Source of the DNA: an uncultured virus (IMG/VR IMGVR_UViG_3300036769_000405)
Taxonomy: Duplodnaviria > Heunggongvirae > Uroviricota > Caudoviricetes
Length of the DNA stretch: 64,000 bases
Direction: 5' to 3' (one strand)
Virus record (IMG/VR): IMGVR_UViG_3300036769_000405
Made by a program: the position numbers and the translations under genes. Below, in pieces: positions 1 to 64,000 of the stretch. The notes below the pieces were generated by a model. It was not told the origin of the DNA, searched no databases, and was given only the letters and a program-made list of their open reading frames with translations. Position 1 is the stretch's first letter. The number at the start of each line of letters is the position of its first letter.

Positions 1-1
1 A

Positions 2-751
2 GATGATATTGAATTCGATTACATCTCTAAGCATGACTTCAATAAATTTAAAGATCGTGATTATATGATAACTGGTAATATGTATGTAAACGATGAGTGT
101 GACCAACGTGATAGAGTTGTTGTAGTAACTCGTGATCCAGATAAAACAAAGTCCTACCATTTTAAACATGATAAACCCCATAAGATGACTTTTCAAGATA
201 AACTTGAAATCAGTATTAGTAAAGGTTATGTTCAAGTAAATGAGAAGACTTTTGTACGCCTTATCGATAAAAGATTAGGTGATATGTTGATTCCATGTTT
301 GATTGCAGTTTTACTGCTTTCATTTATTATTTTAATCTGTACACAAAATCAAGAGGCAGCTAAAGATAACATCACACTATCTATTGCTGAATCCACTGAG
401 TGGAGTAAGGAGCTTCCAGATAACAATGTAAATGAAGAGATCATAGAGTATACAGATATCCCTGGTTATGGGGATTTAACAGTATCTGAAGAAGACCCTT
501 ATGTGAACTTAATTAACTTGCCTGGAAATACAGTATTAATGTCCTATACTATAGTTAACGATGAAACTGAAGAAGTTATTTATGAAACTGAGGGTGTTAT
601 AGAAGCAGGTAAAATGGTACCTGTTGACTTTTATAATTTACTTGGTGAATCTGGTGTATATGATTTAACGTTTGTTATTCATACTTACGATGATACAACG
701 CAGGCTGCTTGTAATACAGTTGATCAGAATGTGCAGGTAACAGTTAAATGA
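2..751 (+). CDS. 5'-truncated membrane protein with C-terminal beta-rich (Ig-like) extracellular domain
   Basis: The frame of ORF 65..751 is open back to base 2. Hydrophobic segment LIPCLIAVLLLSFIILIC is followed by an acidic beta-rich domain (DIPGYG...NLPGNTV...GVYDLTF). Confidence 0.6.
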   Translation, partial: DDIEFDYISKHDFNKFKDRDYMITGNMYVNDECDQRDRVVVVTRDPDKTKSYHFKHDKPHKMTFQDKLEISISKGYVQVNEKTFVRLIDKRLGDMLIPCLIAVLLLSFIILICTQNQEAAKDNITLSIAESTEWSKELPDNNVNEEIIEYTDIPGYGDLTVSEEDPYVNLINLPGNTVLMSYTIVNDETEEVIYETEGVIEAGKMVPVDFYNLLGESGVYDLTFVIHTYDDTTQAACNTVDQNVQVTVK

Positions 752-939
752 CAAAGACAAACAATCTAAGTTCTAGATGTTATTATGGGTGTTCTAAATG
801 TAATAATTGTATTCATAATGTCTCTAAGTATACTGGAGGTAAAATAACTTTAGACTGTGATTTAGGTAAGTACTACGAATCTAAATTTGATAGTTTTAAA
901 GATAAGATTAAAAGATTTTTTAATGGAGGTAAAAAGTAA
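748..939 (+). CDS. Small Cys-rich hypothetical protein
   Basis: ATGA overlap with upstream stop; CxxxCxxCxxC pattern. Confidence 0.5.
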
Positions 940-968
940 GTATTTATATAGTTAATATACTTTGCTTA

Positions 969-2675
969 ATGAGTTATATGACAGAATGTGTTAAAACAAA
1001 AACAAGAGGGATAAGCATTAGAACAAAGATCACGTCTTTATGTATGATATTGAACTTACTTGCAATTATAGTTGTAAGTTTACAATTATATTACAGGTCT
1101 AAATCAGGATTAATAGAAGTTGGTAAAGAAGATGCAATATTTGCTGCTGAAGCTTTATCTAACATGGTAAACGCTACAGGGTTAGAAAATACAGACGCTT
1201 TGCAGGAGATGTTAACAGAGGCAGTTAGTAGTACTAAGTTGTTGCGTACATTTATCATCGATACTAATCATAAGTATCTTGTTGACACTAATTCAGCAGG
1301 AGAGGTAAATGATGATAGCAGTATAATTAACAACTGCATTACTGCAGGTGAAGCTATTTCTGAAAATGATATGACTTACTTTAATTCAACGCCTATCCTG
1401 ACTTCCTATATCCCACTGAGAGATGAGTCTGGAAGCATTGTAGCTGTGCTCGGTGTTAACTTCGATTACAGTTCCATACAGCAGAGTTTGAAAGGATTAC
1501 GTACAAGATTTTTAGGTAGTGTTCCATTCTATTTAATCTTAAGTGCTATTGTAGTTGTATTTGTTGCTACAAGAATTTCAAACAGTATTTATAATGTTAC
1601 AGGAAAGTTACATGAACTTAATAATAGTGGCGGTGATTTAACTAAGAAGCTAAATGTAACTTCTGCAGATGAATTAGAATTGCTTTCTGGAGAACTTAAT
1701 AACTTCCTTGATTATTTAAACAATATTATATCATCTATATCTCACACATCCAGTGATTTGAAAGATTCAGTTGATACTGTTGGTGATAATATTGTCGACA
1801 CTTCACATCAAATTTCAGATGTTTCAGCTACATTAGAAGAAATGAGTGCCATGGCGCAACAGACTGCAGCTTCCATTAATCAGATTCATCAGTATTCAAG
1901 AAATATGAGTACTGCTATGGATGTTGTTAATAATAACGTTGAAGAGGGATTAAAACACACAGACGAGATTAGTTGTCGTGCTAACAACTTACTTAACAAG
2001 GCAGTCGAATCCAAGGAATTAACTGGAAGTACTATCCAGCAAATACACGATAATGTATCACAGAAGATTGAAGAATCTGCAAAAGTAATCCAGATCCAGG
2101 AATTAACAAAACAGATCCTCAATATTGCTACGCAAACCAATATGTTATCTCTTAATGCCTCTATTGAAGCTGCTCGTGCTGGAGATGCTGGTCGTGGATT
2201 TGCAGTGGTAGCAGAAGAGATTGGAAAGCTTGCAGATGACTCAGGAAGCATTGCAAATCAGATCAAAGAAATAAGTAACACAGTTATTGAAAGTGTTAAT
2301 GCTCTTATAAATGAAACAAAGAACACATTGAGTTTTATGCAAGATAAGGTTCTTCCGGATTATGATAGTCTAGTGGAGACTGGACGTCAATATAATGAGG
2401 ATGCTACCTTTATGAAAGATATGATGAAGAAATTCAATCAGGGAGCTTTGGATGTTAAAACTGAGATTGAAGAAACAGAAGATTCATTGAATAGTATTAC
2501 AATGGCTACAGATGAAAATGCTAAGGGCATTGAAAGTGCTGCTATTGCTGTCAATGATTTAGTTGAAAATATTAACAAGATTGAAGCTAAGTCTAATGAT
2601 AATATTCAAAGTATAAGAAATCTTACAAACATCATTTCTCAGTTTAAGTATGAAGATACTACCTGCTTAAATTAA
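969..2675 (+). CDS. Methyl-accepting chemotaxis protein (TM-Cache-like sensor-TM-HAMP-signalling domain)
   Basis: Hairpin-tip signature [37 protein letters not shown]; two TM helices; [22 protein letters not shown]. Confidence 0.95.
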
Positions 2676-2689
2676 CTAGGAGGTTTACT

Positions 2690-3097
2690 ATGTCAGTGTA
2701 TTGTGGGGATTCTTTTTATACTGATGTAACATCAAGAGAAGAACTTAGTAAGTTCATTATCCTTACAAAGGATTATGATAAAATAAAGCAACTATCAGAA
2801 GTGCTTAATTTTTCACGTAAGAATTTTGGTTATATCAGCGATGTCTATTTTTATGTAATTGGATGTATGCAGAAATCTGAATTTAAAAAGATGAGAGATT
2901 TAATTAATTCTAGCAAATATCCAAGTGCTTTGGATAATTGTTTGTGCATTGTTCAACATTATGCAGCAGATGACTTAGTATTGGAAAATGGTAACTATTC
3001 ATTATCTATATGGAATTGGTTTGATGAAAGAGATTACTATAGATTACCTAAGGATATTAATATTAAGGAAGTTGTAAAACTGTTTTTAACTTCATGA
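2690..3097 (+). CDS. Hypothetical protein
   Basis: 135-aa ORF with AGGAGG RBS. Confidence 0.65.
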   Translation: MSVYCGDSFYTDVTSREELSKFIILTKDYDKIKQLSEVLNFSRKNFGYISDVYFYVIGCMQKSEFKKMRDLINSSKYPSALDNCLCIVQHYAADDLVLENGNYSLSIWNWFDERDYYRLPKDINIKEVVKLFLTS

Positions 3098-3416
3098 ACA
3101 GCACACTTTAGAGTTAATTATTACACAAGAAAGTGAGGACTTAGTACTTACAAGTTGAAATAGTCTAATTTTGATAAGTGCTATGTCCTACTTACTGTAT
3201 CTATCTTTAAAATTTATATTTTGTATTAATTGTTTCAACAATTATTGTTAGGTATTGTTTGAATAATAATAAAGCTAAAGATAAAACTTTTATATAAAAT
3301 TCTACTTTTTCTTTAATATTACATATTATTATAGAATAGTAAGAATATTTATACTATTCTTGTTATATCGTACGATGCTAGTGCCAAGCACTAACATTAG
3401 TACACTTCTTTCTGTT

Positions 3417-3524
3417 GGACTGTATTAGTGGGTTGGTAACACCGTTGTGAATACATTAGCTCAACGCATAGGAACAACCTGTTCTGTTCTATGAGTGGTA
3501 GGTTCGAATCCTACATGCAGTCCA
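3417..3524 (+). ncRNA. Atypical tRNA-like RNA (~108 nt) with long extra arm
   Basis: GGACTGTAT (3417-3425) pairs with ATGCAGTCC (3515-3523, one G-U). Canonical T-arm GTAGG-TTCGAAT-CCTAC (3498-3514); D-like arm GTG-GGTTGGTAA-CAC; long arm CATAG-GAACA/TGTTC-CTATG; ends ...TCCA. Anticodon arm is non-canonical. Confidence 0.6.
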
Positions 3525-3557
3525 GAAGAAGTTATCTTATATTTTAGGAGGTATCTT

Positions 3558-3872
3558 ATGAGTACTGTAAATCTTTTAAGAATTCAGTTAAACACAGAGC
3601 ATATATCACGTGTTCGCTGGACAAGGTTTTATTTAAGAATAATGGGTATGTGTACAACTTTCAATGTGGATTCAGCCTGGTGGTTAATGTCTGTATTGTC
3701 TGTATTATGTGTAGTCGATACGTGTTATTCTAATTACAAGCATTTCAGCAAGTTATTGATTGATGATTATGGTCATGATTATACAATAGCTTGGGAATGT
3801 TTTCAGTTTCTAATTGGTGTAATTATTGCTTCAGTTATAGTTGTTCTTAATTACATAATTATGTTTGGTTAG
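3558..3872 (+). CDS. Small membrane protein
   Basis: ATG at 3558 follows AGGAGG (the track start 3495 lies inside the tRNA-like element); 2-3 hydrophobic segments. Confidence 0.6.
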   Translation: MSTVNLLRIQLNTEHISRVRWTRFYLRIMGMCTTFNVDSAWWLMSVLSVLCVVDTCYSNYKHFSKLLIDDYGHDYTIAWECFQFLIGVIIASVIVVLNYIIMFG

Positions 3873-3886
3873 GAGGTTATACTTAA

Positions 3887-4057
3887 ATGAATACAGCATT
3901 AGTACTTATGATTGAACTTAACACAGGCTGGTATGTAACACTAGCTGGTGCTTCACGAAGTGTTAAGAAGCCTAATGATATTATAACTGGAATTCTAATT
4001 GGTTGTGGACTGTGTGCTATGTTATTATCAGTTATTAATCTTTATGCACTTTGTTAG
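3887..4057 (+). CDS. Small membrane protein, 56 aa (not in ORF track)
   Basis: AGGAGG RBS; MNTALVLMIELNTGWYV...ILIGCGLCAMLLSVINLYALC; its stop overlaps the next RBS. Confidence 0.55.
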   Translation: MNTALVLMIELNTGWYVTLAGASRSVKKPNDIITGILIGCGLCAMLLSVINLYALC

Positions 4058-4070
4058 GAGGTACTTCATT

Positions 4071-4322
4071 ATGATTAAATGTATATTATTACGTATTACT
4101 ACCGTAGTTATCTTTGTTGCAGGATTGTTATCAATTGTCTATGCAGAGTTTCATGTAGATGCTTGTGCTGTTTATTTACCTTTTATTATTTCATGTGTTA
4201 TTTTATTTGTAGCATTTATTGATGCTGCATTAGCAGAGATCGCATTTACATTGGAGTGTAAACTCGAAAATCAGAAAGACAACAAAACCTTAGTAGAGTA
4301 CTTGAATGATCTTGAGTCTTGA
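4071..4322 (+). CDS. Small two-TM membrane protein
   Basis: AGGAGG before ATG 4071; two hydrophobic helices. Confidence 0.6.
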   Translation: MIKCILLRITTVVIFVAGLLSIVYAEFHVDACAVYLPFIISCVILFVAFIDAALAEIAFTLECKLENQKDNKTLVEYLNDLES

Positions 4323-4342
4323 ACCTTTAGGAGGTAGATTCT

Positions 4343-4852
4343 ATGAAATTTAATTACGTAGAAAAATTACCTGAGATAATTGAAGATAACTTATCTTTAA
4401 TAACAGATGTTGTCAATGTGGCTCAAAAAGATACTATATCTAAAGATAGAACAATTGTTATGCGTATTGATTTGGAGGATACTAGGTTAATTCAAAACCT
4501 TTCAAAAGACATGCCATTCAAAGATTTATATCTTGTAGCAAATGCAAAGGATTTGAGAATTGCTTATATTGTACTATATTCTCTACCATATTTTAAAACA
4601 AACATTTTCTTGCCTGATATTCAGGTAGATTTAGCAACAGGAACCTGTTATAAAACTTTGGTAACTGATACAGAAATTTATTTGGCTGCTATTGTTTTTA
4701 CAGATAAGACTTGTTGCATTAATTACTTTGAAGATACAGATTACGTAATCAAACATAATACTGTAAGACGCTTATTCAGTAATATTTATCTAACAGAATT
4801 GCAGAAAGAACATATTACAGCAAATGATTGGGATTACGAAGAAACTGATTAA
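4343..4852 (+). CDS. Hypothetical protein
   Basis: 169-aa ORF, AGGAGG RBS. Confidence 0.65.
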   Translation: MKFNYVEKLPEIIEDNLSLITDVVNVAQKDTISKDRTIVMRIDLEDTRLIQNLSKDMPFKDLYLVANAKDLRIAYIVLYSLPYFKTNIFLPDIQVDLATGTCYKTLVTDTEIYLAAIVFTDKTCCINYFEDTDYVIKHNTVRRLFSNIYLTELQKEHITANDWDYEETD

Positions 4853-4874
4853 ACTGAAAGGACTTATTTTAAAA

Positions 4875-5663
4875 ATGAAGAAAATTAAAACATCTATCGA
4901 TTTACTTTCATTAATTATGGGAGCGTTACTTGCAACATGGATTCTGATTCTATTATATATATTTGTTTTATCAAAAAGAACCATAACAGTTTCTGATTCT
5001 ACAACACCGGTAGCGACCACAACTATATCATCAGAAGATGACACAGAAGTAACTTACAACACTTCTATAACAGATTGGGAAGTTACTTTGAATAGTGGTG
5101 AGACAGTAAATCTGCATACACCTGAAGATTTTTATTCACTGTCGGATCAGTATATGGTTAGTTTGGCTTCTTATTATGGTGTTGATGATATGACTTCAGA
5201 CTCCATTGTTGTAGTAGGTGATAATGCCAATACATTTAGTTCTGGCACGATCATCAACGCTGATTCTTTATCTGATGTAGCCTCCATGTTATCACAGATT
5301 TATGGAGAAGACGTTGATACAGATTCTATTGTGAATTCTGAAGCTTACACTTACATGACAACAGGTGAATTACCTAGTGATCTTCCTCTTAATTATGAAA
5401 TAGAGGAACTTGATACATATACTGTAAATGGTATTGAGTTTGTTGTTTATGAAGTTAATTATGACACTGAGTACTATTCTAGTGATGATACAGATGAGGA
5501 TAGTACAGAAATAGCTGAAGTTGAAACTGAAGTTGTACACACACAACAAATTTCATGTTACAGTAAAACAGAAGACTCTCTTGAAATTATTATTTATCAG
5601 GATGAGTTTGATAGAGATGCAGCATTATCGCTCTTAAAAGAATTCTTAGGAGTTGAAGAATAA
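4875..5663 (+). CDS. Single-pass membrane protein with acidic Thr/Ser-rich extracellular domain
   Basis: GAAAGGA RBS before ATG 4875; N-terminal TM; very acidic body. Confidence 0.7.
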   Translation: MKKIKTSIDLLSLIMGALLATWILILLYIFVLSKRTITVSDSTTPVATTTISSEDDTEVTYNTSITDWEVTLNSGETVNLHTPEDFYSLSDQYMVSLASYYGVDDMTSDSIVVVGDNANTFSSGTIINADSLSDVASMLSQIYGEDVDTDSIVNSEAYTYMTTGELPSDLPLNYEIEELDTYTVNGIEFVVYEVNYDTEYYSSDDTDEDSTEIAEVETEVVHTQQISCYSKTEDSLEIIIYQDEFDRDAALSLLKEFLGVEE

Positions 5664-5687
5664 TTTAAATTTGTATAAGGAGGTTTT

Positions 5688-6034
5688 ATGTTATGGTTCA
5701 TATTTTCACAAATATGTCCTATATGTAGGGAAAACGAAACAACTGTTTTAGTTACAGAAGAAGCTTTTAAGAAGTATAATAGAGGAGCTTCTGTTCAAGA
5801 GGCATTTCCTGAACTTAACGATTTTGATAAAGAGGTATTGGTTTCCGGTATGTGTTATGACTGTCAATCCATAACATTTAACAAACCAAAACCCAGTCCA
5901 CCTAAGGGTAAAAAAGTTGGTAGTTGTCCAATATGTGGTCGTGAATTGTATGAGGGTGATAGTTTATATCACCAGGTTATTTTAATTGTACTTCTTGTCA
6001 TTGCACTTACACTTTGGATGAATTAGCAGAATAA
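5688..6034 (+). CDS. Zinc-ribbon protein, apparently frameshifted near 5965
   Basis: CPIC...CYDC and a second CPIC whose partner CTSC lies in the -1 frame (ISPGYFNCTSCHCTYTLDELAE*, stop 6034). Confidence 0.55.
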
Positions 6035-6093
6035 TAAGAGTTTTAAACATTTATTTTAGTATAAGTATTTTTTACTTAAGGAGGTCTATACTT

Positions 6094-7047
6094 GTGGGAA
6101 TATCAAATTATGAAGTACAATACATGGAAGCTTTGAAAAGAATTTATGATGTAGGCTTTGCAGACGGTATAAATGAACGTACAGGTGTTGCTACCAAGAG
6201 GTTACCTGGTATTGTTATACAGGTTGATGTTGAGAAAGAGTTTCCAATTCTCAAATCAAAGAAAGTAGCCGGTATTACAGCCTTACGTGAAATCGAGTGG
6301 ATTTGGAAACAACAATCTAACAATATTCATGACCTTAGAGCACACATCTGGGATGAATGGGCTGATGCTAATGGTTCTATTAACAAAGCTTATGGATTCC
6401 AAATGGATCGTCCCATCTGCATTTACACTGATCCTGTAAATAAAACACCTGAATCATTTCGGTCATACAAGAATCAGGCTGAATATATTATCGAATATCT
6501 ACGTGAGTTTCCTAATGGTCGTTGGGGCGTGGCTACTATTTGGAATCCGGAAGAATTATCTGGTATGAATCTTGTACCTTGCTGCCACACTTCAACTTGG
6601 AATCTTGATGGCGGTAGATTGAATTGTCTTCTGGATCAAAGGTCTGGTGATATGCCATATGGTGTACCATTTAACACTACACAGTATGCTGAATTGATGT
6701 TCATGATTGCACGAGATCTTGATGTGAAGCCTGGAATACTTACACATGTAATAGCTGATGCTCACATTTATGATCGGCAGATGACGGGAGTTAAACAATT
6801 GTTTAACAATTACGAAGTTCTCAGCTTGATTGGTGATGGTAAAGAAGCAGAAGCTTTTGAGTTTGCAAAGACTATATCAGATGACCCTATCACATTGTTT
6901 AACAATGCTAAGTTCGCTTATCTTAATGAGCCAGAATTTGTAATTAACACAGATAAAAAGAGTTTCTTTGAGTACTCTGCTGATCAGTGTTATTTTAATG
7001 CGTATTATCACTGTGGTGATGTGAAGTTTGGAGATATTGTTGTATAG
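6094..7047 (+). CDS. thyA: Thymidylate synthase
   Basis: ERTG, FPIL, IWDEWAD, AYG.Q, catalytic PCCH, QRSGD...GVPFN, DAHIY motifs. Confidence 0.95.
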   Translation: MGISNYEVQYMEALKRIYDVGFADGINERTGVATKRLPGIVIQVDVEKEFPILKSKKVAGITALREIEWIWKQQSNNIHDLRAHIWDEWADANGSINKAYGFQMDRPICIYTDPVNKTPESFRSYKNQAEYIIEYLREFPNGRWGVATIWNPEELSGMNLVPCCHTSTWNLDGGRLNCLLDQRSGDMPYGVPFNTTQYAELMFMIARDLDVKPGILTHVIADAHIYDRQMTGVKQLFNNYEVLSLIGDGKEAEAFEFAKTISDDPITLFNNAKFAYLNEPEFVINTDKKSFFEYSADQCYFNAYYHCGDVKFGDIVV

Positions 7048-7059
7048 CAGCAATGCTTC

Positions 7060-7136
7060 ACGGATACTTCTATTGGCTAACCTTATTAAATCTTAATGAT
7101 TTTTAAGGTTATAGATTCGAACTCTATAGTATCCGT
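7060..7136 (+). ncRNA. tRNA-like/pseudo-tRNA element
   Basis: Perfect 9-bp stem ACGGATACT/AGTATCCGT; T-arm ATAGA-TTCGAAC-TCTAT (7111-7127); central hairpin AACCTTA..AAATC/GATTT..TAAGGTT; no proper D-arm. Confidence 0.55.
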
Positions 7137-7211
7137 TAATTCTCTACACTATGTTAATTCTGCATTAACACTTTCACTTATAATAAAATTTTTGATAGGA
7201 GGAGTATTGTT

Positions 7212-8078
7212 ATGAAAGTAAAGTGTAATTATTGCAGTAGCATGGTTGATGAAAATCTGGATGTTTGTCCTAATTGTGGTGCACCTATAACTGGTGTAAA
7301 ACGAACAGTTGATGTTACACCTAAAACAATTGAAGAGTTGTTATTATGGGCAAATAATCATAATTTACCGCTTAAGGATATGCGGTTTTTTATTGGTGAG
7401 AATTACAATAAACCACGTGCTTTTGGTATATACAAAAATTCTCACAATGAATTTGTTGTGTACAAGAATAAAGCAAACGGTGAACGTTCTATCAGATATC
7501 AAGGAGTAGATGAAGCTTATGCTGTTAATGAACTCTACATGAAGATGAAGAGTGAAATTATCAATCAGAAGCAAAATAACCCTAATTTGAGATCAACATC
7601 ATTCAGAACGGTACAAGCAACCACTGCAACGAAGTCAACTAAATCTATTGGTAGAACTCTTTTTGGTATTATTTATAGTTCACTATTCATTGCAGTATTA
7701 ATTGTTTGTATAGCAGTGCCTGTAATGAAATTTATAAATAATGGATCTAAGAATGGGTATTACGTTTATGACGATAATATTTATTATAAACTTGGTAATC
7801 TCTGGTATGTAAGTTATTTAACTTCTGATGGTAATTATGATTGGGAATCTACTGATGATTTGCCTTATTCATTATTAAATAACCTTGATGATTATTATTC
7901 AAGTAAAGATTATAGTAGTCAATATGGATGTTCTAATTTCAGATACTCTTCTGAATATCAGAATTATGTTGAATCTAATTGGAGTGATAATGATAGCTGG
8001 GATTCCGATTCGGATTATGATTGGAGTTCTAGTGATAGTTGGGATTCGAGTTATACAGATTGGGATTCTGATTGGTAA
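7212..8078 (+). CDS. Zinc-ribbon membrane protein with Ser/Asp/Trp-rich C-terminal tail
   Basis: CNYC...CPNCG at N-terminus, central TM, tail SWDSDSDYDWSSSDSWDSSYTDWDSDW. Confidence 0.8.
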   Translation: MKVKCNYCSSMVDENLDVCPNCGAPITGVKRTVDVTPKTIEELLLWANNHNLPLKDMRFFIGENYNKPRAFGIYKNSHNEFVVYKNKANGERSIRYQGVDEAYAVNELYMKMKSEIINQKQNNPNLRSTSFRTVQATTATKSTKSIGRTLFGIIYSSLFIAVLIVCIAVPVMKFINNGSKNGYYVYDDNIYYKLGNLWYVSYLTSDGNYDWESTDDLPYSLLNNLDDYYSSKDYSSQYGCSNFRYSSEYQNYVESNWSDNDSWDSDSDYDWSSSDSWDSSYTDWDSDW

Positions 8079-8100
8079 AATATCTGAAAGGAGTATTTAT

Positions 8101-8280
8101 ATGACAAAGTTAGATTAGTGTAAGGTAAATGCTTCAGAAGCTTTAATTAACTACTCAGATGAATATATTTTTAGAAATGAAAGTTGGGACGGACTTTATA
8201 TTGAAGCTGATAAGTTTCATTTAGACTATAAATATGTAGACTATTGGATTACTGAAGCTGAAAATAATTATGATGACTAA
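8101..8280 (+). pseudogene. Stand-alone copy of the WCxxNAPEAL domain inactivated by TGG>TAG
   Basis: GAAAGGAG RBS; MTKLD*CKVNASEALINYSDEYIF... aligns with LKWCRDNAPEALKDCSDEEVW at the C-terminus of 9112..9669, with the stop exactly at the Trp. Confidence 0.65.
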
Positions 8281-8292
8281 GGAGAGTCTACT

Positions 8293-8931
8293 ATGGAAAA
8301 ATCAAATTTAGAGATATATCAATTAGACGATCAACTTATTGAAAATATACTTATGCATAATAATGATTACACAATTCTTCAATGTTTAACGACACAAACT
8401 ATTTACAATATGTATAAGTACTACTATAATACAGTTAGTCCATACAATCCACGTTATACATTATTAGCTGTCCGTTTTATTTCAGGTAGACCGGCATTGA
8501 AAAACAAACGTAATATTATGGACTATAAGCAAAGATTCGTGGAAGATGTTGATGCTAAAGCTAAATCTTCCGATGTCGTCTATAAAGCATTGAAAGTAGC
8601 ACAAGCAACATTCATTGGAAGAATCGAAGTTGAACTTCGTGTACTCTACCATGATAATATGTTTGCTTTACACTTTAGAGATTCTAAATCAGGAATCTTT
8701 TATATTATGCAATTTAAAGCACCTACCGGATTCAAAAGTGCTAATTATACCGATTATGATTACTATTTAACAGATCTTAATAATTCTTATGACTATGCTT
8801 CAGATTTTGTTTTGAATTTTAGTATAAGAGTGCATGATATGGTAAGTGGTAAATCTCAATCTATCAGCTATACAGTTAGATTTACTAAGTATTTTGAGTT
8901 AGTAACCTTTGATCGTGAACACTTTAAATAA
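8293..8931 (+). CDS. Hypothetical protein
   Basis: 212-aa ORF with AAGGAG RBS. Confidence 0.65.
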   Translation: MEKSNLEIYQLDDQLIENILMHNNDYTILQCLTTQTIYNMYKYYYNTVSPYNPRYTLLAVRFISGRPALKNKRNIMDYKQRFVEDVDAKAKSSDVVYKALKVAQATFIGRIEVELRVLYHDNMFALHFRDSKSGIFYIMQFKAPTGFKSANYTDYDYYLTDLNNSYDYASDFVLNFSIRVHDMVSGKSQSISYTVRFTKYFELVTFDREHFK

Positions 8932-9002
8932 AGTATACTAAACAGATTATTGTAAGTACTAACTTTCAATAGATAAGTTTATTAAGAAAGGATGTGTTTT
9001 AT

Positions 9003-9107
9003 ATGCCTGAATCAGATAAGCATTTTATTAAGCAAGCAGTTGTATTTACAATCCTATTACTGGTTCCTGTTATTATTGTGTGTTACATTTCTGGGATGAG
9101 GTGGTAA
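9003..9107 (+). CDS. 34-aa single-TM peptide (not in ORF track)
   Basis: GAAAGGA RBS; MPESDKHFIKQAVVFTILLLVPVIIVCYISGMRW. Confidence 0.45.
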   Translation: MPESDKHFIKQAVVFTILLLVPVIIVCYISGMRW

Positions 9108-9111
9108 AAAT

Positions 9112-9669
9112 ATGGACGAGAACAACAACAATCGAACAAAACGTATCATGGATGCACTTGCATCACTTTACAAAAAAGCACAAGAGAATGATAAAGTAAA
9201 TGATTACGTTGATGAAGCTGAGAAGAAAGCTTCTGATGAAGAGAAAACTTCAAAAGCTGTAGCTTTAATCAATAATGTTAAAACATGTATTGCTATTGTT
9301 AAGGATTACTTTAAGGGTGATTACAAAGAGATCCCTTACAAAACACTTGCAAGCATTATCGGAGCTGTTATTTATTTCGCCGCTCCTATTGACATAATAC
9401 CAGACAGTTTTCTGGGTGGTTACTTAGACGATGTCATGGTAATGAATGCTGTATTTACTGCGGCTGCTATTGATATTGCTAATTATAAATCGTGGAAAGA
9501 AAAACAGGATGATGTTGTTGATGCAACTGTTGTTAAAGATGTACCAACTGAAGAAGCTTTGAAATGGTGTCGTGATAACGCCCCTGAAGCTTTAAAAGAC
9601 TGTTCTGATGAAGAAGTCTGGTCATATATGAAATCTTCTTATGATACTCTATCAGGACAGACTGTTTGA
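9112..9669 (+). CDS. YkvA/DUF1232 family protein with extra C-terminal domain
   Basis: YFAAPIDIIPDSFLGGYLDD matches the DUF1232 motif Y..SP.D.IPD....G.LDD. Confidence 0.85.
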   Translation: MDENNNNRTKRIMDALASLYKKAQENDKVNDYVDEAEKKASDEEKTSKAVALINNVKTCIAIVKDYFKGDYKEIPYKTLASIIGAVIYFAAPIDIIPDSFLGGYLDDVMVMNAVFTAAAIDIANYKSWKEKQDDVVDATVVKDVPTEEALKWCRDNAPEALKDCSDEEVWSYMKSSYDTLSGQTV

Positions 9670-9707
9670 TAATTTACCATTATTTGGTTCTTTGTCATAT
9701 TTCACTA

Positions 9708-9738
9708 GAGAGGTAATTTTCATAAAAGATTACCTCTC
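9708..9738 (+). terminator. Inverted repeat, probable terminator
   Basis: GAGAGGTAAT...ATTACCTCTC downstream of the DUF1232 gene; weak U-tract. Confidence 0.5.
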
Positions 9739-9816
9739 ACCTTCCTGATTTATTCATAGGTACATAGCTGCAACTCATTCAGCTATGAATATTATATTAA
9801 GGAGGGTTTTTGACAA

Positions 9817-10035
9817 ATGAGTAAAGTAGTAGCTATTAGAAGAGGTGACAATGGAGCAATTGCGCAGTACAAATTAGATGATGGACGAGTACTTGGTCAT
9901 CATGAAATATGTGATGCTGCAATTCGTGGAGAGATCGAAGGTATTTCAACATTCACTACACGTGATGGCGGTGAAGCTGTTAGAAGCGACCGTGGACAGT
10001 ACGATTATTCCTTAAGTAAGTTACCTGAATTCTAA
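9817..10035 (+). CDS. DUF3892-like small protein
   Basis: IVAIR..G.I..YKLDDG...GEIEG...RS...LSKLPEF pattern typical of DUF3892. Confidence 0.75.
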   Translation: MSKVVAIRRGDNGAIAQYKLDDGRVLGHHEICDAAIRGEIEGISTFTTRDGGEAVRSDRGQYDYSLSKLPEF

Positions 10036-10042
10036 TAATACT

Positions 10043-10064
10043 GGAGGGTTTCAAAAAGCCCTCC
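10043..10064 (+). terminator. Hairpin after DUF3892 gene
   Basis: GGAGGG...CCCTCC stem directly after the stop. Confidence 0.45.
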
Positions 10065-10113
10065 TACATACACTGCACTAAACCTGTTCATTATCCTATG
10101 AGGAGGATTTTGT

Positions 10114-11709
10114 ATGCATAATGAAGATGTAGAAATTCTACATGACATTGATAATGAAAACAAAGCAGAAGCTGAGTTGAAAAGAAAACAGCAAATTAAT
10201 AAAGATTTTGAGAAAGCTTCACAGAGTCAGTCTTTCTCAGTCTTTAATACTATAATCCAGATAGTTACAACAGTAGTAGCTCTCGGGGTTTGTGAATACT
10301 TCCTGTGGACTACTAATAAAATTTTATTTGGTGTAGTAACAGCTTTACTTATACTGGCTTTTATATTTAGACATATATCAAAGCATTATTTTGCTAAAGG
10401 TGATCAAAAGAAATTTGAGACTTTCAACAAACTTTCTAAAGCTGCTGGAACAGTTTCATCAGTTTGTGATGTTACAGTTCTAAAGAAAGGTAAAGGTGCT
10501 TATACCTCAGATAAGGTAGATAGTATCGAAAGTAAAGTAGTTTCTGCTGTAGAAACAATTGCTGAAATGCAATATAAAGGTGGTGTTTATGCAGATGCTA
10601 AATACGATTCAATTCGTAAACGTTGCATTGGCATGGGTAAATACATTTACCAAACACAAACACTTGAAAGAATAAATCAGCTTTGTAATGAAGTAACGAA
10701 ACTTAGAAAATCATTGAGAATGTCTAAAGACTCTAATCTTAAAACAAGTATATTTGTTATGTATATTAGAGACTACATCAATAAAGTATACACAATAAAA
10801 GATGAAGAGTTATTCTTTGCTATACTTGGTGCTGTGTTTCATTTTCAACACCCTATTCAGTGCATATCAGATTCTGTTCCATTAGTTGGCTACAAAGATA
10901 ATTCTTTTTGTATATATTGTGTGTATGCTGATTATCGAGAAAAGATAGATAACTATAAGTACTGGAAAGTTAACACTACAAAAGAGGCTTTAGTTGAAGA
11001 TACCTTAACTAGGGATCCTGAAATATGGTCTATATTAATTAGCAATAATCAATATGAATCTTTGGCACGACTTATAGGTAGTTGTGCAAAAGAAGTTCGA
11101 AATAGCAATAATATCTCTGTAGATATTCAGGAGCAAATTATTAATTATTGTGAACTTCTTCATTTCTATGATAGAAGAGAATTCCTTGATATAAATGAAG
11201 AACAGTTGGACGGTATCACTGGTTTACTTAACTATATAGTTTGTGATAATAAAGATTCACTTGAGTTAACACATATGGGACTTGTTGATTTACCTGTATT
11301 TGTTAACTGTTGTAATACTCATTGCACAGATGTTTTAGAGAAGTTCAAGTCATGGTATGCTCTTTATAAGGTCTACTCAGAAAATGATGTTTTAACAGAA
11401 TATCTTGATACTGTAATAGGTCCTGATTTGGAAGCACGTGAAAATGAGATCGATAGAATCTCTAAACAATATGAAGGTACTGATATTACTAACAAGGAGG
11501 ATCAGGCTCGTATTATCATATCCTCTATGTTTAAAGGTGAAAATACAATACCACACGATCTTCGAAGTTGGGCAGTTTCACATAACCTTATGGAAGAAGA
11601 AGCTATAGATAAGATTTATAGTTTCATTCCTGAGGCTTATATTACTGATGAAGATAAGAAGACACAGGTTATTCGTTATTGGATGAAATATAAGCATGTG
11701 ATCTACTAG
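10114..11709 (+). CDS. Two-TM membrane protein with large helical cytoplasmic region
   Basis: 531 aa, GAGGAGG RBS, two N-terminal TM helices. Confidence 0.75.
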   Translation: MHNEDVEILHDIDNENKAEAELKRKQQINKDFEKASQSQSFSVFNTIIQIVTTVVALGVCEYFLWTTNKILFGVVTALLILAFIFRHISKHYFAKGDQKKFETFNKLSKAAGTVSSVCDVTVLKKGKGAYTSDKVDSIESKVVSAVETIAEMQYKGGVYADAKYDSIRKRCIGMGKYIYQTQTLERINQLCNEVTKLRKSLRMSKDSNLKTSIFVMYIRDYINKVYTIKDEELFFAILGAVFHFQHPIQCISDSVPLVGYKDNSFCIYCVYADYREKIDNYKYWKVNTTKEALVEDTLTRDPEIWSILISNNQYESLARLIGSCAKEVRNSNNISVDIQEQIINYCELLHFYDRREFLDINEEQLDGITGLLNYIVCDNKDSLELTHMGLVDLPVFVNCCNTHCTDVLEKFKSWYALYKVYSENDVLTEYLDTVIGPDLEARENEIDRISKQYEGTDITNKEDQARIIISSMFKGENTIPHDLRSWAVSHNLMEEEAIDKIYSFIPEAYITDEDKKTQVIRYWMKYKHVIY

Positions 11710-11724
11710 ATAGGAAGTATTTAT

Positions 11725-11919
11725 ATGAGTAAAGAGAAATTATTTGAGTTATCACTCACAATGAATGTTTTCAGCGCTTTAGTTGTTGCTGTTTTGGCTA
11801 TACGAAAACATTTTACCATCAAGCAAAAGCAGGAAGAGTTAGATGAAATTCTAACTGATATTGAAAACAGTTGTGATGAATATAATGAGATTTTACACGA
11901 GGTGGAATCTTACTACTAG
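11725..11919 (+). CDS. Small TM + coiled-coil protein
   Basis: 64-aa ORF, one TM then acidic helix. Confidence 0.55.
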   Translation: MSKEKLFELSLTMNVFSALVVAVLAIRKHFTIKQKQEELDEILTDIENSCDEYNEILHEVESYY

Positions 11920-11931
11920 GAGGACTTTTTA

Positions 11932-12189
11932 ATGATTAACATCAAATCACTGATCAACAAGATTTACAGACTTGACGAGAGTAGAACTATTCTCGTAGAT
12001 AACAGACAATTGCATGAAAGACTGCAGAGTGAATTTCCTAAGAGAAACATTATGTATAAACCTATCTTTGACTTATTACATAATGCTAAGCATGCAGATC
12101 CTAAGGATCTTAGTAATACGACAGTGATTGTAGTAGGAAACAATTTACAGCATCTTGTTTTAAAATATGATAGTGTAATTACTTACTAA
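11932..12189 (+). CDS. Hypothetical protein
   Basis: AGGAGG RBS. Confidence 0.6.
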   Translation: MINIKSLINKIYRLDESRTILVDNRQLHERLQSEFPKRNIMYKPIFDLLHNAKHADPKDLSNTTVIVVGNNLQHLVLKYDSVITY

Positions 12190-12200
12190 TGGAGGGTTTT

Positions 12201-12449
12201 ATGAAAGCTAATTTTGATAAGTTATATGATTACATTCTGGAGAAAGGAGAGTGCTCCAAGGATGTTTTGCCTGAGTTATATGTATGTGAACTTTTGAATT
12301 ACAGAGTTGTGGCTTATTGTACACACTTAAATCAGTGTATAGAGGTAAGTCATGCTGGAAAACTCGTTGGCTTCTATGAGAAAATTGGTGGCAATTATAA
12401 GTCTCAGGGATCAGTAACATGTTTGGAGGATTTAGTAGCTTCAGTTTAA
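12201..12449 (+). CDS. Hypothetical protein
   Basis: GGAGGG before ATG 12201. Confidence 0.55.
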   Translation: MKANFDKLYDYILEKGECSKDVLPELYVCELLNYRVVAYCTHLNQCIEVSHAGKLVGFYEKIGGNYKSQGSVTCLEDLVASV

Positions 12450-12486
12450 ACTTACACCACGGTGTATAAAAGGAGGATAATTTATT

Positions 12487-13170
12487 ATGGAAACAACGTA
12501 CAATAACATTATACCTGTTACTTGTATTAATGTTAAGATGTCTGTTAATCAAGAGGGTAAACGTGTAAGGGGCCTTTTCAATGAATACAAGAAATTATTA
12601 TGTTATTTTGTAATAGTTCTTGTTCTTGTATTTAGTATACTTTCTGCAGCTGTAGCAGGATTTGCTTACACTATGTGGGCAAGATACGAATACTTTGTAG
12701 GAGTTGTTTACATTGTAACTGCAGTTCTACTTATTTTAATTATAAGTGTCGCTAGTGCTAATGCCTTTTGTAATCACTATAATTATGATTACAGAAGGTT
12801 TTTAGATGATCGTAAATTATTCGATAAATATATCAACACTTATGAAAATCTCTTAGAAAGTGATAATGTGATTCCTATTGTTAGTAATCCATTATTACAA
12901 AAGATGTTTAGTACATACCCTATCGTTTACTATGTTCTTACACAGGATGTTGTTTCAGCCAATGTTAATACTGATACAAAGGAACTTCGTATTTTTGTTA
13001 AATCTGCCGATGGAGAACAATCTTGGAATATCTCTACAAAGTGTGGTATTCCATTAGGTGTTAGTATGAAATCTTGCAGTATAACAATTTATCATGATGA
13101 GATTAATATGGATGTTCCTGTTGCTATGATAACTCCCAGAGTACAGTTAAATGGTAGTGCTATTTATTAA
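12487..13170 (+). CDS. Two-TM membrane protein
   Basis: AAGGAGG RBS; two long hydrophobic helices. Confidence 0.7.
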   Translation: METTYNNIIPVTCINVKMSVNQEGKRVRGLFNEYKKLLCYFVIVLVLVFSILSAAVAGFAYTMWARYEYFVGVVYIVTAVLLILIISVASANAFCNHYNYDYRRFLDDRKLFDKYINTYENLLESDNVIPIVSNPLLQKMFSTYPIVYYVLTQDVVSANVNTDTKELRIFVKSADGEQSWNISTKCGIPLGVSMKSCSITIYHDEINMDVPVAMITPRVQLNGSAIY

Positions 13171-13181
13171 AGGAGTGACTT

Positions 13182-13394
13182 ATGTCTGCTAATATACATT
13201 GTTGTAAAAACTGTGTTGAACCACAGCGACATGTTGGTTGTCACGTTGATTGTGAACTCTACATCAAAGAACTTGCAGATTATCGAGCGATACATATAAA
13301 AGAAATCAGAGAAAAACAGGCTCTGAGTGATTACATAGCCGTTAAAAGAAATGGTATAAATGCAGTAAAGAAGAAATCAAGTACCGTGTTTTAG
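13182..13394 (+). CDS. Small Cys/His-rich protein
   Basis: CCKNC...RHVGCHVDCELY, likely Zn-binding. Confidence 0.65.
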   Translation: MSANIHCCKNCVEPQRHVGCHVDCELYIKELADYRAIHIKEIREKQALSDYIAVKRNGINAVKKKSSTVF

Positions 13395-13408
13395 AAAGAG
13401 GTGTTGAA

Positions 13409-13801
13409 TTGTCAGACGGAAAGAAATTGTATAGTTTTGTTGATGTTGATGATTCAACACCTATACAAAAATTGAAGATTACAGATCAGTTAAGAGTATT
13501 GTTGAAAAGCTTTACATACGATCCTGCAAACGATTTAAAGAATGAAGATATTGTTACGCAAGAGTATTTAACTCTACGTGCTAACTTATATGATTTCCTA
13601 CACAAAGCTACTGAGCCAATACGTCGTGGTAAGAGTAAATCAGTCATTGTTAATATTTCTACGAAGTTTAATCCTGTATTCAATGACGTCATTCAATCAC
13701 ACGAAATAGCTGACCTTTATAAGGTTGATGTTGTTCGACCAAAGATAGATTACGATTTACCTTATGATATTATGGTAAGGTTAACAGTTAAAGAAGATTG
13801 A
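13409..13801 (+). CDS. Hypothetical protein
   Basis: GAGGTG RBS, TTG start, 130 aa. Confidence 0.65.
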   Translation: MSDGKKLYSFVDVDDSTPIQKLKITDQLRVLLKSFTYDPANDLKNEDIVTQEYLTLRANLYDFLHKATEPIRRGKSKSVIVNISTKFNPVFNDVIQSHEIADLYKVDVVRPKIDYDLPYDIMVRLTVKED

Positions 13802-13810
13802 GGTATTACA

Positions 13811-14290
13811 ATGATTATGACTTATTATGACTTAGCTATCAATGATTTAAGATATCTTGAGTACACATTACCTACAATCTATTACAATAATATAGCTAAT
13901 GGTGCCAAGAAAGTAGTTAAGGAATTGCTTAAATCCGTTGCAGAATTATACAACTTTTCTACGGAATTATTTGATGTTATGGATAGTGATGATAACATGT
14001 TTATAGCTAAAGCTGTCATGTGGAGTTTAGATATCAGATTAGATATCGATAAGATCAAAAGACTCGATGAACTTAATTCAGGTATCTATAATCCTGGACC
14101 TGATTATCACGAATTATCTTATGAAGAATGTTGTGAAGCTATCAGCATCTTGTACTATGTTTTAGATACTGTTAATGCTTTTAGATCAAACATGGGTCTT
14201 AATACAATAGATACACGTTTAGATGCCTTGCAGTTAATGTTATCTGTTAAATGTCCATGGGATAGATCCCATATTAAACTTATTTTCTAG
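13811..14290 (+). CDS. HEPN-like domain protein (degenerate)
   Basis: TYYDLAINDLRYL...YNNIA..AKKVVKELLKSV...YNPGPD...EECCEAI resembles Firmicutes HEPN-domain proteins; no Rx4-6H seen. Confidence 0.6.
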   Translation: MIMTYYDLAINDLRYLEYTLPTIYYNNIANGAKKVVKELLKSVAELYNFSTELFDVMDSDDNMFIAKAVMWSLDIRLDIDKIKRLDELNSGIYNPGPDYHELSYEECCEAISILYYVLDTVNAFRSNMGLNTIDTRLDALQLMLSVKCPWDRSHIKLIF

Positions 14291-14302
14291 GAGGAAAATT
14301 TT

Positions 14303-14854
14303 ATGAGAAAAATTAGCAACCTTAACTATTCAACAGCTTTGGATAGTTACAATGAGTATAAGGACACAAAAGACTCACTTAGCCCATCATCTGCAATTAT
14401 TGAAATATACAGTATTATCATATTGTTTTTAAATTCTATGTTTGATATCGTATACCCTAAATATTTTGAGGGTAATGGTGGTACTAATATAATCACTATG
14501 TACGAAACAATCACTAATATCATCCATGACTTCTATCTAGACGTGTCGGATTTATCTTTTGTTTATAATGCTTACAAAAAAGCTATATCGATTAAGAATC
14601 CATTGATAGCCGAAGATATACACATATCTGAAGATGTTATGTATAATGTAAAGAAAGCAGTAGATGAGTTCCGGGTAAAACATGAAATTGCTCCAGAATT
14701 AAGTAAAGAGGATCTTGATATTTGGGCAGAATATTGCTTAAAATACGATATACATACGTACAAAGAGTTACATGATGAGATTGAATCTCTCTGTAATCTC
14801 TATAGTTGTAGTAGGGAGCGTGTTACCTTATTAGTTAATTCTTTACTCATTTAG
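14303..14854 (+). CDS. HEPN-like paralogue with shared C-terminal module
   Basis: Helical pattern like its neighbours; C-terminal IWAEYCLKYDI...EIESLCNLY. Confidence 0.5.
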   Translation: MRKISNLNYSTALDSYNEYKDTKDSLSPSSAIIEIYSIIILFLNSMFDIVYPKYFEGNGGTNIITMYETITNIIHDFYLDVSDLSFVYNAYKKAISIKNPLIAEDIHISEDVMYNVKKAVDEFRVKHEIAPELSKEDLDIWAEYCLKYDIHTYKELHDEIESLCNLYSCSRERVTLLVNSLLI

Positions 14855-14865
14855 GAGGTTGCCTC

Positions 14866-15462
14866 ATGAGATATGCTGATCAATATTATGAGAATGCTTT
14901 AGAACAGTTAAAGGTGCTCGAAGCACTTCAAACCTCTACCGAGTATAAGGTAAAGGTAGGACTTATTTGGCAGATCACTGATAATCTTTTACGTAGTGCT
15001 TTTGAGTACTATCGTGAATGTGGTGAGCGTATACCGGATAATGAAAGTTTAGTTATGTTAGGTAGCAGACTAAACTTAGTTATCAATGATGAAGTTAAAC
15101 ATGTAGATCTGCATGATTTACAGTACTTAGAGAAATTCAGTTTCACTAAGTTACGTCCTATTTATCATATAAATGACGTTGTTATCTCTAAAGAAAAGTT
15201 CGAACACTGTTTTGAGATAATGATGGATGTTATGGATAGTGTAATTGGCTACCAGCAAAAAGAGTTGCGTCCATTGTATGATCCACGTATAGATAATACA
15301 TTTTATGACTATAGGATCTGGAATAAATATCGTGTAAGATATGGATTTATTACAGATGAACAGTTTGATAGAGAAATGAAACGCTTAACTGAATGCTATA
15401 AACTACGTGGACATGAGTTAGTACAGTTCATTTCTAAATACAGATTGTCATTTTTGGATTGA
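14866..15462 (+). CDS. HEPN-like paralogue with shared C-terminal module
   Basis: YYENALEQLKVL...WQITDNLLRS; C-terminal IWNKYRVRYGF...EMKRLTECY. Confidence 0.5.
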   Translation: MRYADQYYENALEQLKVLEALQTSTEYKVKVGLIWQITDNLLRSAFEYYRECGERIPDNESLVMLGSRLNLVINDEVKHVDLHDLQYLEKFSFTKLRPIYHINDVVISKEKFEHCFEIMMDVMDSVIGYQQKELRPLYDPRIDNTFYDYRIWNKYRVRYGFITDEQFDREMKRLTECYKLRGHELVQFISKYRLSFLD

Positions 15463-15472
15463 GGAGGTTACA

Positions 15473-15841
15473 ATGCCTAGATATTTTTATGATGATGCTA
15501 TGCGTCAGGTTAAATGTTTAAGCTATATAAAAGATGTGGAAGACTTACGTGACTCTCATATTATTTTGATTCATGAAGCAGTAGCTAATACTTTTAGATA
15601 CATGATTACTAAGAATATTGGTATTGATTCTTTAATACATACATCTAGTGTTTGTACTTTGGCACGACAGGCCTACAATTGTCTTGATCATTACTTTAAC
15701 TGGCCACTTAGCAAGTTACATGATTTAGATATTCAGTATATGAAAATTACTGTAGAGCATAAGTCAGGCTCTGTTCCTGAAACGAATAGTTTAGTAGGAA
15801 CATTTATTCCAATGTTGGAAAGTTATTATTTATTTGTATAA
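15473..15841 (+). CDS. HEPN-like paralogue
   Basis: FYDDAMRQVKCL...IHEAVANTFRY...LIHTSSVCTL resembles HEPN helices 1-3. Confidence 0.45.
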   Translation: MPRYFYDDAMRQVKCLSYIKDVEDLRDSHIILIHEAVANTFRYMITKNIGIDSLIHTSSVCTLARQAYNCLDHYFNWPLSKLHDLDIQYMKITVEHKSGSVPETNSLVGTFIPMLESYYLFV

Positions 15842-15861
15842 CACACTAAGGAGGCGTTCAT

Positions 15862-18800
15862 TTGCGTAAATTTATTTTGTCTTTTTTAACATTAGGTATA
15901 CTGATGTTAGTACCAAGCTTGCACGTGTACGCCTATCAGGCTGGACAAGTACAACAAGGTAGTTCTGGAGGATCAGGAAACTCTAGTAATACAGAGGACA
16001 CTGATCCTTACCAGGCATACACAACTTACACACCTAAGGTAACATTACTTAGAAACGCTAATGCTTTATGTGCCAACTCGGGTGAAGCAATCTATTATAT
16101 TCCCACGTTAGATGATTTACCATTAGATCTTGAGGCTTATGTTACTGATTGCACAGATGGGACTTATTCTCATAAGTTTGCTTATGTTTATAGCAGTTAC
16201 TTTAACTCTGACGCACAATTAGTAACAATATCTTCAGACTCTACGACTGCAGAAGCTCATACATCACAAAACATTGAAACAGCTTATATCGCAAACTCTA
16301 CGCTGAAAGATGTTGGATATGATTTGCTTTTGTTAAGTGATAGTTACTCAATGAAGACAACAAGTGGTACATCAGCTGAGATTTCTAATTTGCATGAAGC
16401 AGCTAATGATACAAACTTACAAGCTAAGTATGTTGTTATGGATTTGTACAAAGCTTTAGGTATTTACGAATATGATATACAGTTTTGTTTTACAAGAGAT
16501 CCTGATTTTGATGCCAACTCATCTCCTATATTACAGGAAATAACTGTATTAACATCACAGTCAGGAAGCAATGGTTTGAATATCAAAGAGTCCCGCACAG
16601 ACGTTGCTGTCTCAAGAACAAATTCAGAATTATACTGGATACGTTTCGATAAGGATGGTATTGCAAGAAAGCTAGAGAATAATACAGAAATAGAAGGATC
16701 ACAGATCACTGGATTAGCAACTTCTATTTCAGCAGAATCAACAATAACTTTTGCTCAGTTCTGCAATCTAGCAGTTGCTATGATGAATCTCTATGGCGAG
16801 GAAGCACTGACTGATACACAATATTCAGCATGTATTCAGAGTTATGGTACAGACATTACAGCAATTCAAACAAATAGTAAAATAGAAGAAACCTCAGCAA
16901 TTTACTTAATTGCTAAAGGTATTTTAGATGGTGATTCACTTCAGGATATTGCTTGGGATGAACCTGTACGTTTACTGAATGTATCTGGAAATACGTATAC
17001 GAACAGCAATTATATTCTTGATATTCTTGGACGTATAGCTAATCCTGATAGACGTTTAACATTGAAATCTTCAACACCAATTGATGCTACATTAGCAGCT
17101 GCTGGATACAGTGAAGCTACTGTTACTATCAATTCTATGATTTCTAATGTAATAACATTTTCTACAGATAGTTCATTCTTATATGATTATCTAATTGAAG
17201 TTGTTCCTGAGAACACTCACATATGTAGATATAACTCAGCAACCACTAGTTTGAACTCAACATCTGAGTCTCTATTAGCAACTACATCAACATCATCACC
17301 ACAAGGAACTGCTAGTAGCTCTGAATATAATGCTTTTGCAAACATGAGAGTTTTTGTTAATGGTATTGCTTATGATCCTAAGAATACTATAGATGATTGT
17401 TTGCAGAGTGGCGGTTATGTTTACTATGGAGTCATTACAGTTGATGGTAAACAGTATTATCATTTCAAGATGAAAAAGTTTTGGGAAGATGGTGCAACCG
17501 TTTACTTTGATTATCAACCAAGTAATACAGAGGAGATTGTTACAGATGCATCTCCAATTCGTTTGGAGTCTATGAGTGGTGGTGTGTATAGTTACTCATC
17601 TGGAAACTATATACGACAGAGTTTTACAGAAGCTAATTTTGTTGAATCATATATCGATGCTGAATCTTCAGTAAGTACACAACTTGCTTCTGGAAATACT
17701 ACATTACTATTCTATATGTCATCAGCAGTTAATAAGGAGATATTATCTCTTTATAACGATTCTACATTTACATGGACAAACATCTTTGATAGTAACAATT
17801 TGAGATATGGGGAGCCAGTAACTATATGCAATCGTTCAGATAATGTAACTATAATGACGGTGTTTAGTGGTACATCAGTTAATGGCGATTATGACCGTTG
17901 CGAGATAATCACTAATAATTTATCAGCTGTTCAAAACTCAAGTTTTTATACAAACTACTTAGGCTCTAATTCCGAAAAGAGGACTGCTAAAGGTTTCTAT
18001 AGAGCATCAAGTAATGGTTCATTAATGGTTGAATATGACTACCTGAAAGAACAAGGGCTAGTTTCTGGTTTCAAAGAAGTATCTGATGGTACCTATGTAA
18101 TTACTGCTGGTAAATATAAAACAAATGTAACTATTCTCACAAAGAATGATTTGATAATTGTCGGTGATACAATATACTCAAACACAGGTGGTGAAGTATT
18201 AGTACTTAAAACAAATGGTACAACATACATTAACTATCGATGTTGTTTAGGTTGGGCAGGTGACTTCGCTGTAATCCCTACAGGAGACACAATTGTAGCA
18301 ACACCAATACAATTGTTTGGTAGTACAACTTCAATAACACAGACAACGAAATCAATCTCTACATTTTACCCATCAGCAAATACAAAGTTGTTGTATAACA
18401 CTTTGGTTTATCATGAAAATGCAAGTGATGAAAAAGATTACGCTGGGTTTAGTCTAAGTGGTTCTTATGCATTAGCTCCGTACATCCTTGTGTCCACAGA
18501 TGACGATTATGATTATTTGTTTGTATGGCACAGAAATAATATCGTTAGTACAGATGGAAATACAGTATATAACATTTCTGTTGAAGATAATGATGCTGCA
18601 TTCAATAAGTTTAAAGAACTTACTGGAGTTAAGTTGAATAGTCAGAATAATTATTCGTTGGCAATGTTTCCACTGAACAAAAATGGAGTTGGTAATCCAG
18701 CTGGATTTGAGTATACAAAGCTTGAACAATCAAGTGCTCGTGGTACAAAATCAGCAACAGCTGGTTGGGTATATACACCACCGGTATTTAATGATGTACT

Positions 18801-19716
18801 GAGTGCATTAAATACATATGCATCAGTTTCTAGTGATTTAGCTATACCTATATTTGCTAGAACAGTTGGTAATGTTACACATTACTTTGATGCTAATGTA
18901 AACGTTTGTGCTGAATCTGCCGGTAATGATTATCTTCCCTTAGGAACAATGCCAAGTTATCTTACTACTGCAAATAAGGATACTTATTACAGTAAGTTGA
19001 CATCATCTGGGTCATATAGTACAACTACTGCTGCTGGGGAATCTACAAAAGCATACCCTATTTACACAGCACCTGTTGGTTTGTTTGCACAATTAAAAGG
19101 TATGGGAACAACAGCTGCTAAAGATATAGGTCAAGGTTCTATATATTTTGGTACAACTAAATGCACTTTAAGTAATGGGTCAATAACGATATCAGGTAGG
19201 GCTACAACATTTGATAGTTCATCAGAAGCTGTTTGTACATATATGAGCAATGGTTCTTCTTCAGTATATGCAGTTACTCTAGAATCAACTACACTTGGTG
19301 ATATACTTACTGCAATAGATCAAGAGTTAGAATATACACTTAACGATCCTGAAAACTTAGTAGACTGGAGTCAGTACAAGTTTGAACGCCTGATTCAAAA
19401 TCTTGATGCGTGGTCTACAGTAGTGCTCATTTTCGTGCTTAACATACTTCCACGTGTGGCTGTGCTTCTATTCTTTATTCTAATGCTTTTAAGCTTGATG
19501 AAAGACTGGAAGCCGTTTCAGATGTTTTGTCATAGGTGGTTTGATCCATTTAAATTCTTAACCTTAGGGCACATTTCAGTTGACAATGTTAACTTGAAAC
19601 GCTTGCTTATTATCTCACTTATTTGCATTAGTCTTATGATGGTTATCATGGATGGACAACTTTTTAACTTCATCATTTGGATAGCAAAGGCTCTAGTAGC
19701 CATTACTCAACGTTAG
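15862..19716 (+). CDS. Very large exported protein (signal peptide, SLH-like and beta-rich regions, C-terminal TM helices)
   Basis: Signal peptide ending VYA; ITFAQFCNL / LIAKGILDGD..WDEPV SLH-like segments; Ser/Thr-rich; 2-3 C-terminal TMs. Confidence 0.75.
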   Translation: MRKFILSFLTLGILMLVPSLHVYAYQAGQVQQGSSGGSGNSSNTEDTDPYQAYTTYTPKVTLLRNANALCANSGEAIYYIPTLDDLPLDLEAYVTDCTDGTYSHKFAYVYSSYFNSDAQLVTISSDSTTAEAHTSQNIETAYIANSTLKDVGYDLLLLSDSYSMKTTSGTSAEISNLHEAANDTNLQAKYVVMDLYKALGIYEYDIQFCFTRDPDFDANSSPILQEITVLTSQSGSNGLNIKESRTDVAVSRTNSELYWIRFDKDGIARKLENNTEIEGSQITGLATSISAESTITFAQFCNLAVAMMNLYGEEALTDTQYSACIQSYGTDITAIQTNSKIEETSAIYLIAKGILDGDSLQDIAWDEPVRLLNVSGNTYTNSNYILDILGRIANPDRRLTLKSSTPIDATLAAAGYSEATVTINSMISNVITFSTDSSFLYDYLIEVVPENTHICRYNSATTSLNSTSESLLATTSTSSPQGTASSSEYNAFANMRVFVNGIAYDPKNTIDDCLQSGGYVYYGVITVDGKQYYHFKMKKFWEDGATVYFDYQPSNTEEIVTDASPIRLESMSGGVYSYSSGNYIRQSFTEANFVESYIDAESSVSTQLASGNTTLLFYMSSAVNKEILSLYNDSTFTWTNIFDSNNLRYGEPVTICNRSDNVTIMTVFSGTSVNGDYDRCEIITNNLSAVQNSSFYTNYLGSNSEKRTAKGFYRASSNGSLMVEYDYLKEQGLVSGFKEVSDGTYVITAGKYKTNVTILTKNDLIIVGDTIYSNTGGEVLVLKTNGTTYINYRCCLGWAGDFAVIPTGDTIVATPIQLFGSTTSITQTTKSISTFYPSANTKLLYNTLVYHENASDEKDYAGFSLSGSYALAPYILVSTDDDYDYLFVWHRNNIVSTDGNTVYNISVEDNDAAFNKFKELTGVKLNSQNNYSLAMFPLNKNGVGNPAGFEYTKLEQSSARGTKSATAGWVYTPPVFNDVLSALNTYASVSSDLAIPIFARTVGNVTHYFDANVNVCAESAGNDYLPLGTMPSYLTTANKDTYYSKLTSSGSYSTTTAAGESTKAYPIYTAPVGLFAQLKGMGTTAAKDIGQGSIYFGTTKCTLSNGSITISGRATTFDSSSEAVCTYMSNGSSSVYAVTLESTTLGDILTAIDQELEYTLNDPENLVDWSQYKFERLIQNLDAWSTVVLIFVLNILPRVAVLLFFILMLLSLMKDWKPFQMFCHRWFDPFKFLTLGHISVDNVNLKRLLIISLICISLMMVIMDGQLFNFIIWIAKALVAITQR

Positions 19717-19737
19717 AAAATAAGGAGATGAATAATT

Positions 19738-21249
19738 ATGCATGGTATATGTAAATATGCTAAGGGATCATCCTTAGTGTTAGCTTTATCACTGCTTACA
19801 ATGCGCGTGCCTGTATTCGCTACAGCCACTACAAGTAACGCAGTGCAGGATATCATGAATGATGCTCGATTCCAGGGAGCCATAAGTTCTATTGAATGGC
19901 TTACTAATTTTATCGATCACTACTTCACGATTATCATTTCAGTAACAGCTTTCTTCATTATATCAGCAGCTTTGTTAAAGAATGTTTGTGCTGGTGCATA
20001 TGTAGCTAACCACAAGTTCTGGGATAAAGTTGCAGAAGCTCATGAGAAAGCAGATGCTGTAAGCCTTGCAGGAATCAAAGATTACTTTGGTGGCAAACAG
20101 TTTATGCAGACCGGTGCTGGTAGTATCAAAGATGCTTTATTGTGTTTTGTACCAAATATCAAAGCCTTAACTGACTTCGATGATGCTGATATTGAACCGA
20201 AAGCTTACTTCATGAAAGCAATTCCACAAATGCTTGTTTGTGTTATTATCGGTGTGTTCATCTATAATGGATACTATCGTGATACAGCTTCTGCTGTTGG
20301 AAGTTTTGGTTCTGAAATCTGTAACAGAGTTTTCGCTTCTGTTGACCCGGCTTCTTTTGTTGATAAGATCACTCTTACAACAAAGACACCTGATAACATA
20401 TATGAAAGTGATCAGACGTTACAAGGTCAGGATACGTATGCGATTTCATCAGCTATCTATAAAGTCATTATCAGTAATGCTACCGGATTAACCGAGGAAA
20501 CAAGTAAAGAGAAAGTTATGCGCACAGCTGAAAGTTTAGCTTATCAGCTTACAAGTAGTGAAGCATTCCAGTCTAAATTCTATAGTGATGCAAGATTGTA
20601 TGACTTCTCTACATCAAACCTCAAAGTAACGTTAACATTATCAATACCTGATAATTACTCTGGATCATTCTCAAGTCCGTATGTTGCTGCTGTTAGTGAT
20701 AGTAGTGATAGTCAGTATACTGTTACATGTTATCAGGATTTCACTAGTGAAGAGTGGGCAACTTACTTGGGTGAATATAAATTTATTTATTTATCAACAA
20801 CAATGAAAGGCAGCTCACGTTCTGATTCTACTGAGGGTAAAACCTCTACAACACCGTCACAGACAAGTTGGACTGATTCAACAGTTGATCCTATTGTTTT
20901 AAGTGTTAAGGCAAGTGTAGTTGATAGTAAGGACAGCGATGGAAATGCTTTATATAGCACGTCCAATGTTGCTATATCTTCTCTTATCTCTACAACAGCA
21001 CTTGAGCAGAAAGTAAAAGAGTACTGCTCAGCAAATAGCGTTAGTTACATAGATGGAACCATTAGTGTTGAAAGTTATAGTGGGTACAATGCAGGTTCCG
21101 GACAGAAACCTTGTATCAAGTTTAATAAAGTTAATTCTGGCGCTACAATCAATGTTACAGCATCCGTAGCATTTAAAGCTACATCAGATGGTACGAGTTC
21201 TAGAACTTATACCTTGAAAGTACCTATTACGTTCCAGTTACAACCTTAG
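19738..21249 (+). CDS. Membrane protein, putative transfer-apparatus component
   Basis: Signal peptide, N-terminal hydrophobic helices, Ser/Thr-rich beta C-terminus; context among large membrane genes. Confidence 0.65.
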   Translation: MHGICKYAKGSSLVLALSLLTMRVPVFATATTSNAVQDIMNDARFQGAISSIEWLTNFIDHYFTIIISVTAFFIISAALLKNVCAGAYVANHKFWDKVAEAHEKADAVSLAGIKDYFGGKQFMQTGAGSIKDALLCFVPNIKALTDFDDADIEPKAYFMKAIPQMLVCVIIGVFIYNGYYRDTASAVGSFGSEICNRVFASVDPASFVDKITLTTKTPDNIYESDQTLQGQDTYAISSAIYKVIISNATGLTEETSKEKVMRTAESLAYQLTSSEAFQSKFYSDARLYDFSTSNLKVTLTLSIPDNYSGSFSSPYVAAVSDSSDSQYTVTCYQDFTSEEWATYLGEYKFIYLSTTMKGSSRSDSTEGKTSTTPSQTSWTDSTVDPIVLSVKASVVDSKDSDGNALYSTSNVAISSLISTTALEQKVKEYCSANSVSYIDGTISVESYSGYNAGSGQKPCIKFNKVNSGATINVTASVAFKATSDGTSSRTYTLKVPITFQLQP

Positions 21250-21277
21250 TGGTTGTTAGTAAAGGAGATGTGAATAT

Positions 21278-24200
21278 ATGCTTAAAACTTTTGTAAAGAG
21301 ATGTATCGCATCTCTACTGATTGTTACAATTTGTGGTGGGATTATTTGTCCCACCACAAATATTTATGCTAATACGACAATAACCTCAAGCATGACAGCA
21401 TTTACAGAAACCGTTAGTGGTTATTATCCTACCACTACATTTAATGTTGCAGATGCTGAGTTAATTAAAATAAAATATAATAACACAACAGAATATTTTT
21501 TATGGGCTAATACTATTGCAACTACATCCATGATTGGGAATTATCAGTGGACAACAAATTCTGGATCATTGAATGGAGATGCTAACAGTTTCTCAACAGT
21601 ACTATCTAAGATTGATGACTCACTTGGAGTGGATGTTACAAGCGCTAACATCATGTCAGCTTTAAATAATTTAAGTTCTTCACAAGGAGCTTCTAATGCT
21701 GACTTGTCAAATATTAATCAGCGTATGGCAGCATTTTTATATATGCGTTTAAACCCTACATTGTTTAAAGGATCAGGTAATTCATATAAGTGGGAATCTG
21801 TAGAATCAATTGACGATTCAGATTATGCAGATATGTTAAACACAACCTTATCTTTAGGTTATAGTGAGTCTCTCAGTTATAAAATGTATAAAGCAGGTTT
21901 GTGTGCTTCAGATCAATTGCTACGTATTGATGGTTTATCTATCAATAGTAATTGGTATGGTAGTATTAACAATCTTGGAGTTGTTGCTATAGATACTATG
22001 ACTTCAACATCGAATGGTGGAGCATTTCCAACTGATATAGATGCTTCACAGGGAAATAGAGCATACAGCGTGAACAATAAAGTTTTCATAGCTAATGAAA
22101 TTGCTATATATACTTGCCTTGAAGAATACCTTGATTTTTATTTAGACTCTATGCCTCAGATTGCAAATTCAGCAGGGTGGGAAGAGAACTCTACATACAA
22201 AGCTCAATTAACTTACATTAAGACTTTTGCAGAAGCATTTGGAGATATGATTCCATTTATTGCAAAACTCTATACAAAGGTTAATTCCAATGCTAATGGA
22301 ATGTCTCTGCAAGATATGGTAAATAAGTCTGGTGCTTCAAGTAGTTCTCTGCAGGATGCATTTGATGTTGATATTTCCACATATACAGCACATACAGATA
22401 ATTCATCACCAGTCACTCAGTTCTATACTATTAATGCTTCTACAGGTATTATAAGTTATGATCGTGATGCTATTCTTGCTGATATAGATGTTGATACTAC
22501 TCAAGATGGTATCTTACAAGATTCTCAAGAGTCTCAGAGATATGATACAGCAACATCTGGAGATGAAGATGCTTATCAGATTGTTAATACTTTTTTAGGT
22601 GAGCAGGCCGATACTGCACAAAAGATTCTTAATGACTTCGCTGTTATTAATGATGAAACAGCACAGGTTAATGATCAGAATAGAGCTATAAACGATATTA
22701 TGGATATCTTTGCTACAGGTGGTGAAGGTAATATAATATTAAAAGTTTTTGAAGAATATTATGGAAATACCTGGACAACATCATTTGAACAAGCAATGCG
22801 CTTGAATAATACAGCTTCTGTAATGCAGTTGTTAAATGACCAAGATAAACTGAAACAGTTACAAGCCATCGTTGACGGTATGTCTAGTGATCTTACAGAG
22901 TACCTTGCTAATAACACAACAAGTATAGCTCAATTAAACACTGTGTTGGAGGGTGTGACAATATTAGATCATGGTGTTTCTGCAGAGGGTCAATCAACAT
23001 CCTATACTTCAGTAACTATAAATGATTATATTATTCAAGGCATGGCATTGAGTGCAACATTTATTCCAATGCGTACAAATCTTTACGCTCCGGAAACAAT
23101 AGCAACATTTAAGGATGATGACTCAGCTGACAGTTTTTACAACTTCTACATAGATTATGGATTTATGCGGAAAGCTCTGCTGATAGATACATCGGCAACC
23201 GCTGCTACGGATTATTATAATTCAAATGGACTATCTACTGGAAGTTTAAAAGTTTGTACGCTGAGAGATTTAATTGAATCAGGTGATAATGATGTTGTTC
23301 TATACATTGATTCTGAATTTTACAATGCAGAGGATGCTATTAATCAGGGCACAACGCTATTGTCAGCTGCAAGAGATAACCGTGTTAACTTGTGCCTAAG
23401 TTTGCAAGAGTTTACACCCATCTGGAAGAATGCTAGCTTTTGGACAAATAATTCATCAGTAGTTGTTAGTACTGTTAGTGACACAACATTGAAGAACTCT
23501 TTATTGAGTCTAATGACAGTAGATGCTGAAGATGATAAAAAATATAAGTTTGATATAGACGAATTACGTACAACCTATCGTAAATCATTACTTGATACTT
23601 ACAAATTTGACATAGATAAGTTTGATACAGAAGCTGATATGCAAGATTATGCAGATAATCTTGAGTACGCAAATTCAATGTCTACACAAGTTGCTGTAGA
23701 TAATCAAATGTTAAAAACAAATGGTTATACAACTTACAATAGTTCTGTTAGAGCAATACTAGCTGAGGTTGATGATTCAGATTATGTGAATCTTGCATCT
23801 GATAGTGATAGTACTTTCGAAGGTATCTTTCATATTGATTGGACTGATGATGACTATAATACTGATGATAATCCGGATACCATTGTTATGACCTCTGCTC
23901 AAATAAATCAGTACCTTAGTGGTGAAATGACTTATTCTGAAACAGTTAGAGATGAAGCAAACGGAACAGAAACTATTACAAAGTACACAGCTGATACTGG
24001 ATATACTCCACTTATGTCTTTAGCTTGGGTATCGTGTCTTTACAGAAATGCTAACACATATACATTAGCCAATACAGTCGAAAGTAATAATCCAGTGTTT
24101 ATGGCGTCAGATGATTTATGTGGAATTTCAGGTGCCAATCAGTGGTATCGCAATTCTCTATTAAATTATGCATTGCTGAAAAATCTTTCAGGAAATGCAC

Positions 24201-26692
24201 AGGTTGATATTTCCTATGTTACCGATTTAGATTGTCCTGTATACATGGATGTATTTGGTAATATATTAACTGAAAGCGGAACAGTCGTTATTCCTGCGGC
24301 TTGCAATGCAACCTTGCACGTAGGATCGTTTAAGGAATACGACTATGCAGTAGGGCTTTACTCATGTTATGGAAAAGAATATACAGTACCGAGTGACCTT
24401 AATGGCGCTCTGTCCGTACTCTATCCATACTTCACTGTTGATGAAAATGCAGGTGAATATGTTATCAATGGTATTACCATGAATGTAGGAAGCACTTCAG
24501 TTCGATTTGATAAGATTGATACTTACAGTGACGATACTAAGGAAGCTGTCGAGAATGCATACAAAGCAGCAATCTCCTCAGGATCTAGTACACGATTGAA
24601 CTGGATTGCTATAGTCAAGATTATCAATGAAGTTATGCGTGGAGCACCACTTGAGTCTATTGATAAAGAGGCTGAGGGGCTTTATGTTAACCAAACGAAG
24701 TCTGGACTGATGGCGGCTGCAAAATATGAATCATTACTTGATTCATTAAGTGCAAACGTCTCTAACACTTTACTATGCATACCTGATTTTTCTAGGATGG
24801 ATAACTTAGAAGTTTGGGTGGCGCTTTTAATAAAACTGATGATGGTTGCAACAGCGGCAGTCATTATCATAGCTATCTATCGAGATGGTGTATCAGGGCA
24901 GTTAGGTTTGCGTACAGTATTCACATCCCTAATGGCTATTGCTTTGACAGTTTCATGTATAGTAGTTGTACCTGCTGTATTTCAGTTAACTTATTATTCA
25001 GCAAATAAATTTTTGTTGGGTGATGAGGCAATGCGAATACTAATGGTTAATGAAGAGAAACGTCAAGGTGGTATGGAGATTGGTATTACTCAAACTAATA
25101 CTGTCGAGTCTAACGGTGAGTTCGCATTACAGTTAGACTGGATTAAGGTTCCATGGTACAATGAATTGGAAACAATGCTTTATGATTCTACTTTGGATAA
25201 TTTGCAAGAGACAAAGTTGGAAGCATATAAGACAAGTGCAATCTATAACAATTCTGACGTAACAATGTATAACGATGGTGCTTACATTACAACTGATGAT
25301 TTGTTTGATTCAGTGTCTATTGACTTTACATTTAATTCAACTTCCAGCCAGAAAGGTCTTTACTTGTATGCAAATGATTCACAGCAGACAGCTTCGTTTT
25401 ACAGTCCATACTATGCATTCCTTAAGATACTTGTTGCAAATGTCAATGAGTATAATCGCTGGTTAAATAATGGTGGTAATAGTTATTCTAGTGAGGACGA
25501 CGCTCTTGCTGCTGAAGAACTTGGTACAAGTGGTATCCTTGGTAGTTATAATTATACTGTCAAGTATATGTCTTCAAATAGACCGAAGACAGTTGGTTTA
25601 TGTGAGGCATATTTTGAGTCAGACGATTTCATGCTCTATGATGAGGATATCATGCGTCTTTGTCAGATTTATGGCTCTATTGAGAGTGATACAAATCCAG
25701 CTATGGATGCTATTGATTCTCATGAGTCTGGATTCAACAGAGCATTGCTTTTCGATGACAGTGACCTCACACAGTTTAGAGTATCTTACTGGTATAATAA
25801 TGATTTAGTTAGTTGTAGCCAAGATTATTACAATACAATTGGAAATACAGACTCTACTACACAATCTGAAAAACAAGCAGCTTACTTAGCAAGTTATCTT
25901 GATGACTTTTATACACGTGTATCAGCAATGGATAGTTATGCTAGGGATTTCATAGCTAATAATAAAGATATGTTAGGTAAAGTGTCAGATGAGACTTTTC
26001 TTAAAGTTATGGCGCTTAACATGGCTATCAAGTACAATCAGCTTTTTGGTGTCCCCTCAGCAAATTCATTAGAGATATACAATATGAATTCCGAAGACTT
26101 GGTAAGACTTTGCATTGTAAAATCAGATGAAGCAGTTATGGCAACGTCTATGTCATTTCCACGTTTTGTGTATACATTTGGTGGTGAAGCTGGTGTATAT
26201 ATGGCAGCTGTATTGTCAATCATTTTATGGCTTGGATCATTTATTAAACCTCTATGCACAATAATCGTTTTTATATCAGTCTTTTTGTCAATATTTATAT
26301 TTCGTGTTGTATTACGAAAACCTAGTGCTAATTTGTGGGGCTATCTTATAACTGTTACTCTTCTTTGTGCAACTAACTTACTTCATGCTCTAATATTAAA
26401 AATTGGGGTGAGCCTACCTAATATAGGGTTGTCTACACTTGGGTGTTTAATATTCATGATTATAGGACAAGTTGCATACTTGCTTGTCTTGGCTTATGTG
26501 ACAGGCATCTCTCTGAAAGACTGGTCTAATCTTGGATTAGTTGAATATCAGAAAGAAGCTAATAACATCAAGTCTAAGTTCTCTAAGGACGATTCAGGAG
26601 CTTTATTGAGTGGCAAACTGAAGCACCATGATAACAATTGGGACTACTATAATGATCTTGTTGATCAGCACAGGAAACGTAATAAGTCTTAA
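21278..26692 (+). CDS. Giant polytopic membrane protein (1804 aa), VirB6-like position in a putative T4SS
   Basis: Signal peptide, large acidic exported domains, 2 TMs near aa 1180-1240 and about 4 TMs at the C-terminus. The VirB6 role is inferred from topology and context only. Confidence 0.6.
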   Translation: MLKTFVKRCIASLLIVTICGGIICPTTNIYANTTITSSMTAFTETVSGYYPTTTFNVADAELIKIKYNNTTEYFLWANTIATTSMIGNYQWTTNSGSLNGDANSFSTVLSKIDDSLGVDVTSANIMSALNNLSSSQGASNADLSNINQRMAAFLYMRLNPTLFKGSGNSYKWESVESIDDSDYADMLNTTLSLGYSESLSYKMYKAGLCASDQLLRIDGLSINSNWYGSINNLGVVAIDTMTSTSNGGAFPTDIDASQGNRAYSVNNKVFIANEIAIYTCLEEYLDFYLDSMPQIANSAGWEENSTYKAQLTYIKTFAEAFGDMIPFIAKLYTKVNSNANGMSLQDMVNKSGASSSSLQDAFDVDISTYTAHTDNSSPVTQFYTINASTGIISYDRDAILADIDVDTTQDGILQDSQESQRYDTATSGDEDAYQIVNTFLGEQADTAQKILNDFAVINDETAQVNDQNRAINDIMDIFATGGEGNIILKVFEEYYGNTWTTSFEQAMRLNNTASVMQLLNDQDKLKQLQAIVDGMSSDLTEYLANNTTSIAQLNTVLEGVTILDHGVSAEGQSTSYTSVTINDYIIQGMALSATFIPMRTNLYAPETIATFKDDDSADSFYNFYIDYGFMRKALLIDTSATAATDYYNSNGLSTGSLKVCTLRDLIESGDNDVVLYIDSEFYNAEDAINQGTTLLSAARDNRVNLCLSLQEFTPIWKNASFWTNNSSVVVSTVSDTTLKNSLLSLMTVDAEDDKKYKFDIDELRTTYRKSLLDTYKFDIDKFDTEADMQDYADNLEYANSMSTQVAVDNQMLKTNGYTTYNSSVRAILAEVDDSDYVNLASDSDSTFEGIFHIDWTDDDYNTDDNPDTIVMTSAQINQYLSGEMTYSETVRDEANGTETITKYTADTGYTPLMSLAWVSCLYRNANTYTLANTVESNNPVFMASDDLCGISGANQWYRNSLLNYALLKNLSGNAQVDISYVTDLDCPVYMDVFGNILTESGTVVIPAACNATLHVGSFKEYDYAVGLYSCYGKEYTVPSDLNGALSVLYPYFTVDENAGEYVINGITMNVGSTSVRFDKIDTYSDDTKEAVENAYKAAISSGSSTRLNWIAIVKIINEVMRGAPLESIDKEAEGLYVNQTKSGLMAAAKYESLLDSLSANVSNTLLCIPDFSRMDNLEVWVALLIKLMMVATAAVIIIAIYRDGVSGQLGLRTVFTSLMAIALTVSCIVVVPAVFQLTYYSANKFLLGDEAMRILMVNEEKRQGGMEIGITQTNTVESNGEFALQLDWIKVPWYNELETMLYDSTLDNLQETKLEAYKTSAIYNNSDVTMYNDGAYITTDDLFDSVSIDFTFNSTSSQKGLYLYANDSQQTASFYSPYYAFLKILVANVNEYNRWLNNGGNSYSSEDDALAAEELGTSGILGSYNYTVKYMSSNRPKTVGLCEAYFESDDFMLYDEDIMRLCQIYGSIESDTNPAMDAIDSHESGFNRALLFDDSDLTQFRVSYWYNNDLVSCSQDYYNTIGNTDSTTQSEKQAAYLASYLDDFYTRVSAMDSYARDFIANNKDMLGKVSDETFLKVMALNMAIKYNQLFGVPSANSLEIYNMNSEDLVRLCIVKSDEAVMATSMSFPRFVYTFGGEAGVYMAAVLSIILWLGSFIKPLCTIIVFISVFLSIFIFRVVLRKPSANLWGYLITVTLLCATNLLHALILKIGVSLPNIGLSTLGCLIFMIIGQVAYLLVLAYVTGISLKDWSNLGLVEYQKEANNIKSKFSKDDSGALLSGKLKHHDNNWDYYNDLVDQHRKRNKS

Positions 26693-26700
26693 GTATTTAT

Positions 26701-26729
26701 GCAGTAGATTAAGTGCACTAGTCTACTGC
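26701..26729 (+). terminator. Hairpin after giant membrane gene
   Basis: GCAGTAGA...TCTACTGC, flanked on both sides by TAAGTATTTA. Confidence 0.45.
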
Positions 26730-26761
26730 GCTAAGTATTTAAGTATTAGAGGGTTTTTATT

Positions 26762-27244
26762 ATGTTTGAAGTATTTAAAAGGAAACGTTCAAAAATCTTA
26801 TGTGACTTCTACGATTCGGATCTTTACATATTTGTGAGATTTTGTTTAATTCTTGCTTATGCTACATTAGTTGTATTCATAATGAGTAAAGATTTTACGT
26901 TGATGTTTATTTTACTACTGATTTTAACGCCAGTGTTATCATTAGCTTGTGATAAAATATTGTATGTAAATGTTGTAGCTTCTGCATTTATAAAGTACAA
27001 CAAGAGTTATTACTATATACAAATGAATTATATGTGTGATTCAACGCAAGCCTTTGTTATAGCATTAAAGTCTTATTTAGAATCTAATGAAATAGTAGAT
27101 GGTATTGGTAGCATAACGTATTTAAATGAGATGGAATTAGCAAAAATAACTCCTAAGTATATTTGGATTGAATATACAGATAGTAATAATGTTAGAGTTA
27201 AAAAGAGATTAAGAAACTCTTATGATTTAGATATCATTTCATAA
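26762..27244 (+). CDS. Two-TM membrane protein
   Basis: GAGGG RBS; two hydrophobic helices. Confidence 0.65.
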   Translation: MFEVFKRKRSKILCDFYDSDLYIFVRFCLILAYATLVVFIMSKDFTLMFILLLILTPVLSLACDKILYVNVVASAFIKYNKSYYYIQMNYMCDSTQAFVIALKSYLESNEIVDGIGSITYLNEMELAKITPKYIWIEYTDSNNVRVKKRLRNSYDLDIIS

Positions 27245-27261
27245 CTTATAAGGAGTAAATT

Positions 27262-28212
27262 ATGAATGACGAGAAAGAAAAAGATACCATAGGAATGTTA
27301 TTAGATATCGAACATTTATATGGTGAACACGAGGGACGACTAGGTCCTGTATTAGCTACAATGGGAATTTGTGTTGCTCCAGTATTGTTCTACATTTATT
27401 TTGGATGGTATGGAATAATTCCTATCTGGCTTGCAATACCCATTGAATTATTTATCTGTATTAGAACTATTATGATAATACAGGGACGTGAACGTTATAG
27501 AAAGAAAGCTTTCTTGAACATGTTAAATAGTAATTACACGAATGCTGCTAAACTTCTTAACGTTAAAGTTATACATCCAGATGGATGTATTGAGTATATA
27601 AATGGTAAAGTAGGATACCTAGTTTGTTGTTTCAATGGAACGACATCAGATGAAGTTATGCGTAGTGTTCAGTTAAGAAAATTCTTAGAGAACATGCTTA
27701 ATGATTATGACTATGATACATACATACAGAATGTGAACGACTCACCCACATTACGTGATTATTACAATAAGGTTTCTAACTTTGGACACAATGATTCAGC
27801 TAAAAACTTTATTGGTATAATTGATCATAGCATTGAATTAACAGCCGATACTTCTAAAGTCCAGTGTACTATTTATATGATCAAAGGTTATAAATCAGAT
27901 TGGAAATCTATAAAGACTTCTATTGATTCTGCACTTAAAAGCAGAACTGCAAAGTGTTATAAAACTGTTTATCGTGTTTCAGAACCTGATATTGTTAATG
28001 ATATTTTGAATAGAGATATTGATAGTATAATTAATCTCTCCGATTTAACACGCAGAAAGTATGCGACACAACAGTTTGATACTTCTAAGGTTCTAGCTTA
28101 TGACTTACCTGACGACAAAGAAATTATTCAAGGTAAGAGTGCTGCAAAACCTGTGATAGTTGAGGAACCTCCAAAGAAAAGCTTTCATGTTAGTTATAAG
28201 GAGAATGGATAA
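27262..28212 (+). CDS. PrgI/VirB3-like two-TM protein with cytoplasmic domain
   Basis: N-terminal TM pair followed by an alpha/beta domain; upstream of the VirB4-like gene. Family assignment is by analogy. Confidence 0.45.
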   Translation: MNDEKEKDTIGMLLDIEHLYGEHEGRLGPVLATMGICVAPVLFYIYFGWYGIIPIWLAIPIELFICIRTIMIIQGRERYRKKAFLNMLNSNYTNAAKLLNVKVIHPDGCIEYINGKVGYLVCCFNGTTSDEVMRSVQLRKFLENMLNDYDYDTYIQNVNDSPTLRDYYNKVSNFGHNDSAKNFIGIIDHSIELTADTSKVQCTIYMIKGYKSDWKSIKTSIDSALKSRTAKCYKTVYRVSEPDIVNDILNRDIDSIINLSDLTRRKYATQQFDTSKVLAYDLPDDKEIIQGKSAAKPVIVEEPPKKSFHVSYKENG

Positions 28213-28214
28213 CA

Positions 28215-28514
28215 ATGAATAAAGCATTACGTGTTAACATTGTACATATGTTATTCTACATGATTACAGGATTTGTTTTACATAATTTTGTTTTACAATT
28301 CTATTATGTAGTGCTTGGTATTATCATGTTCTTTAATGTAGGATATGGTATAGCACGTGTAACTTACTTACCTACTTACAGTAAGTATTTCAAGGCTAAA
28401 GGTTATAATCTGGAAAGCACTACAAAACAATACATTATTGGAATGATTATAAGTTTAGGTGGATTCGCTGTTCCTATACTTGTAGATCTTATTATCTTCA
28501 TCATTTACAGATAA
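28215..28514 (+). CDS. Small three-TM membrane protein
   Basis: 99 aa, highly hydrophobic. Confidence 0.65.
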   Translation: MNKALRVNIVHMLFYMITGFVLHNFVLQFYYVVLGIIMFFNVGYGIARVTYLPTYSKYFKAKGYNLESTTKQYIIGMIISLGGFAVPILVDLIIFIIYR

Positions 28515-28533
28515 GCCAGAGAGGTAATACAAC

Positions 28534-29745
28534 ATGACTTCTAAAACTATTGTTATAGTATCCGGAATAGTTGATGCTACTATCAAAGAGTATCAACCCG
28601 ATGTTGAATTCAAGATATTCAAAACGATGGATGGATTGGCTGAAGCACTTGAGCAAAACCCTATTCGTGCTGAACTTCTTTTCTTTACTAAAGATGTTGT
28701 TGCAGGTGCTGCCTCAACATTTTCTTTCCTAAAAGATTTAACACTTAACAATGATTTCTTTCAGGTAGATAGGGTTATTTACATTACAGAAGAAGACTCA
28801 CAGGAGTTGTCTTCTTTCAATTATCTTGTTGAAGAATTTGAGTTAAGTAATTGGGAAGTAATTAAAGGACCAGCTAACCGGTCCTTTGTTCAGGAAGTAA
28901 TCAATGGAACATATCGCGAAGATAATCTCGATGTACATAGAAAGGTAGTTATACGACGTCCTAGAGCAGATTATATCAAACAGCAACTTAAACATCAGGA
29001 TTCATTGGAAGAGGAATATACAGATGATGAACATGATTTGATGGACATTCCTGATGAAGAGATTCCTGAAGTAGATATTGAGGAACGTCCTAACATCCTT
29101 CAAAAAGTCTATATTGCTGGTCGTAAATGTAAAGAGCGTACAGCCTTTGCTGTATTAGCAGCTCAGTATCTTGCGAGAACTGATAAGGTTCTTTTAGTAG
29201 AATCTGATCCGAATTATCACTTAACAACAGAGTTTATAACAAAGGCTAAAGTACCTTGTTCTGTTATAACAATGACTGAGATTTATGATGATATTTCTCA
29301 AGCCATTGAACGTATTGTTAATGCTGATAATAATCTTGTTGTAATTGAATGTATTGATAGAATACCATTTGATTACAAGTACATGTTATCGTTACTCTAT
29401 TATACTCTGATGACAGAATTCACTTATATCATTTGTGAAACTGATATTAGTGAACTTCCATATGACACGCCTGTTACAGTTGTTATACCTAGTACAGTTA
29501 CAGATATTCTTGCTACTGGAGAATTAATTGATAAATCTTTTGTTCCATATTGCAGATTTGTAGGTGTTGATTTAAAAGAATTACCTGAAACACATATTAG
29601 CTCAGGTGTTGTCATGAGTAAAATTTTGAACGATATTTTAACAGAAACAAATATTATATGTCCAGTTGTAACAATATCTGGACTTCGCTTAGGAAAGAGT
29701 GCATATGACCTTGGCGGTATACTTGGAAGAGGTGTCCTACTATGA
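28534..29745 (+). CDS. Receiver-like N-terminus + degenerate MinD/ParA-like domain (CpaE/TadZ-like architecture)
   Basis: KVYIAGRKCKERTAFAVLAAQYLARTDKVLLVESD mirrors MinD G-K-GG-GKT...KVLLID.D but with a degenerate Walker A. Confidence 0.55.
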   Translation: MTSKTIVIVSGIVDATIKEYQPDVEFKIFKTMDGLAEALEQNPIRAELLFFTKDVVAGAASTFSFLKDLTLNNDFFQVDRVIYITEEDSQELSSFNYLVEEFELSNWEVIKGPANRSFVQEVINGTYREDNLDVHRKVVIRRPRADYIKQQLKHQDSLEEEYTDDEHDLMDIPDEEIPEVDIEERPNILQKVYIAGRKCKERTAFAVLAAQYLARTDKVLLVESDPNYHLTTEFITKAKVPCSVITMTEIYDDISQAIERIVNADNNLVVIECIDRIPFDYKYMLSLLYYTLMTEFTYIICETDISELPYDTPVTVVIPSTVTDILATGELIDKSFVPYCRFVGVDLKELPETHISSGVVMSKILNDILTETNIICPVVTISGLRLGKSAYDLGGILGRGVLL

Positions 29746-30863
29746 AATATGTAGCAGTTACCAAAGTTGATAATGATATTATTATACATGGTGATAGTTG
29801 TTGTACTACACTACAAGAACTTTACACTGCACTCGTAGATAAGAATACAACAGAGATTGAGATAAGAAAAGATTTTGCTACAGAGAATTTTACTTATTCA
29901 GGTCTTTGTGATTTTGTAGAATATTCAGCAGCCATTGTTCCTCATGTACGTATACTTGTTGATGAAACTGTATATGATACAGTAGCAGAAGCAGTACGTG
30001 ATTTAAAAGGTTATACACGACCTGATGAATTTATATATGCTTTAGAGCATAACCCTACACGTGTTCTGTCTACAATTCAAACCCTGTGTAATTATTATTT
30101 GCAGGTGCATGATGAGTCTGCTATTGCTAACAACAAAATAGCTACACAATTAATTCAGATTGAAGAACTTAATAAGGAATTAGGTTATATTAAAACAGAT
30201 TATAACAAACTACTTGAAACAAAGAATGATGTAGATGCTAAATTGCATGCTCTCGTTTCTAGAGTTAACTTCAGATATGAAAAGACTGTTAACGCTGACA
30301 GTATGTTTATAGCAAGTAGTAATAACTATAACCACATTCTTTATGTAAAAGAGATTACCCGTGTTCATTATACAGATACATTGTTATATTATTTGCAGGA
30401 GATTCTCAAAACACTTTATGGTGCCCCTGTCCGTACCGTAGTAATTGAACCTTATTATTCCTACGGACGTGCAGCTCTCTATCCAACAATGAAACCACAT
30501 TGGAATTTAAGTTATAAGGACGTATATGCTGGAGATATCTTCATGGCTGGATATCAGCCAAAACTTATGTCAGATATTTTGCAGGATCCTAATCATGTTA
30601 ATTATCTGATCGTATTGGATCGTGGTGGTTATTCTTATCCACATATTGATTGTGGTAATGTTACAGTAATTTATACAGCTTCTGATATAGAAGATGTTGA
30701 TAAAACAATTGTACGAGACCGCGTAATCTCCTATAGTGAAAAAACACTTTATATTCCATACATTGATGACTTTGATCAACTTAGCCCAGAGGAAAAGATT
30801 CAGAAGTATTCTTCGATGAAAGTCACAAAGGCGCTTATTAAATACTTAGAGGAGGTAAACTAA
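29742..30863 (+). CDS. Coiled-coil protein with C-terminal alpha/beta (P-loop-remnant-like) domain
   Basis: Heptad region aa 125-175; NYLIVLDR Walker-B-like strand; overlaps the upstream stop. Confidence 0.55.
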   Translation: MKYVAVTKVDNDIIIHGDSCCTTLQELYTALVDKNTTEIEIRKDFATENFTYSGLCDFVEYSAAIVPHVRILVDETVYDTVAEAVRDLKGYTRPDEFIYALEHNPTRVLSTIQTLCNYYLQVHDESAIANNKIATQLIQIEELNKELGYIKTDYNKLLETKNDVDAKLHALVSRVNFRYEKTVNADSMFIASSNNYNHILYVKEITRVHYTDTLLYYLQEILKTLYGAPVRTVVIEPYYSYGRAALYPTMKPHWNLSYKDVYAGDIFMAGYQPKLMSDILQDPNHVNYLIVLDRGGYSYPHIDCGNVTVIYTASDIEDVDKTIVRDRVISYSEKTLYIPYIDDFDQLSPEEKIQKYSSMKVTKALIKYLEEVN

Positions 30864-30864
30864 G

Positions 30865-31818
30865 ATGTTTATATCAACTTACATACCAGTTAATATGAGA
30901 AGGGTTAATTGTGCTGTCTATTCAGCAGAGAAAGTTTTTCCGGAGGATAAGTTGCGCTTAGCTTACTCGTTCATTACGAAGCATCCTGTAGAGGGCGTGT
31001 TTGTAAATAACGGTTGCATTAGTTTTATTGATTCACCTGAGATTTTATGGACAATTCCTGAAATCTATTTAGCATATGAAGCTTATAGTCAGGCTGCTTT
31101 AAATAACTTTAGTTATTATGTTGTTAAGAATTCTGATGGTATTCCACAGTTGTTTATATCTAAAGCTTTCAAAGGTCATCGTTTACTTGTAAATGCTTTT
31201 ACAATGAAAACAATAATCATTGGTCAGAAGCTTCTGGTTAACAAGGTTGCAAGCATGATTGATAAAACAACATCAAATCTCTATTGCGTGAATCTGTTCA
31301 ATACCTTACAGGCTATTGAAACGGGAAGTGCGAAGTTCTTACAGGCTATAATTGTAGACAGAGATACGGAGGATGAATTTCTTGCAGTAAGTCCTATGAC
31401 TACATGTTTATCAGAAATGACTACATGGTATTCGAAGGATATTATTGATGAGCTTCGCACTGTCAGTGAAAATCATGAGACAGAAACTGAAAGTTTGAAG
31501 TTCGAAGGAGACAAAATTGTCCGGAAAGACTTACCAAATTCTTGGCAGCCTATGTCTACAGAACATGTGAAATACATACTTGAAACATACGATAAGACTA
31601 TTGAGAAGAAGAACAATTACATTTGCATTTATGACGAAATGTCTAATCCAATGCTGTATTTCTCTACTAATTATCGGTATCTTGTTAATGCTGACACATT
31701 TGAATGTGTAGTCATCAGAAATCAACATACAAAGAATTTATTGGTCGATTTTGCAACAAGGAATAATATACAGGCTGGGCAGTTACTTATGGCTTGGATG
31801 TTAGCAAAAACGGAGTAA
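30865..31818 (+). CDS. Hypothetical protein with internal duplication
   Basis: PQLFISKAFKGHRLLVNAFTMKTIII versus PMLYFSTNYRYLVNADTFECVVI: two related half-domains. Confidence 0.65.
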   Translation: MFISTYIPVNMRRVNCAVYSAEKVFPEDKLRLAYSFITKHPVEGVFVNNGCISFIDSPEILWTIPEIYLAYEAYSQAALNNFSYYVVKNSDGIPQLFISKAFKGHRLLVNAFTMKTIIIGQKLLVNKVASMIDKTTSNLYCVNLFNTLQAIETGSAKFLQAIIVDRDTEDEFLAVSPMTTCLSEMTTWYSKDIIDELRTVSENHETETESLKFEGDKIVRKDLPNSWQPMSTEHVKYILETYDKTIEKKNNYICIYDEMSNPMLYFSTNYRYLVNADTFECVVIRNQHTKNLLVDFATRNNIQAGQLLMAWMLAKTE

Positions 31819-31821
31819 AAT

Positions 31822-33879
31822 ATGAAAGGTAAGAAACATGGAGAACAGAAAGAAACAGGCTATCTACGTAGTAACAAATCCAAAGAATCAGAAACAGCAA
31901 AAGGAAGGAAACGTAGTCTTACCGAAGACAGAACCCACGAAGTCGAAGAACCTACGTTAGCCTCTAAGCTTAATGAAAGTAGTAAGCAGAAGAGAAAACG
32001 TGAACGTTTTGTAACTGCAAGAATGTGGATATCTACATTGATATCCACATTCTTTACTGATCGTGGAACTATTCCAGATAACATTGGAAACAATGTTCTG
32101 ATTACTAACAATTTGTATATTACAAAGAATCATCTCACTGCTATTATACAAGTTATTGAGATGTCTGAGATAACACCTGTTTCTTGGACGTCTGATCTTA
32201 TTAAGTATGTAAAAGATCAGACACAAGGTGTAATTGTTGATATAACTTTCAAAGGACAAAAATATTATCCAGATATAACACCATCTGCCATGAACTCTAA
32301 AGAAAAGACTTGGCATCAAATGTTAGACAACCCACTAATGCCTGAAAGTTATGTTAGACGTGCAGCAAGATGTTTATATACTTTAGATGTAGCTAGAAGT
32401 GGAACAAGAATGGATAAGCAACGTATTTATATTAAGATACGTGCTAAAGATGGCGCTATGCTAAAACGTGGATTGCAAGCAACATCTACTTATTTGAGTT
32501 CTATTCAAGCAAAGTATAAACGTATTCAATCAAACATTGAAGAGCATTTACAGTATATGACATTGATGTGTGATACGAAACCACAACACTTGAAAGATGT
32601 AGCACCTGTTATTTTTTCAACACAAACCTTTGCAGAATCAATGCCCTCAATACAAGGTGCTAATGATCAAGAAGGTGTTTTAATGGGTTATGATATCATC
32701 TCAGGATATCCATACTTCATTAATTTTATGTCAACAGCAGCTGCTAAGAACATTATGATAGAAGCTCTATCTGGTTGGGGTAAGACATTCATGGCGTCCT
32801 ATTGGTTATATCCGTTTTATGCAAATGGGTTTAATCTTGCTTTAATGGATATTAAAGGTAATGAATTGAATGCAATTACAGAAGCTTTACATGGTATTTG
32901 TTTATCAATGCGTCCTACGTCAACACACTATATCAACACTTATTGCTGGCGTGTTGATGAGGTTTTTGATGGGGATTTCACAGCTTATGCAAATGAACGA
33001 TTCAGAATGTCTAAAGAACGTATGCTTTGCATAATCGATTTCGAAGAGAAACTTGAGTCACAAGCTGAAGCACTGCTCGAGGAATTCTTGCAATACGTTT
33101 ATAAAAGCATTGGAGCGAGTGCTACGAATGTTAATACTTGGTCAAGAACTGAACAGTTGAATCCATATATAATATTTGATATGTTTGAACGTTACATCTC
33201 AAATGAGATTAAGTTAAAATATAAGGATGTTGTTTCACAAATGATTGAACGTTTAAGAATATACATGTCACGTTATGGAAGTAAATCACATATTTATCGT
33301 GAAGCTTACAGTTATATGGATATACTTGAAACACGTTGTTTAACATTTGATTTTGGCATGCTTGAAGCTTCTAGTAATAATGACCGTGTAATGTTTCATT
33401 TACATGTTATGGATATGGTTGCTATCAATGATGCTTATGTATCTTACAAGAAAAAGAAGCATGAGTGGACTGTTAAGTTATTGGAAGAGTCTCAGATTGT
33501 AGATGATTGGCTTACAAAAGTATACACACGTGAGATTACATTACGTCGTGCACAAAATCAGGTAACAGTGTTGTTAGGGAACTCTATAGCTGCTTTGGCT
33601 GAGAATCCATTAAGCAGACCAATAATTGAGAATTTAAATATTCTTGTTCTTGGTTCTCTAAACCTGAGCTCACGGAAATATTTGAAAGATGAATTTGGAC
33701 TAAATAATTATGAACTCGAAGCTTTAGAGGAAATCCAAACTAATCCTGATATGCAGCGTAGATTTTTACTTGTCAATCGAATGGAACCTAACGCTACAAC
33801 TGCTATACTTGAAGCTAACGTACCTGAGAAAGTTAGCCAGAGTCCACTATTTAAAGTTGTTGATACAGAAGATAATTAA
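31822..33879 (+). CDS. VirB4/TraE-like conjugative transfer ATPase
   Basis: GVLMGYD...PYFINF, NIMIEALSGWGKT (Walker A), ALMDIKGNE, LTFDFG, KLLEESQ (Walker B variant), LRRAQNQ, IIENLNILVLG: overall VirB4 C-terminal layout. Confidence 0.75.
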   Translation: MKGKKHGEQKETGYLRSNKSKESETAKGRKRSLTEDRTHEVEEPTLASKLNESSKQKRKRERFVTARMWISTLISTFFTDRGTIPDNIGNNVLITNNLYITKNHLTAIIQVIEMSEITPVSWTSDLIKYVKDQTQGVIVDITFKGQKYYPDITPSAMNSKEKTWHQMLDNPLMPESYVRRAARCLYTLDVARSGTRMDKQRIYIKIRAKDGAMLKRGLQATSTYLSSIQAKYKRIQSNIEEHLQYMTLMCDTKPQHLKDVAPVIFSTQTFAESMPSIQGANDQEGVLMGYDIISGYPYFINFMSTAAAKNIMIEALSGWGKTFMASYWLYPFYANGFNLALMDIKGNELNAITEALHGICLSMRPTSTHYINTYCWRVDEVFDGDFTAYANERFRMSKERMLCIIDFEEKLESQAEALLEEFLQYVYKSIGASATNVNTWSRTEQLNPYIIFDMFERYISNEIKLKYKDVVSQMIERLRIYMSRYGSKSHIYREAYSYMDILETRCLTFDFGMLEASSNNDRVMFHLHVMDMVAINDAYVSYKKKKHEWTVKLLEESQIVDDWLTKVYTREITLRRAQNQVTVLLGNSIAALAENPLSRPIIENLNILVLGSLNLSSRKYLKDEFGLNNYELEALEEIQTNPDMQRRFLLVNRMEPNATTAILEANVPEKVSQSPLFKVVDTEDN

Positions 33880-33941
33880 ACTCATGCGGAGGCTATTACT
33901 TGTCTCCGCATATTACAGGCAATAGTTGGAGGACATTACTA

Positions 33942-35087
33942 ATGCTATTTGAAACTAAACCAAGTCTTAAGAGTATCATAATTTTTTCAATTTATGTTTT
34001 AGTAATGATTACAATTTCAGTGACTATGGTTGTTGTCGTTGCTAAGAAAATAAATTCAAAAGATGATGTTATTGTTATCAATGATTTACAAACGACATTT
34101 ACAGAGTCTTGGAATACTCCAACGGGTTCCTCTGTTTTAACTGAAGTTGAATATAATTCTATTTCAGACGAAGTTGTATTTGGTACTTACGATACTTATT
34201 TAGCTCAGGTAAGTCCTAGTTTTACTTCAACGAATAACATCACGGCAACAGGTGCTAATGCTGATTTGTTTAATTTTTGTGATAATTACTTCAGAGTATA
34301 TTATGGATATTCTAGGATATCACCAATTTTTCCAATGGCTTTAGCTAACGTTGAAACTCCAGGAAGAATGGATCAAGATATTACATGGTCATCTCTTTTT
34401 CCTAGCAAGTATGTTGATGCAACACTTATGGATAGTTTTGATGTTACTTATGTTATATCAGATGATGAAATATTTGCAGCTTTATCAAGTGAGTACAGCA
34501 CGAGAGACCGTGGTGCTTTGCAAATGAGTCCTACGTATGGTACTGACAACAAAGCGATAAACAATCTCATGAGTGGTACAGAAAAAGATAAGTTGAGAGC
34601 TGTAGATAGCTCTAAACACTCTACATGGGCCTCTGGAGCATCTAGTTATTCAGGTGATAGATTTTACTTACCAGATGTCTTATTAAGATTACAAGTTGCT
34701 ATGCAGGATAATGTTTACAACATTACAACGAAAGGTTATACCCCAAGTACTGATATGCAATTGATTGCTATGCTATCTGTTGCACACAATACCGGTAGTG
34801 GAATATGGTTTTATTCAAATCATCAAAAGAAAGTTGGCAATTGGATATCAGGAGAGAAAGCATTTGAATTATGTGAAAATTTAGGTAGTACAGAGTTTAT
34901 TGAAGTATTACAGAATTATGCACATTCTTCTGAAAGAACATATATAACAACAGAGGAGGCTTTAAATCTATACTCTAAAGTTTTCTCTGATAGTATTACG
35001 AATTATACAACCAATACAACTAACGGTACATTTCCTATTAAATCTTTGTACGCCTACATAAAGTTGTCTGAGTTGTATACCGAATAG
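33942..35087 (+). CDS. Membrane-anchored lytic transglycosylase (SLT/lysozyme-like)
   Basis: Motif I ALANVET, motif II GALQM, motif III AHNTG; N-terminal TM; GGAGG before ATG 33942. Confidence 0.7.
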   Translation: MLFETKPSLKSIIIFSIYVLVMITISVTMVVVVAKKINSKDDVIVINDLQTTFTESWNTPTGSSVLTEVEYNSISDEVVFGTYDTYLAQVSPSFTSTNNITATGANADLFNFCDNYFRVYYGYSRISPIFPMALANVETPGRMDQDITWSSLFPSKYVDATLMDSFDVTYVISDDEIFAALSSEYSTRDRGALQMSPTYGTDNKAINNLMSGTEKDKLRAVDSSKHSTWASGASSYSGDRFYLPDVLLRLQVAMQDNVYNITTKGYTPSTDMQLIAMLSVAHNTGSGIWFYSNHQKKVGNWISGEKAFELCENLGSTEFIEVLQNYAHSSERTYITTEEALNLYSKVFSDSITNYTTNTTNGTFPIKSLYAYIKLSELYTE

Positions 35088-35097
35088 AGGTGATTAT

Positions 35098-35922
35098 TTG
35101 ATACGCAGACCACATGTGAAGTCTGTGGTAGAGAAACCTAAAAGAGGTACTCAGTCTTCGTTTACAAAGTATTCAGTTACAGCAGTAAGTTGTTTACTTG
35201 TTTGTTGTATCGGATTTATGTTTCTTGTGTTCGGAACTGATAATGTTTATCAGATAGACGAAACCACATTAGGCACTTCTACTTCTATTCAGAGAACCTC
35301 TGTTAGTACTATAGTTAACATGATTGCTCAACAAGAATCAACAGCAGCTGATGATACTACAGATGTTAGTTTACCTGGATTACATGATGCAACACTTATC
35401 GTTAATGGTGATACCATTGATATGAGTAATGCTTTAATTGATACGGGTTGTGTAAATTTTTGCTATACATATATGTCCTGGCAATCAATTACTTCACATT
35501 CTTCTAATCAGTGGGTACTTAGAAATAAGTATTACCCTAATTGGGATTCTCGTACTGGTGCTAGTGGAGCATTTGATTCAGAAGGATTTAGTATAATTAA
35601 CGGTCGTTATGTAATAGCTGTTACATGGGCAAATGATGGAGGTATAGCTTTAGTTGGTGATGAACTAGATGTGTACTTAGAAAACGGTACTGTTCTTAAT
35701 TGTGTTGTTGGTGATATTAAAAGTTCTGGTGATGCAGATTGGACTGTTTATGGTCATAAGAAAGCATCTGCATCTGGAAACACTCATAGTTTGAATACTG
35801 TTGAGTTTATTGTAAATAGACAACAATGGCATGATCATGTAAATCCAGGAACACCTACATGCCACCCTGAATGGAAAAGTAATATAATTAAGATCGTTAA
35901 AGGTCAGAATTTACTTAATTAG
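35098..35922 (+). CDS. Membrane-anchored putative cell-wall enzyme (3D/double-psi barrel-like)
   Basis: N-terminal TM; GRYVIAV...VGDELDVYLENG...VVGDIK...VEFIV resembles 3D/DPBB-type domains. Confidence 0.5.
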   Translation: MIRRPHVKSVVEKPKRGTQSSFTKYSVTAVSCLLVCCIGFMFLVFGTDNVYQIDETTLGTSTSIQRTSVSTIVNMIAQQESTAADDTTDVSLPGLHDATLIVNGDTIDMSNALIDTGCVNFCYTYMSWQSITSHSSNQWVLRNKYYPNWDSRTGASGAFDSEGFSIINGRYVIAVTWANDGGIALVGDELDVYLENGTVLNCVVGDIKSSGDADWTVYGHKKASASGNTHSLNTVEFIVNRQQWHDHVNPGTPTCHPEWKSNIIKIVKGQNLLN

Positions 35923-35935
35923 GAGGATTTTTAAA

Positions 35936-36469
35936 ATGAAAGATGAAACTAAGGTAAAGGTTCTTATGTTTGGTATTATTCTTTGTTTTTTAACACTTGC
36001 AGGTCTCATTATCTATGCTGTAAATTATAAACATTCGAACAAGGAATCAACTATAAGTGATACGCTTGTTACTAATGTTAACAATACAGAAGTTTCAAGA
36101 GAACCTGAAACTTCGAGTGAACAAGATACTGAAACAAGCTTCGTTGCTATAGATGATGCTACAGAACCTGAAACAGAAAATGAGATTTATTCTTATGAAT
36201 CCTCTAGGGAATTATCTGATGAAGTAAATCTTAGGATTAAAGATTATATTGAATTTCTTGCTAAGAAATATGATACAACAGTTACATTGAATAATGTGCG
36301 TACTTATGATGAAGGATTTGTTGATTGTGAATTTATCGTAAGTAATTATGGTTATGCTACTATTTCCTATGATCCTGATTATGACCAATGGAGCGGGCGC
36401 TTATTCAGCGACGACGAAGTGCTTGATATTTGGTATGAGGGTGAAACAAGTTTGGAGGAATTAAACTGA
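35936..36469 (+). CDS. Single-pass acidic membrane protein
   Basis: N-terminal TM, Glu/Thr-rich linker, small acidic domain. Confidence 0.7.
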   Translation: MKDETKVKVLMFGIILCFLTLAGLIIYAVNYKHSNKESTISDTLVTNVNNTEVSREPETSSEQDTETSFVAIDDATEPETENEIYSYESSRELSDEVNLRIKDYIEFLAKKYDTTVTLNNVRTYDEGFVDCEFIVSNYGYATISYDPDYDQWSGRLFSDDEVLDIWYEGETSLEELN

Positions 36470-37050
36470 TGAATAATAAAAGTAAATCTAGAAAGACTTT
36501 AGGAACAACTAAAGTAGTCATTATACTCTGGGTATGTATTGTAGTTGTAATATTCTTACTTGTAGGACTTATTTTAAAGTTTAATAAAAACAGTTTTTAT
36601 GATTCCACGGAGACCACAGAAACTGTTGGCGCTCAGGAAATCTATGATACTGAAGTTCAGTATGTAGATGTAGAAGAAATAAGTCCTGAAGAGTCTGTAT
36701 ATATGTCATTGAGAACAACAACAGATGTCAATGGTTGGTTTGAACAATACAACGATGATTCTGTAACAGTCGATGCTGAATATGAACTCCGTACAGATAC
36801 TTTTGTTTCAGATTTCGCATCACTAGAATTAGTTGCTGACGGTGATTACATTTTCGCCTCTACTGTTAATTATGCTATGGACCTGGCAGATGAACTAGGT
36901 ATTAGTAAAGATACTTTAGCTTTAGCTACATACAGTAGTGGTAATGACGAATTAACGGAGTTTATTGAAGTTTACATTGGTGATGATACATACGCTTTTT
37001 ATTCTAAAGGCAATGGTGATTCTGTAACAATTTCATATGTAAAGGAATAG
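36469..37050 (+). CDS. Single-pass acidic membrane protein
   Basis: N-terminal TM, acidic domain; coupled to the upstream stop. Confidence 0.7.
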   Translation: MNNKSKSRKTLGTTKVVIILWVCIVVVIFLLVGLILKFNKNSFYDSTETTETVGAQEIYDTEVQYVDVEEISPEESVYMSLRTTTDVNGWFEQYNDDSVTVDAEYELRTDTFVSDFASLELVADGDYIFASTVNYAMDLADELGISKDTLALATYSSGNDELTEFIEVYIGDDTYAFYSKGNGDSVTISYVKE

Positions 37051-37053
37051 CCT

Positions 37054-37776
37054 ATGAACCCTAAAAAGACTGTTTCTATTTGTGTTGCTATTGTTATGTG
37101 TTTTGTAGTTCTTATCTGTGGTTTGAACTTCAGCAATAATGATGAGGATTATAATACAATAATTAGTAGTTACAACAAAACAACACAAGATTACAGTAGA
37201 ACATCAGTTTCTACTGTAGTTAACCAGATTTCAAATAATATTGAAAGTGAACCTAACATTCCTGGAGTTAGTACTACCTATACGTCTGTAACAATTGATA
37301 CATCTTCGTGGCTTGCTATTTGTGATAGTGTTCATAAACAATGGGGTGCTGCTGGACTAGGTTACAAGTTGGGTGGTTACCGTACTTTAAATTTTGGTAA
37401 TGGTGATGTAACTATTCGTTTAGACTGCTCAGGTTATGTTAGCTATTGTTTGTATGTAGCTGGTTATACTACATCAACAACAGCATTTACTACTTCATCA
37501 TTAGCTACTAATTACACTTCCTACGGTTTAGTAAAAGTAGCAAATCCTGGTGAAATAACTTCTTACACACAGTTACAACCAGGAGATATACTTGATATAA
37601 AAGGTAATCATATGCAGATCTATGCAGGCCCTGCAGATGACTGGTATAACTGGGGTGGTGAAAGTAGTACAAGTGATAAATATACTAATGTTACTGATAT
37701 TGCTTCTGTAGATTCACAGATTCACAGTTCTCATAGCTTTGATTTAACACAATGCTACGTTTTTAGATTACCGTAA
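37054..37776 (+). CDS. Membrane-anchored NlpC/P60 cysteine peptidase
   Basis: LDCSGYVSY catalytic Cys, LQPGDIL, HMQIYAG catalytic His. Confidence 0.85.
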   Translation: MNPKKTVSICVAIVMCFVVLICGLNFSNNDEDYNTIISSYNKTTQDYSRTSVSTVVNQISNNIESEPNIPGVSTTYTSVTIDTSSWLAICDSVHKQWGAAGLGYKLGGYRTLNFGNGDVTIRLDCSGYVSYCLYVAGYTTSTTAFTTSSLATNYTSYGLVKVANPGEITSYTQLQPGDILDIKGNHMQIYAGPADDWYNWGGESSTSDKYTNVTDIASVDSQIHSSHSFDLTQCYVFRLP

Positions 37777-37792
37777 TTCAGGAGATTTTAAA

Positions 37793-38524
37793 ATGAAAAA
37801 GCAAACAATTCAAATGTTAAGTTTAATACTTATTTTACTTCTGTGTATAATATTCACAGTTATTGGTGTATTAATTTACAGTACGATTTCTGATAAGGAA
37901 GAGTTCATAAGTACAGTCACACAACCACAAACAACGACCGTTAACTCAGAAGTTGCTAACTATTCTAGCAATTCTGAAACATATGATTCTTATCCTGCTG
38001 TTGATAGTACAACAGAAACTCAGGAAGCTTACTGGTTAGGTGAAGTACAGGAAGTTTTTGTAACCCCTACAGATGATTTAACCGATGAACAGGACGATTT
38101 TTATACAGAGCAGGGAAACTTACTTCTTTTGGATGGAAGTCTCAACGATATGTTAACTTACGTTAGTGAAGATTCTGGAGATAGAAAAGTTTACTTGTCG
38201 AGTTTTAACTCTTATAACAATGGATCTACAGTTCAGTATAATTATAAGGTTGCAAATACCGATGCTGGTTTCTATGTTATAACTGAAACAGGTCAAGATC
38301 CTATGGTAAGTGAATACGGTAATATTTATGGTGATGATTATCCAATCATTATCTTTGATAATTACTTAGGAGGTTGCCCAGGAGATTACTCAATTGTGTA
38401 TAAAGCTATTTACAATAAGGGTGTTACATCCGGTTGGTATGAAACAGATTACACCGAGGGTGATTCTGTTATTAAACTTTATAACATTGATCCTTACACT
38501 CTACTTTACACTATAAATCTTTAG
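37793..38524 (+). CDS. Single-pass acidic membrane protein
   Basis: N-terminal TM, Thr-rich linker, acidic Tyr-rich domain. Confidence 0.7.
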   Translation: MKKQTIQMLSLILILLLCIIFTVIGVLIYSTISDKEEFISTVTQPQTTTVNSEVANYSSNSETYDSYPAVDSTTETQEAYWLGEVQEVFVTPTDDLTDEQDDFYTEQGNLLLLDGSLNDMLTYVSEDSGDRKVYLSSFNSYNNGSTVQYNYKVANTDAGFYVITETGQDPMVSEYGNIYGDDYPIIIFDNYLGGCPGDYSIVYKAIYNKGVTSGWYETDYTEGDSVIKLYNIDPYTLLYTINL

Positions 38525-38537
38525 GAGGTGATTATCT

Positions 38538-38750
38538 ATGCCTGAAGATGAAGAAAAGAAAGACAATAACAACCCCAACCATACGTGGAAAGAATTATTA
38601 CCTATGTTTGTAGTCATGATTCTTATTGTGATTGGTGTTGTTAAATTCCTTATACCCGCACTTATACCTGCTGATCATTCACCAAGTACTGTAATTGAAC
38701 AATCAAAAGATGGGAGTTATATTGATGAATTCTTTGACAGGTTTAGATAA
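38538..38750 (+). CDS. Small single-TM protein
   Basis: AGGAGGTG RBS. Confidence 0.6.
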   Translation: MPEDEEKKDNNNPNHTWKELLPMFVVMILIVIGVVKFLIPALIPADHSPSTVIEQSKDGSYIDEFFDRFR

Positions 38751-39747
38751 GAAACATTTGCTTATCATTTGTTTCTGTACACTATTAACAATTTGTTCTA
38801 TTTGTTTCTGTGTAGCTATTGTTATTGCGATTAACAATAGAAATGCTCAAGAAGATACTGTTGTCATACCTAGTACATGGGATCCAAATTATCAAGAAAG
38901 TTTGAGTGACTTTGAAGCACAAGCAAAACTTGATAATACAGATTGGGATATTCTTGATTTAGAAGATGAGGAATTCCTTACAGTATCTATTAGTGAAACA
39001 ACAGTTGGTTCATCATTCAGTAATACATCTAGTGTTAAAGTTAATAGTAGAACTTTGGATGATGAATCTATTATCATGTTATCTGAGAATGATGCTTGGA
39101 GTTATATTTCTAACGAATTGTTCACGGAATACCCTAATGGTTCATTCAATGATAATAAGTCTATTCTTGAGAAAATTCAGCAGGCAAACACAGAAACAAT
39201 TGTAATAAGATGTTGGTATTGGGAGGATCCTTCAGACGATACAAACTTCAATAAAATAACAGTTTTGAAAACATTTGCTGTAAATAGCTCAATAGCTCAA
39301 TTATTTGAACATGCTTTCAATGACATTTATAATGACCCTAGTCAACCTGTTCTTAATCTAGCCGATACTGGAATGGGAACATGGGTTTTACGTGGGAAAA
39401 ATCACAACAATTCTGCCAGTCTATCTGCACATTCACTTGGTTGTTGCATAGACATAAACCCTAGTACAGGCAGTTTCAAAGTTAATGGAACTTGGTATGG
39501 TAATGCTTACGGGCATCAAACTATGTCAAAGGAAGTTTGGGAACAGTTACCAGAATGCCATAATAAGTATCATGTACTTTATGATGGTTGCCCAATCGTG
39601 GAGATTTTTAAATCTTATGGTTTTGTTTGGGGTGGAGATTGGTCATCAACTAAAGACTGTATGCACTTATCTTTTATAGGTGAAGGGTTAAATTGCCGTG
39701 AAAATGGGCAATCAAATTATTTGAGTAGGAGATTAATTTATGAGTAA
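38695..39747 (+). CDS. Membrane-anchored M15-family Zn peptidoglycan peptidase
   Basis: SAHSLGCCIDIN (SxH..D), GFVWGGDW, DCMH; likely start 38725. Confidence 0.85.
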   Translation: MNNQKMGVILMNSLTGLDKKHLLIICFCTLLTICSICFCVAIVIAINNRNAQEDTVVIPSTWDPNYQESLSDFEAQAKLDNTDWDILDLEDEEFLTVSISETTVGSSFSNTSSVKVNSRTLDDESIIMLSENDAWSYISNELFTEYPNGSFNDNKSILEKIQQANTETIVIRCWYWEDPSDDTNFNKITVLKTFAVNSSIAQLFEHAFNDIYNDPSQPVLNLADTGMGTWVLRGKNHNNSASLSAHSLGCCIDINPSTGSFKVNGTWYGNAYGHQTMSKEVWEQLPECHNKYHVLYDGCPIVEIFKSYGFVWGGDWSSTKDCMHLSFIGEGLNCRENGQSNYLSRRLIYE

Positions 39748-40806
39748 GAAATACGAACTTCTCGGATTTGTTTATAATAACGTAACTGATAGTTACCTTG
39801 AACCATCCGGTGCAATGGTGGCCTTTTTAATCCTATGTCACCAAAAATTCCTGAAACAAAGTGCTTTGATATGAAAGAGTTTATTAGTGTTGTAGGTTCA
39901 AAAGAAGTTGCTGACTTACGTATTAAAGACGGTAGATTACAATATCGAGTTGCTGAAGCTGGAAATCAAACAATAAATCATCGTAAGGGTGTAAAAGTCT
40001 ATGCTGATTTTTGCTCCGTTACCGGTGTTGTTAATGGTGTTATTGGTAGTGCTGGAACTGTTGCTATTGCTGCTGTTGCTGGTGTAGGTGCGGCAGCCGC
40101 TGCAGGAGCAGTTGTTGGAGTGGCTGGCGGTGTCTTTATACAGAGACAAATGATTAAAGGTATTGTTGGCTTATTTAATCGTGATAAACTTTATGAGTTT
40201 TGTAATGTTAGATTTATAAAAGAACACCTTAATAAAGCCGATAATAACTCTAACACAATTTCTGTAAATATTATTGATGCTGCAGCTAAAAATAATAAAT
40301 CTGGTATCACTGTAGTATTTTATGGTAAAGATGTCATGGCTTATGGCAACTACTTAAAAACTGTTTATCCTGGCGTTGATAAAAGAATCAAAGTAGCTGC
40401 TACGAATGCTTTAACTTTGGTAGTCCCTATTGATGAATTAACGTCCAAAAGATTTGCAGGAGATTTCAAATTACTATATAATACCCAGTTAATGCACGAT
40501 ACGTTGGATGCCCCTAGAATTGCTAAAGCAGCTAAGATGGATACATCTACAATATTACAATCTGCTAAAGAATTAGATGAATTGACTAATAAGAACTTAA
40601 GTTCTGTAGAGGTATCTACATCTACTGGTGTACCTGCTCCAGCTAGTTCTGTAGTACCTATCAACTCTAATGAAATTTTCAAACAGTACATGGAGAAATA
40701 CCATATTTCTGAAAATGATATGCCTGCAGAGAAGACACGCCTTATGTCTGTGTTTCACTCTCAGACAGAAGATGAACTTGCTTCTCAGCTTTCACTTATG
40801 TTATAA
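39740..40806 (+). CDS. Gly/Ala-zipper protein, paralogue of 40849..42063, split by a -1 frameshift at T5 (39824-39828)
   Basis: RBS+ATG 39740 gives MSKKYELLGFVYNNVTDSYLEPSGA, matching paralogue IIGFTFSSVTDSFRDPKGA; the rest of the homology is in ORF 39835..40806. Confidence 0.7.
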
Positions 40807-40848
40807 CATTCTTCACTTAAAAATATAACATTCGTGAGGTTAATATTC

Positions 40849-42063
40849 ATGAAAAATAAATCTAAAAATAGTATTATAGGTTTCACATTCAGTTCTGTTA
40901 CAGATAGTTTCAGAGACCCTAAGGGTGCTTTAATTTTACATACTGAACCCGGTAAACTCAAAGTGGTTCATTGTAGTATGAAAACTCTTTATGAGAAAGT
41001 ACAACAGGGTCAGATAGCAGATGCAAAATTAAAAGATGGTAAACTTATGTACACCGTCGTTTCTAAAAATAAAGCTGCTACTGATACTAAGGCTTTTGCT
41101 GCAGGGTCCGTTGCTACAGCTGGTGCTGGTGCTATTGCAGTTAATTCTTTTGGTGCTGGAACTGCTGTAGCTACGACTGCTACTGAAGCAGCTGCAATTT
41201 CTACAGCTATTACTGCTGATGCAGCTGCTGGTGCTGCTGTAGTTGGTACTGCAACGGCTGCTGAAGTAGCAACAGGTGCTGCTGTCGAAGTTGAAGTTCT
41301 TGCTGCTAGCACTGCAATAGCTACAACTGCTACTGAGGTAGGTGCTAGTGCTGTTGCATTGTCTGGAGCAGCTGTTGGGGCTGCAGTAGCAGGAGGTGTT
41401 GTTTTAGGTGCAGGTTTACTGTATGGTGGATTTCGTCTTGTAAGTGGTGTAATTAATCAGGACACATTATTTGATAATGCTAATGTGAGGTTCATTGATA
41501 ACCACTTTACTAAAGCAACTTTAAATGATGATGTTATTGCAGTTTCTATCTGTGATTTACAGAGAAAGAAAGATAAGCTTGGTGTTACACTCATCTGTAC
41601 AGGAAAAAGCCTTGGTGCCTTTATAACTAACATAGTAAATAAGTATCCATCTTTATCAGGGAAAATTAAAGGTTTAACATCTGATTATGTTGTACTCACA
41701 ATACCTATGAGTGTATTATCAAAGGGTGATTTTGGTGAAGGCTTTAAATTGTTATATAATACTCAGGTATTGCATGATGCTAAATCTTTGGAAAAACTTG
41801 AAAAAGTTTTAAAGAAAGATTCAATGGAATTATCATCACTTGCGCACACCCTTGATGATATCACTGAGAAAAACCTGAAATCTTTGGGAACAGTTGAGAA
41901 TACTGAACAGTCAGTTGATAGTTCAAACTTGATAAAGCAGTATTTTGAGAAATACAATATTCCTGAAGAATCTCAAACTGCAGAACTTAATCGTCTTAAA
42001 ACGGTATTTCATGTCAACAGTGATGCTGAATTAGCACCTCAGTTGAAACTTATGATGGATTAA
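40849..42063 (+). CDS. Gly/Ala-zipper protein with expanded Ala/Thr/Val tract and shared C-terminal module
   Basis: Shares KDG.L.Y.V, NVRFI..H..KA, FKLLYNTQ..HD, LD..T.KNL with the upstream paralogue; GAGGT RBS before ATG 40849. Confidence 0.8.
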   Translation: MKNKSKNSIIGFTFSSVTDSFRDPKGALILHTEPGKLKVVHCSMKTLYEKVQQGQIADAKLKDGKLMYTVVSKNKAATDTKAFAAGSVATAGAGAIAVNSFGAGTAVATTATEAAAISTAITADAAAGAAVVGTATAAEVATGAAVEVEVLAASTAIATTATEVGASAVALSGAAVGAAVAGGVVLGAGLLYGGFRLVSGVINQDTLFDNANVRFIDNHFTKATLNDDVIAVSICDLQRKKDKLGVTLICTGKSLGAFITNIVNKYPSLSGKIKGLTSDYVVLTIPMSVLSKGDFGEGFKLLYNTQVLHDAKSLEKLEKVLKKDSMELSSLAHTLDDITEKNLKSLGTVENTEQSVDSSNLIKQYFEKYNIPEESQTAELNRLKTVFHVNSDAELAPQLKLMMD

Positions 42064-42166
42064 GTAAACTCTGTGTATAAATTATAATACTAATTTAGTT
42101 TGATTATTTTTTTACTTGCCATTAGGCTCTATACTTAAAATTGAATATAGGAATGGAGTTTTAATA

Positions 42167-42679
42167 ATGACAACTAGAAACTATGATTTGGATGCTTATA
42201 GACATACTAAGGATTTACGTGATAAAGTAAATTCTAAGTTTGCTTATAACAATCTAATGATGACTTGCTATGATGCTACTATACTGTGGTTAAATGCAAT
42301 TTATCATTCACTATATGGTGATAATCTTTCTAAACTCGATAAAGTAAATGTTGAAACTTTGGTTGAAGAAATAGCTAAGAAACGCTGTGGTACTGAATCA
42401 CAACTGGCTGGTTACGATCGTTTATATCATTCATATTACCTTGTTTACAAAGGATATACACTAGCTTCTGAAAAAGATGTCAATGAAGCTATTAAAACAC
42501 TCAAGCACGTTCTTGATTTCTATTTGGTTGAAATTCCAATGAACAATCTTGTTAGCTTATATGACTTTTTGATTACAGAATCACCTTTGGATGATAAAAC
42601 AAAATTAGATTCTAAGGAGAATCGTGAATTTATTTTCGCCGTATTGGATATCAGGAATATTCCGCAAGTGACTTATTAA
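42167..42679 (+). CDS. HEPN-like paralogue
   Basis: LDAYRHTKD..YNNLMMTCYDATILWLNAIY..SEKDVNEAI resembles 13811/14303. Confidence 0.45.
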   Translation: MTTRNYDLDAYRHTKDLRDKVNSKFAYNNLMMTCYDATILWLNAIYHSLYGDNLSKLDKVNVETLVEEIAKKRCGTESQLAGYDRLYHSYYLVYKGYTLASEKDVNEAIKTLKHVLDFYLVEIPMNNLVSLYDFLITESPLDDKTKLDSKENREFIFAVLDIRNIPQVTY

Positions 42680-42689
42680 GGAGCCTATT

Positions 42690-43097
42690 ATGAAGATAAA
42701 GCAACAAATTTTAATTGCAGCTTTCGCTTTATTTTTAGGAGTTGCTGCTTTGGTTAGTATTTATGCTTATATGTCTCTACGCATAGATACTTCTACTATT
42801 GAGCATATAAAAACGCTGCAAAGAAGTCCAGGTAAGTTCATAGACCCTGGTAATGAAATCAACGTCGACTCTATTGATGATATTGGTTTCATTGTACTTG
42901 ATGATTATAGTATAAATATCTATTATGGTGATCAAGTTATTGAAATGAATCGTAATTGCTTTAAGTCTGAAGCTTACAGAAATCTATTATCTGAGATTGG
43001 TATTGACGTTTACACTCATGAAAATGATGACGGTACAATCTTATATAAAGTTACTTATTGGGGTGAAGAAATAACACAATTTTCTCGTGTCAATTAG
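42690..43097 (+). CDS. Single-pass membrane protein
   Basis: AAGGAG RBS, N-terminal TM. Confidence 0.7.
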   Translation: MKIKQQILIAAFALFLGVAALVSIYAYMSLRIDTSTIEHIKTLQRSPGKFIDPGNEINVDSIDDIGFIVLDDYSINIYYGDQVIEMNRNCFKSEAYRNLLSEIGIDVYTHENDDGTILYKVTYWGEEITQFSRVN

Positions 43098-43111
43098 GTG
43101 GTTATTAAATT

Positions 43112-43597
43112 ATGAAAACTAAACACTTATTGTTTTTAATACTTGTCATGTTACTTCTATTAACAGGTTGTACAACAGAAGCTGACAGGATATACACTAT
43201 TTGCAAATATGATAACGGTGAAATTTACTGTTATAAAAATGAGGATGAGTTCTATAAAGTCCTTGAGGATGGTTCATTACTCTCTATTAGTGGTGTTGGT
43301 GTAAAAGCATTACCTGCTTTACGTGTTATTCCATCAGACGGAGAGTACTTATTTAACTATCAAATGCCGGGACTTTATAAAGGAACTCTAGAATCAGTTG
43401 ATCATTATGTTTACTTGTTACTTGAAAACAACGGTAGCCTAGATATTAAGTATGCAGATTCAAACTCAGTAGAGATGTTCATTTATACAGAGAGCTGTAA
43501 TATAAGAATTATTTATAATATTCGTGGAGATATACGAATATATGCAGTAGACAATTCCAATAATTATATAAATCCACCATATTTATCTGAAGAATAG
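43112..43597 (+). CDS. Lipoprotein
   Basis: Lipobox LLTGC after a hydrophobic signal. Confidence 0.8.
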   Translation: MKTKHLLFLILVMLLLLTGCTTEADRIYTICKYDNGEIYCYKNEDEFYKVLEDGSLLSISGVGVKALPALRVIPSDGEYLFNYQMPGLYKGTLESVDHYVYLLLENNGSLDIKYADSNSVEMFIYTESCNIRIIYNIRGDIRIYAVDNSNNYINPPYLSEE

Positions 43598-43644
43598 AAT
43601 TTTTGTATACCAGCCTTGTTTTTTAGTTAGTGAGGAGTGTTGAC

Positions 43645-43992
43645 ATGAATAAGAAATGTTCGATGCTAACCCGAACCGAATTTACATATGATTGTGTTTT
43701 AGTTTTAGAATACAATTTTGGTAACTACGACACATCTATGGCAGGACTTGATGAATTGGAAACATTTGCAGATGATGATTTTAAGAAAGCATTTTTACAA
43801 GGATGTAGAGACTATGTAAATAGCTATATGAATATTCAGTATAAACCGAAGTTAGAATACCGTTTAGATAAATTAACAAGTACTAATGTTCTTATCGAGA
43901 ACAGTATTGTTAAACATTTGAATATGCTTGATGGTGCTTCTATGATCTGGTTACGCTACAATATTGTAAATAACTATTGCATGTTTACTTAG
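43645..43992 (+). CDS. Hypothetical protein
   Basis: GAGGAG before ATG 43645. Confidence 0.6.
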   Translation: MNKKCSMLTRTEFTYDCVLVLEYNFGNYDTSMAGLDELETFADDDFKKAFLQGCRDYVNSYMNIQYKPKLEYRLDKLTSTNVLIENSIVKHLNMLDGASMIWLRYNIVNNYCMFT

Positions 43993-44003
43993 AGGTATTT
44001 GTC

Positions 44004-44414
44004 ATGGACGATAAAGAAAAACTTTCTTTAAGTATTTATGACGCTGTATGTAGTGTCAAAGATACACTTAGTCTTCCTATACATTCTACGATTGTGAAGA
44101 CTTTATATTATTCACTCGCATTACTTGCATGCTCAATCTTTTCTGAATTGACTGGATTTTATACTTTCATTTCATGGCAAGGTTGTTTAGCGTGTTCAGT
44201 ATTGCTTGTTATATTACTTTGGATAGAAAGGAGTGAAAATGATGCATTACTTAAAATGTATCGCGCTGCTCGAGTTTCTACAGAAAAAGCTCTACGTAGG
44301 GCAAAGGCAGCAAGTACCCGTTACAGTAGTAAACGAAGTACAGACTGGAATAGTGGGAGTGGAGAAGCTTCTGGAGAACAACCTGACACCAGAGATCAGC
44401 AACAGAATCAATGA
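44004..44414 (+). CDS. Two-TM membrane protein overlapping the next gene
   Basis: GAGGT RBS; two TMs; basic/low-complexity tail in the overlap. Confidence 0.55.
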   Translation: MDDKEKLSLSIYDAVCSVKDTLSLPIHSTIVKTLYYSLALLACSIFSELTGFYTFISWQGCLACSVLLVILLWIERSENDALLKMYRAARVSTEKALRRAKAASTRYSSKRSTDWNSGSGEASGEQPDTRDQQQNQ

Positions 44415-44634
44415 TATTATGGCATCAGTTCTTGTTATTAAGCAGACACCTGGGCTCACTAATTTAACAGAATCCATGAAGACAGCTCTTACTACAGGTA
44501 TTCAGGAACTGATCACAATAATCAGTCTTGAGTCCTACAGCTATTTTCAGGTTCATGATTTCGAGCCTACACCTGAGATTATTCCTGTGTTACGTGGAGT
44601 TGTTCAGGTAGCATTATCGAAAGGAGTTATTTAA
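44233..44634 (+). CDS. Hypothetical protein
   Basis: GAAAGGAG RBS inside the upstream ORF; stop close to the next gene's RBS. Confidence 0.6.
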   Translation: MKMMHYLKCIALLEFLQKKLYVGQRQQVPVTVVNEVQTGIVGVEKLLENNLTPEISNRINDIMASVLVIKQTPGLTNLTESMKTALTTGIQELITIISLESYSYFQVHDFEPTPEIIPVLRGVVQVALSKGVI

Positions 44635-44637
44635 ATA

Positions 44638-45177
44638 ATGTTTGATGACACTATCTCATTCAACAACATTCTTACATCTCTGGAGAGTACTCTCAGTATT
44701 GAGATGTCAGGAGATATGAGAGTCGACGAGACGATCAATGCAGCTGTGCAGCGATTAGAGAATACATATGCTTGTACATTTGATCGTGATGTTTATTCAC
44801 TTCAAAGTGAAAGTCAGTTAATGGCTGATAACATAAACCTTTTACTGAAAGATGTTCAACAATGCTTGGCTATGTTATCACTTTATACAAATTTGAAGAT
44901 CTTTCACATGAATATGGGGATTACCTTGTCTGATGTGAATTATCTTGGCTATGCGAAAGAGTCTCTATTAACAGCATTGAAATATTTACAATGTGAGACA
45001 GAGTACAAAAAACATGCCGATGATATAATCACACCGCTTTATGATACTCTCAATAACATTCCTATGTGTTCTGTCAAGAGAATGTTCATTATCATGCTGA
45101 TGTTTGCACGGCTTGGTATTACAGAGGGTGTTGCTATCATGTCTCAGTTGCTGTATATCGGAGGACTTGTTGTATGA
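44638..45177 (+). CDS. Hypothetical helical protein
   Basis: GAAAGGAG RBS, 179 aa. Confidence 0.7.
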   Translation: MFDDTISFNNILTSLESTLSIEMSGDMRVDETINAAVQRLENTYACTFDRDVYSLQSESQLMADNINLLLKDVQQCLAMLSLYTNLKIFHMNMGITLSDVNYLGYAKESLLTALKYLQCETEYKKHADDIITPLYDTLNNIPMCSVKRMFIIMLMFARLGITEGVAIMSQLLYIGGLVV

Positions 45178-45512
45178 AGCTTAATATTACAAAACAGTAT
45201 AACAAAGGTTTTGTTGAAGATACATGCAATCTTGCTACAGCTATGTTATCGATGAAATCAACACACCTATTCATTGCTTCCAATGCATGGGAATCTGTCT
45301 ACATTGAATTGGATGATAGTATCCCTGAGGGTTATCTTAAATGTTTACACGTTGTTACAAAAAATGTTAAGGTTAAGTTACCTGAGAGTGTGACTGAGAA
45401 TACACTTCGTCAGCTTACTGAATTGTACCCTGAGAAATCTGGTGCTCTACGCCGTACGTACATGCAGAAGAGGAGTTTTACGGAGGTATTACCAGAATGC
45501 TTGGTCAAATAA
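45174..45512 (+). CDS. Hypothetical protein
   Basis: GGAGG before ATG 45174 (ATGA overlap). Confidence 0.65.
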   Translation: MKLNITKQYNKGFVEDTCNLATAMLSMKSTHLFIASNAWESVYIELDDSIPEGYLKCLHVVTKNVKVKLPESVTENTLRQLTELYPEKSGALRRTYMQKRSFTEVLPECLVK

Positions 45513-45790
45513 ATAAACGCAAGAAGCTTGAAGAAACTTTTGCTGACTACCCTAGTATTGCTGAAATTTACTCTGATAAAGATTTTACTTTTGAGAAAGA
45601 CACTGCGTGTTTTTACTGTTTGTTTCTGGACACTCGTAATGACAGTAAGAATATTGATATTGTCAAAATGCTTATGGATATCAGATATATTTTCAGTGAT
45701 GACTCTAGGTTGTATTTTGCAAAAAGTGGGCAGGATATTATGCTGCTAGGTAAGAAATTGATTTGGCGAAAAGGCAGGTGGTACATATGA
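45497..45790 (+). CDS. Hypothetical protein
   Basis: GGAGG RBS. Confidence 0.6.
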   Translation: MLGQINKRKKLEETFADYPSIAEIYSDKDFTFEKDTACFYCLFLDTRNDSKNIDIVKMLMDIRYIFSDDSRLYFAKSGQDIMLLGKKLIWRKGRWYI

Positions 45791-46485
45791 GTTATTGTAT
45801 CAAATGTGGTAACACCGGTATCAATATCGATGGAGATGTATGTGAGTGTAGAGTGAATGTTAAGAGTTTTTACGATACGGTTAGCTGTCTGGATATACCT
45901 GAGCAGTACCGTGGAATTGCCTTCAACTCTATTCTTGTACCAAAGGATTTACATGAATCTTATGCTAAGTATTTGCAATCAGTGTATGATTCTGTATTAA
46001 CAGGTAAATGGAGACAACACAATGTTGTAATCGCCAGTCCTATTGGGCATAGTAAAACTATACTCGCATACTCTTGTATTGAAGTAATGTTTCGCGCCGG
46101 AATTCCTACATTCCCTGTTTACGATATTCTTGAACTAAAAAGAATGTTATTAGATATGGACTTATGCCGTAAGTCATTATACAATATTGATGAACCTGAG
46201 TTGATTGTAACTGCACCAATACTCTTCGTTAAGATTCCTAGAATGTCAAATTGGGAAATTTATGACACAATAGCAATGTTACTTGATCGACGTGTCAGAA
46301 GAGGAAACTCTACAATATTTCTCTATGATGGTAGTTGGAATCAGCTTACATATGGTGATAAGAATAATATTCTTACAGGACTTGTTGGAGATGGTAATTA
46401 CAATACTATAGAGGTTAAATCGTGGTTTGTTTCGTCTGAACCTACTATAGAAAAAGAGATTACTTTGCCAGATAATATAGGTTAA
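45787..46485 (+). CDS. DnaC/IstB-like helicase loader with degenerate ATPase motifs
   Basis: N-terminal CIKCGNTG...CEC, IPEQY...F, Walker-A-like SPIGHSKT, LLDRR....STIF; upstream of dnaB. Confidence 0.65.
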   Translation: MSYCIKCGNTGINIDGDVCECRVNVKSFYDTVSCLDIPEQYRGIAFNSILVPKDLHESYAKYLQSVYDSVLTGKWRQHNVVIASPIGHSKTILAYSCIEVMFRAGIPTFPVYDILELKRMLLDMDLCRKSLYNIDEPELIVTAPILFVKIPRMSNWEIYDTIAMLLDRRVRRGNSTIFLYDGSWNQLTYGDKNNILTGLVGDGNYNTIEVKSWFVSSEPTIEKEITLPDNIG

Positions 46486-46569
46486 CAATTTTAGCAAGAT
46501 GGAATATAGCTTGATTATCAAGGCTGTAAACCTAGTTAATTTTGTGAACCAGTTAGGAGACTTTTAACA

Positions 46570-47061
46570 ATGATTTATAATGTTTATACTGATGGTTCTT
46601 ATATCGACCATGCCAAGTTCGGGGCATTTTACTCAAGTGCTGCTTCTATTGAAATAAAAGGGCAGCCTGAAACTTTAACTACTTTAACTAAAGTTGGAAA
46701 TGATTCAGACTTAATTTCTATGAGAAATGTTGCAGGTGAAATCATGGCAGTTATGATGGTTCTTGAACATTGTCTCAATGTGTTGCAATTAACACAAGAG
46801 GATACTGTTAACCTCCACTATGATTACGTCGGTATTGAAAACTGGTGTAAGAAGAAAGGGGAAAAAGATTACTGGCGGAGTAAGACACAGTTTACTCAGG
46901 CTTACAGGGATTATATGAATCTTATTGTACGCCCTAGGTTTAATGTTGCATTCTTTCATACGCCAGGTCATACAGGGGTTCCTGGAAATGAGAGAGTTGA
47001 TAAACTCGCTCGTGATGCAGTTAAACAACACATTAGAAATTTGACAATGGAGACTAGGTAA
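46570..47061 (+). CDS. rnhA: Ribonuclease HI
   Basis: YTDGS, RNVAGE, YDY.GI..W, GHTG..GNE.VD.LA motifs. Confidence 0.9.
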   Translation: MIYNVYTDGSYIDHAKFGAFYSSAASIEIKGQPETLTTLTKVGNDSDLISMRNVAGEIMAVMMVLEHCLNVLQLTQEDTVNLHYDYVGIENWCKKKGEKDYWRSKTQFTQAYRDYMNLIVRPRFNVAFFHTPGHTGVPGNERVDKLARDAVKQHIRNLTMETR

Positions 47062-47064
47062 ATT

Positions 47065-48483
47065 ATGAATAACATTTTCACACACTTTATAGCTCGCGGA
47101 AACGCTGACGATGATAATCGTCGTCTAGCTTATGCAGCTTGGTTTGTGGACGCTATTCCATCAATAGAGTTCACAGGTGATGAAAGATTATTCTGTGAGT
47201 ACATTGAATACTCAGTTGACCTAGGTGTTCCTTTAAACTATAAGTACTTACAGGTGTGGCTCAACACTGAGTTACGTGAAGTATTGAAGAATACTCAGGT
47301 ACACGTAAGTGGTTGTGAGTCATTGCGTTTTGAAGATCCTGCTTCATTTGAAACAGCCTATCAAACAACTGTTGCAGTTTTGTCTGATGATTACAATGTT
47401 TTAGAGGCTATGTCTTCTGATATTGATGACTTTAAAGTTGAGGTATCTGCTTACTTTACAAATAGGCGTAACGAGAGATTAACTCAATCTCTAGCTGATA
47501 CTTTTGAATTGTTAAACAAAACAAACAGTTCTACACAGGCTGCTGACTATGTACTTGATACTGTGACTGCTATCAATGATATTTATGACGTTACTAAACT
47601 TGATGAACTCGATAGTGATGGTGTAGATACTCTTGATAAGAATGATATGAAGTTTGTTACAGACTTTGGTATTCCAGCAATTGATACTGACTGTGGTGGA
47701 ATTTATACTTCACAGTTAGTTGGTATTGAAGCACAGTCAGGTACCGGTAAAACGCGTTTCGCTTTGGGACAACCTGTTTACAGAGCATTAACATTACATC
47801 ACAAAAATGTTCTCTTCATTGCTCTAGAACAAAAAGTTGTTGAAGTTGAGTCTATGCTTATTGCTTGTCATGTTTTTCACATGTTCAATATTCAAATAAG
47901 TGATAAGATGATAAGACAAAATAACATTCCTAAAGAGATACAGTCGCAAGTTGAAGCTGCTAAATATGACCTGTTTAAATCCGGAAAATATGGCAAATTT
48001 AAAGCACTGGAATTGGATCTATACGTAGAAACTTTCATCTCTAAAATACGTACATTAGATAGATTACACGGACCCTTTGATCTGATATGTATCGATTATA
48101 TGGGTTTATTAGAAAGTAAACCTGCTGAGTACAAACGTGAACTAACTGAATACGAAATCATTAAAACTGGTTTTAAGCAGTTTAAGCGTTATGTACGTAG
48201 AAATAACAAAGCAGGTATTGCTATCTCTCAGTTTAACCGCGAGGGTATTGCGGCAGGTAAGGCTGATAAGGAAATAACAACAGAGATGGCACAAGGTGGT
48301 ATTGCAGTCTACAGAAATACTGACTACAATATTGCAATCTCTATGACTGAGGATATGAAGCTTCAACAGAAGCGTCGATTCAGTCAACCTAAGGTTCGAT
48401 CATCTGCCGGGTTTCCAACATTTATAGCAGATACACGATTAGGATTCTGTTACTTTAAACAAGTGGTTCAAAAGGCGGTGTAG
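47065..48483 (+). CDS. dnaB: DnaB-like replicative helicase
   Basis: Walker A AQSGTGKT, VLFIALE, Walker B ICIDYMGLL, ISQFNRE, K.R arginine-finger region. Confidence 0.85.
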   Translation: MNNIFTHFIARGNADDDNRRLAYAAWFVDAIPSIEFTGDERLFCEYIEYSVDLGVPLNYKYLQVWLNTELREVLKNTQVHVSGCESLRFEDPASFETAYQTTVAVLSDDYNVLEAMSSDIDDFKVEVSAYFTNRRNERLTQSLADTFELLNKTNSSTQAADYVLDTVTAINDIYDVTKLDELDSDGVDTLDKNDMKFVTDFGIPAIDTDCGGIYTSQLVGIEAQSGTGKTRFALGQPVYRALTLHHKNVLFIALEQKVVEVESMLIACHVFHMFNIQISDKMIRQNNIPKEIQSQVEAAKYDLFKSGKYGKFKALELDLYVETFISKIRTLDRLHGPFDLICIDYMGLLESKPAEYKRELTEYEIIKTGFKQFKRYVRRNNKAGIAISQFNREGIAAGKADKEITTEMAQGGIAVYRNTDYNIAISMTEDMKLQQKRRFSQPKVRSSAGFPTFIADTRLGFCYFKQVVQKAV

Positions 48484-48497
48484 AAATTTCTACACCG
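48476..48497. repeat. Perfect 22-bp palindrome over the dnaB stop codon
   Basis: CGGTGTAGAAATTTCTACACCG equals its own reverse complement. Confidence 0.8.
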
Positions 48498-48521
48498 TTC
48501 ACATTGGAGGTTTTTTGAATC

Positions 48522-48716
48522 ATGGTCAAGTGTCCGATTTACGCTGTTAGTGCAATCGAACCAATGGCAGGGATGTCTAAGAAAATGCCGGAGGCGAAAA
48601 TCAAAAAGCTTAACAGTACAAGTACAATGGAGTGTGGAGAAGGATTTGATGATCTCTATGAAAAAGCTTTAAATTATTTGTATGAAGCAGATCGTATAAG
48701 AAATGAACATGATTAA
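48522..48716 (+). CDS. Small hypothetical protein
   Basis: GGAGG RBS. Confidence 0.5.
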   Translation: MVKCPIYAVSAIEPMAGMSKKMPEAKIKKLNSTSTMECGEGFDDLYEKALNYLYEADRIRNEHD

Positions 48717-48730
48717 ATCATGAGTGAGGA

Positions 48731-49501
48731 ATGTATATGAAAGACGTTGTAGTAATACAATCATTGCGTAATCGAGGTGTTGGTTTAAGTAACGTACAAG
48801 AAGTTCTTGCATATGAAGCAATAGAACGCAAACCACGTTATTTGGATAAAGCACCTAGGCGTTTGAACTTAACAAAAGCATCTGATATTACAGTTTTCGG
48901 ATGTTATTCTGATTTTATTATGCATTATATAGAAATCAAGAAAATCAGTTATCTTGAACAGGCTGTTATAGACTTGAAGGGAGTTAAACGGTTTTGCGAT
49001 CCAGACGTTTATAGGGTTCTATATGTTTTAATGCGTGAAGGTGTTTGTAACAATTTAGAGCGCGCTCAGGCTTGTTTTGATGTTTTCAAAACTATCATAA
49101 CAACACCTGGTGATACACTTACAGTTGGTAAGGTATATAGTGCACTTGCAGAATATCAACCAATGAATTACTATGCAGGTGAACTTGTAAAAAGTATTCA
49201 CGTGTGCTTGTTTAATGAAAAGGCACCAGTGCTTTACTGGTTTTGTTTGTGTGAATTTTCAGGTTTTTATGGTGTAGCTATGGAACTTGGTAAAGATATT
49301 ATCAGAGAAAACTGTGAGTCAGAGAAAGATGTAGAAAAGTTCTTACGTCCTGTTTATAAACAAGCTAAGGACGATAAAGAATTCATGGAAAATGTCTACG
49401 CTCCTGGTGCCAATAAATGGTTAATTCCTATATTGTACCTGCTTAAAGACTCACATCCTGAAGCATTGAACCCTAATACTAAAGGCGGTGGTTTTGCATG
49501 A
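48731..49501 (+). CDS. Hypothetical protein
   Basis: 256-aa ORF, GAGGA RBS. Confidence 0.7.
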   Translation: MYMKDVVVIQSLRNRGVGLSNVQEVLAYEAIERKPRYLDKAPRRLNLTKASDITVFGCYSDFIMHYIEIKKISYLEQAVIDLKGVKRFCDPDVYRVLYVLMREGVCNNLERAQACFDVFKTIITTPGDTLTVGKVYSALAEYQPMNYYAGELVKSIHVCLFNEKAPVLYWFCLCEFSGFYGVAMELGKDIIRENCESEKDVEKFLRPVYKQAKDDKEFMENVYAPGANKWLIPILYLLKDSHPEALNPNTKGGGFA

Positions 49502-49647
49502 CGATTGAAAGTATTGTAGGTCTTATTGCTATAGCATTAGTAGTAGTTTTGTTTATAAAAGTAACTAGCAAGATTGCTAGGATTGCAGTAGTAATTGGTG
49601 GTATTGCATTTCTTATTATTTATGTAATACCACAGTATATACTTTGA
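49498..49647 (+). CDS. 49-aa two-TM peptide (not in ORF track)
   Basis: ATGA overlap; MTIESIVGLIAIALVVVLFIKVTSKIARIAVVIGGIAFLIIYVIPQYIL. Confidence 0.6.
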   Translation: MTIESIVGLIAIALVVVLFIKVTSKIARIAVVIGGIAFLIIYVIPQYIL

Positions 49648-49660
49648 ATGAGGATTAATA

Positions 49661-49939
49661 ATGTCTGAGAATGAAATACCAAAGTACTTAAAGAAATCTA
49701 AATCGGATACTTCTAAGTGCTCACAGAGATCATCTCATAAGCATGTTTATGAAAAGTGTTATCTTATGTGGGCACTTAATAAGCCATTCTATATTCCAGC
49801 AGAGTATTGTATCATCTGTGGTAGAGTAAGAAATATGCAGTATTTCTGGAATGGTAATGATAAGCCTTTGGATGAAAATATCAAAGTATTTCCACACCCT
49901 AGACAAAATCATTATATAAATATTCACACATTTGACTAA
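49661..49939 (+). CDS. Small basic protein with His/Cys zinc motif
   Basis: HKHVYE.C...YCIICGR. Confidence 0.65.
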   Translation: MSENEIPKYLKKSKSDTSKCSQRSSHKHVYEKCYLMWALNKPFYIPAEYCIICGRVRNMQYFWNGNDKPLDENIKVFPHPRQNHYINIHTFD

Positions 49940-49963
49940 ATTCTTTAGGAGGATTTTTATACT

Positions 49964-50389
49964 ATGCAAATCGACAACTTCTATGGTAAGTACAGATTCC
50001 TGTCGAACTTCTATCCTTGTGAGATTGAGTATGAAGGGTTGATATTTCATTCTGTTGAAGCTGCTTATCAGGCTTCAAAATGTAATGATATTGATGAACG
50101 TAGACAGTTCTGTGATCTAAGCCCAGTAGAAGCAAAGAAAAGGGGTAGGAAAGTCCCATTACCTCTTTTATTTAATAAACAGAAAGATGTTATTATGCTT
50201 GTACTTGTTAGACAAAAGTTTGAACGCTCTAGTGAGTTAAGGGATTTACTTATCTCTACGGGTGATGCCTTATTGATTGAGGGTAATACTTGGGGAGATA
50301 CTTATTGGGGTGTTTGTAATGGAGTTGGACAAAACAAGCTTGGATATATACTCATGCAAGTTCGCGATGAATTGAATTGGGGTTATTAA
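49964..50389 (+). CDS. NADAR (YbiA/DUF1768) family hydrolase
   Basis: FLSNFY, SVEAAYQASK, RQKF, LLISTG..LIEGNTWGDTYWG...GQNKLG.ILMQVR. Confidence 0.92.
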   Translation: MQIDNFYGKYRFLSNFYPCEIEYEGLIFHSVEAAYQASKCNDIDERRQFCDLSPVEAKKRGRKVPLPLLFNKQKDVIMLVLVRQKFERSSELRDLLISTGDALLIEGNTWGDTYWGVCNGVGQNKLGYILMQVRDELNWGY

Positions 50390-50401
50390 TTAAAAGGAGG
50401 T

Positions 50402-50686
50402 GTGTGTGTTATTATGAGTGAACAGCAGTCAGATGTTAAATCAGCACTTAAGAGTCTTGGAGATGGCTTTCTTAAGGGAGCAGGTACAAGCGTTGATGAA
50501 GTAAAAGAACAGGGTGTTGGTAATGTAGTATCCAAAAGTTTTGGAAACATGGCTGGTAGAGCTGTTAAATCTGAAACAAATCGGATTACAAAAAGTTTGA
50601 TGCGAAAAGCTATTATTGCCGGAGTAGCACTGGTCATTGCAGTTATCTTAATCTTGTTTTCTTTAATTACAGGAGTTTGGTTTTAA
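50402..50686 (+). CDS. Small protein with C-terminal TM
   Basis: AAGGAGG RBS; amphipathic N-terminus, C-terminal TM. Confidence 0.65.
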   Translation: MCVIMSEQQSDVKSALKSLGDGFLKGAGTSVDEVKEQGVGNVVSKSFGNMAGRAVKSETNRITKSLMRKAIIAGVALVIAVILILFSLITGVWF

Positions 50687-50698
50687 TTCAAACTCCTG
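50670..50698 (+). terminator. 10-bp inverted repeat at gene end
   Basis: CAGGAGTTTG...CAAACTCCTG. Confidence 0.5.
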
Positions 50699-50753
50699 CA
50701 GATCATACAAAATTAACTAACAGTGAATCACTGTTTGAACTGGGAGGCTTTTA

Positions 50754-51281
50754 ATGTATACTGTAGAAATCTATTCAGAATGCAAACTCAAAGAAGATGT
50801 GTTATTCACTTCTACTAAGTGTGCTGATAAAAATACTTTATTGGAGGTACTCAATTCTTTACCTCTGAATATACATCGTATAAGTAAGATCGTTATTAAA
50901 CCTGATACTAACGATGTGAATATGGAAGATGAAATCAAAGAGTTTACTCATCATGCTACAGCTGCTTGTGACGTGTTATCTCATGCTAAGTTCGTCAAAA
51001 GTATTCTGGATATTTTAAAGGATTATCCAGAAATAAGTAAAGTTGTTTTTGATGGACATGATTGGAGTGAAAATTCAAGAAGATGTTTAATCACTCTGTA
51101 TTATGATGATGTGCACATGGGTGAGTGTGTTAAGGGTATTTTGAGGTTATGCAATGCTGCAAAGGCTGTTGATAATCTTTACAATACAGGTCATGCTGGA
51201 CATCATGTTATTACAGTACCTATCATAGATTATCAGAAAGATGACTGTACATTCGTATATGATCGAGGAGTAGACTTTTAA
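50754..51281 (+). CDS. Hypothetical protein; C-half resembles a degenerate minimal nucleotidyltransferase
   Basis: ILKDYPEISKVVFDG...YDRGVDF; paralogue of 51672..52238. Confidence 0.4.
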   Translation: MYTVEIYSECKLKEDVLFTSTKCADKNTLLEVLNSLPLNIHRISKIVIKPDTNDVNMEDEIKEFTHHATAACDVLSHAKFVKSILDILKDYPEISKVVFDGHDWSENSRRCLITLYYDDVHMGECVKGILRLCNAAKAVDNLYNTGHAGHHVITVPIIDYQKDDCTFVYDRGVDF

Positions 51282-51298
51282 TATATAAGGAGATACAG

Positions 51299-51658
51299 AT
51301 GAAAGAAATTATTGATGCTTTAGCAGGTGGTAATATTACCATATGGCAAGCTACTCATTGTGTAAATGATGAGACAAGTATGGAGCAGGATGCTATATTT
51401 TGGCTTCTTAAGGTAGTTGATAAGAAAAGTAATGAACATCATCTTGGTGTAATTACAGATGATGCTTCAGGTGCTATTCAAGTAGTTGACATGTCTAATG
51501 TACGTCCCATATTTTCTATAGTACATAAAGACACATATGAAATCACATATCCGCCTGCAGCTCAGCAGGATGCAAAGATGAGTGAAGCCATTATGGCAGT
51601 GAGTAGACTTACTAAAGTATTATCACAGTATATACTATCACATGGTTTAAAGCCATAG
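51299..51658 (+). CDS. Hypothetical protein
   Basis: AAGGAG RBS. Confidence 0.65.
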   Translation: MKEIIDALAGGNITIWQATHCVNDETSMEQDAIFWLLKVVDKKSNEHHLGVITDDASGAIQVVDMSNVRPIFSIVHKDTYEITYPPAAQQDAKMSEAIMAVSRLTKVLSQYILSHGLKP

Positions 51659-51671
51659 GGAGATAACTAAT

Positions 51672-52238
51672 ATGATTACAATGCAAGTATACTTCAACGA
51701 TGTTAACAATATTGAACATCTTGGTTATGATATAAAAACAGAATTAGAAAGTGTTCCTGAATATTTGAATGCTATGACACAGTGTATTTACGACGAAATA
51801 ACATATGGTTCAATATTGGAACATGACTGGAAAGCTAAGTCTCTTAGCAGAATCTTGGTACAGGTAAAAGCTTCTCCTTGGAGTACCCCTTATGCTGAAA
51901 AGACTTTCAGTAAAGTACCAACGGTTTCAGAAGTACATGCTATTGTCGAAGGTAATAAGAAAACAATGCGTGCACAGCTTATAGAAATAGTAAAGGAAGA
52001 ACCCAGCATAATTGCTATTGGATTTACCGGTAGTGACTGTGAAGATGTTGAGAACATCATAGCTATAACTATATATGCTGAAGCCAATGCTTACCACAAT
52101 AGCGTATTCGACATTTGTGATCTTATAAGGTCCCTCTATATAACAATTAACCACAATTCTAATGATACATATACATGTGCTGTATTCGGTGGTGTTGATA
52201 CAGATACATTTATGTTAAGGAAAGGAGTTGATTGGTAA
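51672..52238 (+). CDS. Hypothetical protein; C-half resembles a degenerate minimal nucleotidyltransferase
   Basis: IVKEEPSIIAIGFTGS...LRKGVDW. Confidence 0.4.
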   Translation: MITMQVYFNDVNNIEHLGYDIKTELESVPEYLNAMTQCIYDEITYGSILEHDWKAKSLSRILVQVKASPWSTPYAEKTFSKVPTVSEVHAIVEGNKKTMRAQLIEIVKEEPSIIAIGFTGSDCEDVENIIAITIYAEANAYHNSVFDICDLIRSLYITINHNSNDTYTCAVFGGVDTDTFMLRKGVDW

Positions 52239-52642
52239 TGAACAGTCCGTATGATGTTGACAGAGAACGTTGCAGAATTATGGATTACATACGGTTGGTA
52301 GTGAATGAATTACTTGATGGTGAAACAGAATTCACGCTCCTATCATTTATTAACGCAGTCTATGATTACAGTATCTGGTATTTTAAAGGTTCCAATATAC
52401 CAGGTAATATTAGTTGTCTCTTGTTATTAAGCAATAAGCGGGAATTTAAAATGATGACTCATTTATTGTACAAGCTTCATTGTGCTGCTCAAGTAGAGGG
52501 TACTAAACCAAGTGAATACAAAGTTGCAATACACAACCTGTTTACCTCAAAAGAATTTAACTATTTATTAGGTATTCTATTTAGAGGAGAACTTCGCTGC
52601 TTACCTATACTTATGGAAAATTACGGCAGGTATTTAGTATGA
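52232..52642 (+). CDS. Hypothetical protein
   Basis: AAGGAG RBS, coupled to neighbours. Confidence 0.65.
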   Translation: MVMNSPYDVDRERCRIMDYIRLVVNELLDGETEFTLLSFINAVYDYSIWYFKGSNIPGNISCLLLLSNKREFKMMTHLLYKLHCAAQVEGTKPSEYKVAIHNLFTSKEFNYLLGILFRGELRCLPILMENYGRYLV

Positions 52643-53139
52643 GTAAAGAATTAGATAGACTACCAACAATACCTGAGTATTATAAAGAACGTGTAGACCC
52701 TAATGTTGATTTGGAGACAGAACCTTATCAACCTTGTCCGTTTCATAATGAAACAACTGGTAAGTCACTTTCATACTCTAAGCAATTAGGTATCTTTCGT
52801 TGCTTTGGTAAGTGCCATTGTGGCGGTGATGTTATTGATATGCATCGCTTAAATTACCGATTAAAGTCACGTGAAGAAGCTAAACGTTCCTTGTATAGTC
52901 TCTATAACATCTCATTTGAAGATACAATCTCTTTTGAAAAAGAAGAAGTTGAAGTTGATGAGAAAGATGTTCACAGACGTCGTGCGTACTCCCTATCTTT
53001 GAAGCTGGCACAAACACCAGATGATTGGATAGAGTTAGATTATATACTTTCCAAAGTACCTTACGATGTTAAGGAACTCGAGGTGTTTTGTGCAAGCCAC
53101 GGGCATCCTATTTCATCGTCTACCAATTTACCTAGTTAG
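52639..53139 (+). CDS. Stand-alone CHC2 zinc-finger (primase zinc-binding domain) protein
   Basis: CPFHNE...S.....FRCFG.C..GGDVI; no TOPRIM domain in the ORF. Confidence 0.85.
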   Translation: MSKELDRLPTIPEYYKERVDPNVDLETEPYQPCPFHNETTGKSLSYSKQLGIFRCFGKCHCGGDVIDMHRLNYRLKSREEAKRSLYSLYNISFEDTISFEKEEVEVDEKDVHRRRAYSLSLKLAQTPDDWIELDYILSKVPYDVKELEVFCASHGHPISSSTNLPS

Positions 53140-53154
53140 GAGGTTTTAGTTAAA

Positions 53155-53595
53155 ATGAACAAGATCGCACAAGAGATTAGAAACTATTGGTTTACACAGT
53201 CCCCATTTTTCATCCTTGAACCTGACGTTCTTGACAAAGTAGTTCAGTCTTTAACAGATGAAGAAAAGAAGACGATTCTTACCGGTGATGAGGGTAAACC
53301 GACTGGTGATCAAGCATCTCAAGATGCCTACCTGTTTGCAGTTCACAAAGCATTTAATCGGCACAACGATATTATTACAGGTGCTACAACTGTGAACAAT
53401 GGAACTGTTCTGTGTACTGAAAAGGCATGTATAACAGAGTTGGATATCTCGGCAGAAACACTTAAGGATTGCAACAAGCACTGTATCTACCACATCTGTG
53501 ATGTGGAAAAAGATATCTTGCCGGGGTTATCATTGGAAGCAATTGCAGATCTGACAGCGGCTATTATTAGCTATAACGAAACACATACAATGTGA
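53155..53595 (+). CDS. Hypothetical protein
   Basis: AGGAGG RBS. Confidence 0.65.
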   Translation: MNKIAQEIRNYWFTQSPFFILEPDVLDKVVQSLTDEEKKTILTGDEGKPTGDQASQDAYLFAVHKAFNRHNDIITGATTVNNGTVLCTEKACITELDISAETLKDCNKHCIYHICDVEKDILPGLSLEAIADLTAAIISYNETHTM

Positions 53596-53611
53596 GAACG
53601 GAGAAATAAGT

Positions 53612-54478
53612 ATGCTTGTAGTCGACCATAATACATACACTACGCAATGGAGTTCAGGAGACACTGTACACCCTATGGAGTACGCAGGTGATGTCGTTGT
53701 TGTTTTTGACCCTAGTAAATCAAATATGGCTATGGTCGTCGGAACACCCGATGGAACTATTTTGAACACCATCGAGTTTTCAGGTAATAATCGTAAACGG
53801 GGACCTGCTATGGATACTACAATTTACTGTGAAGAGGTAAGACAGTTTTTATCTATTTACTTATCCAAGGTAAAATTGTATATGGTAGCTACTGAACAAG
53901 CTATCACCAAGACTGGGACTGCATATCATCATTCTAACATGGTTCTCACTGAGATAAGAGGAACTATCTTAAGTTTCTTTTTAGATCACTTCGGAGTAAG
54001 AGTAATAGAAGTGAATAACTGGTCATGGAAGTTTGCTATCTTACCTGAGGGTTATCGAGGTAAGTTTGAAAAAGGTTCTAAGAAATGGTTTCAGAATTGT
54101 ATGCCTGAATCACCTTATACTTATTACTTTGAAGCAGATATGACTGATTGTATTTGCATCTATTGGTATCTTATAAAGAAGCACTGTGCTAATTACAGCT
54201 GTTATTGTAACCAGTATGAAAAATGTGAAACTGATTATATGTACTATTTTCTTGCAGAGTCCAACAACGCAACTAGTGATATGCGAGAAGTAACTTACAA
54301 TCCTAGATTTAGTGTTGAGGAAAACTTAGGTTTCTATGTGAATAGAATCGTAGGTAACTTTTTCATGATAGTTCCTGTGGAAAAGATTGACGTTGCAGAT
54401 ATGTATGGTAAGTCAGTAGGTTTTCAACTGTGTGATACAGATTGTGTTAACATAAAGGTGGTGGCTAGAAGAACATGA
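53612..54478 (+). CDS. RuvC-like (RNase H fold) Holliday junction resolvase with C-terminal extension
   Basis: VVVFDPS..N.A, VATEQ, WK..., DMTDCICI give the acidic tetrad layout of RuvC. Confidence 0.7.
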   Translation: MLVVDHNTYTTQWSSGDTVHPMEYAGDVVVVFDPSKSNMAMVVGTPDGTILNTIEFSGNNRKRGPAMDTTIYCEEVRQFLSIYLSKVKLYMVATEQAITKTGTAYHHSNMVLTEIRGTILSFFLDHFGVRVIEVNNWSWKFAILPEGYRGKFEKGSKKWFQNCMPESPYTYYFEADMTDCICIYWYLIKKHCANYSCYCNQYEKCETDYMYYFLAESNNATSDMREVTYNPRFSVEENLGFYVNRIVGNFFMIVPVEKIDVADMYGKSVGFQLCDTDCVNIKVVARRT

Positions 54479-54612
54479 TAGTATGGATGAAAGATGCCTT
54501 ATTATGTCTCCTTATATGTTCTACTTTGGCTAACATCAAGAAGAATAAGAAAACTGCATACATTTCACTTGGAGTAATTTTTATATTACTTCTTATGGGA
54601 TTTGATTTGTAG
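54475..54612 (+). CDS. 45-aa two-TM peptide (not in ORF track)
   Basis: ATGA overlap with upstream stop; MIVWMKDALLCLLICSTLANIKKNKKTAYISLGVIFILLLMGFDL. Confidence 0.45.
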   Translation: MIVWMKDALLCLLICSTLANIKKNKKTAYISLGVIFILLLMGFDL

Positions 54613-54627
54613 AGTAAGGAGTTTCAA

Positions 54628-55617
54628 ATGCACAAGGTTAATATTGGTGTTATTATTGCATTGGTAATTTTTGTTATATTAAATATCGTGCAATTTATTT
54701 TATGGCACAATGCAAATGAGAAGATATCAGAACAGTACACTGCTGAGATCGCAAATCTTGAACAAACAATTGCAGGGTATGGTACTGAAACAACTGTGTA
54801 TACAGTCACGTCTGCTGTTAAAGCAGGTGATCAAATCACAGCTGATAACATTGAGCCTATGAAGATGTATTCCTCATTAATGACAGCACAATTTGTCACA
54901 AACACCAGTGATATCATTGGAGGTTATTTCAAAGTAGCAGTTAATCCCGGAACGCCTATCACTTACAATATGACAATGGAAGAAGAACTCGATGATACTA
55001 TGAGAGATCATGATATCATATTAGACAGTATTCCGGTTGGTACAACTGTTGGTGATTACATTGATATTCGTATGACAATGCCATATGGTGATGATTATAT
55101 CGTTATTTCACATAAGCGTATCTATGGTATTAGTGATGGTACAATCAAACTCTATATGACAGAGTTGGAGTGGAATACATATGAGGGCGCTCTGATTGAT
55201 TACTTCTTAAATCAGGAATACGGTTGTACACTCTATGGAACACGATATATTGAGCCTGGAATCCAGCAGGATGCTGTAGCTTACTATGCTGTTCCTACAA
55301 ACATTGCTGCTTTACTGAGTAAGAACCCGAATATTGTTGACAAAGAAGAAGCAGTTAGTCTGAATGAGTGGCGCGAGTCTATTGAGGAGTTACTTGTTAT
55401 TTTCCGTGATGAAGATGATACAGTTGACTCTGATGGTAGTAAACTTGCAGCTGGTCGTTCAACAATGAACGAAGCTATTGAAAGCGATCGTCAGAACAAG
55501 GCTGATTCTGATGCAGAAGCTGCTGAGGCAGAAGCTGATAGTGATTACACAGATGAGATCACAGATGACTTTTGGGATGAAGATATAACGGATGGAGGTG
55601 GCTCAGATGGTAATTAA
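54628..55617 (+). CDS. CpaB/RcpC-like SAF-domain pilus assembly protein
   Basis: N-terminal TM, VKAGDQIT, IIG.Y.KV....GTPIT SAF motif, LP...VGDYIDIR...G.DYIV.SHK. Confidence 0.8.
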   Translation: MHKVNIGVIIALVIFVILNIVQFILWHNANEKISEQYTAEIANLEQTIAGYGTETTVYTVTSAVKAGDQITADNIEPMKMYSSLMTAQFVTNTSDIIGGYFKVAVNPGTPITYNMTMEEELDDTMRDHDIILDSIPVGTTVGDYIDIRMTMPYGDDYIVISHKRIYGISDGTIKLYMTELEWNTYEGALIDYFLNQEYGCTLYGTRYIEPGIQQDAVAYYAVPTNIAALLSKNPNIVDKEEAVSLNEWRESIEELLVIFRDEDDTVDSDGSKLAAGRSTMNEAIESDRQNKADSDAEAAEAEADSDYTDEITDDFWDEDITDGGGSDGN

Positions 55618-56191
55618 CATTATCGGGGATTGTGATAAACGTCCTGTACTCTATACCGTTATGAAAATCTGTCAGAGTTTAGGTGATGTATTACTCGTAA
55701 CTTCTAGCAGTCGCTTGATTCGATTATCAGATACAGGTGAGTCCTATGGCCATTATCAGAACACTATGATTGCTGTGACGCAGGATGGTATCGATGATTT
55801 CTGGGAACAATTTATTTATGGTGTTAGTGATTTTGAGTTCATTATAATCGATAATCTTGTTTCAGCTGATGCTGATTTAGTCATTTATGTAAAAGGAATG
55901 ATTGAATCAGAAGCTGAGAAAGATAATCTGGAATATATCGATTCTTATGAAACGATCGATCTTTACAAAGGTAAGTTACTTGATGCAACAACAATGATAC
56001 GTTGTGAAGAGTTTGAAGCTTTAAAAGACATGGTTACTGTTAATACAAAAGTAGCTGAAAAAGTTTCTACAATCATGGCTAAAGCGTTAAATACTGATGC
56101 CAAAAAGATATATGCAATGGCAACAGTTCAGACTTCAACACATATGAACAGTGTCCCGTCAGCATCTAAAGGATTTTTTGGAAAGAGGTAG
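55607..56191 (+). CDS. Degenerate P-loop protein of the Tad cluster
   Basis: INIIGDCDKRPVLY...GDVLLV...FIIID: MinD-like layout without a canonical Walker A. Confidence 0.55.
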   Translation: MVINIIGDCDKRPVLYTVMKICQSLGDVLLVTSSSRLIRLSDTGESYGHYQNTMIAVTQDGIDDFWEQFIYGVSDFEFIIIDNLVSADADLVIYVKGMIESEAEKDNLEYIDSYETIDLYKGKLLDATTMIRCEEFEALKDMVTVNTKVAEKVSTIMAKALNTDAKKIYAMATVQTSTHMNSVPSASKGFFGKR

Positions 56192-56196
56192 AAATC

Positions 56197-56973
56197 ATGG
56201 CTCATAAGATTATGGTAATGTCACCTCTGCACAATACTGGTGCTACTGTTGTGTCACAGATGATTGCTCAGGGGCTTACATTTGATAACAAAACAACAAC
56301 CCTTGTCTTCACACAACCCGATTCACTCTTGCCTAAGTATTTAGGTATAGATGATATCAAAGACCCTACAAGGTCTATCATGCAGATTGTCAAATTGATT
56401 GACAATGGTGCTATTGAAGACAAGGATATTCTTGACTATGCTTACAGTTACACAAAGAACGGTTGGTTAATGAATTTAGCTGATCCGTCTTTAGCTGGTA
56501 AGGATCGTCAACATATTATATCGCACATTTACAGTCGTGTACCTACAGACATAGTTGTGTGTGATAACTCAGAGGATATTGATTCACCACTTACTCAGGC
56601 ATTATTGGAAGACAGTGATATGATCTTCATTGTCGTCGATATGTCTATGAAGTGTAGACAGCACTTGGAAGCTTGGTTACAATCTCCACAGCTTAAAAAT
56701 CATGCTAACGTTTACATTGTAGTTAATAAGTATAATGAGGTTGTTTATGCTGTGAGAACTTTTGCTAAGATCATCGGAATCTCAGCTAATCGTGTTTGTA
56801 AGTTGCATTATAATCCTTGGATTATGAAGTGTACTGTAAACAACCAGCTTCACACAATATTACCTCTGGCTCGAGGACTTGATCCTCGGGTTTCTAATCT
56901 CAACAATGATATTAACGAAATTAACCAATGTGTTAATGGTGATATGGTATTGAGAATGAAGAAAGGATTCTAA
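56197..56973 (+). CDS. CpaE/TadZ (MinD/ParA-like) protein
   Basis: KIMVMSPLHNTGATVV, IVVCD, SDMIFIVV, IVVNKY; position before TadA. Confidence 0.7.
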   Translation: MAHKIMVMSPLHNTGATVVSQMIAQGLTFDNKTTTLVFTQPDSLLPKYLGIDDIKDPTRSIMQIVKLIDNGAIEDKDILDYAYSYTKNGWLMNLADPSLAGKDRQHIISHIYSRVPTDIVVCDNSEDIDSPLTQALLEDSDMIFIVVDMSMKCRQHLEAWLQSPQLKNHANVYIVVNKYNEVVYAVRTFAKIIGISANRVCKLHYNPWIMKCTVNNQLHTILPLARGLDPRVSNLNNDINEINQCVNGDMVLRMKKGF

Positions 56974-56976
56974 ACT

Positions 56977-58974
56977 ATGAATGTAATAATCTGTTTAGTC
57001 ATCCTTACCATTTTCGTTACTGTATTAATCATGAAGTATCTGCGTGATCAAACAACTCGTATGGATATTCAGTTAGAGGATACTCTAACTCATGATGCTG
57101 TTGTTGATAAAGTTGTTAAAAGATTAGCAGACCTCATGAAAGAGGATACCTTTACAGGTAAGGATGATATTGAGTTCCAAGCTATTTACAAACGTCGTAT
57201 TCGTCTTGAGGAGGCAATGACAAATTGTGTCTATGGAATTGATAAAGATAAAATAGCTGTTAAGGAACTCATAACATCTGTACTACAAGAGATATTTCCT
57301 ACACAAGAAGATCTCTATAAGATATACCCACTTAATGGATATGCTGTAGAACCACATTGGCAATTCGAGATTCTCATGGAAAGACTCTATCCGACATACA
57401 AAAAGAATTCATTATCTTATTTGATTTCTAAGTATGGTTGGGATTCTGTTAGATATAATATTGAAGATGGTACAGTACCATCTTACAATGTATCAACAGA
57501 TGATTTACAAGAAGCCTTTGATAATGAGATTTTGGAACCACTAACTTTTCGTGAATCATTAGCTGTTGTGACAACTTTAATTTACGAAGAGTACAAAGGT
57601 ATGGGGTGTATTGATACATTACGTACAATGAATATTGATGGTTTCAACATCGGTACATCGGGTTCTATTATGTCAAGTAACCTAAATGATGCGGCATTAG
57701 ATTTTCGTGCTCCTAGATCAGTTTGGGTATACTATCAAGGTAAGTACATTCATTTCCAGTTCCTGAATTTTGGTGATGAAAATGAGGTTAAGAGAGTTGT
57801 ACAGCTTCTTGCAAGATACAATAATCCAGGACCACTTACTGAGAAGCGTGGATATCTTGTTAACACAATGTATGATAAATCCCGTGTACTTGCTATTAGA
57901 CCAAATGCTGGCGAGTACTGGGCTTGTTTCGTGCGTAAGTTTGTACTGAGTTCACACACCCTGGAAGCTTTGATTGATCCTGTGAGAAAAGATCCTTCAA
58001 CAGGTGATCCGTTGTATACAAGCGTTCCTATGACTGAAGATGAATTATATCTTGGTCAAGAAGACTGGGATAATATGCGTATCAAAGTAGATATGGAAGC
58101 TCATTGTAAGTTATTACCGCAACACAAGTATAACAACGCTGTTTTGCCTCAGGAAATGATCAAGCTTTTGATGCGTGGTCAAGTAACAACTGGTTTTACA
58201 GGACGACAGGGTTCTGGTAAAACAACAATGATGGTTGCAGCCATCTCTCAGGTTGATGCACGTTTCAATATTCGTGTACTTGAGATGGCTCCTGAAATGT
58301 ATTTGCGTGAGATTTACACACAGCGTAACATTCTATCTGTTGCAGAAACCCCTACAGTTGATGCTGCTCAATTACAGGATGCTTTGAAGAAATCAGATGC
58401 AGCTTTATCAATCGTTGGTGAGGTAGCAACTGATGTTATTGCGGCTCGTATGATTCAAATGGGTCAGGTTGCTTCTATCTTTACAATCTTTTCACATCAT
58501 GCAAACCGTACTGTGGACTTAGTTCACGCACTTACAAATTCTATCGTTTCAGCTTCCGGTGGTTCGGCAACACCAGCAACTGTAGAACCACAGGTAATTG
58601 ATGTCATCAAGGTGGATTGCCATTTGGATTATGATGTACTTGGTAATCGTTATATTGAACGTATTACTGAGATTATACGTCTTGATTCACAACCTTATCC
58701 TGAACAGGATAAAGTTCACGGTGAAACACTTGAGGAATATAAAGTACGCCTGGATAAGGAGTACTATACCCGCCAGACGGATAGACAGTCTTTCACAACA
58801 CGTGATGTATTGGTGTTCAATCCTCATACATTCACATATGACGTTGCTAGAGACAAAAATGGAATTCCAGTATTCTTTTCACCTGAACTTACAAGACATA
58901 TATTTTCACGTCTTCCAGTTGATGAAGTTCAACAATGGAAAGAGTGGGTGAATAAGTACTGGTTCTCTGCTTAG
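56977..58974 (+). CDS. tadA: TadA/CpaF pilus assembly ATPase with N-terminal TM
   Basis: Walker A GRQGSGKT, Asp box VLEMAPEM, Walker B IVGEV, His box FSHHA, RYIERITEI. Confidence 0.88.
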   Translation: MNVIICLVILTIFVTVLIMKYLRDQTTRMDIQLEDTLTHDAVVDKVVKRLADLMKEDTFTGKDDIEFQAIYKRRIRLEEAMTNCVYGIDKDKIAVKELITSVLQEIFPTQEDLYKIYPLNGYAVEPHWQFEILMERLYPTYKKNSLSYLISKYGWDSVRYNIEDGTVPSYNVSTDDLQEAFDNEILEPLTFRESLAVVTTLIYEEYKGMGCIDTLRTMNIDGFNIGTSGSIMSSNLNDAALDFRAPRSVWVYYQGKYIHFQFLNFGDENEVKRVVQLLARYNNPGPLTEKRGYLVNTMYDKSRVLAIRPNAGEYWACFVRKFVLSSHTLEALIDPVRKDPSTGDPLYTSVPMTEDELYLGQEDWDNMRIKVDMEAHCKLLPQHKYNNAVLPQEMIKLLMRGQVTTGFTGRQGSGKTTMMVAAISQVDARFNIRVLEMAPEMYLREIYTQRNILSVAETPTVDAAQLQDALKKSDAALSIVGEVATDVIAARMIQMGQVASIFTIFSHHANRTVDLVHALTNSIVSASGGSATPATVEPQVIDVIKVDCHLDYDVLGNRYIERITEIIRLDSQPYPEQDKVHGETLEEYKVRLDKEYYTRQTDRQSFTTRDVLVFNPHTFTYDVARDKNGIPVFFSPELTRHIFSRLPVDEVQQWKEWVNKYWFSA

Positions 58975-58990
58975 GAAAAGAGGTGTATGT

Positions 58991-60973
58991 ATGAGTCTAA
59001 CTAAACTTGTAATTGTAGCCTTAATCCTAATGATTGTTGTATCAGTTTTTCTGATTTCTGCTATGAATGCTCTTTCAAAGAAAAAGAAGATTTCAGAGAA
59101 GCAGAAGATGCAGCAATACAATAAACGATTTCGTTTCTATTACGATTTCGTTTTAACACGCTCGATGTTCCGTAAGATATATGGACAGGTGGCATCACTT
59201 TCAGTTTACAATATGCTTGAATGCAGAATGATAACTGTTAAGTTTTTTGAGAAAGCTTTGATTACAGCTATTATACTTTTTATACTAGGATTCATTGGAA
59301 TGGGTGATCCTGTATCAGGTGTAGTACTTATGTTATTTGCTTTGGTACTTATCAATAGCACTGTCAGTAAGCGAATTGACGATGTAAATTTCAAATCTCT
59401 AAAATCAATGTCACAATTGATACAATCAATACGAGAGTGTTATACACGTGTCAGAAATGTTCCTGATGCAATCAATGATGCTCAATGCCCACCACTATTA
59501 CAAAAACAGATGGATGAAATCTATCTGATATGTACAGCAAACAATGCAAGAGAGCGTCTAAATGAGTTCTACAAAAAGTGTCCTAACAGAATTATGAGAA
59601 CATTAGCTACCACTTGTTATATAAGAACTGATGCTGGTGAGGGAAATGCTAAAACGTATTCTCCATTTAAACAAGCTTTAGGTCTTATCAAAGATGAAGT
59701 GGATATGGAAGTTCGTCGCCAGATTAACCAGCGGCTTATGTTTAACGCGTTGGACAAATTACCTTTTGTACCATTATTCTTATACCCGTTTATCAAGATA
59801 TTCTATACGAATATGATTTCCGCTACAACAAGTGTGTTTGATAGTACAACGGGATATCTTATTAAGTTAGCTGTTGTATTAGCTAGCTTTGTATCATATT
59901 ACATGTTAACAACTATGAATAATCCTTCTATTGCTCGTTCAGATGATAGAATGTTGATTCTGGAAAAGTTAATGTATAGAGATAATGTACAAAAGTTTGC
60001 AAGAACATTGGTAACAAAGAATTGGAAAAAGAGGCATGATACAGAGAAGAAACTTGAGGGTTGTTTATCTTCTAAGACGATAGACTATTATTACCTTGAG
60101 AAGTTTGTATATGGGATAGTGCTTTTTCTGGCAAGTATCATTGTGTCTATTGTGATACTAATATTTGCACGGAATGCCTGTTACAATGGTCTCTCAGCCT
60201 CCACAATGTCAGCAACATTAACATATACATCTGATCAAGAGAAACAAACTCTTGAGTATGATCACGAAGTATTAGCACTTGATGCTTTACCTAGTGAGGA
60301 TGATATGTACAGCCAATTCGAATTGATATTTCCAAAAGCAACAACAGTAGAATTGGATGCTCAAGTTGAGCGTTTAACTCAGAAGTACAAGACTTGGAAT
60401 AAATTAGGTTTCAAATGGTGGTTTGCTTTCATCTATATTGCAGTAGCTTTTATAGGTTGGAACATACCTAATGCATTACTTAAGTTACGTGTTAAGTTAG
60501 TGCAGTCTGAAGCCGAAATGGATGTCCTACAGCTCCAAACGATTATAGCTATTTTGATGGATACACCTCTCGACACTTTAAGTGTTATTTACTGGTTATC
60601 AAAATCATCAGATATTCATAAAGATATCCTAACATATTGTTATCATGAATATGTAAGATATCCAGAATATGCTATTAATCACTTGAAGTCAAAGTCAGCA
60701 AGTGCTGAGTTCAGTTCTATGTGTGATAAGTTGTTAACCACAATTTATCAAGTAACTCTCGCTGAAGCTTTTGAGGATTTAATTGCTGAGCGAGACAATA
60801 CTATGAAAATTCGAGAAGTTGTGCAGCTTGATGCACTGAAGTCAAAACGTAATTTAGCAGGACCTATTGCTACGATGCCCATGATTGTTTGGATGGTAGC
60901 AGCATTCATACTACCTATTGGAATAGTTGCTGTAAGGTCGGCTATCTCTATGATTGGACAATTAAACATGTAA
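58991..60973 (+). CDS. TadB/TadC-like fused inner-membrane platform protein
   Basis: 660 aa with two T2SSF-like repeats (TM pair-helical domain-TM), directly after TadA. Confidence 0.7.
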   Translation: MSLTKLVIVALILMIVVSVFLISAMNALSKKKKISEKQKMQQYNKRFRFYYDFVLTRSMFRKIYGQVASLSVYNMLECRMITVKFFEKALITAIILFILGFIGMGDPVSGVVLMLFALVLINSTVSKRIDDVNFKSLKSMSQLIQSIRECYTRVRNVPDAINDAQCPPLLQKQMDEIYLICTANNARERLNEFYKKCPNRIMRTLATTCYIRTDAGEGNAKTYSPFKQALGLIKDEVDMEVRRQINQRLMFNALDKLPFVPLFLYPFIKIFYTNMISATTSVFDSTTGYLIKLAVVLASFVSYYMLTTMNNPSIARSDDRMLILEKLMYRDNVQKFARTLVTKNWKKRHDTEKKLEGCLSSKTIDYYYLEKFVYGIVLFLASIIVSIVILIFARNACYNGLSASTMSATLTYTSDQEKQTLEYDHEVLALDALPSEDDMYSQFELIFPKATTVELDAQVERLTQKYKTWNKLGFKWWFAFIYIAVAFIGWNIPNALLKLRVKLVQSEAEMDVLQLQTIIAILMDTPLDTLSVIYWLSKSSDIHKDILTYCYHEYVRYPEYAINHLKSKSASAEFSSMCDKLLTTIYQVTLAEAFEDLIAERDNTMKIREVVQLDALKSKRNLAGPIATMPMIVWMVAAFILPIGIVAVRSAISMIGQLNM

Positions 60974-60987
60974 GGAGTTTTTAGAAC

Positions 60988-61536
60988 ATGGGTAAACAAA
61001 GTGAACTTATCGGTGAGGTAATCGATGGTAAACTTAAACATAATCGTACCATTGGGGATGAAGAATTTGATACTATTTTAGTATCATTTAAAGGAACTCA
61101 GATCCCTGTACTGTTTTCACATTTCGTGAACAGTACTGACTTTGAAAACGGTTCAAAGTTAAAGATTACCGGATGTCTTATATCAGATATCGCCGAGGGA
61201 AAACTTCCTGTATTCTATTTTTATGCAAACTCTATTGAGTTAGCAGATTTAGATGCGGAAACAACTAACGAGATTAATTTCTCTTGTACCGTAACAAAGG
61301 TAAGAGAATTTCAATCTAACAGTCGCTGTATCGATATTTTACCATTGGTGGCTGCAGATGGTTCACCACTTAATACAACGTCTGTACTTTATTTGTGTGC
61401 CCGTATGCAGGCCGCTAGAAAACTGAGGAACAAGGAAAAAGGATATACTATTGTCGGTAGAGGTTATTTGAAACAATTCAGAGACATCTACGAGATCTTG
61501 ATTACAAAAGTTGAGAATCTCGATGAATTACAATAA
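60988..61536 (+). CDS. Tandem-OB single-stranded DNA-binding protein (clostridial type)
   Basis: G....L.H...G.EF....V....IPV..S...NEI.F...V.K...L.L.A....A..L..G..I...G.L pattern of two-OB SSBs. Confidence 0.6.
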   Translation: MGKQSELIGEVIDGKLKHNRTIGDEEFDTILVSFKGTQIPVLFSHFVNSTDFENGSKLKITGCLISDIAEGKLPVFYFYANSIELADLDAETTNEINFSCTVTKVREFQSNSRCIDILPLVAADGSPLNTTSVLYLCARMQAARKLRNKEKGYTIVGRGYLKQFRDIYEILITKVENLDELQ

Positions 61537-61619
61537 ACCGAAAATTTACACTTACTTGTTAGTAAACAAGTTTATACTTCGCTAGTTAAAACATCTAATT
61601 TTAGGAGGTATATATATTT

Positions 61620-62231
61620 ATGAATTCTGATGAAGGCGTAAGCATGGCCAAAATGGCTGTCACAGTGTTACTTGTTGTTCTCGTAATCGGTGCCGTTGTA
61701 GGTATCGTTTATGCAGCTTATAGCTGGTTTGGTAATGGTACTAGTAAACTGACTGATACTGTTACATCTATCGACAGATCAGCTTATTCTCAATATGATG
61801 ATGCTCAGGTTACAGGATCTGATGTGTTATCAGCACTCAAGACTTATAGAGAATCTGATATTTCAATCTTTATAAGTAATAACTCTATGGACGGTTATGA
61901 GAATTACTCATCCGGGAAAGCAGTTGAGGCTTGTAATTATTGCTCTCGCGTTTATACAAAATGCGGTACTAATTCTGGCAATGCACCTGATGCTAATGAT
62001 TCTGGTAATTATGTTGTTGAATTATCACTTGAAGATGACACATTTTCTTGTGCTGATTTTATTTATGACTCTTCGAAGATTTCAACGCTTCACAATACAA
62101 ACTTCAGTCCTACTACTACTACCAGCAATACACAGGCTTATGTGAAACAGTCTGCTAAATGGTATGCTAAGTTGGTATATTCTGAAACGACCAACGATGT
62201 AGCAGGTATCCTGTTCATGCAGATGAACTAA
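61620..62231 (+). CDS. Pilin-like protein (probable major subunit)
   Basis: Short leader MNSDEG|VSM, long hydrophobic helix, YSQYDDAQVTGSDVLSAL motif, C-terminal GILF.Q. Confidence 0.65.
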   Translation: MNSDEGVSMAKMAVTVLLVVLVIGAVVGIVYAAYSWFGNGTSKLTDTVTSIDRSAYSQYDDAQVTGSDVLSALKTYRESDISIFISNNSMDGYENYSSGKAVEACNYCSRVYTKCGTNSGNAPDANDSGNYVVELSLEDDTFSCADFIYDSSKISTLHNTNFSPTTTTSNTQAYVKQSAKWYAKLVYSETTNDVAGILFMQMN

Positions 62232-62357
62232 CATGTTCTAAGTTTTCTACAGAGAACGAAGTATCCCTGATACTTCTAGTACCTGTATAGTATCGACGTT
62301 ACATTAAGTCATGCTTAATTAAATAAGATACTATCCAATATGAAAGGAGAGAACTTT

Positions 62358-63017
62358 ATGGATGAGGCAAAACTTTTAACGCACATGTCAGTTTCTGCAA
62401 TTTTATCTGCAATGGTGTTAGCAGCTGCCATAGGTCTGATCGGAGTTGGTTATACTATTTGGGCCTACTTCTCTCGACAAGATGCAGCTAATCAACGGAT
62501 GGCAACTTATGCCAATTATACTGCTTTTGATAATACGACTGTTCGAGGTCAGGAAGTCATTAGTCTTCTTGAAAGTGATCTTGACCTCTTTGTAATTATA
62601 TATGACGGAACAAGTTCCGATAAAACAATTGATAATATGAAAGTAAGTAGCAATCCACGTGCTATCTATTATTCTGATGTATCAGGTGTTAATAATTTTA
62701 ACTTTGGTTCTATACAATCAACAAGTAATGCAAACACTACATGTGCTAATGCATTGACAAGATTAAAAAGTCTCGGTAATAAAACACCTAGTACATTATC
62801 AGTTACTTACAATCTTAATAACGTAAGTCATTCAGACCTTATAGCTTATTTTACAGATGCAAGACTTGGTAAAATAGCTAAAGATAACAAGGGTAATCTA
62901 ATCAATACAGGTACATACTCAGCTTTTAAATCTACACTTGTTTATGCAGAAGATGGTACTACTGATGTTGTAGGTATTATTCTTGTTAGAGCAAGTGCTG
63001 ATGTTACATCATATTAG
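62358..63017 (+). CDS. Pilin-like protein
   Basis: N-terminal hydrophobic helix; YTAFDNTTVRGQEVISLL and DVVGIILV match 61620..62231. Confidence 0.65.
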   Translation: MDEAKLLTHMSVSAILSAMVLAAAIGLIGVGYTIWAYFSRQDAANQRMATYANYTAFDNTTVRGQEVISLLESDLDLFVIIYDGTSSDKTIDNMKVSSNPRAIYYSDVSGVNNFNFGSIQSTSNANTTCANALTRLKSLGNKTPSTLSVTYNLNNVSHSDLIAYFTDARLGKIAKDNKGNLINTGTYSAFKSTLVYAEDGTTDVVGIILVRASADVTSY

Positions 63018-63029
63018 GGAGGTGATACT

Positions 63030-63572
63030 TTGAATGTAAATGAGGGTATCACACTCACAAAGATGGCAATTGGAGTTTCATTAACTGTACTTTTACTTGG
63101 AGCTGTCCTTGGTGTATGGTATTTAATGTCTTCGCATGAGAGTAAACTTCAAGCTTCTATGGAGACAGCATCATTATCAGCTGCTACAGAGAGATTATAT
63201 GAGTTTCAAGATATGTCTCAGACCGCTGATGTTACTGGTGTTTATGAAGATCATCCATTGGTTACAAATGTATGTAATGCTTTAAGTGAATATAATGAAG
63301 ATAGTTTATTATTCATTTATGTAACAGTAAAAGATGGCAATTCTTATACTGATACACATTATTATACTTACAATGGTGTCTCTTTAAACTCTACAAGTTT
63401 ATCCTCGTTTCCTGGACATTCTTCAGCTACACAACTTTATAGTGGAACAGAAATACCTGTAACATATGCAGTTAAACAACTACTAACTTATTCACAATAC
63501 AGATGTCATGTCGAGTTAGGTAATTATAATAGTACCTATACTTACATTGTCGTAGAAGTATTGTTAAATTAA
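63030..63572 (+). CDS. Pilin-like protein
   Basis: MNVNEG|ITLTKMAIGV parallels MNSDEG|VSMAKMAVTV. Confidence 0.65.
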   Translation: MNVNEGITLTKMAIGVSLTVLLLGAVLGVWYLMSSHESKLQASMETASLSAATERLYEFQDMSQTADVTGVYEDHPLVTNVCNALSEYNEDSLLFIYVTVKDGNSYTDTHYYTYNGVSLNSTSLSSFPGHSSATQLYSGTEIPVTYAVKQLLTYSQYRCHVELGNYNSTYTYIVVEVLLN

Positions 63573-63584
63573 GGAGGTGATTGT

Positions 63585-64000
63585 ATGGGATTAAGTGATT
63601 TAAATTCAGATGAATTCGAGTCTATGTTTGAGTTGATAATCATTATTATATTTATGTCCTTTGGAATATGGGCAACGACTTTAATGGTTAAAGACATGGC
63701 TGCTCATGTAGAGTTAAGTAATCATCCTGACAAGATTGCAATAACTTCTACAATACATTATGCAGAAGATCCATTTTGGTATACGGGTTACCAAGCTTAT
63801 ATGTTCTCTTGGCATATGGACGAACTTTCAGATGAATCATTATCCTATGTTGGGGGCTCTATGAGTACTGGAATGGCTTCAGCTAGATTAGATGGGACAG
63901 ATAACAATCATGTAACCTTATCTACATTGACTACAGACTCTTCAGGGAATACTACACGAATAACACAATTCCTTACTTGGAGAAATCAGATGATAACTGG
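63585..64000 (+). CDS. Pilin-like protein, 3'-truncated by the window
   Basis: AAGGAGGTG RBS; MGLSDLNSDEFESMFELIIIIIFMSFGIW... hydrophobic N-helix; open to the window end. Confidence 0.55.
   Translation, partial: MGLSDLNSDEFESMFELIIIIIFMSFGIWATTLMVKDMAAHVELSNHPDKIAITSTIHYAEDPFWYTGYQAYMFSWHMDELSDESLSYVGGSMSTGMASARLDGTDNNHVTLSTLTTDSSGNTTRITQFLTWRNQMIT

Follow-up and report, generated by a model that had tools for sequence, protein, structure and literature searches.

A conserved C-terminal module of about 46 residues on two unrelated kinds of protein in a large gut element

Four proteins of two families, encoded in a 64-kb stretch of DNA (the window) from a large and almost unannotated gut element, end in a common module. 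Profile comparisons indicate that this module is homologous across both families. It is a previously undescribed domain of about 46 residues, predicted to form an autonomous, mostly acidic three-helix mini-domain. A role as a shared C-terminal docking handle for both carrier types is given about an even chance. The element has 33% G+C and Gram-positive-type neighbouring genes, and fewer than one-fifth of the 65 ORFs in the window reach a Pfam cut-off. The carrier genes flank a block coding for very large signal-peptide or membrane proteins, cell-wall hydrolases and a P-loop ATPase. Five RNA-library runs each cover small fractions (0.05-0.14) of the window; their contigs of 151-167 bases match it identically, which is no demonstration of transcription.

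The module motifs start at 14720, 15316, 40675 and 41929, each followed by a stop codon about 40 residues downstream. The original prediction placed one pattern at the ends of these four proteins, and all motifs are present there. Across all six frames of the window its full pattern matches these four places and no others; a relaxed 11-residue core yields eight matches, the four known ones and four in non-coding minus-strand frames. All copies lie on the plus strand and were scored with a profile built from three small proteins found outside the window. The modules of the Gly-rich proteins G39835 (40666..40803, residues 278-323) and G40834 (41920..42060, residues 363-409) reached 35.6 bits (E 1.5e-10) and 33.6 bits (E 6.1e-10), respectively. 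The copy of the small protein H14303 (14711..14851, residues 137-183) ends 0 residues from the C-terminus and reached 21.5 bits (E 3.8e-6). The copy of H14866 (15307..15459, residues 148-198; 15.3 bits, E 3.3e-4) is the most divergent and the sole basic one, with a net charge of +3. The predicted confinement to the extreme C-terminus was borne out in 11 of 11 proteins, each carrying one module 0-1 residue from its end. Even P0007 and P0009, Gly-type proteins with a tandem duplication, retain a single module at the very end.

Window sequences alone give no significant similarity between the families. The Gly-rich proteins are clear paralogues (BLASTP 1e-42) and were therefore counted as one observation. 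No paralogy was detected between H14303 and H14866 (E 0.34), and cross-family BLASTP within the window did not align the C-termini. Among the 447 six-frame ORFs of the window, an HMM of the Gly family gave E 0.31 for H14303 and E 2.2 for H14866. A cross-family hhalign comparison of window sequences resulted in P 0.0013 and a probability of 18%.

Outside sequences bridge both families. With the profile of the three outside small proteins, ranks 1-4 go to the four window proteins (E 1.5e-10 to 3.3e-4), and the next match is at E 0.16. None of 200 column-shuffled profiles reached the 15.3 bits of the weakest window protein, the maximum being 14.8 bits. A profile from the Gly family only recovered the small protein P0012 with 37.8 bits (E 1e-4 at library size), P0010 with 28.2 bits and P0014 with 26.5 bits. 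The same profile gave just 5.8 and 3.3 bits for the small-protein modules of the window, which by these scores are linked to the Gly family only via intermediate sequences. An hhalign comparison of both enlarged sets yielded a probability of 97.4% (P 1e-11). A mixed profile had served to retrieve the outside members, which makes all these tests partly circular and not fully independent of the window sequences. The proposal of a genuine conserved unit is supported.

The family is small. A search with the module profile among 1,835,955,588 proteins returned 13 at E ≤ 0.001, namely five input proteins or fragments, five new carriers with a single C-terminal stretch and three repeat proteins. The latter (P0008, P0011 and P0013) match part of the profile many times over and were not counted as carriers; the family has ten distinct members. 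Many hits had been expected, but the search added only five carriers from 1.84 billion representatives, and a profile scan of the 64-kb window revealed no fifth copy. The carriers are very rare and were found only on large contigs of up to 212 kb. P0009 (Gly-type) and P0010 (HEPN-type) are both listed with a longest contig of 212,388 bases from the same source, so a second element probably has both carrier types, which are present together in this element. A second protein search with the ten-member profile at 'longer' lengths added no new members. No relatives turned up when viral, genome and metagenome collections were searched with the Gly-family alignment, P0009 had none in viral contigs, and neither G39835 nor P0010 was matched by tblastn in plasmids or phages. 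A degenerate DNA pattern for the module core, which fits five of the ten known members, produced 12 metagenome-contig, 7 genome-contig and 0 viral-contig matches. None was convincing as a module: the best two, preselected by the pattern, scored 17.7 and 15.1 bits and cover positions 8-30 and 7-30 of the 47 profile positions, which leaves out the third helix.

In an AlphaFold2 model based on a 10-sequence alignment (pLDDT 94.4, pTM 0.70), the G39835 module consists of three helices at 2-11, 16-29 and 35-45. Nine of ten modules are net acidic, with charges from -2 to -8, and all members have a hydrophobic C-terminal end. A known widespread domain was not recognised: Pfam, NCBIfam, PHROG, PADLOC and PDB contained no family match to the module, and a PDB sequence search with its profile gave chance short matches only. 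Foldseek on PDB had no match at E ≤ 0.001. A further fold search found generic three-helix matches, the best with Z 5.2, so the fold says nothing about function. No domain of this kind emerged as already described from literature searches. Co-folding of a Gly-type module with a small-protein module scored 0.00, which is no evidence either way.

The small carriers are encoded side by side on the plus strand. H14303 (14303..14854) is a helical protein of 183 aa with a hydrophobic stretch at residues 25-51; it belongs to no Pfam, PHROG, NCBIfam or PADLOC family. H14866 (14866..15462, 198 aa) is also helical, and a search of 5.8 billion clusters found it alone. Its low-confidence AlphaFold2 model (pLDDT only 50) places the module helices at 149-159, 164-178 and 182-192, preceded by a coil at residues 127-148, to which the linker idea discussed below could also apply. 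Both proteins had been described as HEPN-like. Neither matches the HEPN family PF05168 of Pfam or any other at E ≤ 10. For H14303 the description is not supported, and its body gave no hhalign alignment with P0010 and H13811; for H14866 it is weakly suggested by an alignment to the same pair over 117 columns (P 0.002, probability 13.6%). H13811 (13811..14290, plus strand) is a HEPN-like neighbour of 159 aa that lacks the module and resembles the N-terminal part of P0010 (27% over 136 aa, E 0.001; BLASTP in an 8-sequence set). Among the carriers, HEPN is near threshold only in the outside protein P0010, with 21.4 bits against PF05168 at a cut-off of 22. The outside carrier P0012 matches HEPN_Swt1 at E 0.009; in PADLOC it gave a Cas13a-HEPN hint (E 0.005), the sole result there among the carriers. 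Two further small helical proteins on the plus strand have no module, one of 122 aa (15473..15841) and one of 187 aa directly after the Gly-rich pair (42116..42679). Among the small carriers the module retains 17-38% identity while the bodies are not alignable, which points to selection on the module.

G39835 (39835..40806, plus strand) is an Ala/Gly-rich membrane-type protein of 323 aa that contains a hydrophobic stretch (about residues 64-103), a linker and a globular domain of some 150 aa. Its paralogue G40834 (40834..42063, plus strand; 409 aa) has a longer Ala/Gly/Thr-rich region and the homologues P0001 and P0002. The ESM Atlas held no usable match for the Gly-type domain. A short ORF in another frame (39740..39874, plus strand) encodes the N-terminal segment that the family would place on G39835; its frame and that of G39835 overlap around a T5 run (39824-39828), and an RNA-library contig over 39699-39849 is identical to the window. 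The flexible linker claimed for the Gly-rich pair is seen as a Ser/Thr/Pro/Val-rich stretch before the module. With these proteins beside the small helical ones, the module sits on at least two kinds of unrelated bodies, in agreement with the original prediction. Depending on how the Gly-rich proteins are oriented in the membrane, the module might end up in one compartment on one carrier type and in another on the other, which would count against the docking reading.

The docking reading would account for this arrangement as follows. In small cytoplasmic proteins, helical or HEPN-type, as well as in Ala/Gly-rich membrane-type proteins, a flexible linker would connect the body to the module at the extreme C-terminus. 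The module would bind a protein and thereby bring both kinds to a single partner that they share. The same element would encode this partner, most plausibly within the adjacent block of envelope or ATPase genes; we infer a partner within this neighbouring machinery. The small proteins might act as recruited accessory or adaptor subunits, or else as clients. In the Agrobacterium VirB/D4 system, VBP is a small cytoplasmic HEPN-fold protein linking substrates to the secretion ATPase or coupling protein (PMC3953389). By analogy with this secretion adaptor, an adaptor role for the small proteins is plausible. In VBP, C-terminal dimerisation is the task of the HEPN domain itself, and the abstract describes no extra three-helix tail (PMC3953389).

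An export or translocation tag, by which a T4SS-like or Tad-like apparatus would recognise cargo and move it out or into a recipient, is an unlikely alternative. The strict free C-terminal position in 11 of 11 proteins, the conserved module on variable bodies and the location of the carrier genes around the envelope-protein, hydrolase and ATPase block are consistent with it. C-terminal domains or signals are also used by T4SS effectors and T9SS cargo (PMC8714903, PMC5121618, PMC3915618). Against it, the VirB4 identity given to the P-loop ATPase of 685 aa (31822..33879, plus strand) is not confirmed; a Walker A motif is present at residue 315, but the protein is unassigned to any family. No Pfam or NCBIfam model matched, the VirB4, TrbE and CagE models gave nothing at E ≤ 1, a PDB sequence search gave nothing at E ≤ 1, and viral contigs contained no relatives. 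Its only relative, with 22% identity, is a hypothetical protein of a 215-kb Bacillus plasmid, encoded near an FtsK/SpoIIIE gene; a module was not found on this plasmid in a search run without a positive control. The Tad-like block (54628..58974, plus strand) comprises a CpaB-like SAF protein and a TadA/CpaF-like ATPase, with all matches below curated cut-offs (pilus_cpaB 23 bits versus 71, TadA-family model 18.9 bits versus 373). CpaF chains match the block at E 0.054, and its similarity to Tad is weak. No coupling protein was recognised in the window. The reading is further weakened by the carrier number, just four in 64 kb and very few in databases, and by hydrophobic stretches of at least 40 residues in two carriers, which are unusual for secreted cargo.

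The module also differs from known C-terminal signals. T4SS signals are disordered charged tails or the larger BID domain, a four-helix unit that has a positively charged tail and measures at least about 100 residues. The module is half the size of BID, has three predicted helices and is acidic in nine of ten members; its size, fold and charge fit neither type, which argues against a T4SS tag. Like the module, BID is a helical C-terminal unit; it is common to diverse effectors and required for delivery (PMC8714903). The T9SS CTD of Bacteroidota cargo is a conserved folded C-terminal domain on unrelated proteins that is recognised by one machine (PMC5121618). Like it, the module is conserved, is predicted to fold and occupies the very C-terminal end of proteins that have no other relation to each other. 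The CTD is a beta-sandwich of larger size and is cleaved off after outer-membrane transport. In contrast, the module is modelled as a 46-residue three-helix bundle, its carriers have no signal peptide, the element combines 33% G+C with Gram-positive-type neighbours, and no sequence match was found.

A bolder version of the export reading is rather unlikely. Here the module would be the recognition domain of an undescribed protein-delivery route in a giant gut element of a low-G+C host, a Gram-positive-type counterpart of the T9SS CTD or BID. Its apparatus would consist of the large envelope proteins together with the orphan P-loop ATPase, and its exports into other cells would be membrane-inserting proteins as well as effectors of the HEPN type.

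Self-association, regulation or stability is quite unlikely as the function. The module would then pair with itself, or mask or control its own protein, for instance in homotypic tethering of small proteins to a membrane protein or as a protease-adaptor handle. Occurrence on membrane-type and soluble proteins of one element, as in homotypic adaptor domains, and the hydrophobic C-terminal end of all members fit such a role. Against it, the monomer is predicted to complete the three-helix fold by itself.

A nucleic-acid-binding mini-domain, ANTAR-like or HeH/Ish1-like, is improbable. HEPN domains are often RNases, and the module might provide an RNA handle for HEPN-type proteins. ANTAR units (AmiR, NasR, EutV, Rv1626) are likewise three-helix, similar in size and often C-terminal. 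ANTAR chains account for five of the top 15 structural rows (rmsd 1.9-2.6 over 44-45 residues), with Z values of 3.7-4.7 that are within noise, below the level stated by the tool for helical models. One of ten modules matches Pfam Ish1 at E 0.0029, below the cut-off, whereas none of the ten matches the SAP, HeH or ANTAR models of Pfam at E ≤ 10. The net acidic charge of nine in ten modules, where ANTAR is basic, argues against nucleic-acid binding, as does the presence of the domain on membrane-type proteins.

Chance or compositional resemblance between small and Gly-rich proteins that have no homologous unit, to which the non-significant window-only tests and a pattern picked after viewing the sequences could point, is highly improbable and already largely refuted by the bridging matches across the whole library, the P0012 score and enlarged hhalign comparison, the unmatched shuffles, the single register at the C-terminus in every match and the confident fold from a mixed alignment.

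Such rarity limits the general importance of the family, unless many more carriers come to light in complete elements. Should the module serve as a handle for docking or delivery, it would be a short portable sequence identifying the client proteins of an otherwise unreadable machine, and a bait for seeking the receptor. It would then add a new small domain family to the few C-terminal units that mark unrelated proteins for one apparatus.

Four proteins encoded on the plus strand of the window share a C-terminal unit of about 46 residues, predicted to form three helices and called the module or tail here. Two are small proteins, H14303 (14303..14854, 183 aa) and H14866 (14866..15462, 198 aa). 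The other two are Ala/Gly-rich membrane-type (Gly-type) proteins, G39835 (39835..40806, 323 aa) and G40834 (40834..42063, 409 aa). The four motifs lie where the original prediction had placed them, each beginning about 40 residues ahead of the stop codon, and no fifth copy was found within the window. G39835 and G40834 are paralogues (36% identity over the C-terminal 214 residues, 1e-42 in BLASTP) and therefore represent one observation, not two. Between H14303 and H14866, no relatedness was detectable outside the motif (E 0.34). Cross-family BLASTP of the window proteins left the tails unaligned. An HMM of the Gly-type family, applied to 447 six-frame ORFs of the window, yielded E 0.31 for H14303 and 2.2 for H14866, and hhalign across the families reached P 0.0013 (probability 18%) with window sequences only. 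At this sequence level, the cross-family link is not significant with the window data alone, and chance would be a fair reading of them.

Database searches identified two relatives of the Gly-type protein that keep the tail, P0001 and P0002; H14866 retrieved no relative except itself. With a profile from five tails, 13 of 1,835,955,588 representative proteins matched at E<=0.001. Five were input proteins or their fragments. P0008, P0011 and P0013 were left out of the carrier count as repeat proteins in which part of the profile matched many times. P0011 and P0013 are long and consist of tandemly repeated units, each about 26-30 residues in length, with an opening helix and turn similar to module helices 1 and 2; these proteins matched the profile repeatedly, each time only in part. 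The five new carriers comprise P0007 and P0009, which have Gly-type bodies, and P0010, P0012 and P0014, which are 168-188 aa long and have other bodies. A profile from Gly-type tails only recovered P0012 with 37.8 bits (E 1e-4 at library size), P0010 with 28.2 and P0014 with 26.5 bits; the window's small-protein tails obtained only 5.8 and 3.3 bits. Conversely, a profile from small-protein tails only matched the Gly-type tails with 19.7-31.2 bits, and one from the window's two small-protein tails matched P0014 (27.4 bits) and P0010 (25.2 bits). Between the enlarged Gly-type and small-protein sets, hhalign gave a probability of 97.4% (P 1e-11). A profile from the three outside small proteins ranked the four window carriers first to fourth among the 447 window ORFs (E 1.5e-10, 6.1e-10, 3.8e-6 and 3.3e-4; next match 0.16); the outside members had been selected with a mixed profile, so that these homology tests depend partly on window sequences. 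The shuffled control named in the original prediction came out in favour of the alignment: none of 200 column-shuffled outside-only profiles reached 15.3 bits (mean best 6.7, maximum 14.8). By sequence comparison, the five new carriers bridge the Gly-type and small-protein groups, and the tails are almost certainly homologous across the two protein kinds.

Two large protein collections contained just 10 distinct tails, which makes the family very rare; the many hits expected originally shrank to the five new carriers. With G39835 and P0010 as queries, tblastn gave no match in 72,556 plasmid records and 50,697 phage records. A DNA pattern for the module core, which fits five of the 10 tails, revealed no convincing module in viral, genome and metagenome collections. 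The longest contig listed for both P0009 and P0010 has 212,388 bases and the same source; the two are probably on one contig. A second large element with both carrier types, Gly-type P0009 and P0010, is therefore probable from these metadata. Other longest contigs listed for carriers have 184,686 (the contig of the window's own proteins, according to database metadata), 103,576 (P0012), 49,819, 37,350 (P0007) and 30,272 bases.

Across the 10 distinct tails, a Tyr, a Glu and a Leu are invariant, and a second Tyr, one Ile and one Arg nearly so. AlphaFold2 on the 10-tail alignment predicted helices at residues 2-11, 16-29 and 35-45 (pLDDT 94.4, pTM 0.70). The predicted C-terminal position held throughout: each of the 11 proteins has a single copy, which ends 0-1 residue from the C-terminus. 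In P0007 and P0009, the whole unit of N-domain, hydrophobic stretch and globular domain is tandemly duplicated, and the single module follows at the very end. The net charge is acidic in nine of 10 modules (-2 to -8), the exception being H14866 (+3). As for the proposed flexible linker, a Ser/Thr/Pro/Val-rich stretch precedes the module in Gly-type proteins, and a coil is predicted ahead of it in H14866 in a low-confidence model (pLDDT 50).

No known widespread domain was recognized, in agreement with the original prediction: among the 10 members, no Pfam match was meaningful, the best being Ish1 (E 0.0029) in one. A PDB sequence search returned chance fragments only, and Foldseek with the module model nothing at E<=0.001. 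In a wide structural search, the top Z of 5.2 fell short of the level up to which the tool itself regards matches of helical models as noise. ANTAR chains (n=5, Z 3.7-4.7) and peptidoglycan-binding-type three-helix units (n=6, Z 3.1-4.6) recurred. We read the modelled structure as a generic three-helix fold. Literature searches found no description of such a domain. The family itself is new; the principle of a shared C-terminal unit on otherwise unrelated proteins is already known.

The label HEPN-like is plausible, from sequence similarity, for the gene cluster but unproven for the carriers, because P0010 is near the Pfam HEPN cut-off (21.4 bits, cut-off 22), the module-less neighbour H13811 (13811-14290) is similar to the body of P0010 (E 0.001), the H14866 body aligns weakly to P0010 and H13811 (117 columns, P 0.002, probability 13.6%), and the H14303 body does not align to them. 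P0012 gave a hint of Swt1-like HEPN (E 0.009). Five small helical proteins (159, 183, 198, 122 and 187 aa), four consecutive at 13811-15841 and the fifth at 42116-42679 after the Gly-type pair, have diverged past BLASTP detection, with the module in two of them only. Gly-type bodies matched no family. Hydrophobic stretches span residues 25-51 in H14303 and, uncharged, about 64-103 in G39835 and 169-207 in G40834. The ~29 N-terminal codons typical of the Gly-type family, as found in G40834 and P0001, are read in another frame (39740-39874) than the remainder of G39835; as called, G39835 therefore begins at an internal Met. A T5 run (39824-39828) lies where the frames 39740-39874 and 39802-40806 overlap. 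The arrangement could reflect ribosomal slippage or a frameshift in the gene. The window sequence at 39699-39849 recurs without any difference in a 151-base contig of an independent RNA-library run, so the frame change at 39824-39828 cannot be explained solely by an error in the window's assembly.

The window has a G+C content of 32-37%, and all real-looking ORFs of at least 100 aa are on its plus strand. Few of the 65 ORFs scanned reached a Pfam cut-off, including a chemotaxis-receptor signalling domain, thymidylate synthase, DUF1232, M15 peptidase, RNase H, DnaB, NADAR, a primase zinc finger and a SAF domain. PHROGs contributed replication, nucleotide and lysin-type matches only, with no virion genes among them. 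A complete methyl-accepting chemotaxis protein gene (969-2675, plus strand; Pfam MCPsignal, 1.9e-27) also matches phrog_8572, a phage family of unknown function (1.9e-34). The 185-aa DUF1232 protein (9112-9669) and a 531-aa protein (10114-11709) have a region of about 140 residues in common (28% identity, E 6e-8).

The carriers flank a 15.8-39.7 kb block of very large signal-peptide/membrane proteins and two cell-wall hydrolases. Proteins of 1284 and 1804 aa (15862-19716 and 21278-26692, plus strand) have a signal-like N-terminus and C-terminal multi-span hydrophobic segments by hydropathy, and no family match. The block looks like an envelope-spanning apparatus; its relation to the module is positional. 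The 685-aa P-loop ATPase (31822..33879) originally named VirB4 does contain a Walker A motif, but matched neither the VirB4 family nor the PDB. Relatives of this ATPase were limited to hypothetical proteins from two 215-kb Bacillus plasmids (22% identity); on the plasmid with the annotation consulted, an FtsK/SpoIIIE gene lies near the relative. The Tad assignment is based on sub-threshold similarities only, to CpaB and TadA/CpaF. Three successive paralogues (203, 225 and 180 aa; BLASTP 1e-6 and 3e-5) at 61620-63572 directly follow the Tad-like ATPase and a 660-aa protein and could be pilin-like subunits.

The best reading of the module, at about an even chance, is a docking domain shared by both carrier types. 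It would serve as a protein-recognition handle, because it is predicted to be folded, is acidic, linker-tethered and strictly terminal, because nothing else is conserved among the rapidly diverging small proteins, and because membrane-type proteins of the same element also bear it. A true export signal, as proposed originally, is a narrower version of the docking-domain reading and unlikely. A homotypic or regulatory role has a lower probability still. An ANTAR-like RNA handle is improbable and is disfavoured by the module charge. Chance resemblance of the tails is largely excluded. For the docking domain, a precedent is the Agrobacterium HEPN protein VBP, which recruits substrates to VirD4 (PMC3953389). 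By analogy with VBP, the small proteins could be adaptors instead of cargo.

Follow-up and report, generated by a model that had tools for sequence, protein, structure and literature searches.

A giant, putatively conjugative element of anaerobic Bacillota with a divergent VirB4-like core and a type-IV-filament-like cassette

Background

DNA-transfer systems of Gram-positive bacteria characteristically combine wall hydrolases encoded beside VirB4 with an FtsK-type DNA motor. The classical role of Tad pili is adhesion, and the Com pseudopili of Gram-positive bacteria consist of a T2SSE ATPase, a platform protein and pseudopilins. According to one account, the tra region of the conjugative plasmid pAW63 contains homologues of VirB11, VirB4 and VirD4 (PMC1196294). 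Work on Sulfolobales describes cooperation in aggregation and DNA import between a type IV pilus (Ups) and the Ced system, which has a VirB4-like ATPase (PMC11868833), and a report on 'huge phage' genomes that lack TerL states that these proved to be conjugative megaplasmids (PMC12934698).

The locus described here contains a CpaF/VirB11-type ATPase and a VirB4-like ATPase. The replication and RNA polymerase genes of the element and its relatives are reminiscent of jumbo phages. The window (the whole 64-kb stretch of DNA analyzed) belongs to a contig of 184,686 bp and makes up about a third of an element of roughly 185 kb. A first-pass annotation of the window proposed pilus-assisted conjugation on a self-replicating element that standard models of mating-pair formation may miss.

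Results and discussion

A conserved, co-oriented gene block

The large ORFs between 13.4 and 64.0 kb are on the plus strand throughout, and GC skew is above zero in 32 of 32 windows along the stretch. On the minus strand, 7 of the 77 listed ORFs reach 100 aa or more, and these are shadows or lie inside a gap. The co-oriented array noticed at first is real, and its genes are on the plus strand without exception (Table 1).

Table 1. Features of the window, with the evidence for each assignment
Feature	Position	Strand	Basis
Conserved protein, 130 aa	13409..13801	+	First gene of block collinear in all relatives
Secreted giant protein, 1284 aa, C-terminal membrane anchors	15862..19716	+	N-terminal signal-like TM and 2 C-terminal TM segments
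Membrane protein, 503 aa	19738..21249	+	3 predicted TM segments
Polytopic giant, 1804 aa	21278..26692	+	Signal-like segment and 6 predicted TM segments in two clusters
Two TM-hairpin proteins, 160 and 316 aa (the latter 27262-28212)	26762..28212	+	Two adjacent TM segments each
Three soluble proteins, 403, 373 and 317 aa	28534..31818	+	Just upstream of VirB4; no TM segments
VirB4-like ATPase, 685 aa, Walker A SGWGKT	31822..33879	+	Profile and fold matches
Seven consecutive proteins, N-terminal anchor and outside-facing body	33900..39747	+	One N-terminal TM segment each
Putative NlpC/P60-like wall hydrolase	37054-37776	+	Just below Pfam cut-off; PHROG lysin 5.7e-9
Peptidase_M15_4 wall hydrolase	38695-39747	+	Above Pfam cut-off
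Two paralogous proteins, 323 and 409 aa	39835..42063	+	Ala/Gly/Val-rich hydrophobic core
Zinc-ribbon protein, 240 aa	45763..46485	+	Sequence motifs (zinc ribbon, P-loop-like)
RNase H, 163 aa	46570-47061	+	Pfam RNase_H 5e-11
DnaB-type replicative helicase, 472 aa	47065-48483	+	Pfam DnaB_C 2e-10; PHROG DnaB-like 6e-25
Stand-alone CHC2 primase zinc-binding domain protein, 166 aa	52639..53139	+	Pfam Zn_ribbon_DnaG 4e-7; PHROG DNA primase 1.5e-9
RuvC-like resolvase candidate, 288 aa	53612..54478	+	G003 orthologue
SAF-domain CpaB-like protein, 329 aa	54628-55617	+	Pfam SAF 4e-5, above cut-off
Protein, 199 aa	within 54628..56973	+	Listed between SAF/CpaB-like and ParA/MinD-type genes
ParA/MinD-type protein, 258 aa, 'TadZ-like'	56197-56973	+	NCBIfam
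Secretion ATPase, 665 aa, T2SSE (CpaF/TadA/VirB11) superfamily, N-terminal TM segment	56977..58974	+	Profile
Polytopic protein, 660 aa	58991..60973	+	5-6 TM segments
Soluble protein, 182 aa	60988..61536	+	No match in Pfam, PHROGs or NCBIfam
Four small pilin-like candidates, the last running off the window	61620..63998	+	Leader and hydrophobic helix

The block order, a T4SS core followed by a replication module and then a filament-like cassette, is common to three relatives: a 185-kb IMG/VR contig (G001), an integrated copy in Pseudoflavonifractor capillosus ATCC 29799 (G002) and a complete circular contig (G003:C51). The circle (155,790 bp, 55-bp identical terminal overlap) has a uniform GC content of 33%, and 165 of its 170 ORFs are on one strand. 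Collinear matches were found for 26 window ORFs in G001 and 22 in G003, at 25–50% amino-acid identity, and collinearity holds in all four elements despite GC contents of 34% versus 51%. The VirB4-like and TadA-like genes occur together in each of the four, as the proposal in the annotation requires. The P. capillosus copy begins at a Tn916-type tyrosine integrase, where GC falls from ~60% to ~50%, and by deletion it has lost PolA, FtsK and some of the cassette. Together these most likely represent a widespread and undescribed family of giant elements (about 155–280 kb) from anaerobic Bacillota (Clostridia), whether plasmid-like or integrative.

Further genes of the relatives, complete or partial, encode PolA, a clamp loader, a Toprim primase, a ligase and an FtsK/SpoIIIE protein of about 1130–1160 aa with a TM segment. 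G001 and G003 also have a sigma-like protein and GreA; G003 and G002, the two copies in which the region can be seen, encode RNA polymerase beta and beta' at full length. Other genes of the elements encode ThyA, an NADAR/gp30.3-like protein, an MCP chemoreceptor and giant surface proteins that carry wall-binding domains (SLH or CWB2). None of the copies has a recognizable relaxase, oriT or Rep protein. The search for a relaxase or VirD4 suggested at first yielded a single coupling-protein candidate, the FtsK/SpoIIIE protein of the relatives. The missing relaxase, oriT and Rep, the location of the FtsK-like gene, beyond the window and ~60 kb away from VirB4, and the deletions in the P. capillosus copy count against a conjugative reading.

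The T4SS-like core

A T4SS core of Gram-positive type, though very divergent, occupies the first part of the block: a VirB4-like ATPase, upstream TM-hairpin and giant proteins, and downstream wall-anchored proteins including hydrolases. The profile of the ATPase family (388 cluster representatives) has VirB4 of T. pseudethanolicus as its sole significant match in PDB (4AG5, E 4.3e-4), and the best 12 Foldseek matches listed are all VirB4 proteins. Those to R388 TrwK reach E 3e-14 over 612–648 columns, and those to 4AG5/4AG6 have a TM-by-target of 0.67–0.68. The profile also picks up the annotated CD1110-type VirB4 of pCY360 (E 2.5e-4). The initial assignment as VirB4-like is supported on both counts. 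Nothing exceeds threshold for this protein in Pfam, PHROGs or NCBIfam; standard models do miss the system, as had been suggested.

The 130-aa protein that opens the block is 49–50% identical to its G001 and G003 orthologues, which lie directly upstream of the giant proteins there. The giant polytopic proteins of the annotation were confirmed, with N-terminal signal-like segments and 2–6 further predicted TM segments. The 1284-aa protein has orthologues of 1258 aa (G001) and 1144 aa (G003), the 503-aa protein is 39–47% identical in both, and the 1804-aa protein has orthologues of 1643 and 1454 aa, respectively (34–35% identity). The 130-aa and 1284-aa proteins match no family in Pfam, PHROGs or NCBIfam, and the 1804-aa protein likewise has no family match; the last is a candidate VirB6-like channel or wall-spanning component. 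The 316-aa TM-hairpin protein (37–39% identity in G001 and G003) is VirB3-like in topology only; it matches no PrgI or VirB3 model in Pfam or NCBIfam, leaving its earlier designation as PrgI-like unsupported. The 403- and 373-aa soluble proteins are 40–46% identical in G001 and G003, where the 317-aa protein has no counterpart, and none of the three matches a family above 0.01 in Pfam, PHROGs or NCBIfam.

Two of the four peptidoglycan hydrolases originally proposed were recovered, the M15 peptidase and, less firmly, the NlpC/P60-like protein. The other two (33900-35087 and 35098-35922) have no match in Pfam, PHROGs, NCBIfam or further searches. The same position in G003 encodes two Glucosaminidase proteins and an M23 protein. 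The paralogous pair beyond the hydrolases is 36% mutually identical.

The replication module

The DnaB, RNase H and primase zinc-binding assignments all exceed Pfam cut-offs, and the Toprim part of the primase is encoded by a separate gene in the relatives. The RuvC-like assignment is tentative: the G003 orthologue (36% identity) matches PHROG Holliday-junction resolvase families (5e-7 and 9e-6), but the window protein has no match in Pfam or PHROGs, and its profile finds nothing in PDB. The zinc-ribbon protein is kept in all four elements (41–44% identity). It has no DnaC or AAA+ match in Pfam, NCBIfam or a further search, and the name DnaC given to it has no support; position alone makes it a possible helicase loader.

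The filament-like cassette

The cassette encodes a SAF/CpaB-like protein, a ParA/MinD-like protein, a CpaF/VirB11-type ATPase, a large polytopic protein and four to six small proteins with hydrophobic N-termini. The CpaB assignment is supported by the SAF domain; the NCBIfam matches (FlgA C-terminal domain, 8.5e-7; CpaB, 4e-5) are both below cut-off. The protein called TadZ matches a Tyr-autokinase model (8e-4) and BcsQ (5e-3), which we take to be ParA/MinD-type, and nothing TadZ-specific. The TadA call holds at the level of a CpaF/VirB11-type ATPase, whose profile retrieves CpaF (0.0065) from PDB, followed by VirB11 and PilT. Its best NCBIfam match, 'TadA family conjugal transfer-associated ATPase' (6.9e-4), is far below cut-off.

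The polytopic protein, first read as TadBC, has suitable TM topology, and atlas leads suggest structural similarity to TadB/T2SSF. VIA matches of its poor model are to SpoIIIAB (Z 8.3), EpsF (6.3) and PilC (6.3 and 6.1). Pfam T2SSF and hhalign are negative, and the protein may be a fused GspF/PilC/TadBC-type platform, an assignment that is not proven. The supposed SSB has no match in Pfam, PHROGs or NCBIfam to support that name, and its orthologues are merely 21–23% identical. The four pilin-like candidates, three of which are paralogues, begin with a short acidic leader whose last residue is G or A; a ~20-aa hydrophobic helix comes next. Orthologous sets of 5–6 occur in G001 and G003. Their topology and lead-level structural likeness suit pilins, but Pfam, NCBIfam and structure comparison confirmed no pilin family or fold. 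With no A24 prepilin peptidase in any copy, no T2SSF match and no verified pilin fold, membership in the Tad pili is not shown; the CpaB-like and ATPase components of that proposal stand. The same three gaps count against a conjugative reading.

A homologous SAF-ATPase-polytopic-small-protein cassette was identified in the same gene order on 34 large plasmids of cultured Bacillota, with full-length homologues of the ATPase annotated as T2SS/T4P/T4SS ATPase, TadA or CpaF. These include ordinary Rep/ParM plasmids with the cassette beside T4SS genes. In Butyrivibrio pCY360 the cassette directly adjoins canonical T4CP, PrgI-family and CD1110-type VirB4 genes, and in pCY186 it is ~18 kb from a VirD4-like gene. 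The pairing of cassette and T4SS is therefore not unique to the element, and pAW63, too, has its 'VirB11' ATPase in a tra region. All 34 plasmids are typed as non-mobilizable (PLSDB/MOB-suite), which again fits a system that standard models overlook.

Possible functions of the element

We lean towards a conjugative element, giant and largely autonomous, that has a type-IV-filament-like machine as an accessory. In favor are the VirB4 identity, the envelope-machine topology, the collinear conservation, the circular relative, the integrated copy, the FtsK/SpoIIIE protein, the RNA polymerase genes, the lack of virion genes in the scans described below, and the T4SS neighborhoods of the cassette on plasmids. 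Spread would most likely be by conjugation-like cell-to-cell mating rather than by virions. The hydrolases would open the thick cell wall, and the polytopic giants, TM-hairpin proteins and VirB4-like ATPase would form a channel and drive it. The role of coupling protein or DNA pump could fall to the FtsK-like motor; with no relaxase in sight, its substrate may be double-stranded DNA. The cassette may make a short pilus or pseudopilus across the wall for recipient contact or to aid channel assembly, and the element's own transcription and replication genes may let it establish in a new host with little host help. Of the original proposal, the VirB4-like ATPase, the DnaB, RNase H and primase zinc-binding genes and the co-occurrence of the loci stood, but Tad membership did not. 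This reading draws on 64 kb of the 184,686-bp contig and on the gene content of the relatives.

The main alternative, which we consider unlikely, is that the element is a jumbo phage or phage-plasmid with virion and packaging genes diverged beyond recognition. In that case the phage would use the VirB4-like and filament-like machines, for example in egress, superinfection exclusion, host adhesion or DNA delivery, and the FtsK-like ATPase could drive packaging, as happens in membrane-containing phages. G001 is catalogued as viral in IMG/VR (CheckV completeness 85%), which also counts against conjugation. The near-total one-strand orientation suits a phage, as does the phage flavor of PolA, the clamp loader, RNase H, DnaB, the split primase, ThyA, the NADAR/gp30.3-like protein, RNA polymerase beta/beta', the sigma-like protein and GreA. 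The FtsK-like and VirB4-like proteins weakly match phrog_2666, labeled 'terminase large subunit'. Novel virion proteins are conceivable because many ORFs of the complete relative match no family at the thresholds used. However, capsid, portal, terminase and tail genes, including sheath, tube and baseplate, are absent from the circle and two partial relatives by PHROGs, Pfam and six-frame scans. These covered 150 of 177 ORFs (PHROGs) and 150 ORFs (Pfam) in G003, and 122 (Pfam) and 109 (PHROGs) in G001; six-frame searches with PF05065, PF03354 and PF04860 gave nothing at E ≤ 0.1 in G001, G002:C39 or G003:C51. The annotation had named capsid or terminase genes as evidence for a jumbo phage. The window's VirB4-like protein is also unmatched in 50,697 phage records, RNA polymerase beta' and PolA are at most 25–29% identical to any phage record, no tRNA genes were found, and 49 of 177 ORFs encode membrane proteins. 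The plasmid cassettes and the precedent of the TerL-less megaplasmids likewise argue against a phage.

It is also improbable that both machines serve the host rather than movement of the element, as T4SS-like effector or toxin delivery and an adhesion or biofilm pilus for gut colonization, with the element inherited vertically or mobilized by others. The lack of a relaxase or oriT, the wall-binding surface proteins and chemoreceptor, the adhesive role of Tad pili and the non-mobilizable typing are consistent with cargo. However, the block is collinear core rather than variable cargo across 34–51% GC, VirB4-adjacent wall hydrolases with an FtsK-type motor are the DNA-transfer signature, and the pCY360 cassette is contiguous with T4SS genes.

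Competence-like or Ced-like uptake for DNA capture or cell entry, with a pseudopilus and a VirB4/HerA-like ATPase, has precedents in Com pseudopili and the Ups and Ced systems but is very improbable, as the copies revealed no gene of the ComEA, ComEC or DprA type, the VirB4 proteins of bacterial conjugation are the best matches by fold, and the neighboring hydrolases and FtsK-type pump suit export.

A giant element with a predicted transfer apparatus

The window is best interpreted as part of a giant, largely autonomous conjugative element, either episomal or integrated, for which transfer, expression and a filament are all predicted. The transfer apparatus would combine a very divergent Gram-positive type IV secretion system (T4SS) with an accessory machine resembling a type IV filament, and an FtsK-type motor probably drives DNA transfer. 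Three relatives inform this reading: a 185-kb IMG/VR contig (G001), a copy integrated in Pseudoflavonifractor capillosus ATCC 29799 (contig G002:C39), and an apparently circular element (G003:C51).

The window is 64 kb read out of a contig of ~185 kb, and all window searches refer to these 64 kb, the remaining ~120 kb lying outside them. Its GC content is 34%, and the sizeable ORFs are all on the + strand. On the minus strand, those ORFs that reach 100 aa (7 of the 77 listed) are shadows of longer plus-strand ORFs or fall in a gap, and all 32 two-kilobase windows have a positive GC skew. Between 15.8 and 64 kb only six of 47 ORFs reach a Pfam cut-off (Peptidase_M15_4, RNase H, DnaB_C, NADAR, CHC2 primase zinc finger and SAF), and eight have PHROGs matches, none of which is to a virion protein. 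The upstream 15.8 kb encode a methyl-accepting chemotaxis protein, a thymidylate synthase and a DUF1232 protein according to family searches of the PHROGs and Pfam type. Family profiles of the proteins previously labelled DnaC and RuvC-like gave nothing meaningful against the PDB.

A hydropathy scan identifies two sets of membrane proteins separated by a replication block. The first begins with a 1284-aa secreted protein with C-terminal anchors, a 503-aa protein with three transmembrane (TM) segments and an 1804-aa polytopic giant, and continues with two TM-hairpin proteins, three soluble proteins and a soluble P-loop ATPase of 685 aa. Seven consecutive N-terminally anchored proteins follow this ATPase, two of which contain wall-hydrolase domains. 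In the second set, an anchored SAF protein and two soluble proteins precede a 665-aa ATPase that has a TM segment at its N-terminus, after which come a polytopic protein of 660 aa, a further soluble protein and four small proteins whose N-termini are hydrophobic.

Coordinates of features in the window and in related elements
Feature	Sequence	Coordinates	Strand	Remarks
Chemoreceptor	window	969-2675		MCPsignal 1.9e-27; Cache-like sensor
Thymidylate synthase	window	6094-7047		1.2e-57
Protein first labelled PrgI-like	window	27262-28212
VirB4-like ATPase	window	31822-33879	+	685 aa
Anchored protein first labelled hydrolase	window	33900-35087		395 aa
Anchored protein first labelled hydrolase	window	35098-35922		274 aa
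Tandem paralogue 1	window	39835-40806
Tandem paralogue 2	window	40834-42063
Protein first labelled DnaC	window	45763-46485
NADAR-domain protein	window	49964-50389		1.2e-21
Protein first labelled RuvC-like	window	53612-54478
Filament-like cassette	window	54628-63998		SAF/CpaB-like to small pilin-like proteins
CpaF/VirB11-type ATPase	window	56977-58974	+	665 aa
Candidate platform protein	window	58991-60973	+	660 aa
SLH-anchored ATLF-type proteins	G001	47.4-51.3 kb		two genes
Conventional T2SSE ATPase and partner	G001	126271-129647
Conventional T2SSE ATPase and partner	G003:C51	73138-76493
Chemoreceptor	G003:C51	98795-100513		4HB_MCP sensor
Toxin-antitoxin and defence-type genes	G003:C51	17.4-33.9, 59.6-65.7, 78.8-80.5, 118.7-120.1 kb
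Integrated element	G002:C39	208.9-316.8 kb		contig ends inside element

The chemoreceptor is an unusual cargo for a mobile element; the circular relative also encodes a methyl-accepting chemotaxis protein, but with a different sensor. The NADAR-domain protein also matches phage gp30.3 and the NCBIfam NADAR anti-phage model, and three NADAR genes occur in G001. The tandem paralogues share 36% identity, a long hydrophobic core rich in Ala, Gly and Val, and a conserved C-terminal domain; neither has a family match.

The VirB4-like ATPase and other T4SS components

As a single sequence the 685-aa protein yields no useful match in the PDB and nothing above the Pfam or NCBIfam cut-offs. A profile of 13 family members has one significant PDB match, the ATPase domain of VirB4 from Thermoanaerobacter pseudethanolicus (4AG5, E = 4.3e-4), and the alignment spans the Walker A motif. 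When an AlphaFold2 model of the protein (pLDDT 68.4) was searched with Foldseek, all 12 of the top rows listed were VirB4. R388 TrwK aligned over 612-648 columns covering both domains (E = 3e-14), 4AG5 and 4AG6 gave TM-scores by target of 0.67-0.68, and these VirB4 matches outrank DndH-C, Cag-beta, HerA and TrwB. The protein is therefore a VirB4-family ATPase of the kind that characterizes conjugative Gram-positive T4SSs.

The family comprises 182 proteins in a word-indexed database, many of them on contigs of 100-280 kb, including one named as a Lachnospiraceae MAG protein and two with a precomputed TraG P-loop domain. In an exhaustive search the family grew to 388 cluster representatives, of which 254 scored E <= 1e-10. 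Among 25 sampled representatives, 14 touch DUF87/HerA (11), P-loop_TraG (4) or AAA_10 (4), and the other 11 match nothing. Because the matches to known models are mostly below cut-off where they exist at all, the family is a deep branch of the VirB4/HerA clade missed by standard models, as the first-pass annotation had suspected. No match to the 685-aa protein was found in 50,697 phage records (tblastn), nor to 20 kb of the window in the same collection (megablast). Scans of IMG/VR with both the sequence and the profile recovered only G001, and the family is nearly absent from PLSDB (two weak matches, 22% identity).

The TM hairpins, polytopic giants and bitopic wall-facing proteins of the window have topologies that fit VirB3/PrgI-, VirB6- and VirB8-like components, as judged from hydropathy alone. 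Pfam and NCBIfam models of PrgI, VirB6 and VirB8 have no matches in the window, and the protein previously called PrgI-like retains nothing of that description beyond its TM-hairpin topology. The four peptidoglycan hydrolases described at the same time are upheld in part: M15_4 and NlpC/P60-like hydrolases are present, but the 395-aa and 274-aa anchored proteins have no hydrolase match in the PDB.

Neither Pfam nor NCBIfam detects a type IV coupling protein (T4CP; VirD4 or FtsK/TcpA-like) in the window. The relatives encode, ~60 kb from VirB4, a TM-containing FtsK_SpoIIIE protein of 1129-1160 aa (Pfam 1.6e-25 to 4.9e-27) that may act as the T4CP. Relaxase, Rep_trans and HUH families have no match at E <= 1e-4 among 150 ORFs of the circular relative or 122 ORFs of G001, a search that divergent relaxases could escape. 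Of the relaxase and VirD4 that the first-pass annotation had proposed to look for, only this coupling-protein candidate was identified, in the relatives.

The relatives also encode a second, conventional T2SSE ATPase (457-462 aa; PF00437 1e-33 to 3e-38) that is absent from the window. It is paired with a soluble protein of 653-668 aa, and the pair is conserved in G001, G002 and G003. This ATPase could be the VirB11 equivalent of the T4SS.

The apparatus resembles Gram-positive T4SSs (MPF FA/FATA and pCY360-type) in its two-domain VirB4 fold, the adjoining TM-hairpin and polytopic proteins, several wall hydrolases, the common orientation of the genes and, in the relatives, an FtsK/SpoIIIE-family motor. 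However, the VirB4 of the window falls below every curated model threshold, and its candidate channel proteins reach 1284-1804 aa, with large domains facing outward. In addition, the elements have no relaxase, VirB8-like or PrgI model matches, and they are 155-280 kb in length with their own replisome and RNA polymerase (RNAP).

The filament-like cassette

The best PDB match of the 665-aa ATPase is CpaF (E = 0.054 for the single sequence and 0.0065 for a four-orthologue profile; several profiles in this work were built on alignments of only 3-4 sequences), followed by VirB11 and PilT, with alignment from Walker A to the His box. In NCBIfam the best models are 'TadA family conjugal transfer-associated ATPase' (6.9e-4) and VirB11 (9e-4), both far under cut-off, and plasmid homologues are annotated as TadA, CpaF or T2SS/T4P/T4SS ATPases. 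The protein is a secretion ATPase of the T2SSE superfamily, within which both TadA and VirB11 are candidate assignments. The SAF protein has weak NCBIfam matches to CpaB and FlgA, and a 258-aa protein has weak matches to ParA/MinD-type proteins.

The 660-aa polytopic protein is a candidate GspF/PilC/TadB-type platform, and we regard this assignment as a lead. It has no match among PDB sequences, and hhalign comparison with host TadB, TadC and PilC gave probabilities of at most 1.5%. Similarly, at E <= 1 the Pfam T2SSF model is without a match in G001, G002:C39 and G003:C51. The leads come from Atlas, in which the protein scores 0.88 by features to a TadB-named cluster and has a TM-score of 0.59 to T2SSF clusters over both halves. 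The AlphaFold2 model is poor (pLDDT 48.8); with it, VIA found SpoIIIAB as the best match (Z 8.3, 116 of 130 residues), along with EpsF (6.3) and PilC (6.3 and 6.1), below the tool's bar for helical bundles. SpoIIIAB has the same fold as GspF/PilC.

The small proteins, of which there are 4-6 per set, consist of a short acidic leader ending in G or A and a hydrophobic helix of ~20 residues, a pattern common to the orthologous sets of the relatives. Three of the four in the window are paralogous. Their leaders do not contain a conserved Glu, and K/R rather than E occurs near the helix start. No pilin family in Pfam or NCBIfam matches them, and Atlas returns unnamed look-alikes only. The A24 prepilin peptidase (PF01478) was not detected at E <= 1 in G001, G002:C39 or G003:C51; as the G002 and G003 genomes encode it outside these contigs, the enzyme might be supplied by the host.

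The order of the genes resembles that of a Tad/Flp (type IVc) pilus: a SAF/CpaB-like protein, a ParA/MinD-like protein, an ATPase with CpaF as best PDB match, a large polytopic protein and small proteins with hydrophobic N-termini. Unlike Tad/Flp loci, the cassette has no Pfam T2SSF match, A24 prepilin peptidase, or Flp or TadE-type motif, and all of its matches are far below family cut-offs. Of the Tad pilus originally proposed, a T2SSE-type ATPase and a Tad-like gene order are retained, together with a candidate platform and pilin-like proteins, while the peptidase was not found in the three relatives.

Related elements

G001 (185,025 bp, 51% GC, CheckV estimate 85%) contains both ATPases and is collinear with the window from 13.4 to 62.2 kb at 25-50% amino-acid identity. 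Two further carriers of the VirB4-like gene came from a search of GTDB genomes: G002:C39 and G003:C51, each of which also has the TadA-like gene. Gene calls in the relatives are greedy ORF picks.

G003:C51, a contig of 155,790 bp, was placed by binning in a MAG that carries the label Candidatus Endomicrobiellum cubanum. We read it as a complete circular element because it has identical 55-bp ends, a uniform GC content of 33% and 165 of 170 ORFs on one strand, and because it is collinear with G001 the whole way round. Circularity and conserved synteny had been suggested earlier as checks on the element; the synteny is found in the relatives, and circularity in G003:C51. The contig encodes CWB2 wall-binding proteins, which we take to point to a clostridial host. 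Given these proteins and the occurrence of the relatives in Clostridia, the host is probably clostridial and the MAG assignment a binning error.

The P. capillosus copy starts at a Tn916-type tyrosine integrase, where GC content falls from ~60% to ~50%, and its proteins are 80-90% identical to those of G001. In this copy the SAF gene is shortened to 106 aa, and there is no RuvC-like gene, primase zinc finger, UvrD, Toprim primase, FtsK or PolA. In view of the missing PolA and FtsK blocks and the truncated SAF gene, this copy is integrated and decayed. Decay has spared the VirB4 block and both RNAP genes, beta and beta'.

The relatives encode a PolA of ~1064-1077 aa, a clamp loader, a 5'-3' exonuclease, a Toprim primase, UvrD and an NAD-dependent ligase, as well as GreA and HSP70. 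A sigma-70 region 4 protein is present in G001 and a ParM-like protein in G003; no Rep protein or tRNA was found in the relatives. RNAP is full-length in G003 and G002 (beta' 1101-1109 aa with Rpb1 domains, beta 1220-1237 aa with Rpb2 domains), and the G001 contig stops just short of the expected position of these genes. The RNAP and PolA genes of the elements reach only 25-29% identity in comparisons with the phage collection.

The cassette on plasmids of cultured Bacillota

A tblastn search of PLSDB with the 665-aa ATPase identified 34 plasmids of 100-543 kb, from Paenibacillus (10), Clostridium (9), Lysinibacillus (8), Butyrivibrio (2) and five other genera. Identity to the query is 26-36%, with coverage of 83-99% in 31 of the 34, and PLSDB types every one of these plasmids as non-mobilizable. 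On all four plasmids examined, the genes follow the order of the window: SAF, then a mid-size protein or two, an ATPase of ~620-650 aa, a ~665-690-aa polytopic protein and, at the end, four small proteins. Wall hydrolases often precede the cassette. On pCY360 from Butyrivibrio proteoclasticus, genes for a T4CP, a PrgI-family protein and a CD1110-type VirB4 come immediately after the cassette, and this VirB4 is found by the VirB4 profile of the window (E = 2.5e-4). On pCY186 a VirD4-like gene lies ~18 kb upstream of the cassette. The pairing of T4SS-like and Tad-like genes noted in the first-pass annotation is therefore real and recurrent, but it is not confined to the window element.

Accounts of Gram-positive conjugation usually portray it as proceeding without pili, and Bacillota plasmids of large size are routinely classed as non-mobilizable. 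The filament-like cassette accompanies T4SS genes on many plasmids of cultured Bacillota and in a giant metagenomic element family. If it belongs to the transfer machine, the mobility of Bacillota megaplasmids is underestimated for a large fraction of them, and MPF and MOB models need new profiles.

The cassette order with a wall hydrolase first is shared by pCY360, pCY186 (B. proteoclasticus B316), pBsph (Lysinibacillus sphaericus C3-41) and 30 further large Bacillota plasmids of PLSDB. In contrast to the window element, annotation credits pCY186 and pBsph with ordinary plasmid replication proteins (plus ParM on pCY186) and pCY360 with a canonical VirB4, and the plasmid stretches examined contain no PolA, DnaB or RNAP module.

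A further resemblance is to tra regions of the pAW63/pXO2 type. In the available text on the conjugative plasmid pAW63, the tra region has VirB11, VirB4 and VirD4 homologues, and the T2SSE-family 'VirB11' is followed by two mid-size and several small ORFs, with NlpC/P60 also present (PMC1196294). Conjugation of pAW63 has been demonstrated experimentally (PMC1196294). The pAW63 ATPase is 444 aa, compared with ~620-665 aa including an N-terminal extension for the ATPases related to that of the window, and that text does not mention a SAF protein (PMC1196294). Our literature search, in which subscription journals were thinly covered, found no description of the element family, of a Tad-T4SS pairing in Bacillota or of a pilus-T4SS unit. 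In the accessible part of a survey of type IV filaments, Tad systems are often plasmid-borne, and no link to conjugation is made there (PMC6668835).

Nature of the element

The main rival to a conjugative element is a jumbo phage with unrecognisable virion genes. This explanation keeps weight because the elements have many orphan ORFs and information-processing genes with a phage flavour, and because one member has been called viral by a public pipeline. Jumbo phages with multisubunit RNAPs likewise have RNAP beta and beta', a PolA-type replisome, nucleotide-metabolism genes and genomes of 150-280 kb. Unlike such phages, the elements have no recognised virion or packaging genes, and at 1109 and 1220 aa their RNAP subunits are full length, with only ~28% identity to any phage record.

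Capsid and terminase genes, which the first-pass annotation would have counted against its own proposal, were found neither in the window, G001 and G003:C51 nor in six-frame searches of the three copies. Of the 177 ORFs of G003:C51, 150 were searched with PHROGs and 150 with Pfam, with 20 ORFs shorter than 95 aa and one 76-aa ORF left out of both; the Pfam set included 6 of the 7 ORFs that cross borders between the 20-kb segments, the seventh being the 76-aa ORF. No capsid, portal, terminase, sheath, tube or baseplate family was detected in these, nor in G001 (Pfam, 122 ORFs; PHROGs, 109 ORFs). Within the window, Pfam and PHROGs identify no major capsid, portal or large terminase, though highly divergent versions could escape. 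Six-frame models of HK97 capsid, TerL ATPase and portal (PF05065, PF03354, PF04860) matched nothing at E <= 0.1 in G001, G002:C39 or G003:C51; these models were positive in 3-4 of 14 control genomes, and the P. capillosus genome itself had no match above cut-offs. The sole 'terminase' label, phrog_2666, is also matched by FtsK/SpoIIIE proteins and therefore represents an FtsK-like family.

We also consider, as an unlikely though tenable history, that the elements are capsid-less descendants or sisters of jumbo-phage-like replicons. They would have kept virus-style replication and transcription (PolA replisome, RNAP beta and beta', a sigma-like protein, GreA and chaperones), with the divergent T4SS and type-IV-filament machine replacing the virion. 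If so, they would form a distinct class of giant mobile elements bridging phages and conjugative plasmids, and a dedicated (pseudo)pilus would belong integrally to the conjugation of large Gram-positive plasmids, being widespread there but overlooked until now.

There is precedent for conjugative megaplasmids among TerL-less 'huge phage' genomes in the Hodors, as far as the available text describes them (PMC12934698). These are likewise large gut Bacillota genomes from huge-phage and viral collections with a VirB4-based T4SS and giant surface proteins (PMC12934698). Membership of the same family was rejected, as the elements differ in every marker compared with that text. Rep_3, ParAB, sortases, SecYEG and a MOBH-like relaxase are found in Hodors only (PMC12934698), none of them being detected among the ORFs of G003:C51 or G001. 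Hodors are also larger, with an average of 357 kb for curated genomes, at 44-47% GC, and their main text makes no mention of Tad, a pilus or RNA polymerase (PMC12934698).

A chromosomal operon or chromid can be dismissed, as the element DNA showed no operons of rRNA, tRNA or core metabolism, the G002 copy has a sharp GC drop and an integrase at its junction, and G003:C51 is circular.

The line between viruses and plasmids is blurred by this family, which has a jumbo-phage-like information-processing core with a full multisubunit RNA polymerase but no recognised virion genes. A public viral collection lists at least one of its members as a virus, and the family bears on virome catalogues and on the evolution of giant replicons. 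The question is testable, given a cultured carrier in P. capillosus ATCC 29799, although its copy is decayed, and tractable plasmid relatives in Butyrivibrio pCY360 and pCY186.

Accessory genes of the relatives

Four regions of G003:C51 are packed with toxin-antitoxin and defence-type genes that are absent from the syntenic block of the window. By Pfam these include three HipA_C, six Fic, pairs of HEPN/HepT and nucleotidyltransferase genes, and five AAA-ATPase_like genes, three with PDDEXK_9. The same element has four PDDEXK_2 transposase-like genes. In G001, two SLH-anchored proteins with an ATLF-type metalloprotease domain (Pfam ATLF 4e-9 and 8e-6) adjoin an S26 signal peptidase, close to the end of the element that bears the integrase. 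Judging from the family name, these are putative secreted, wall-bound proteases.
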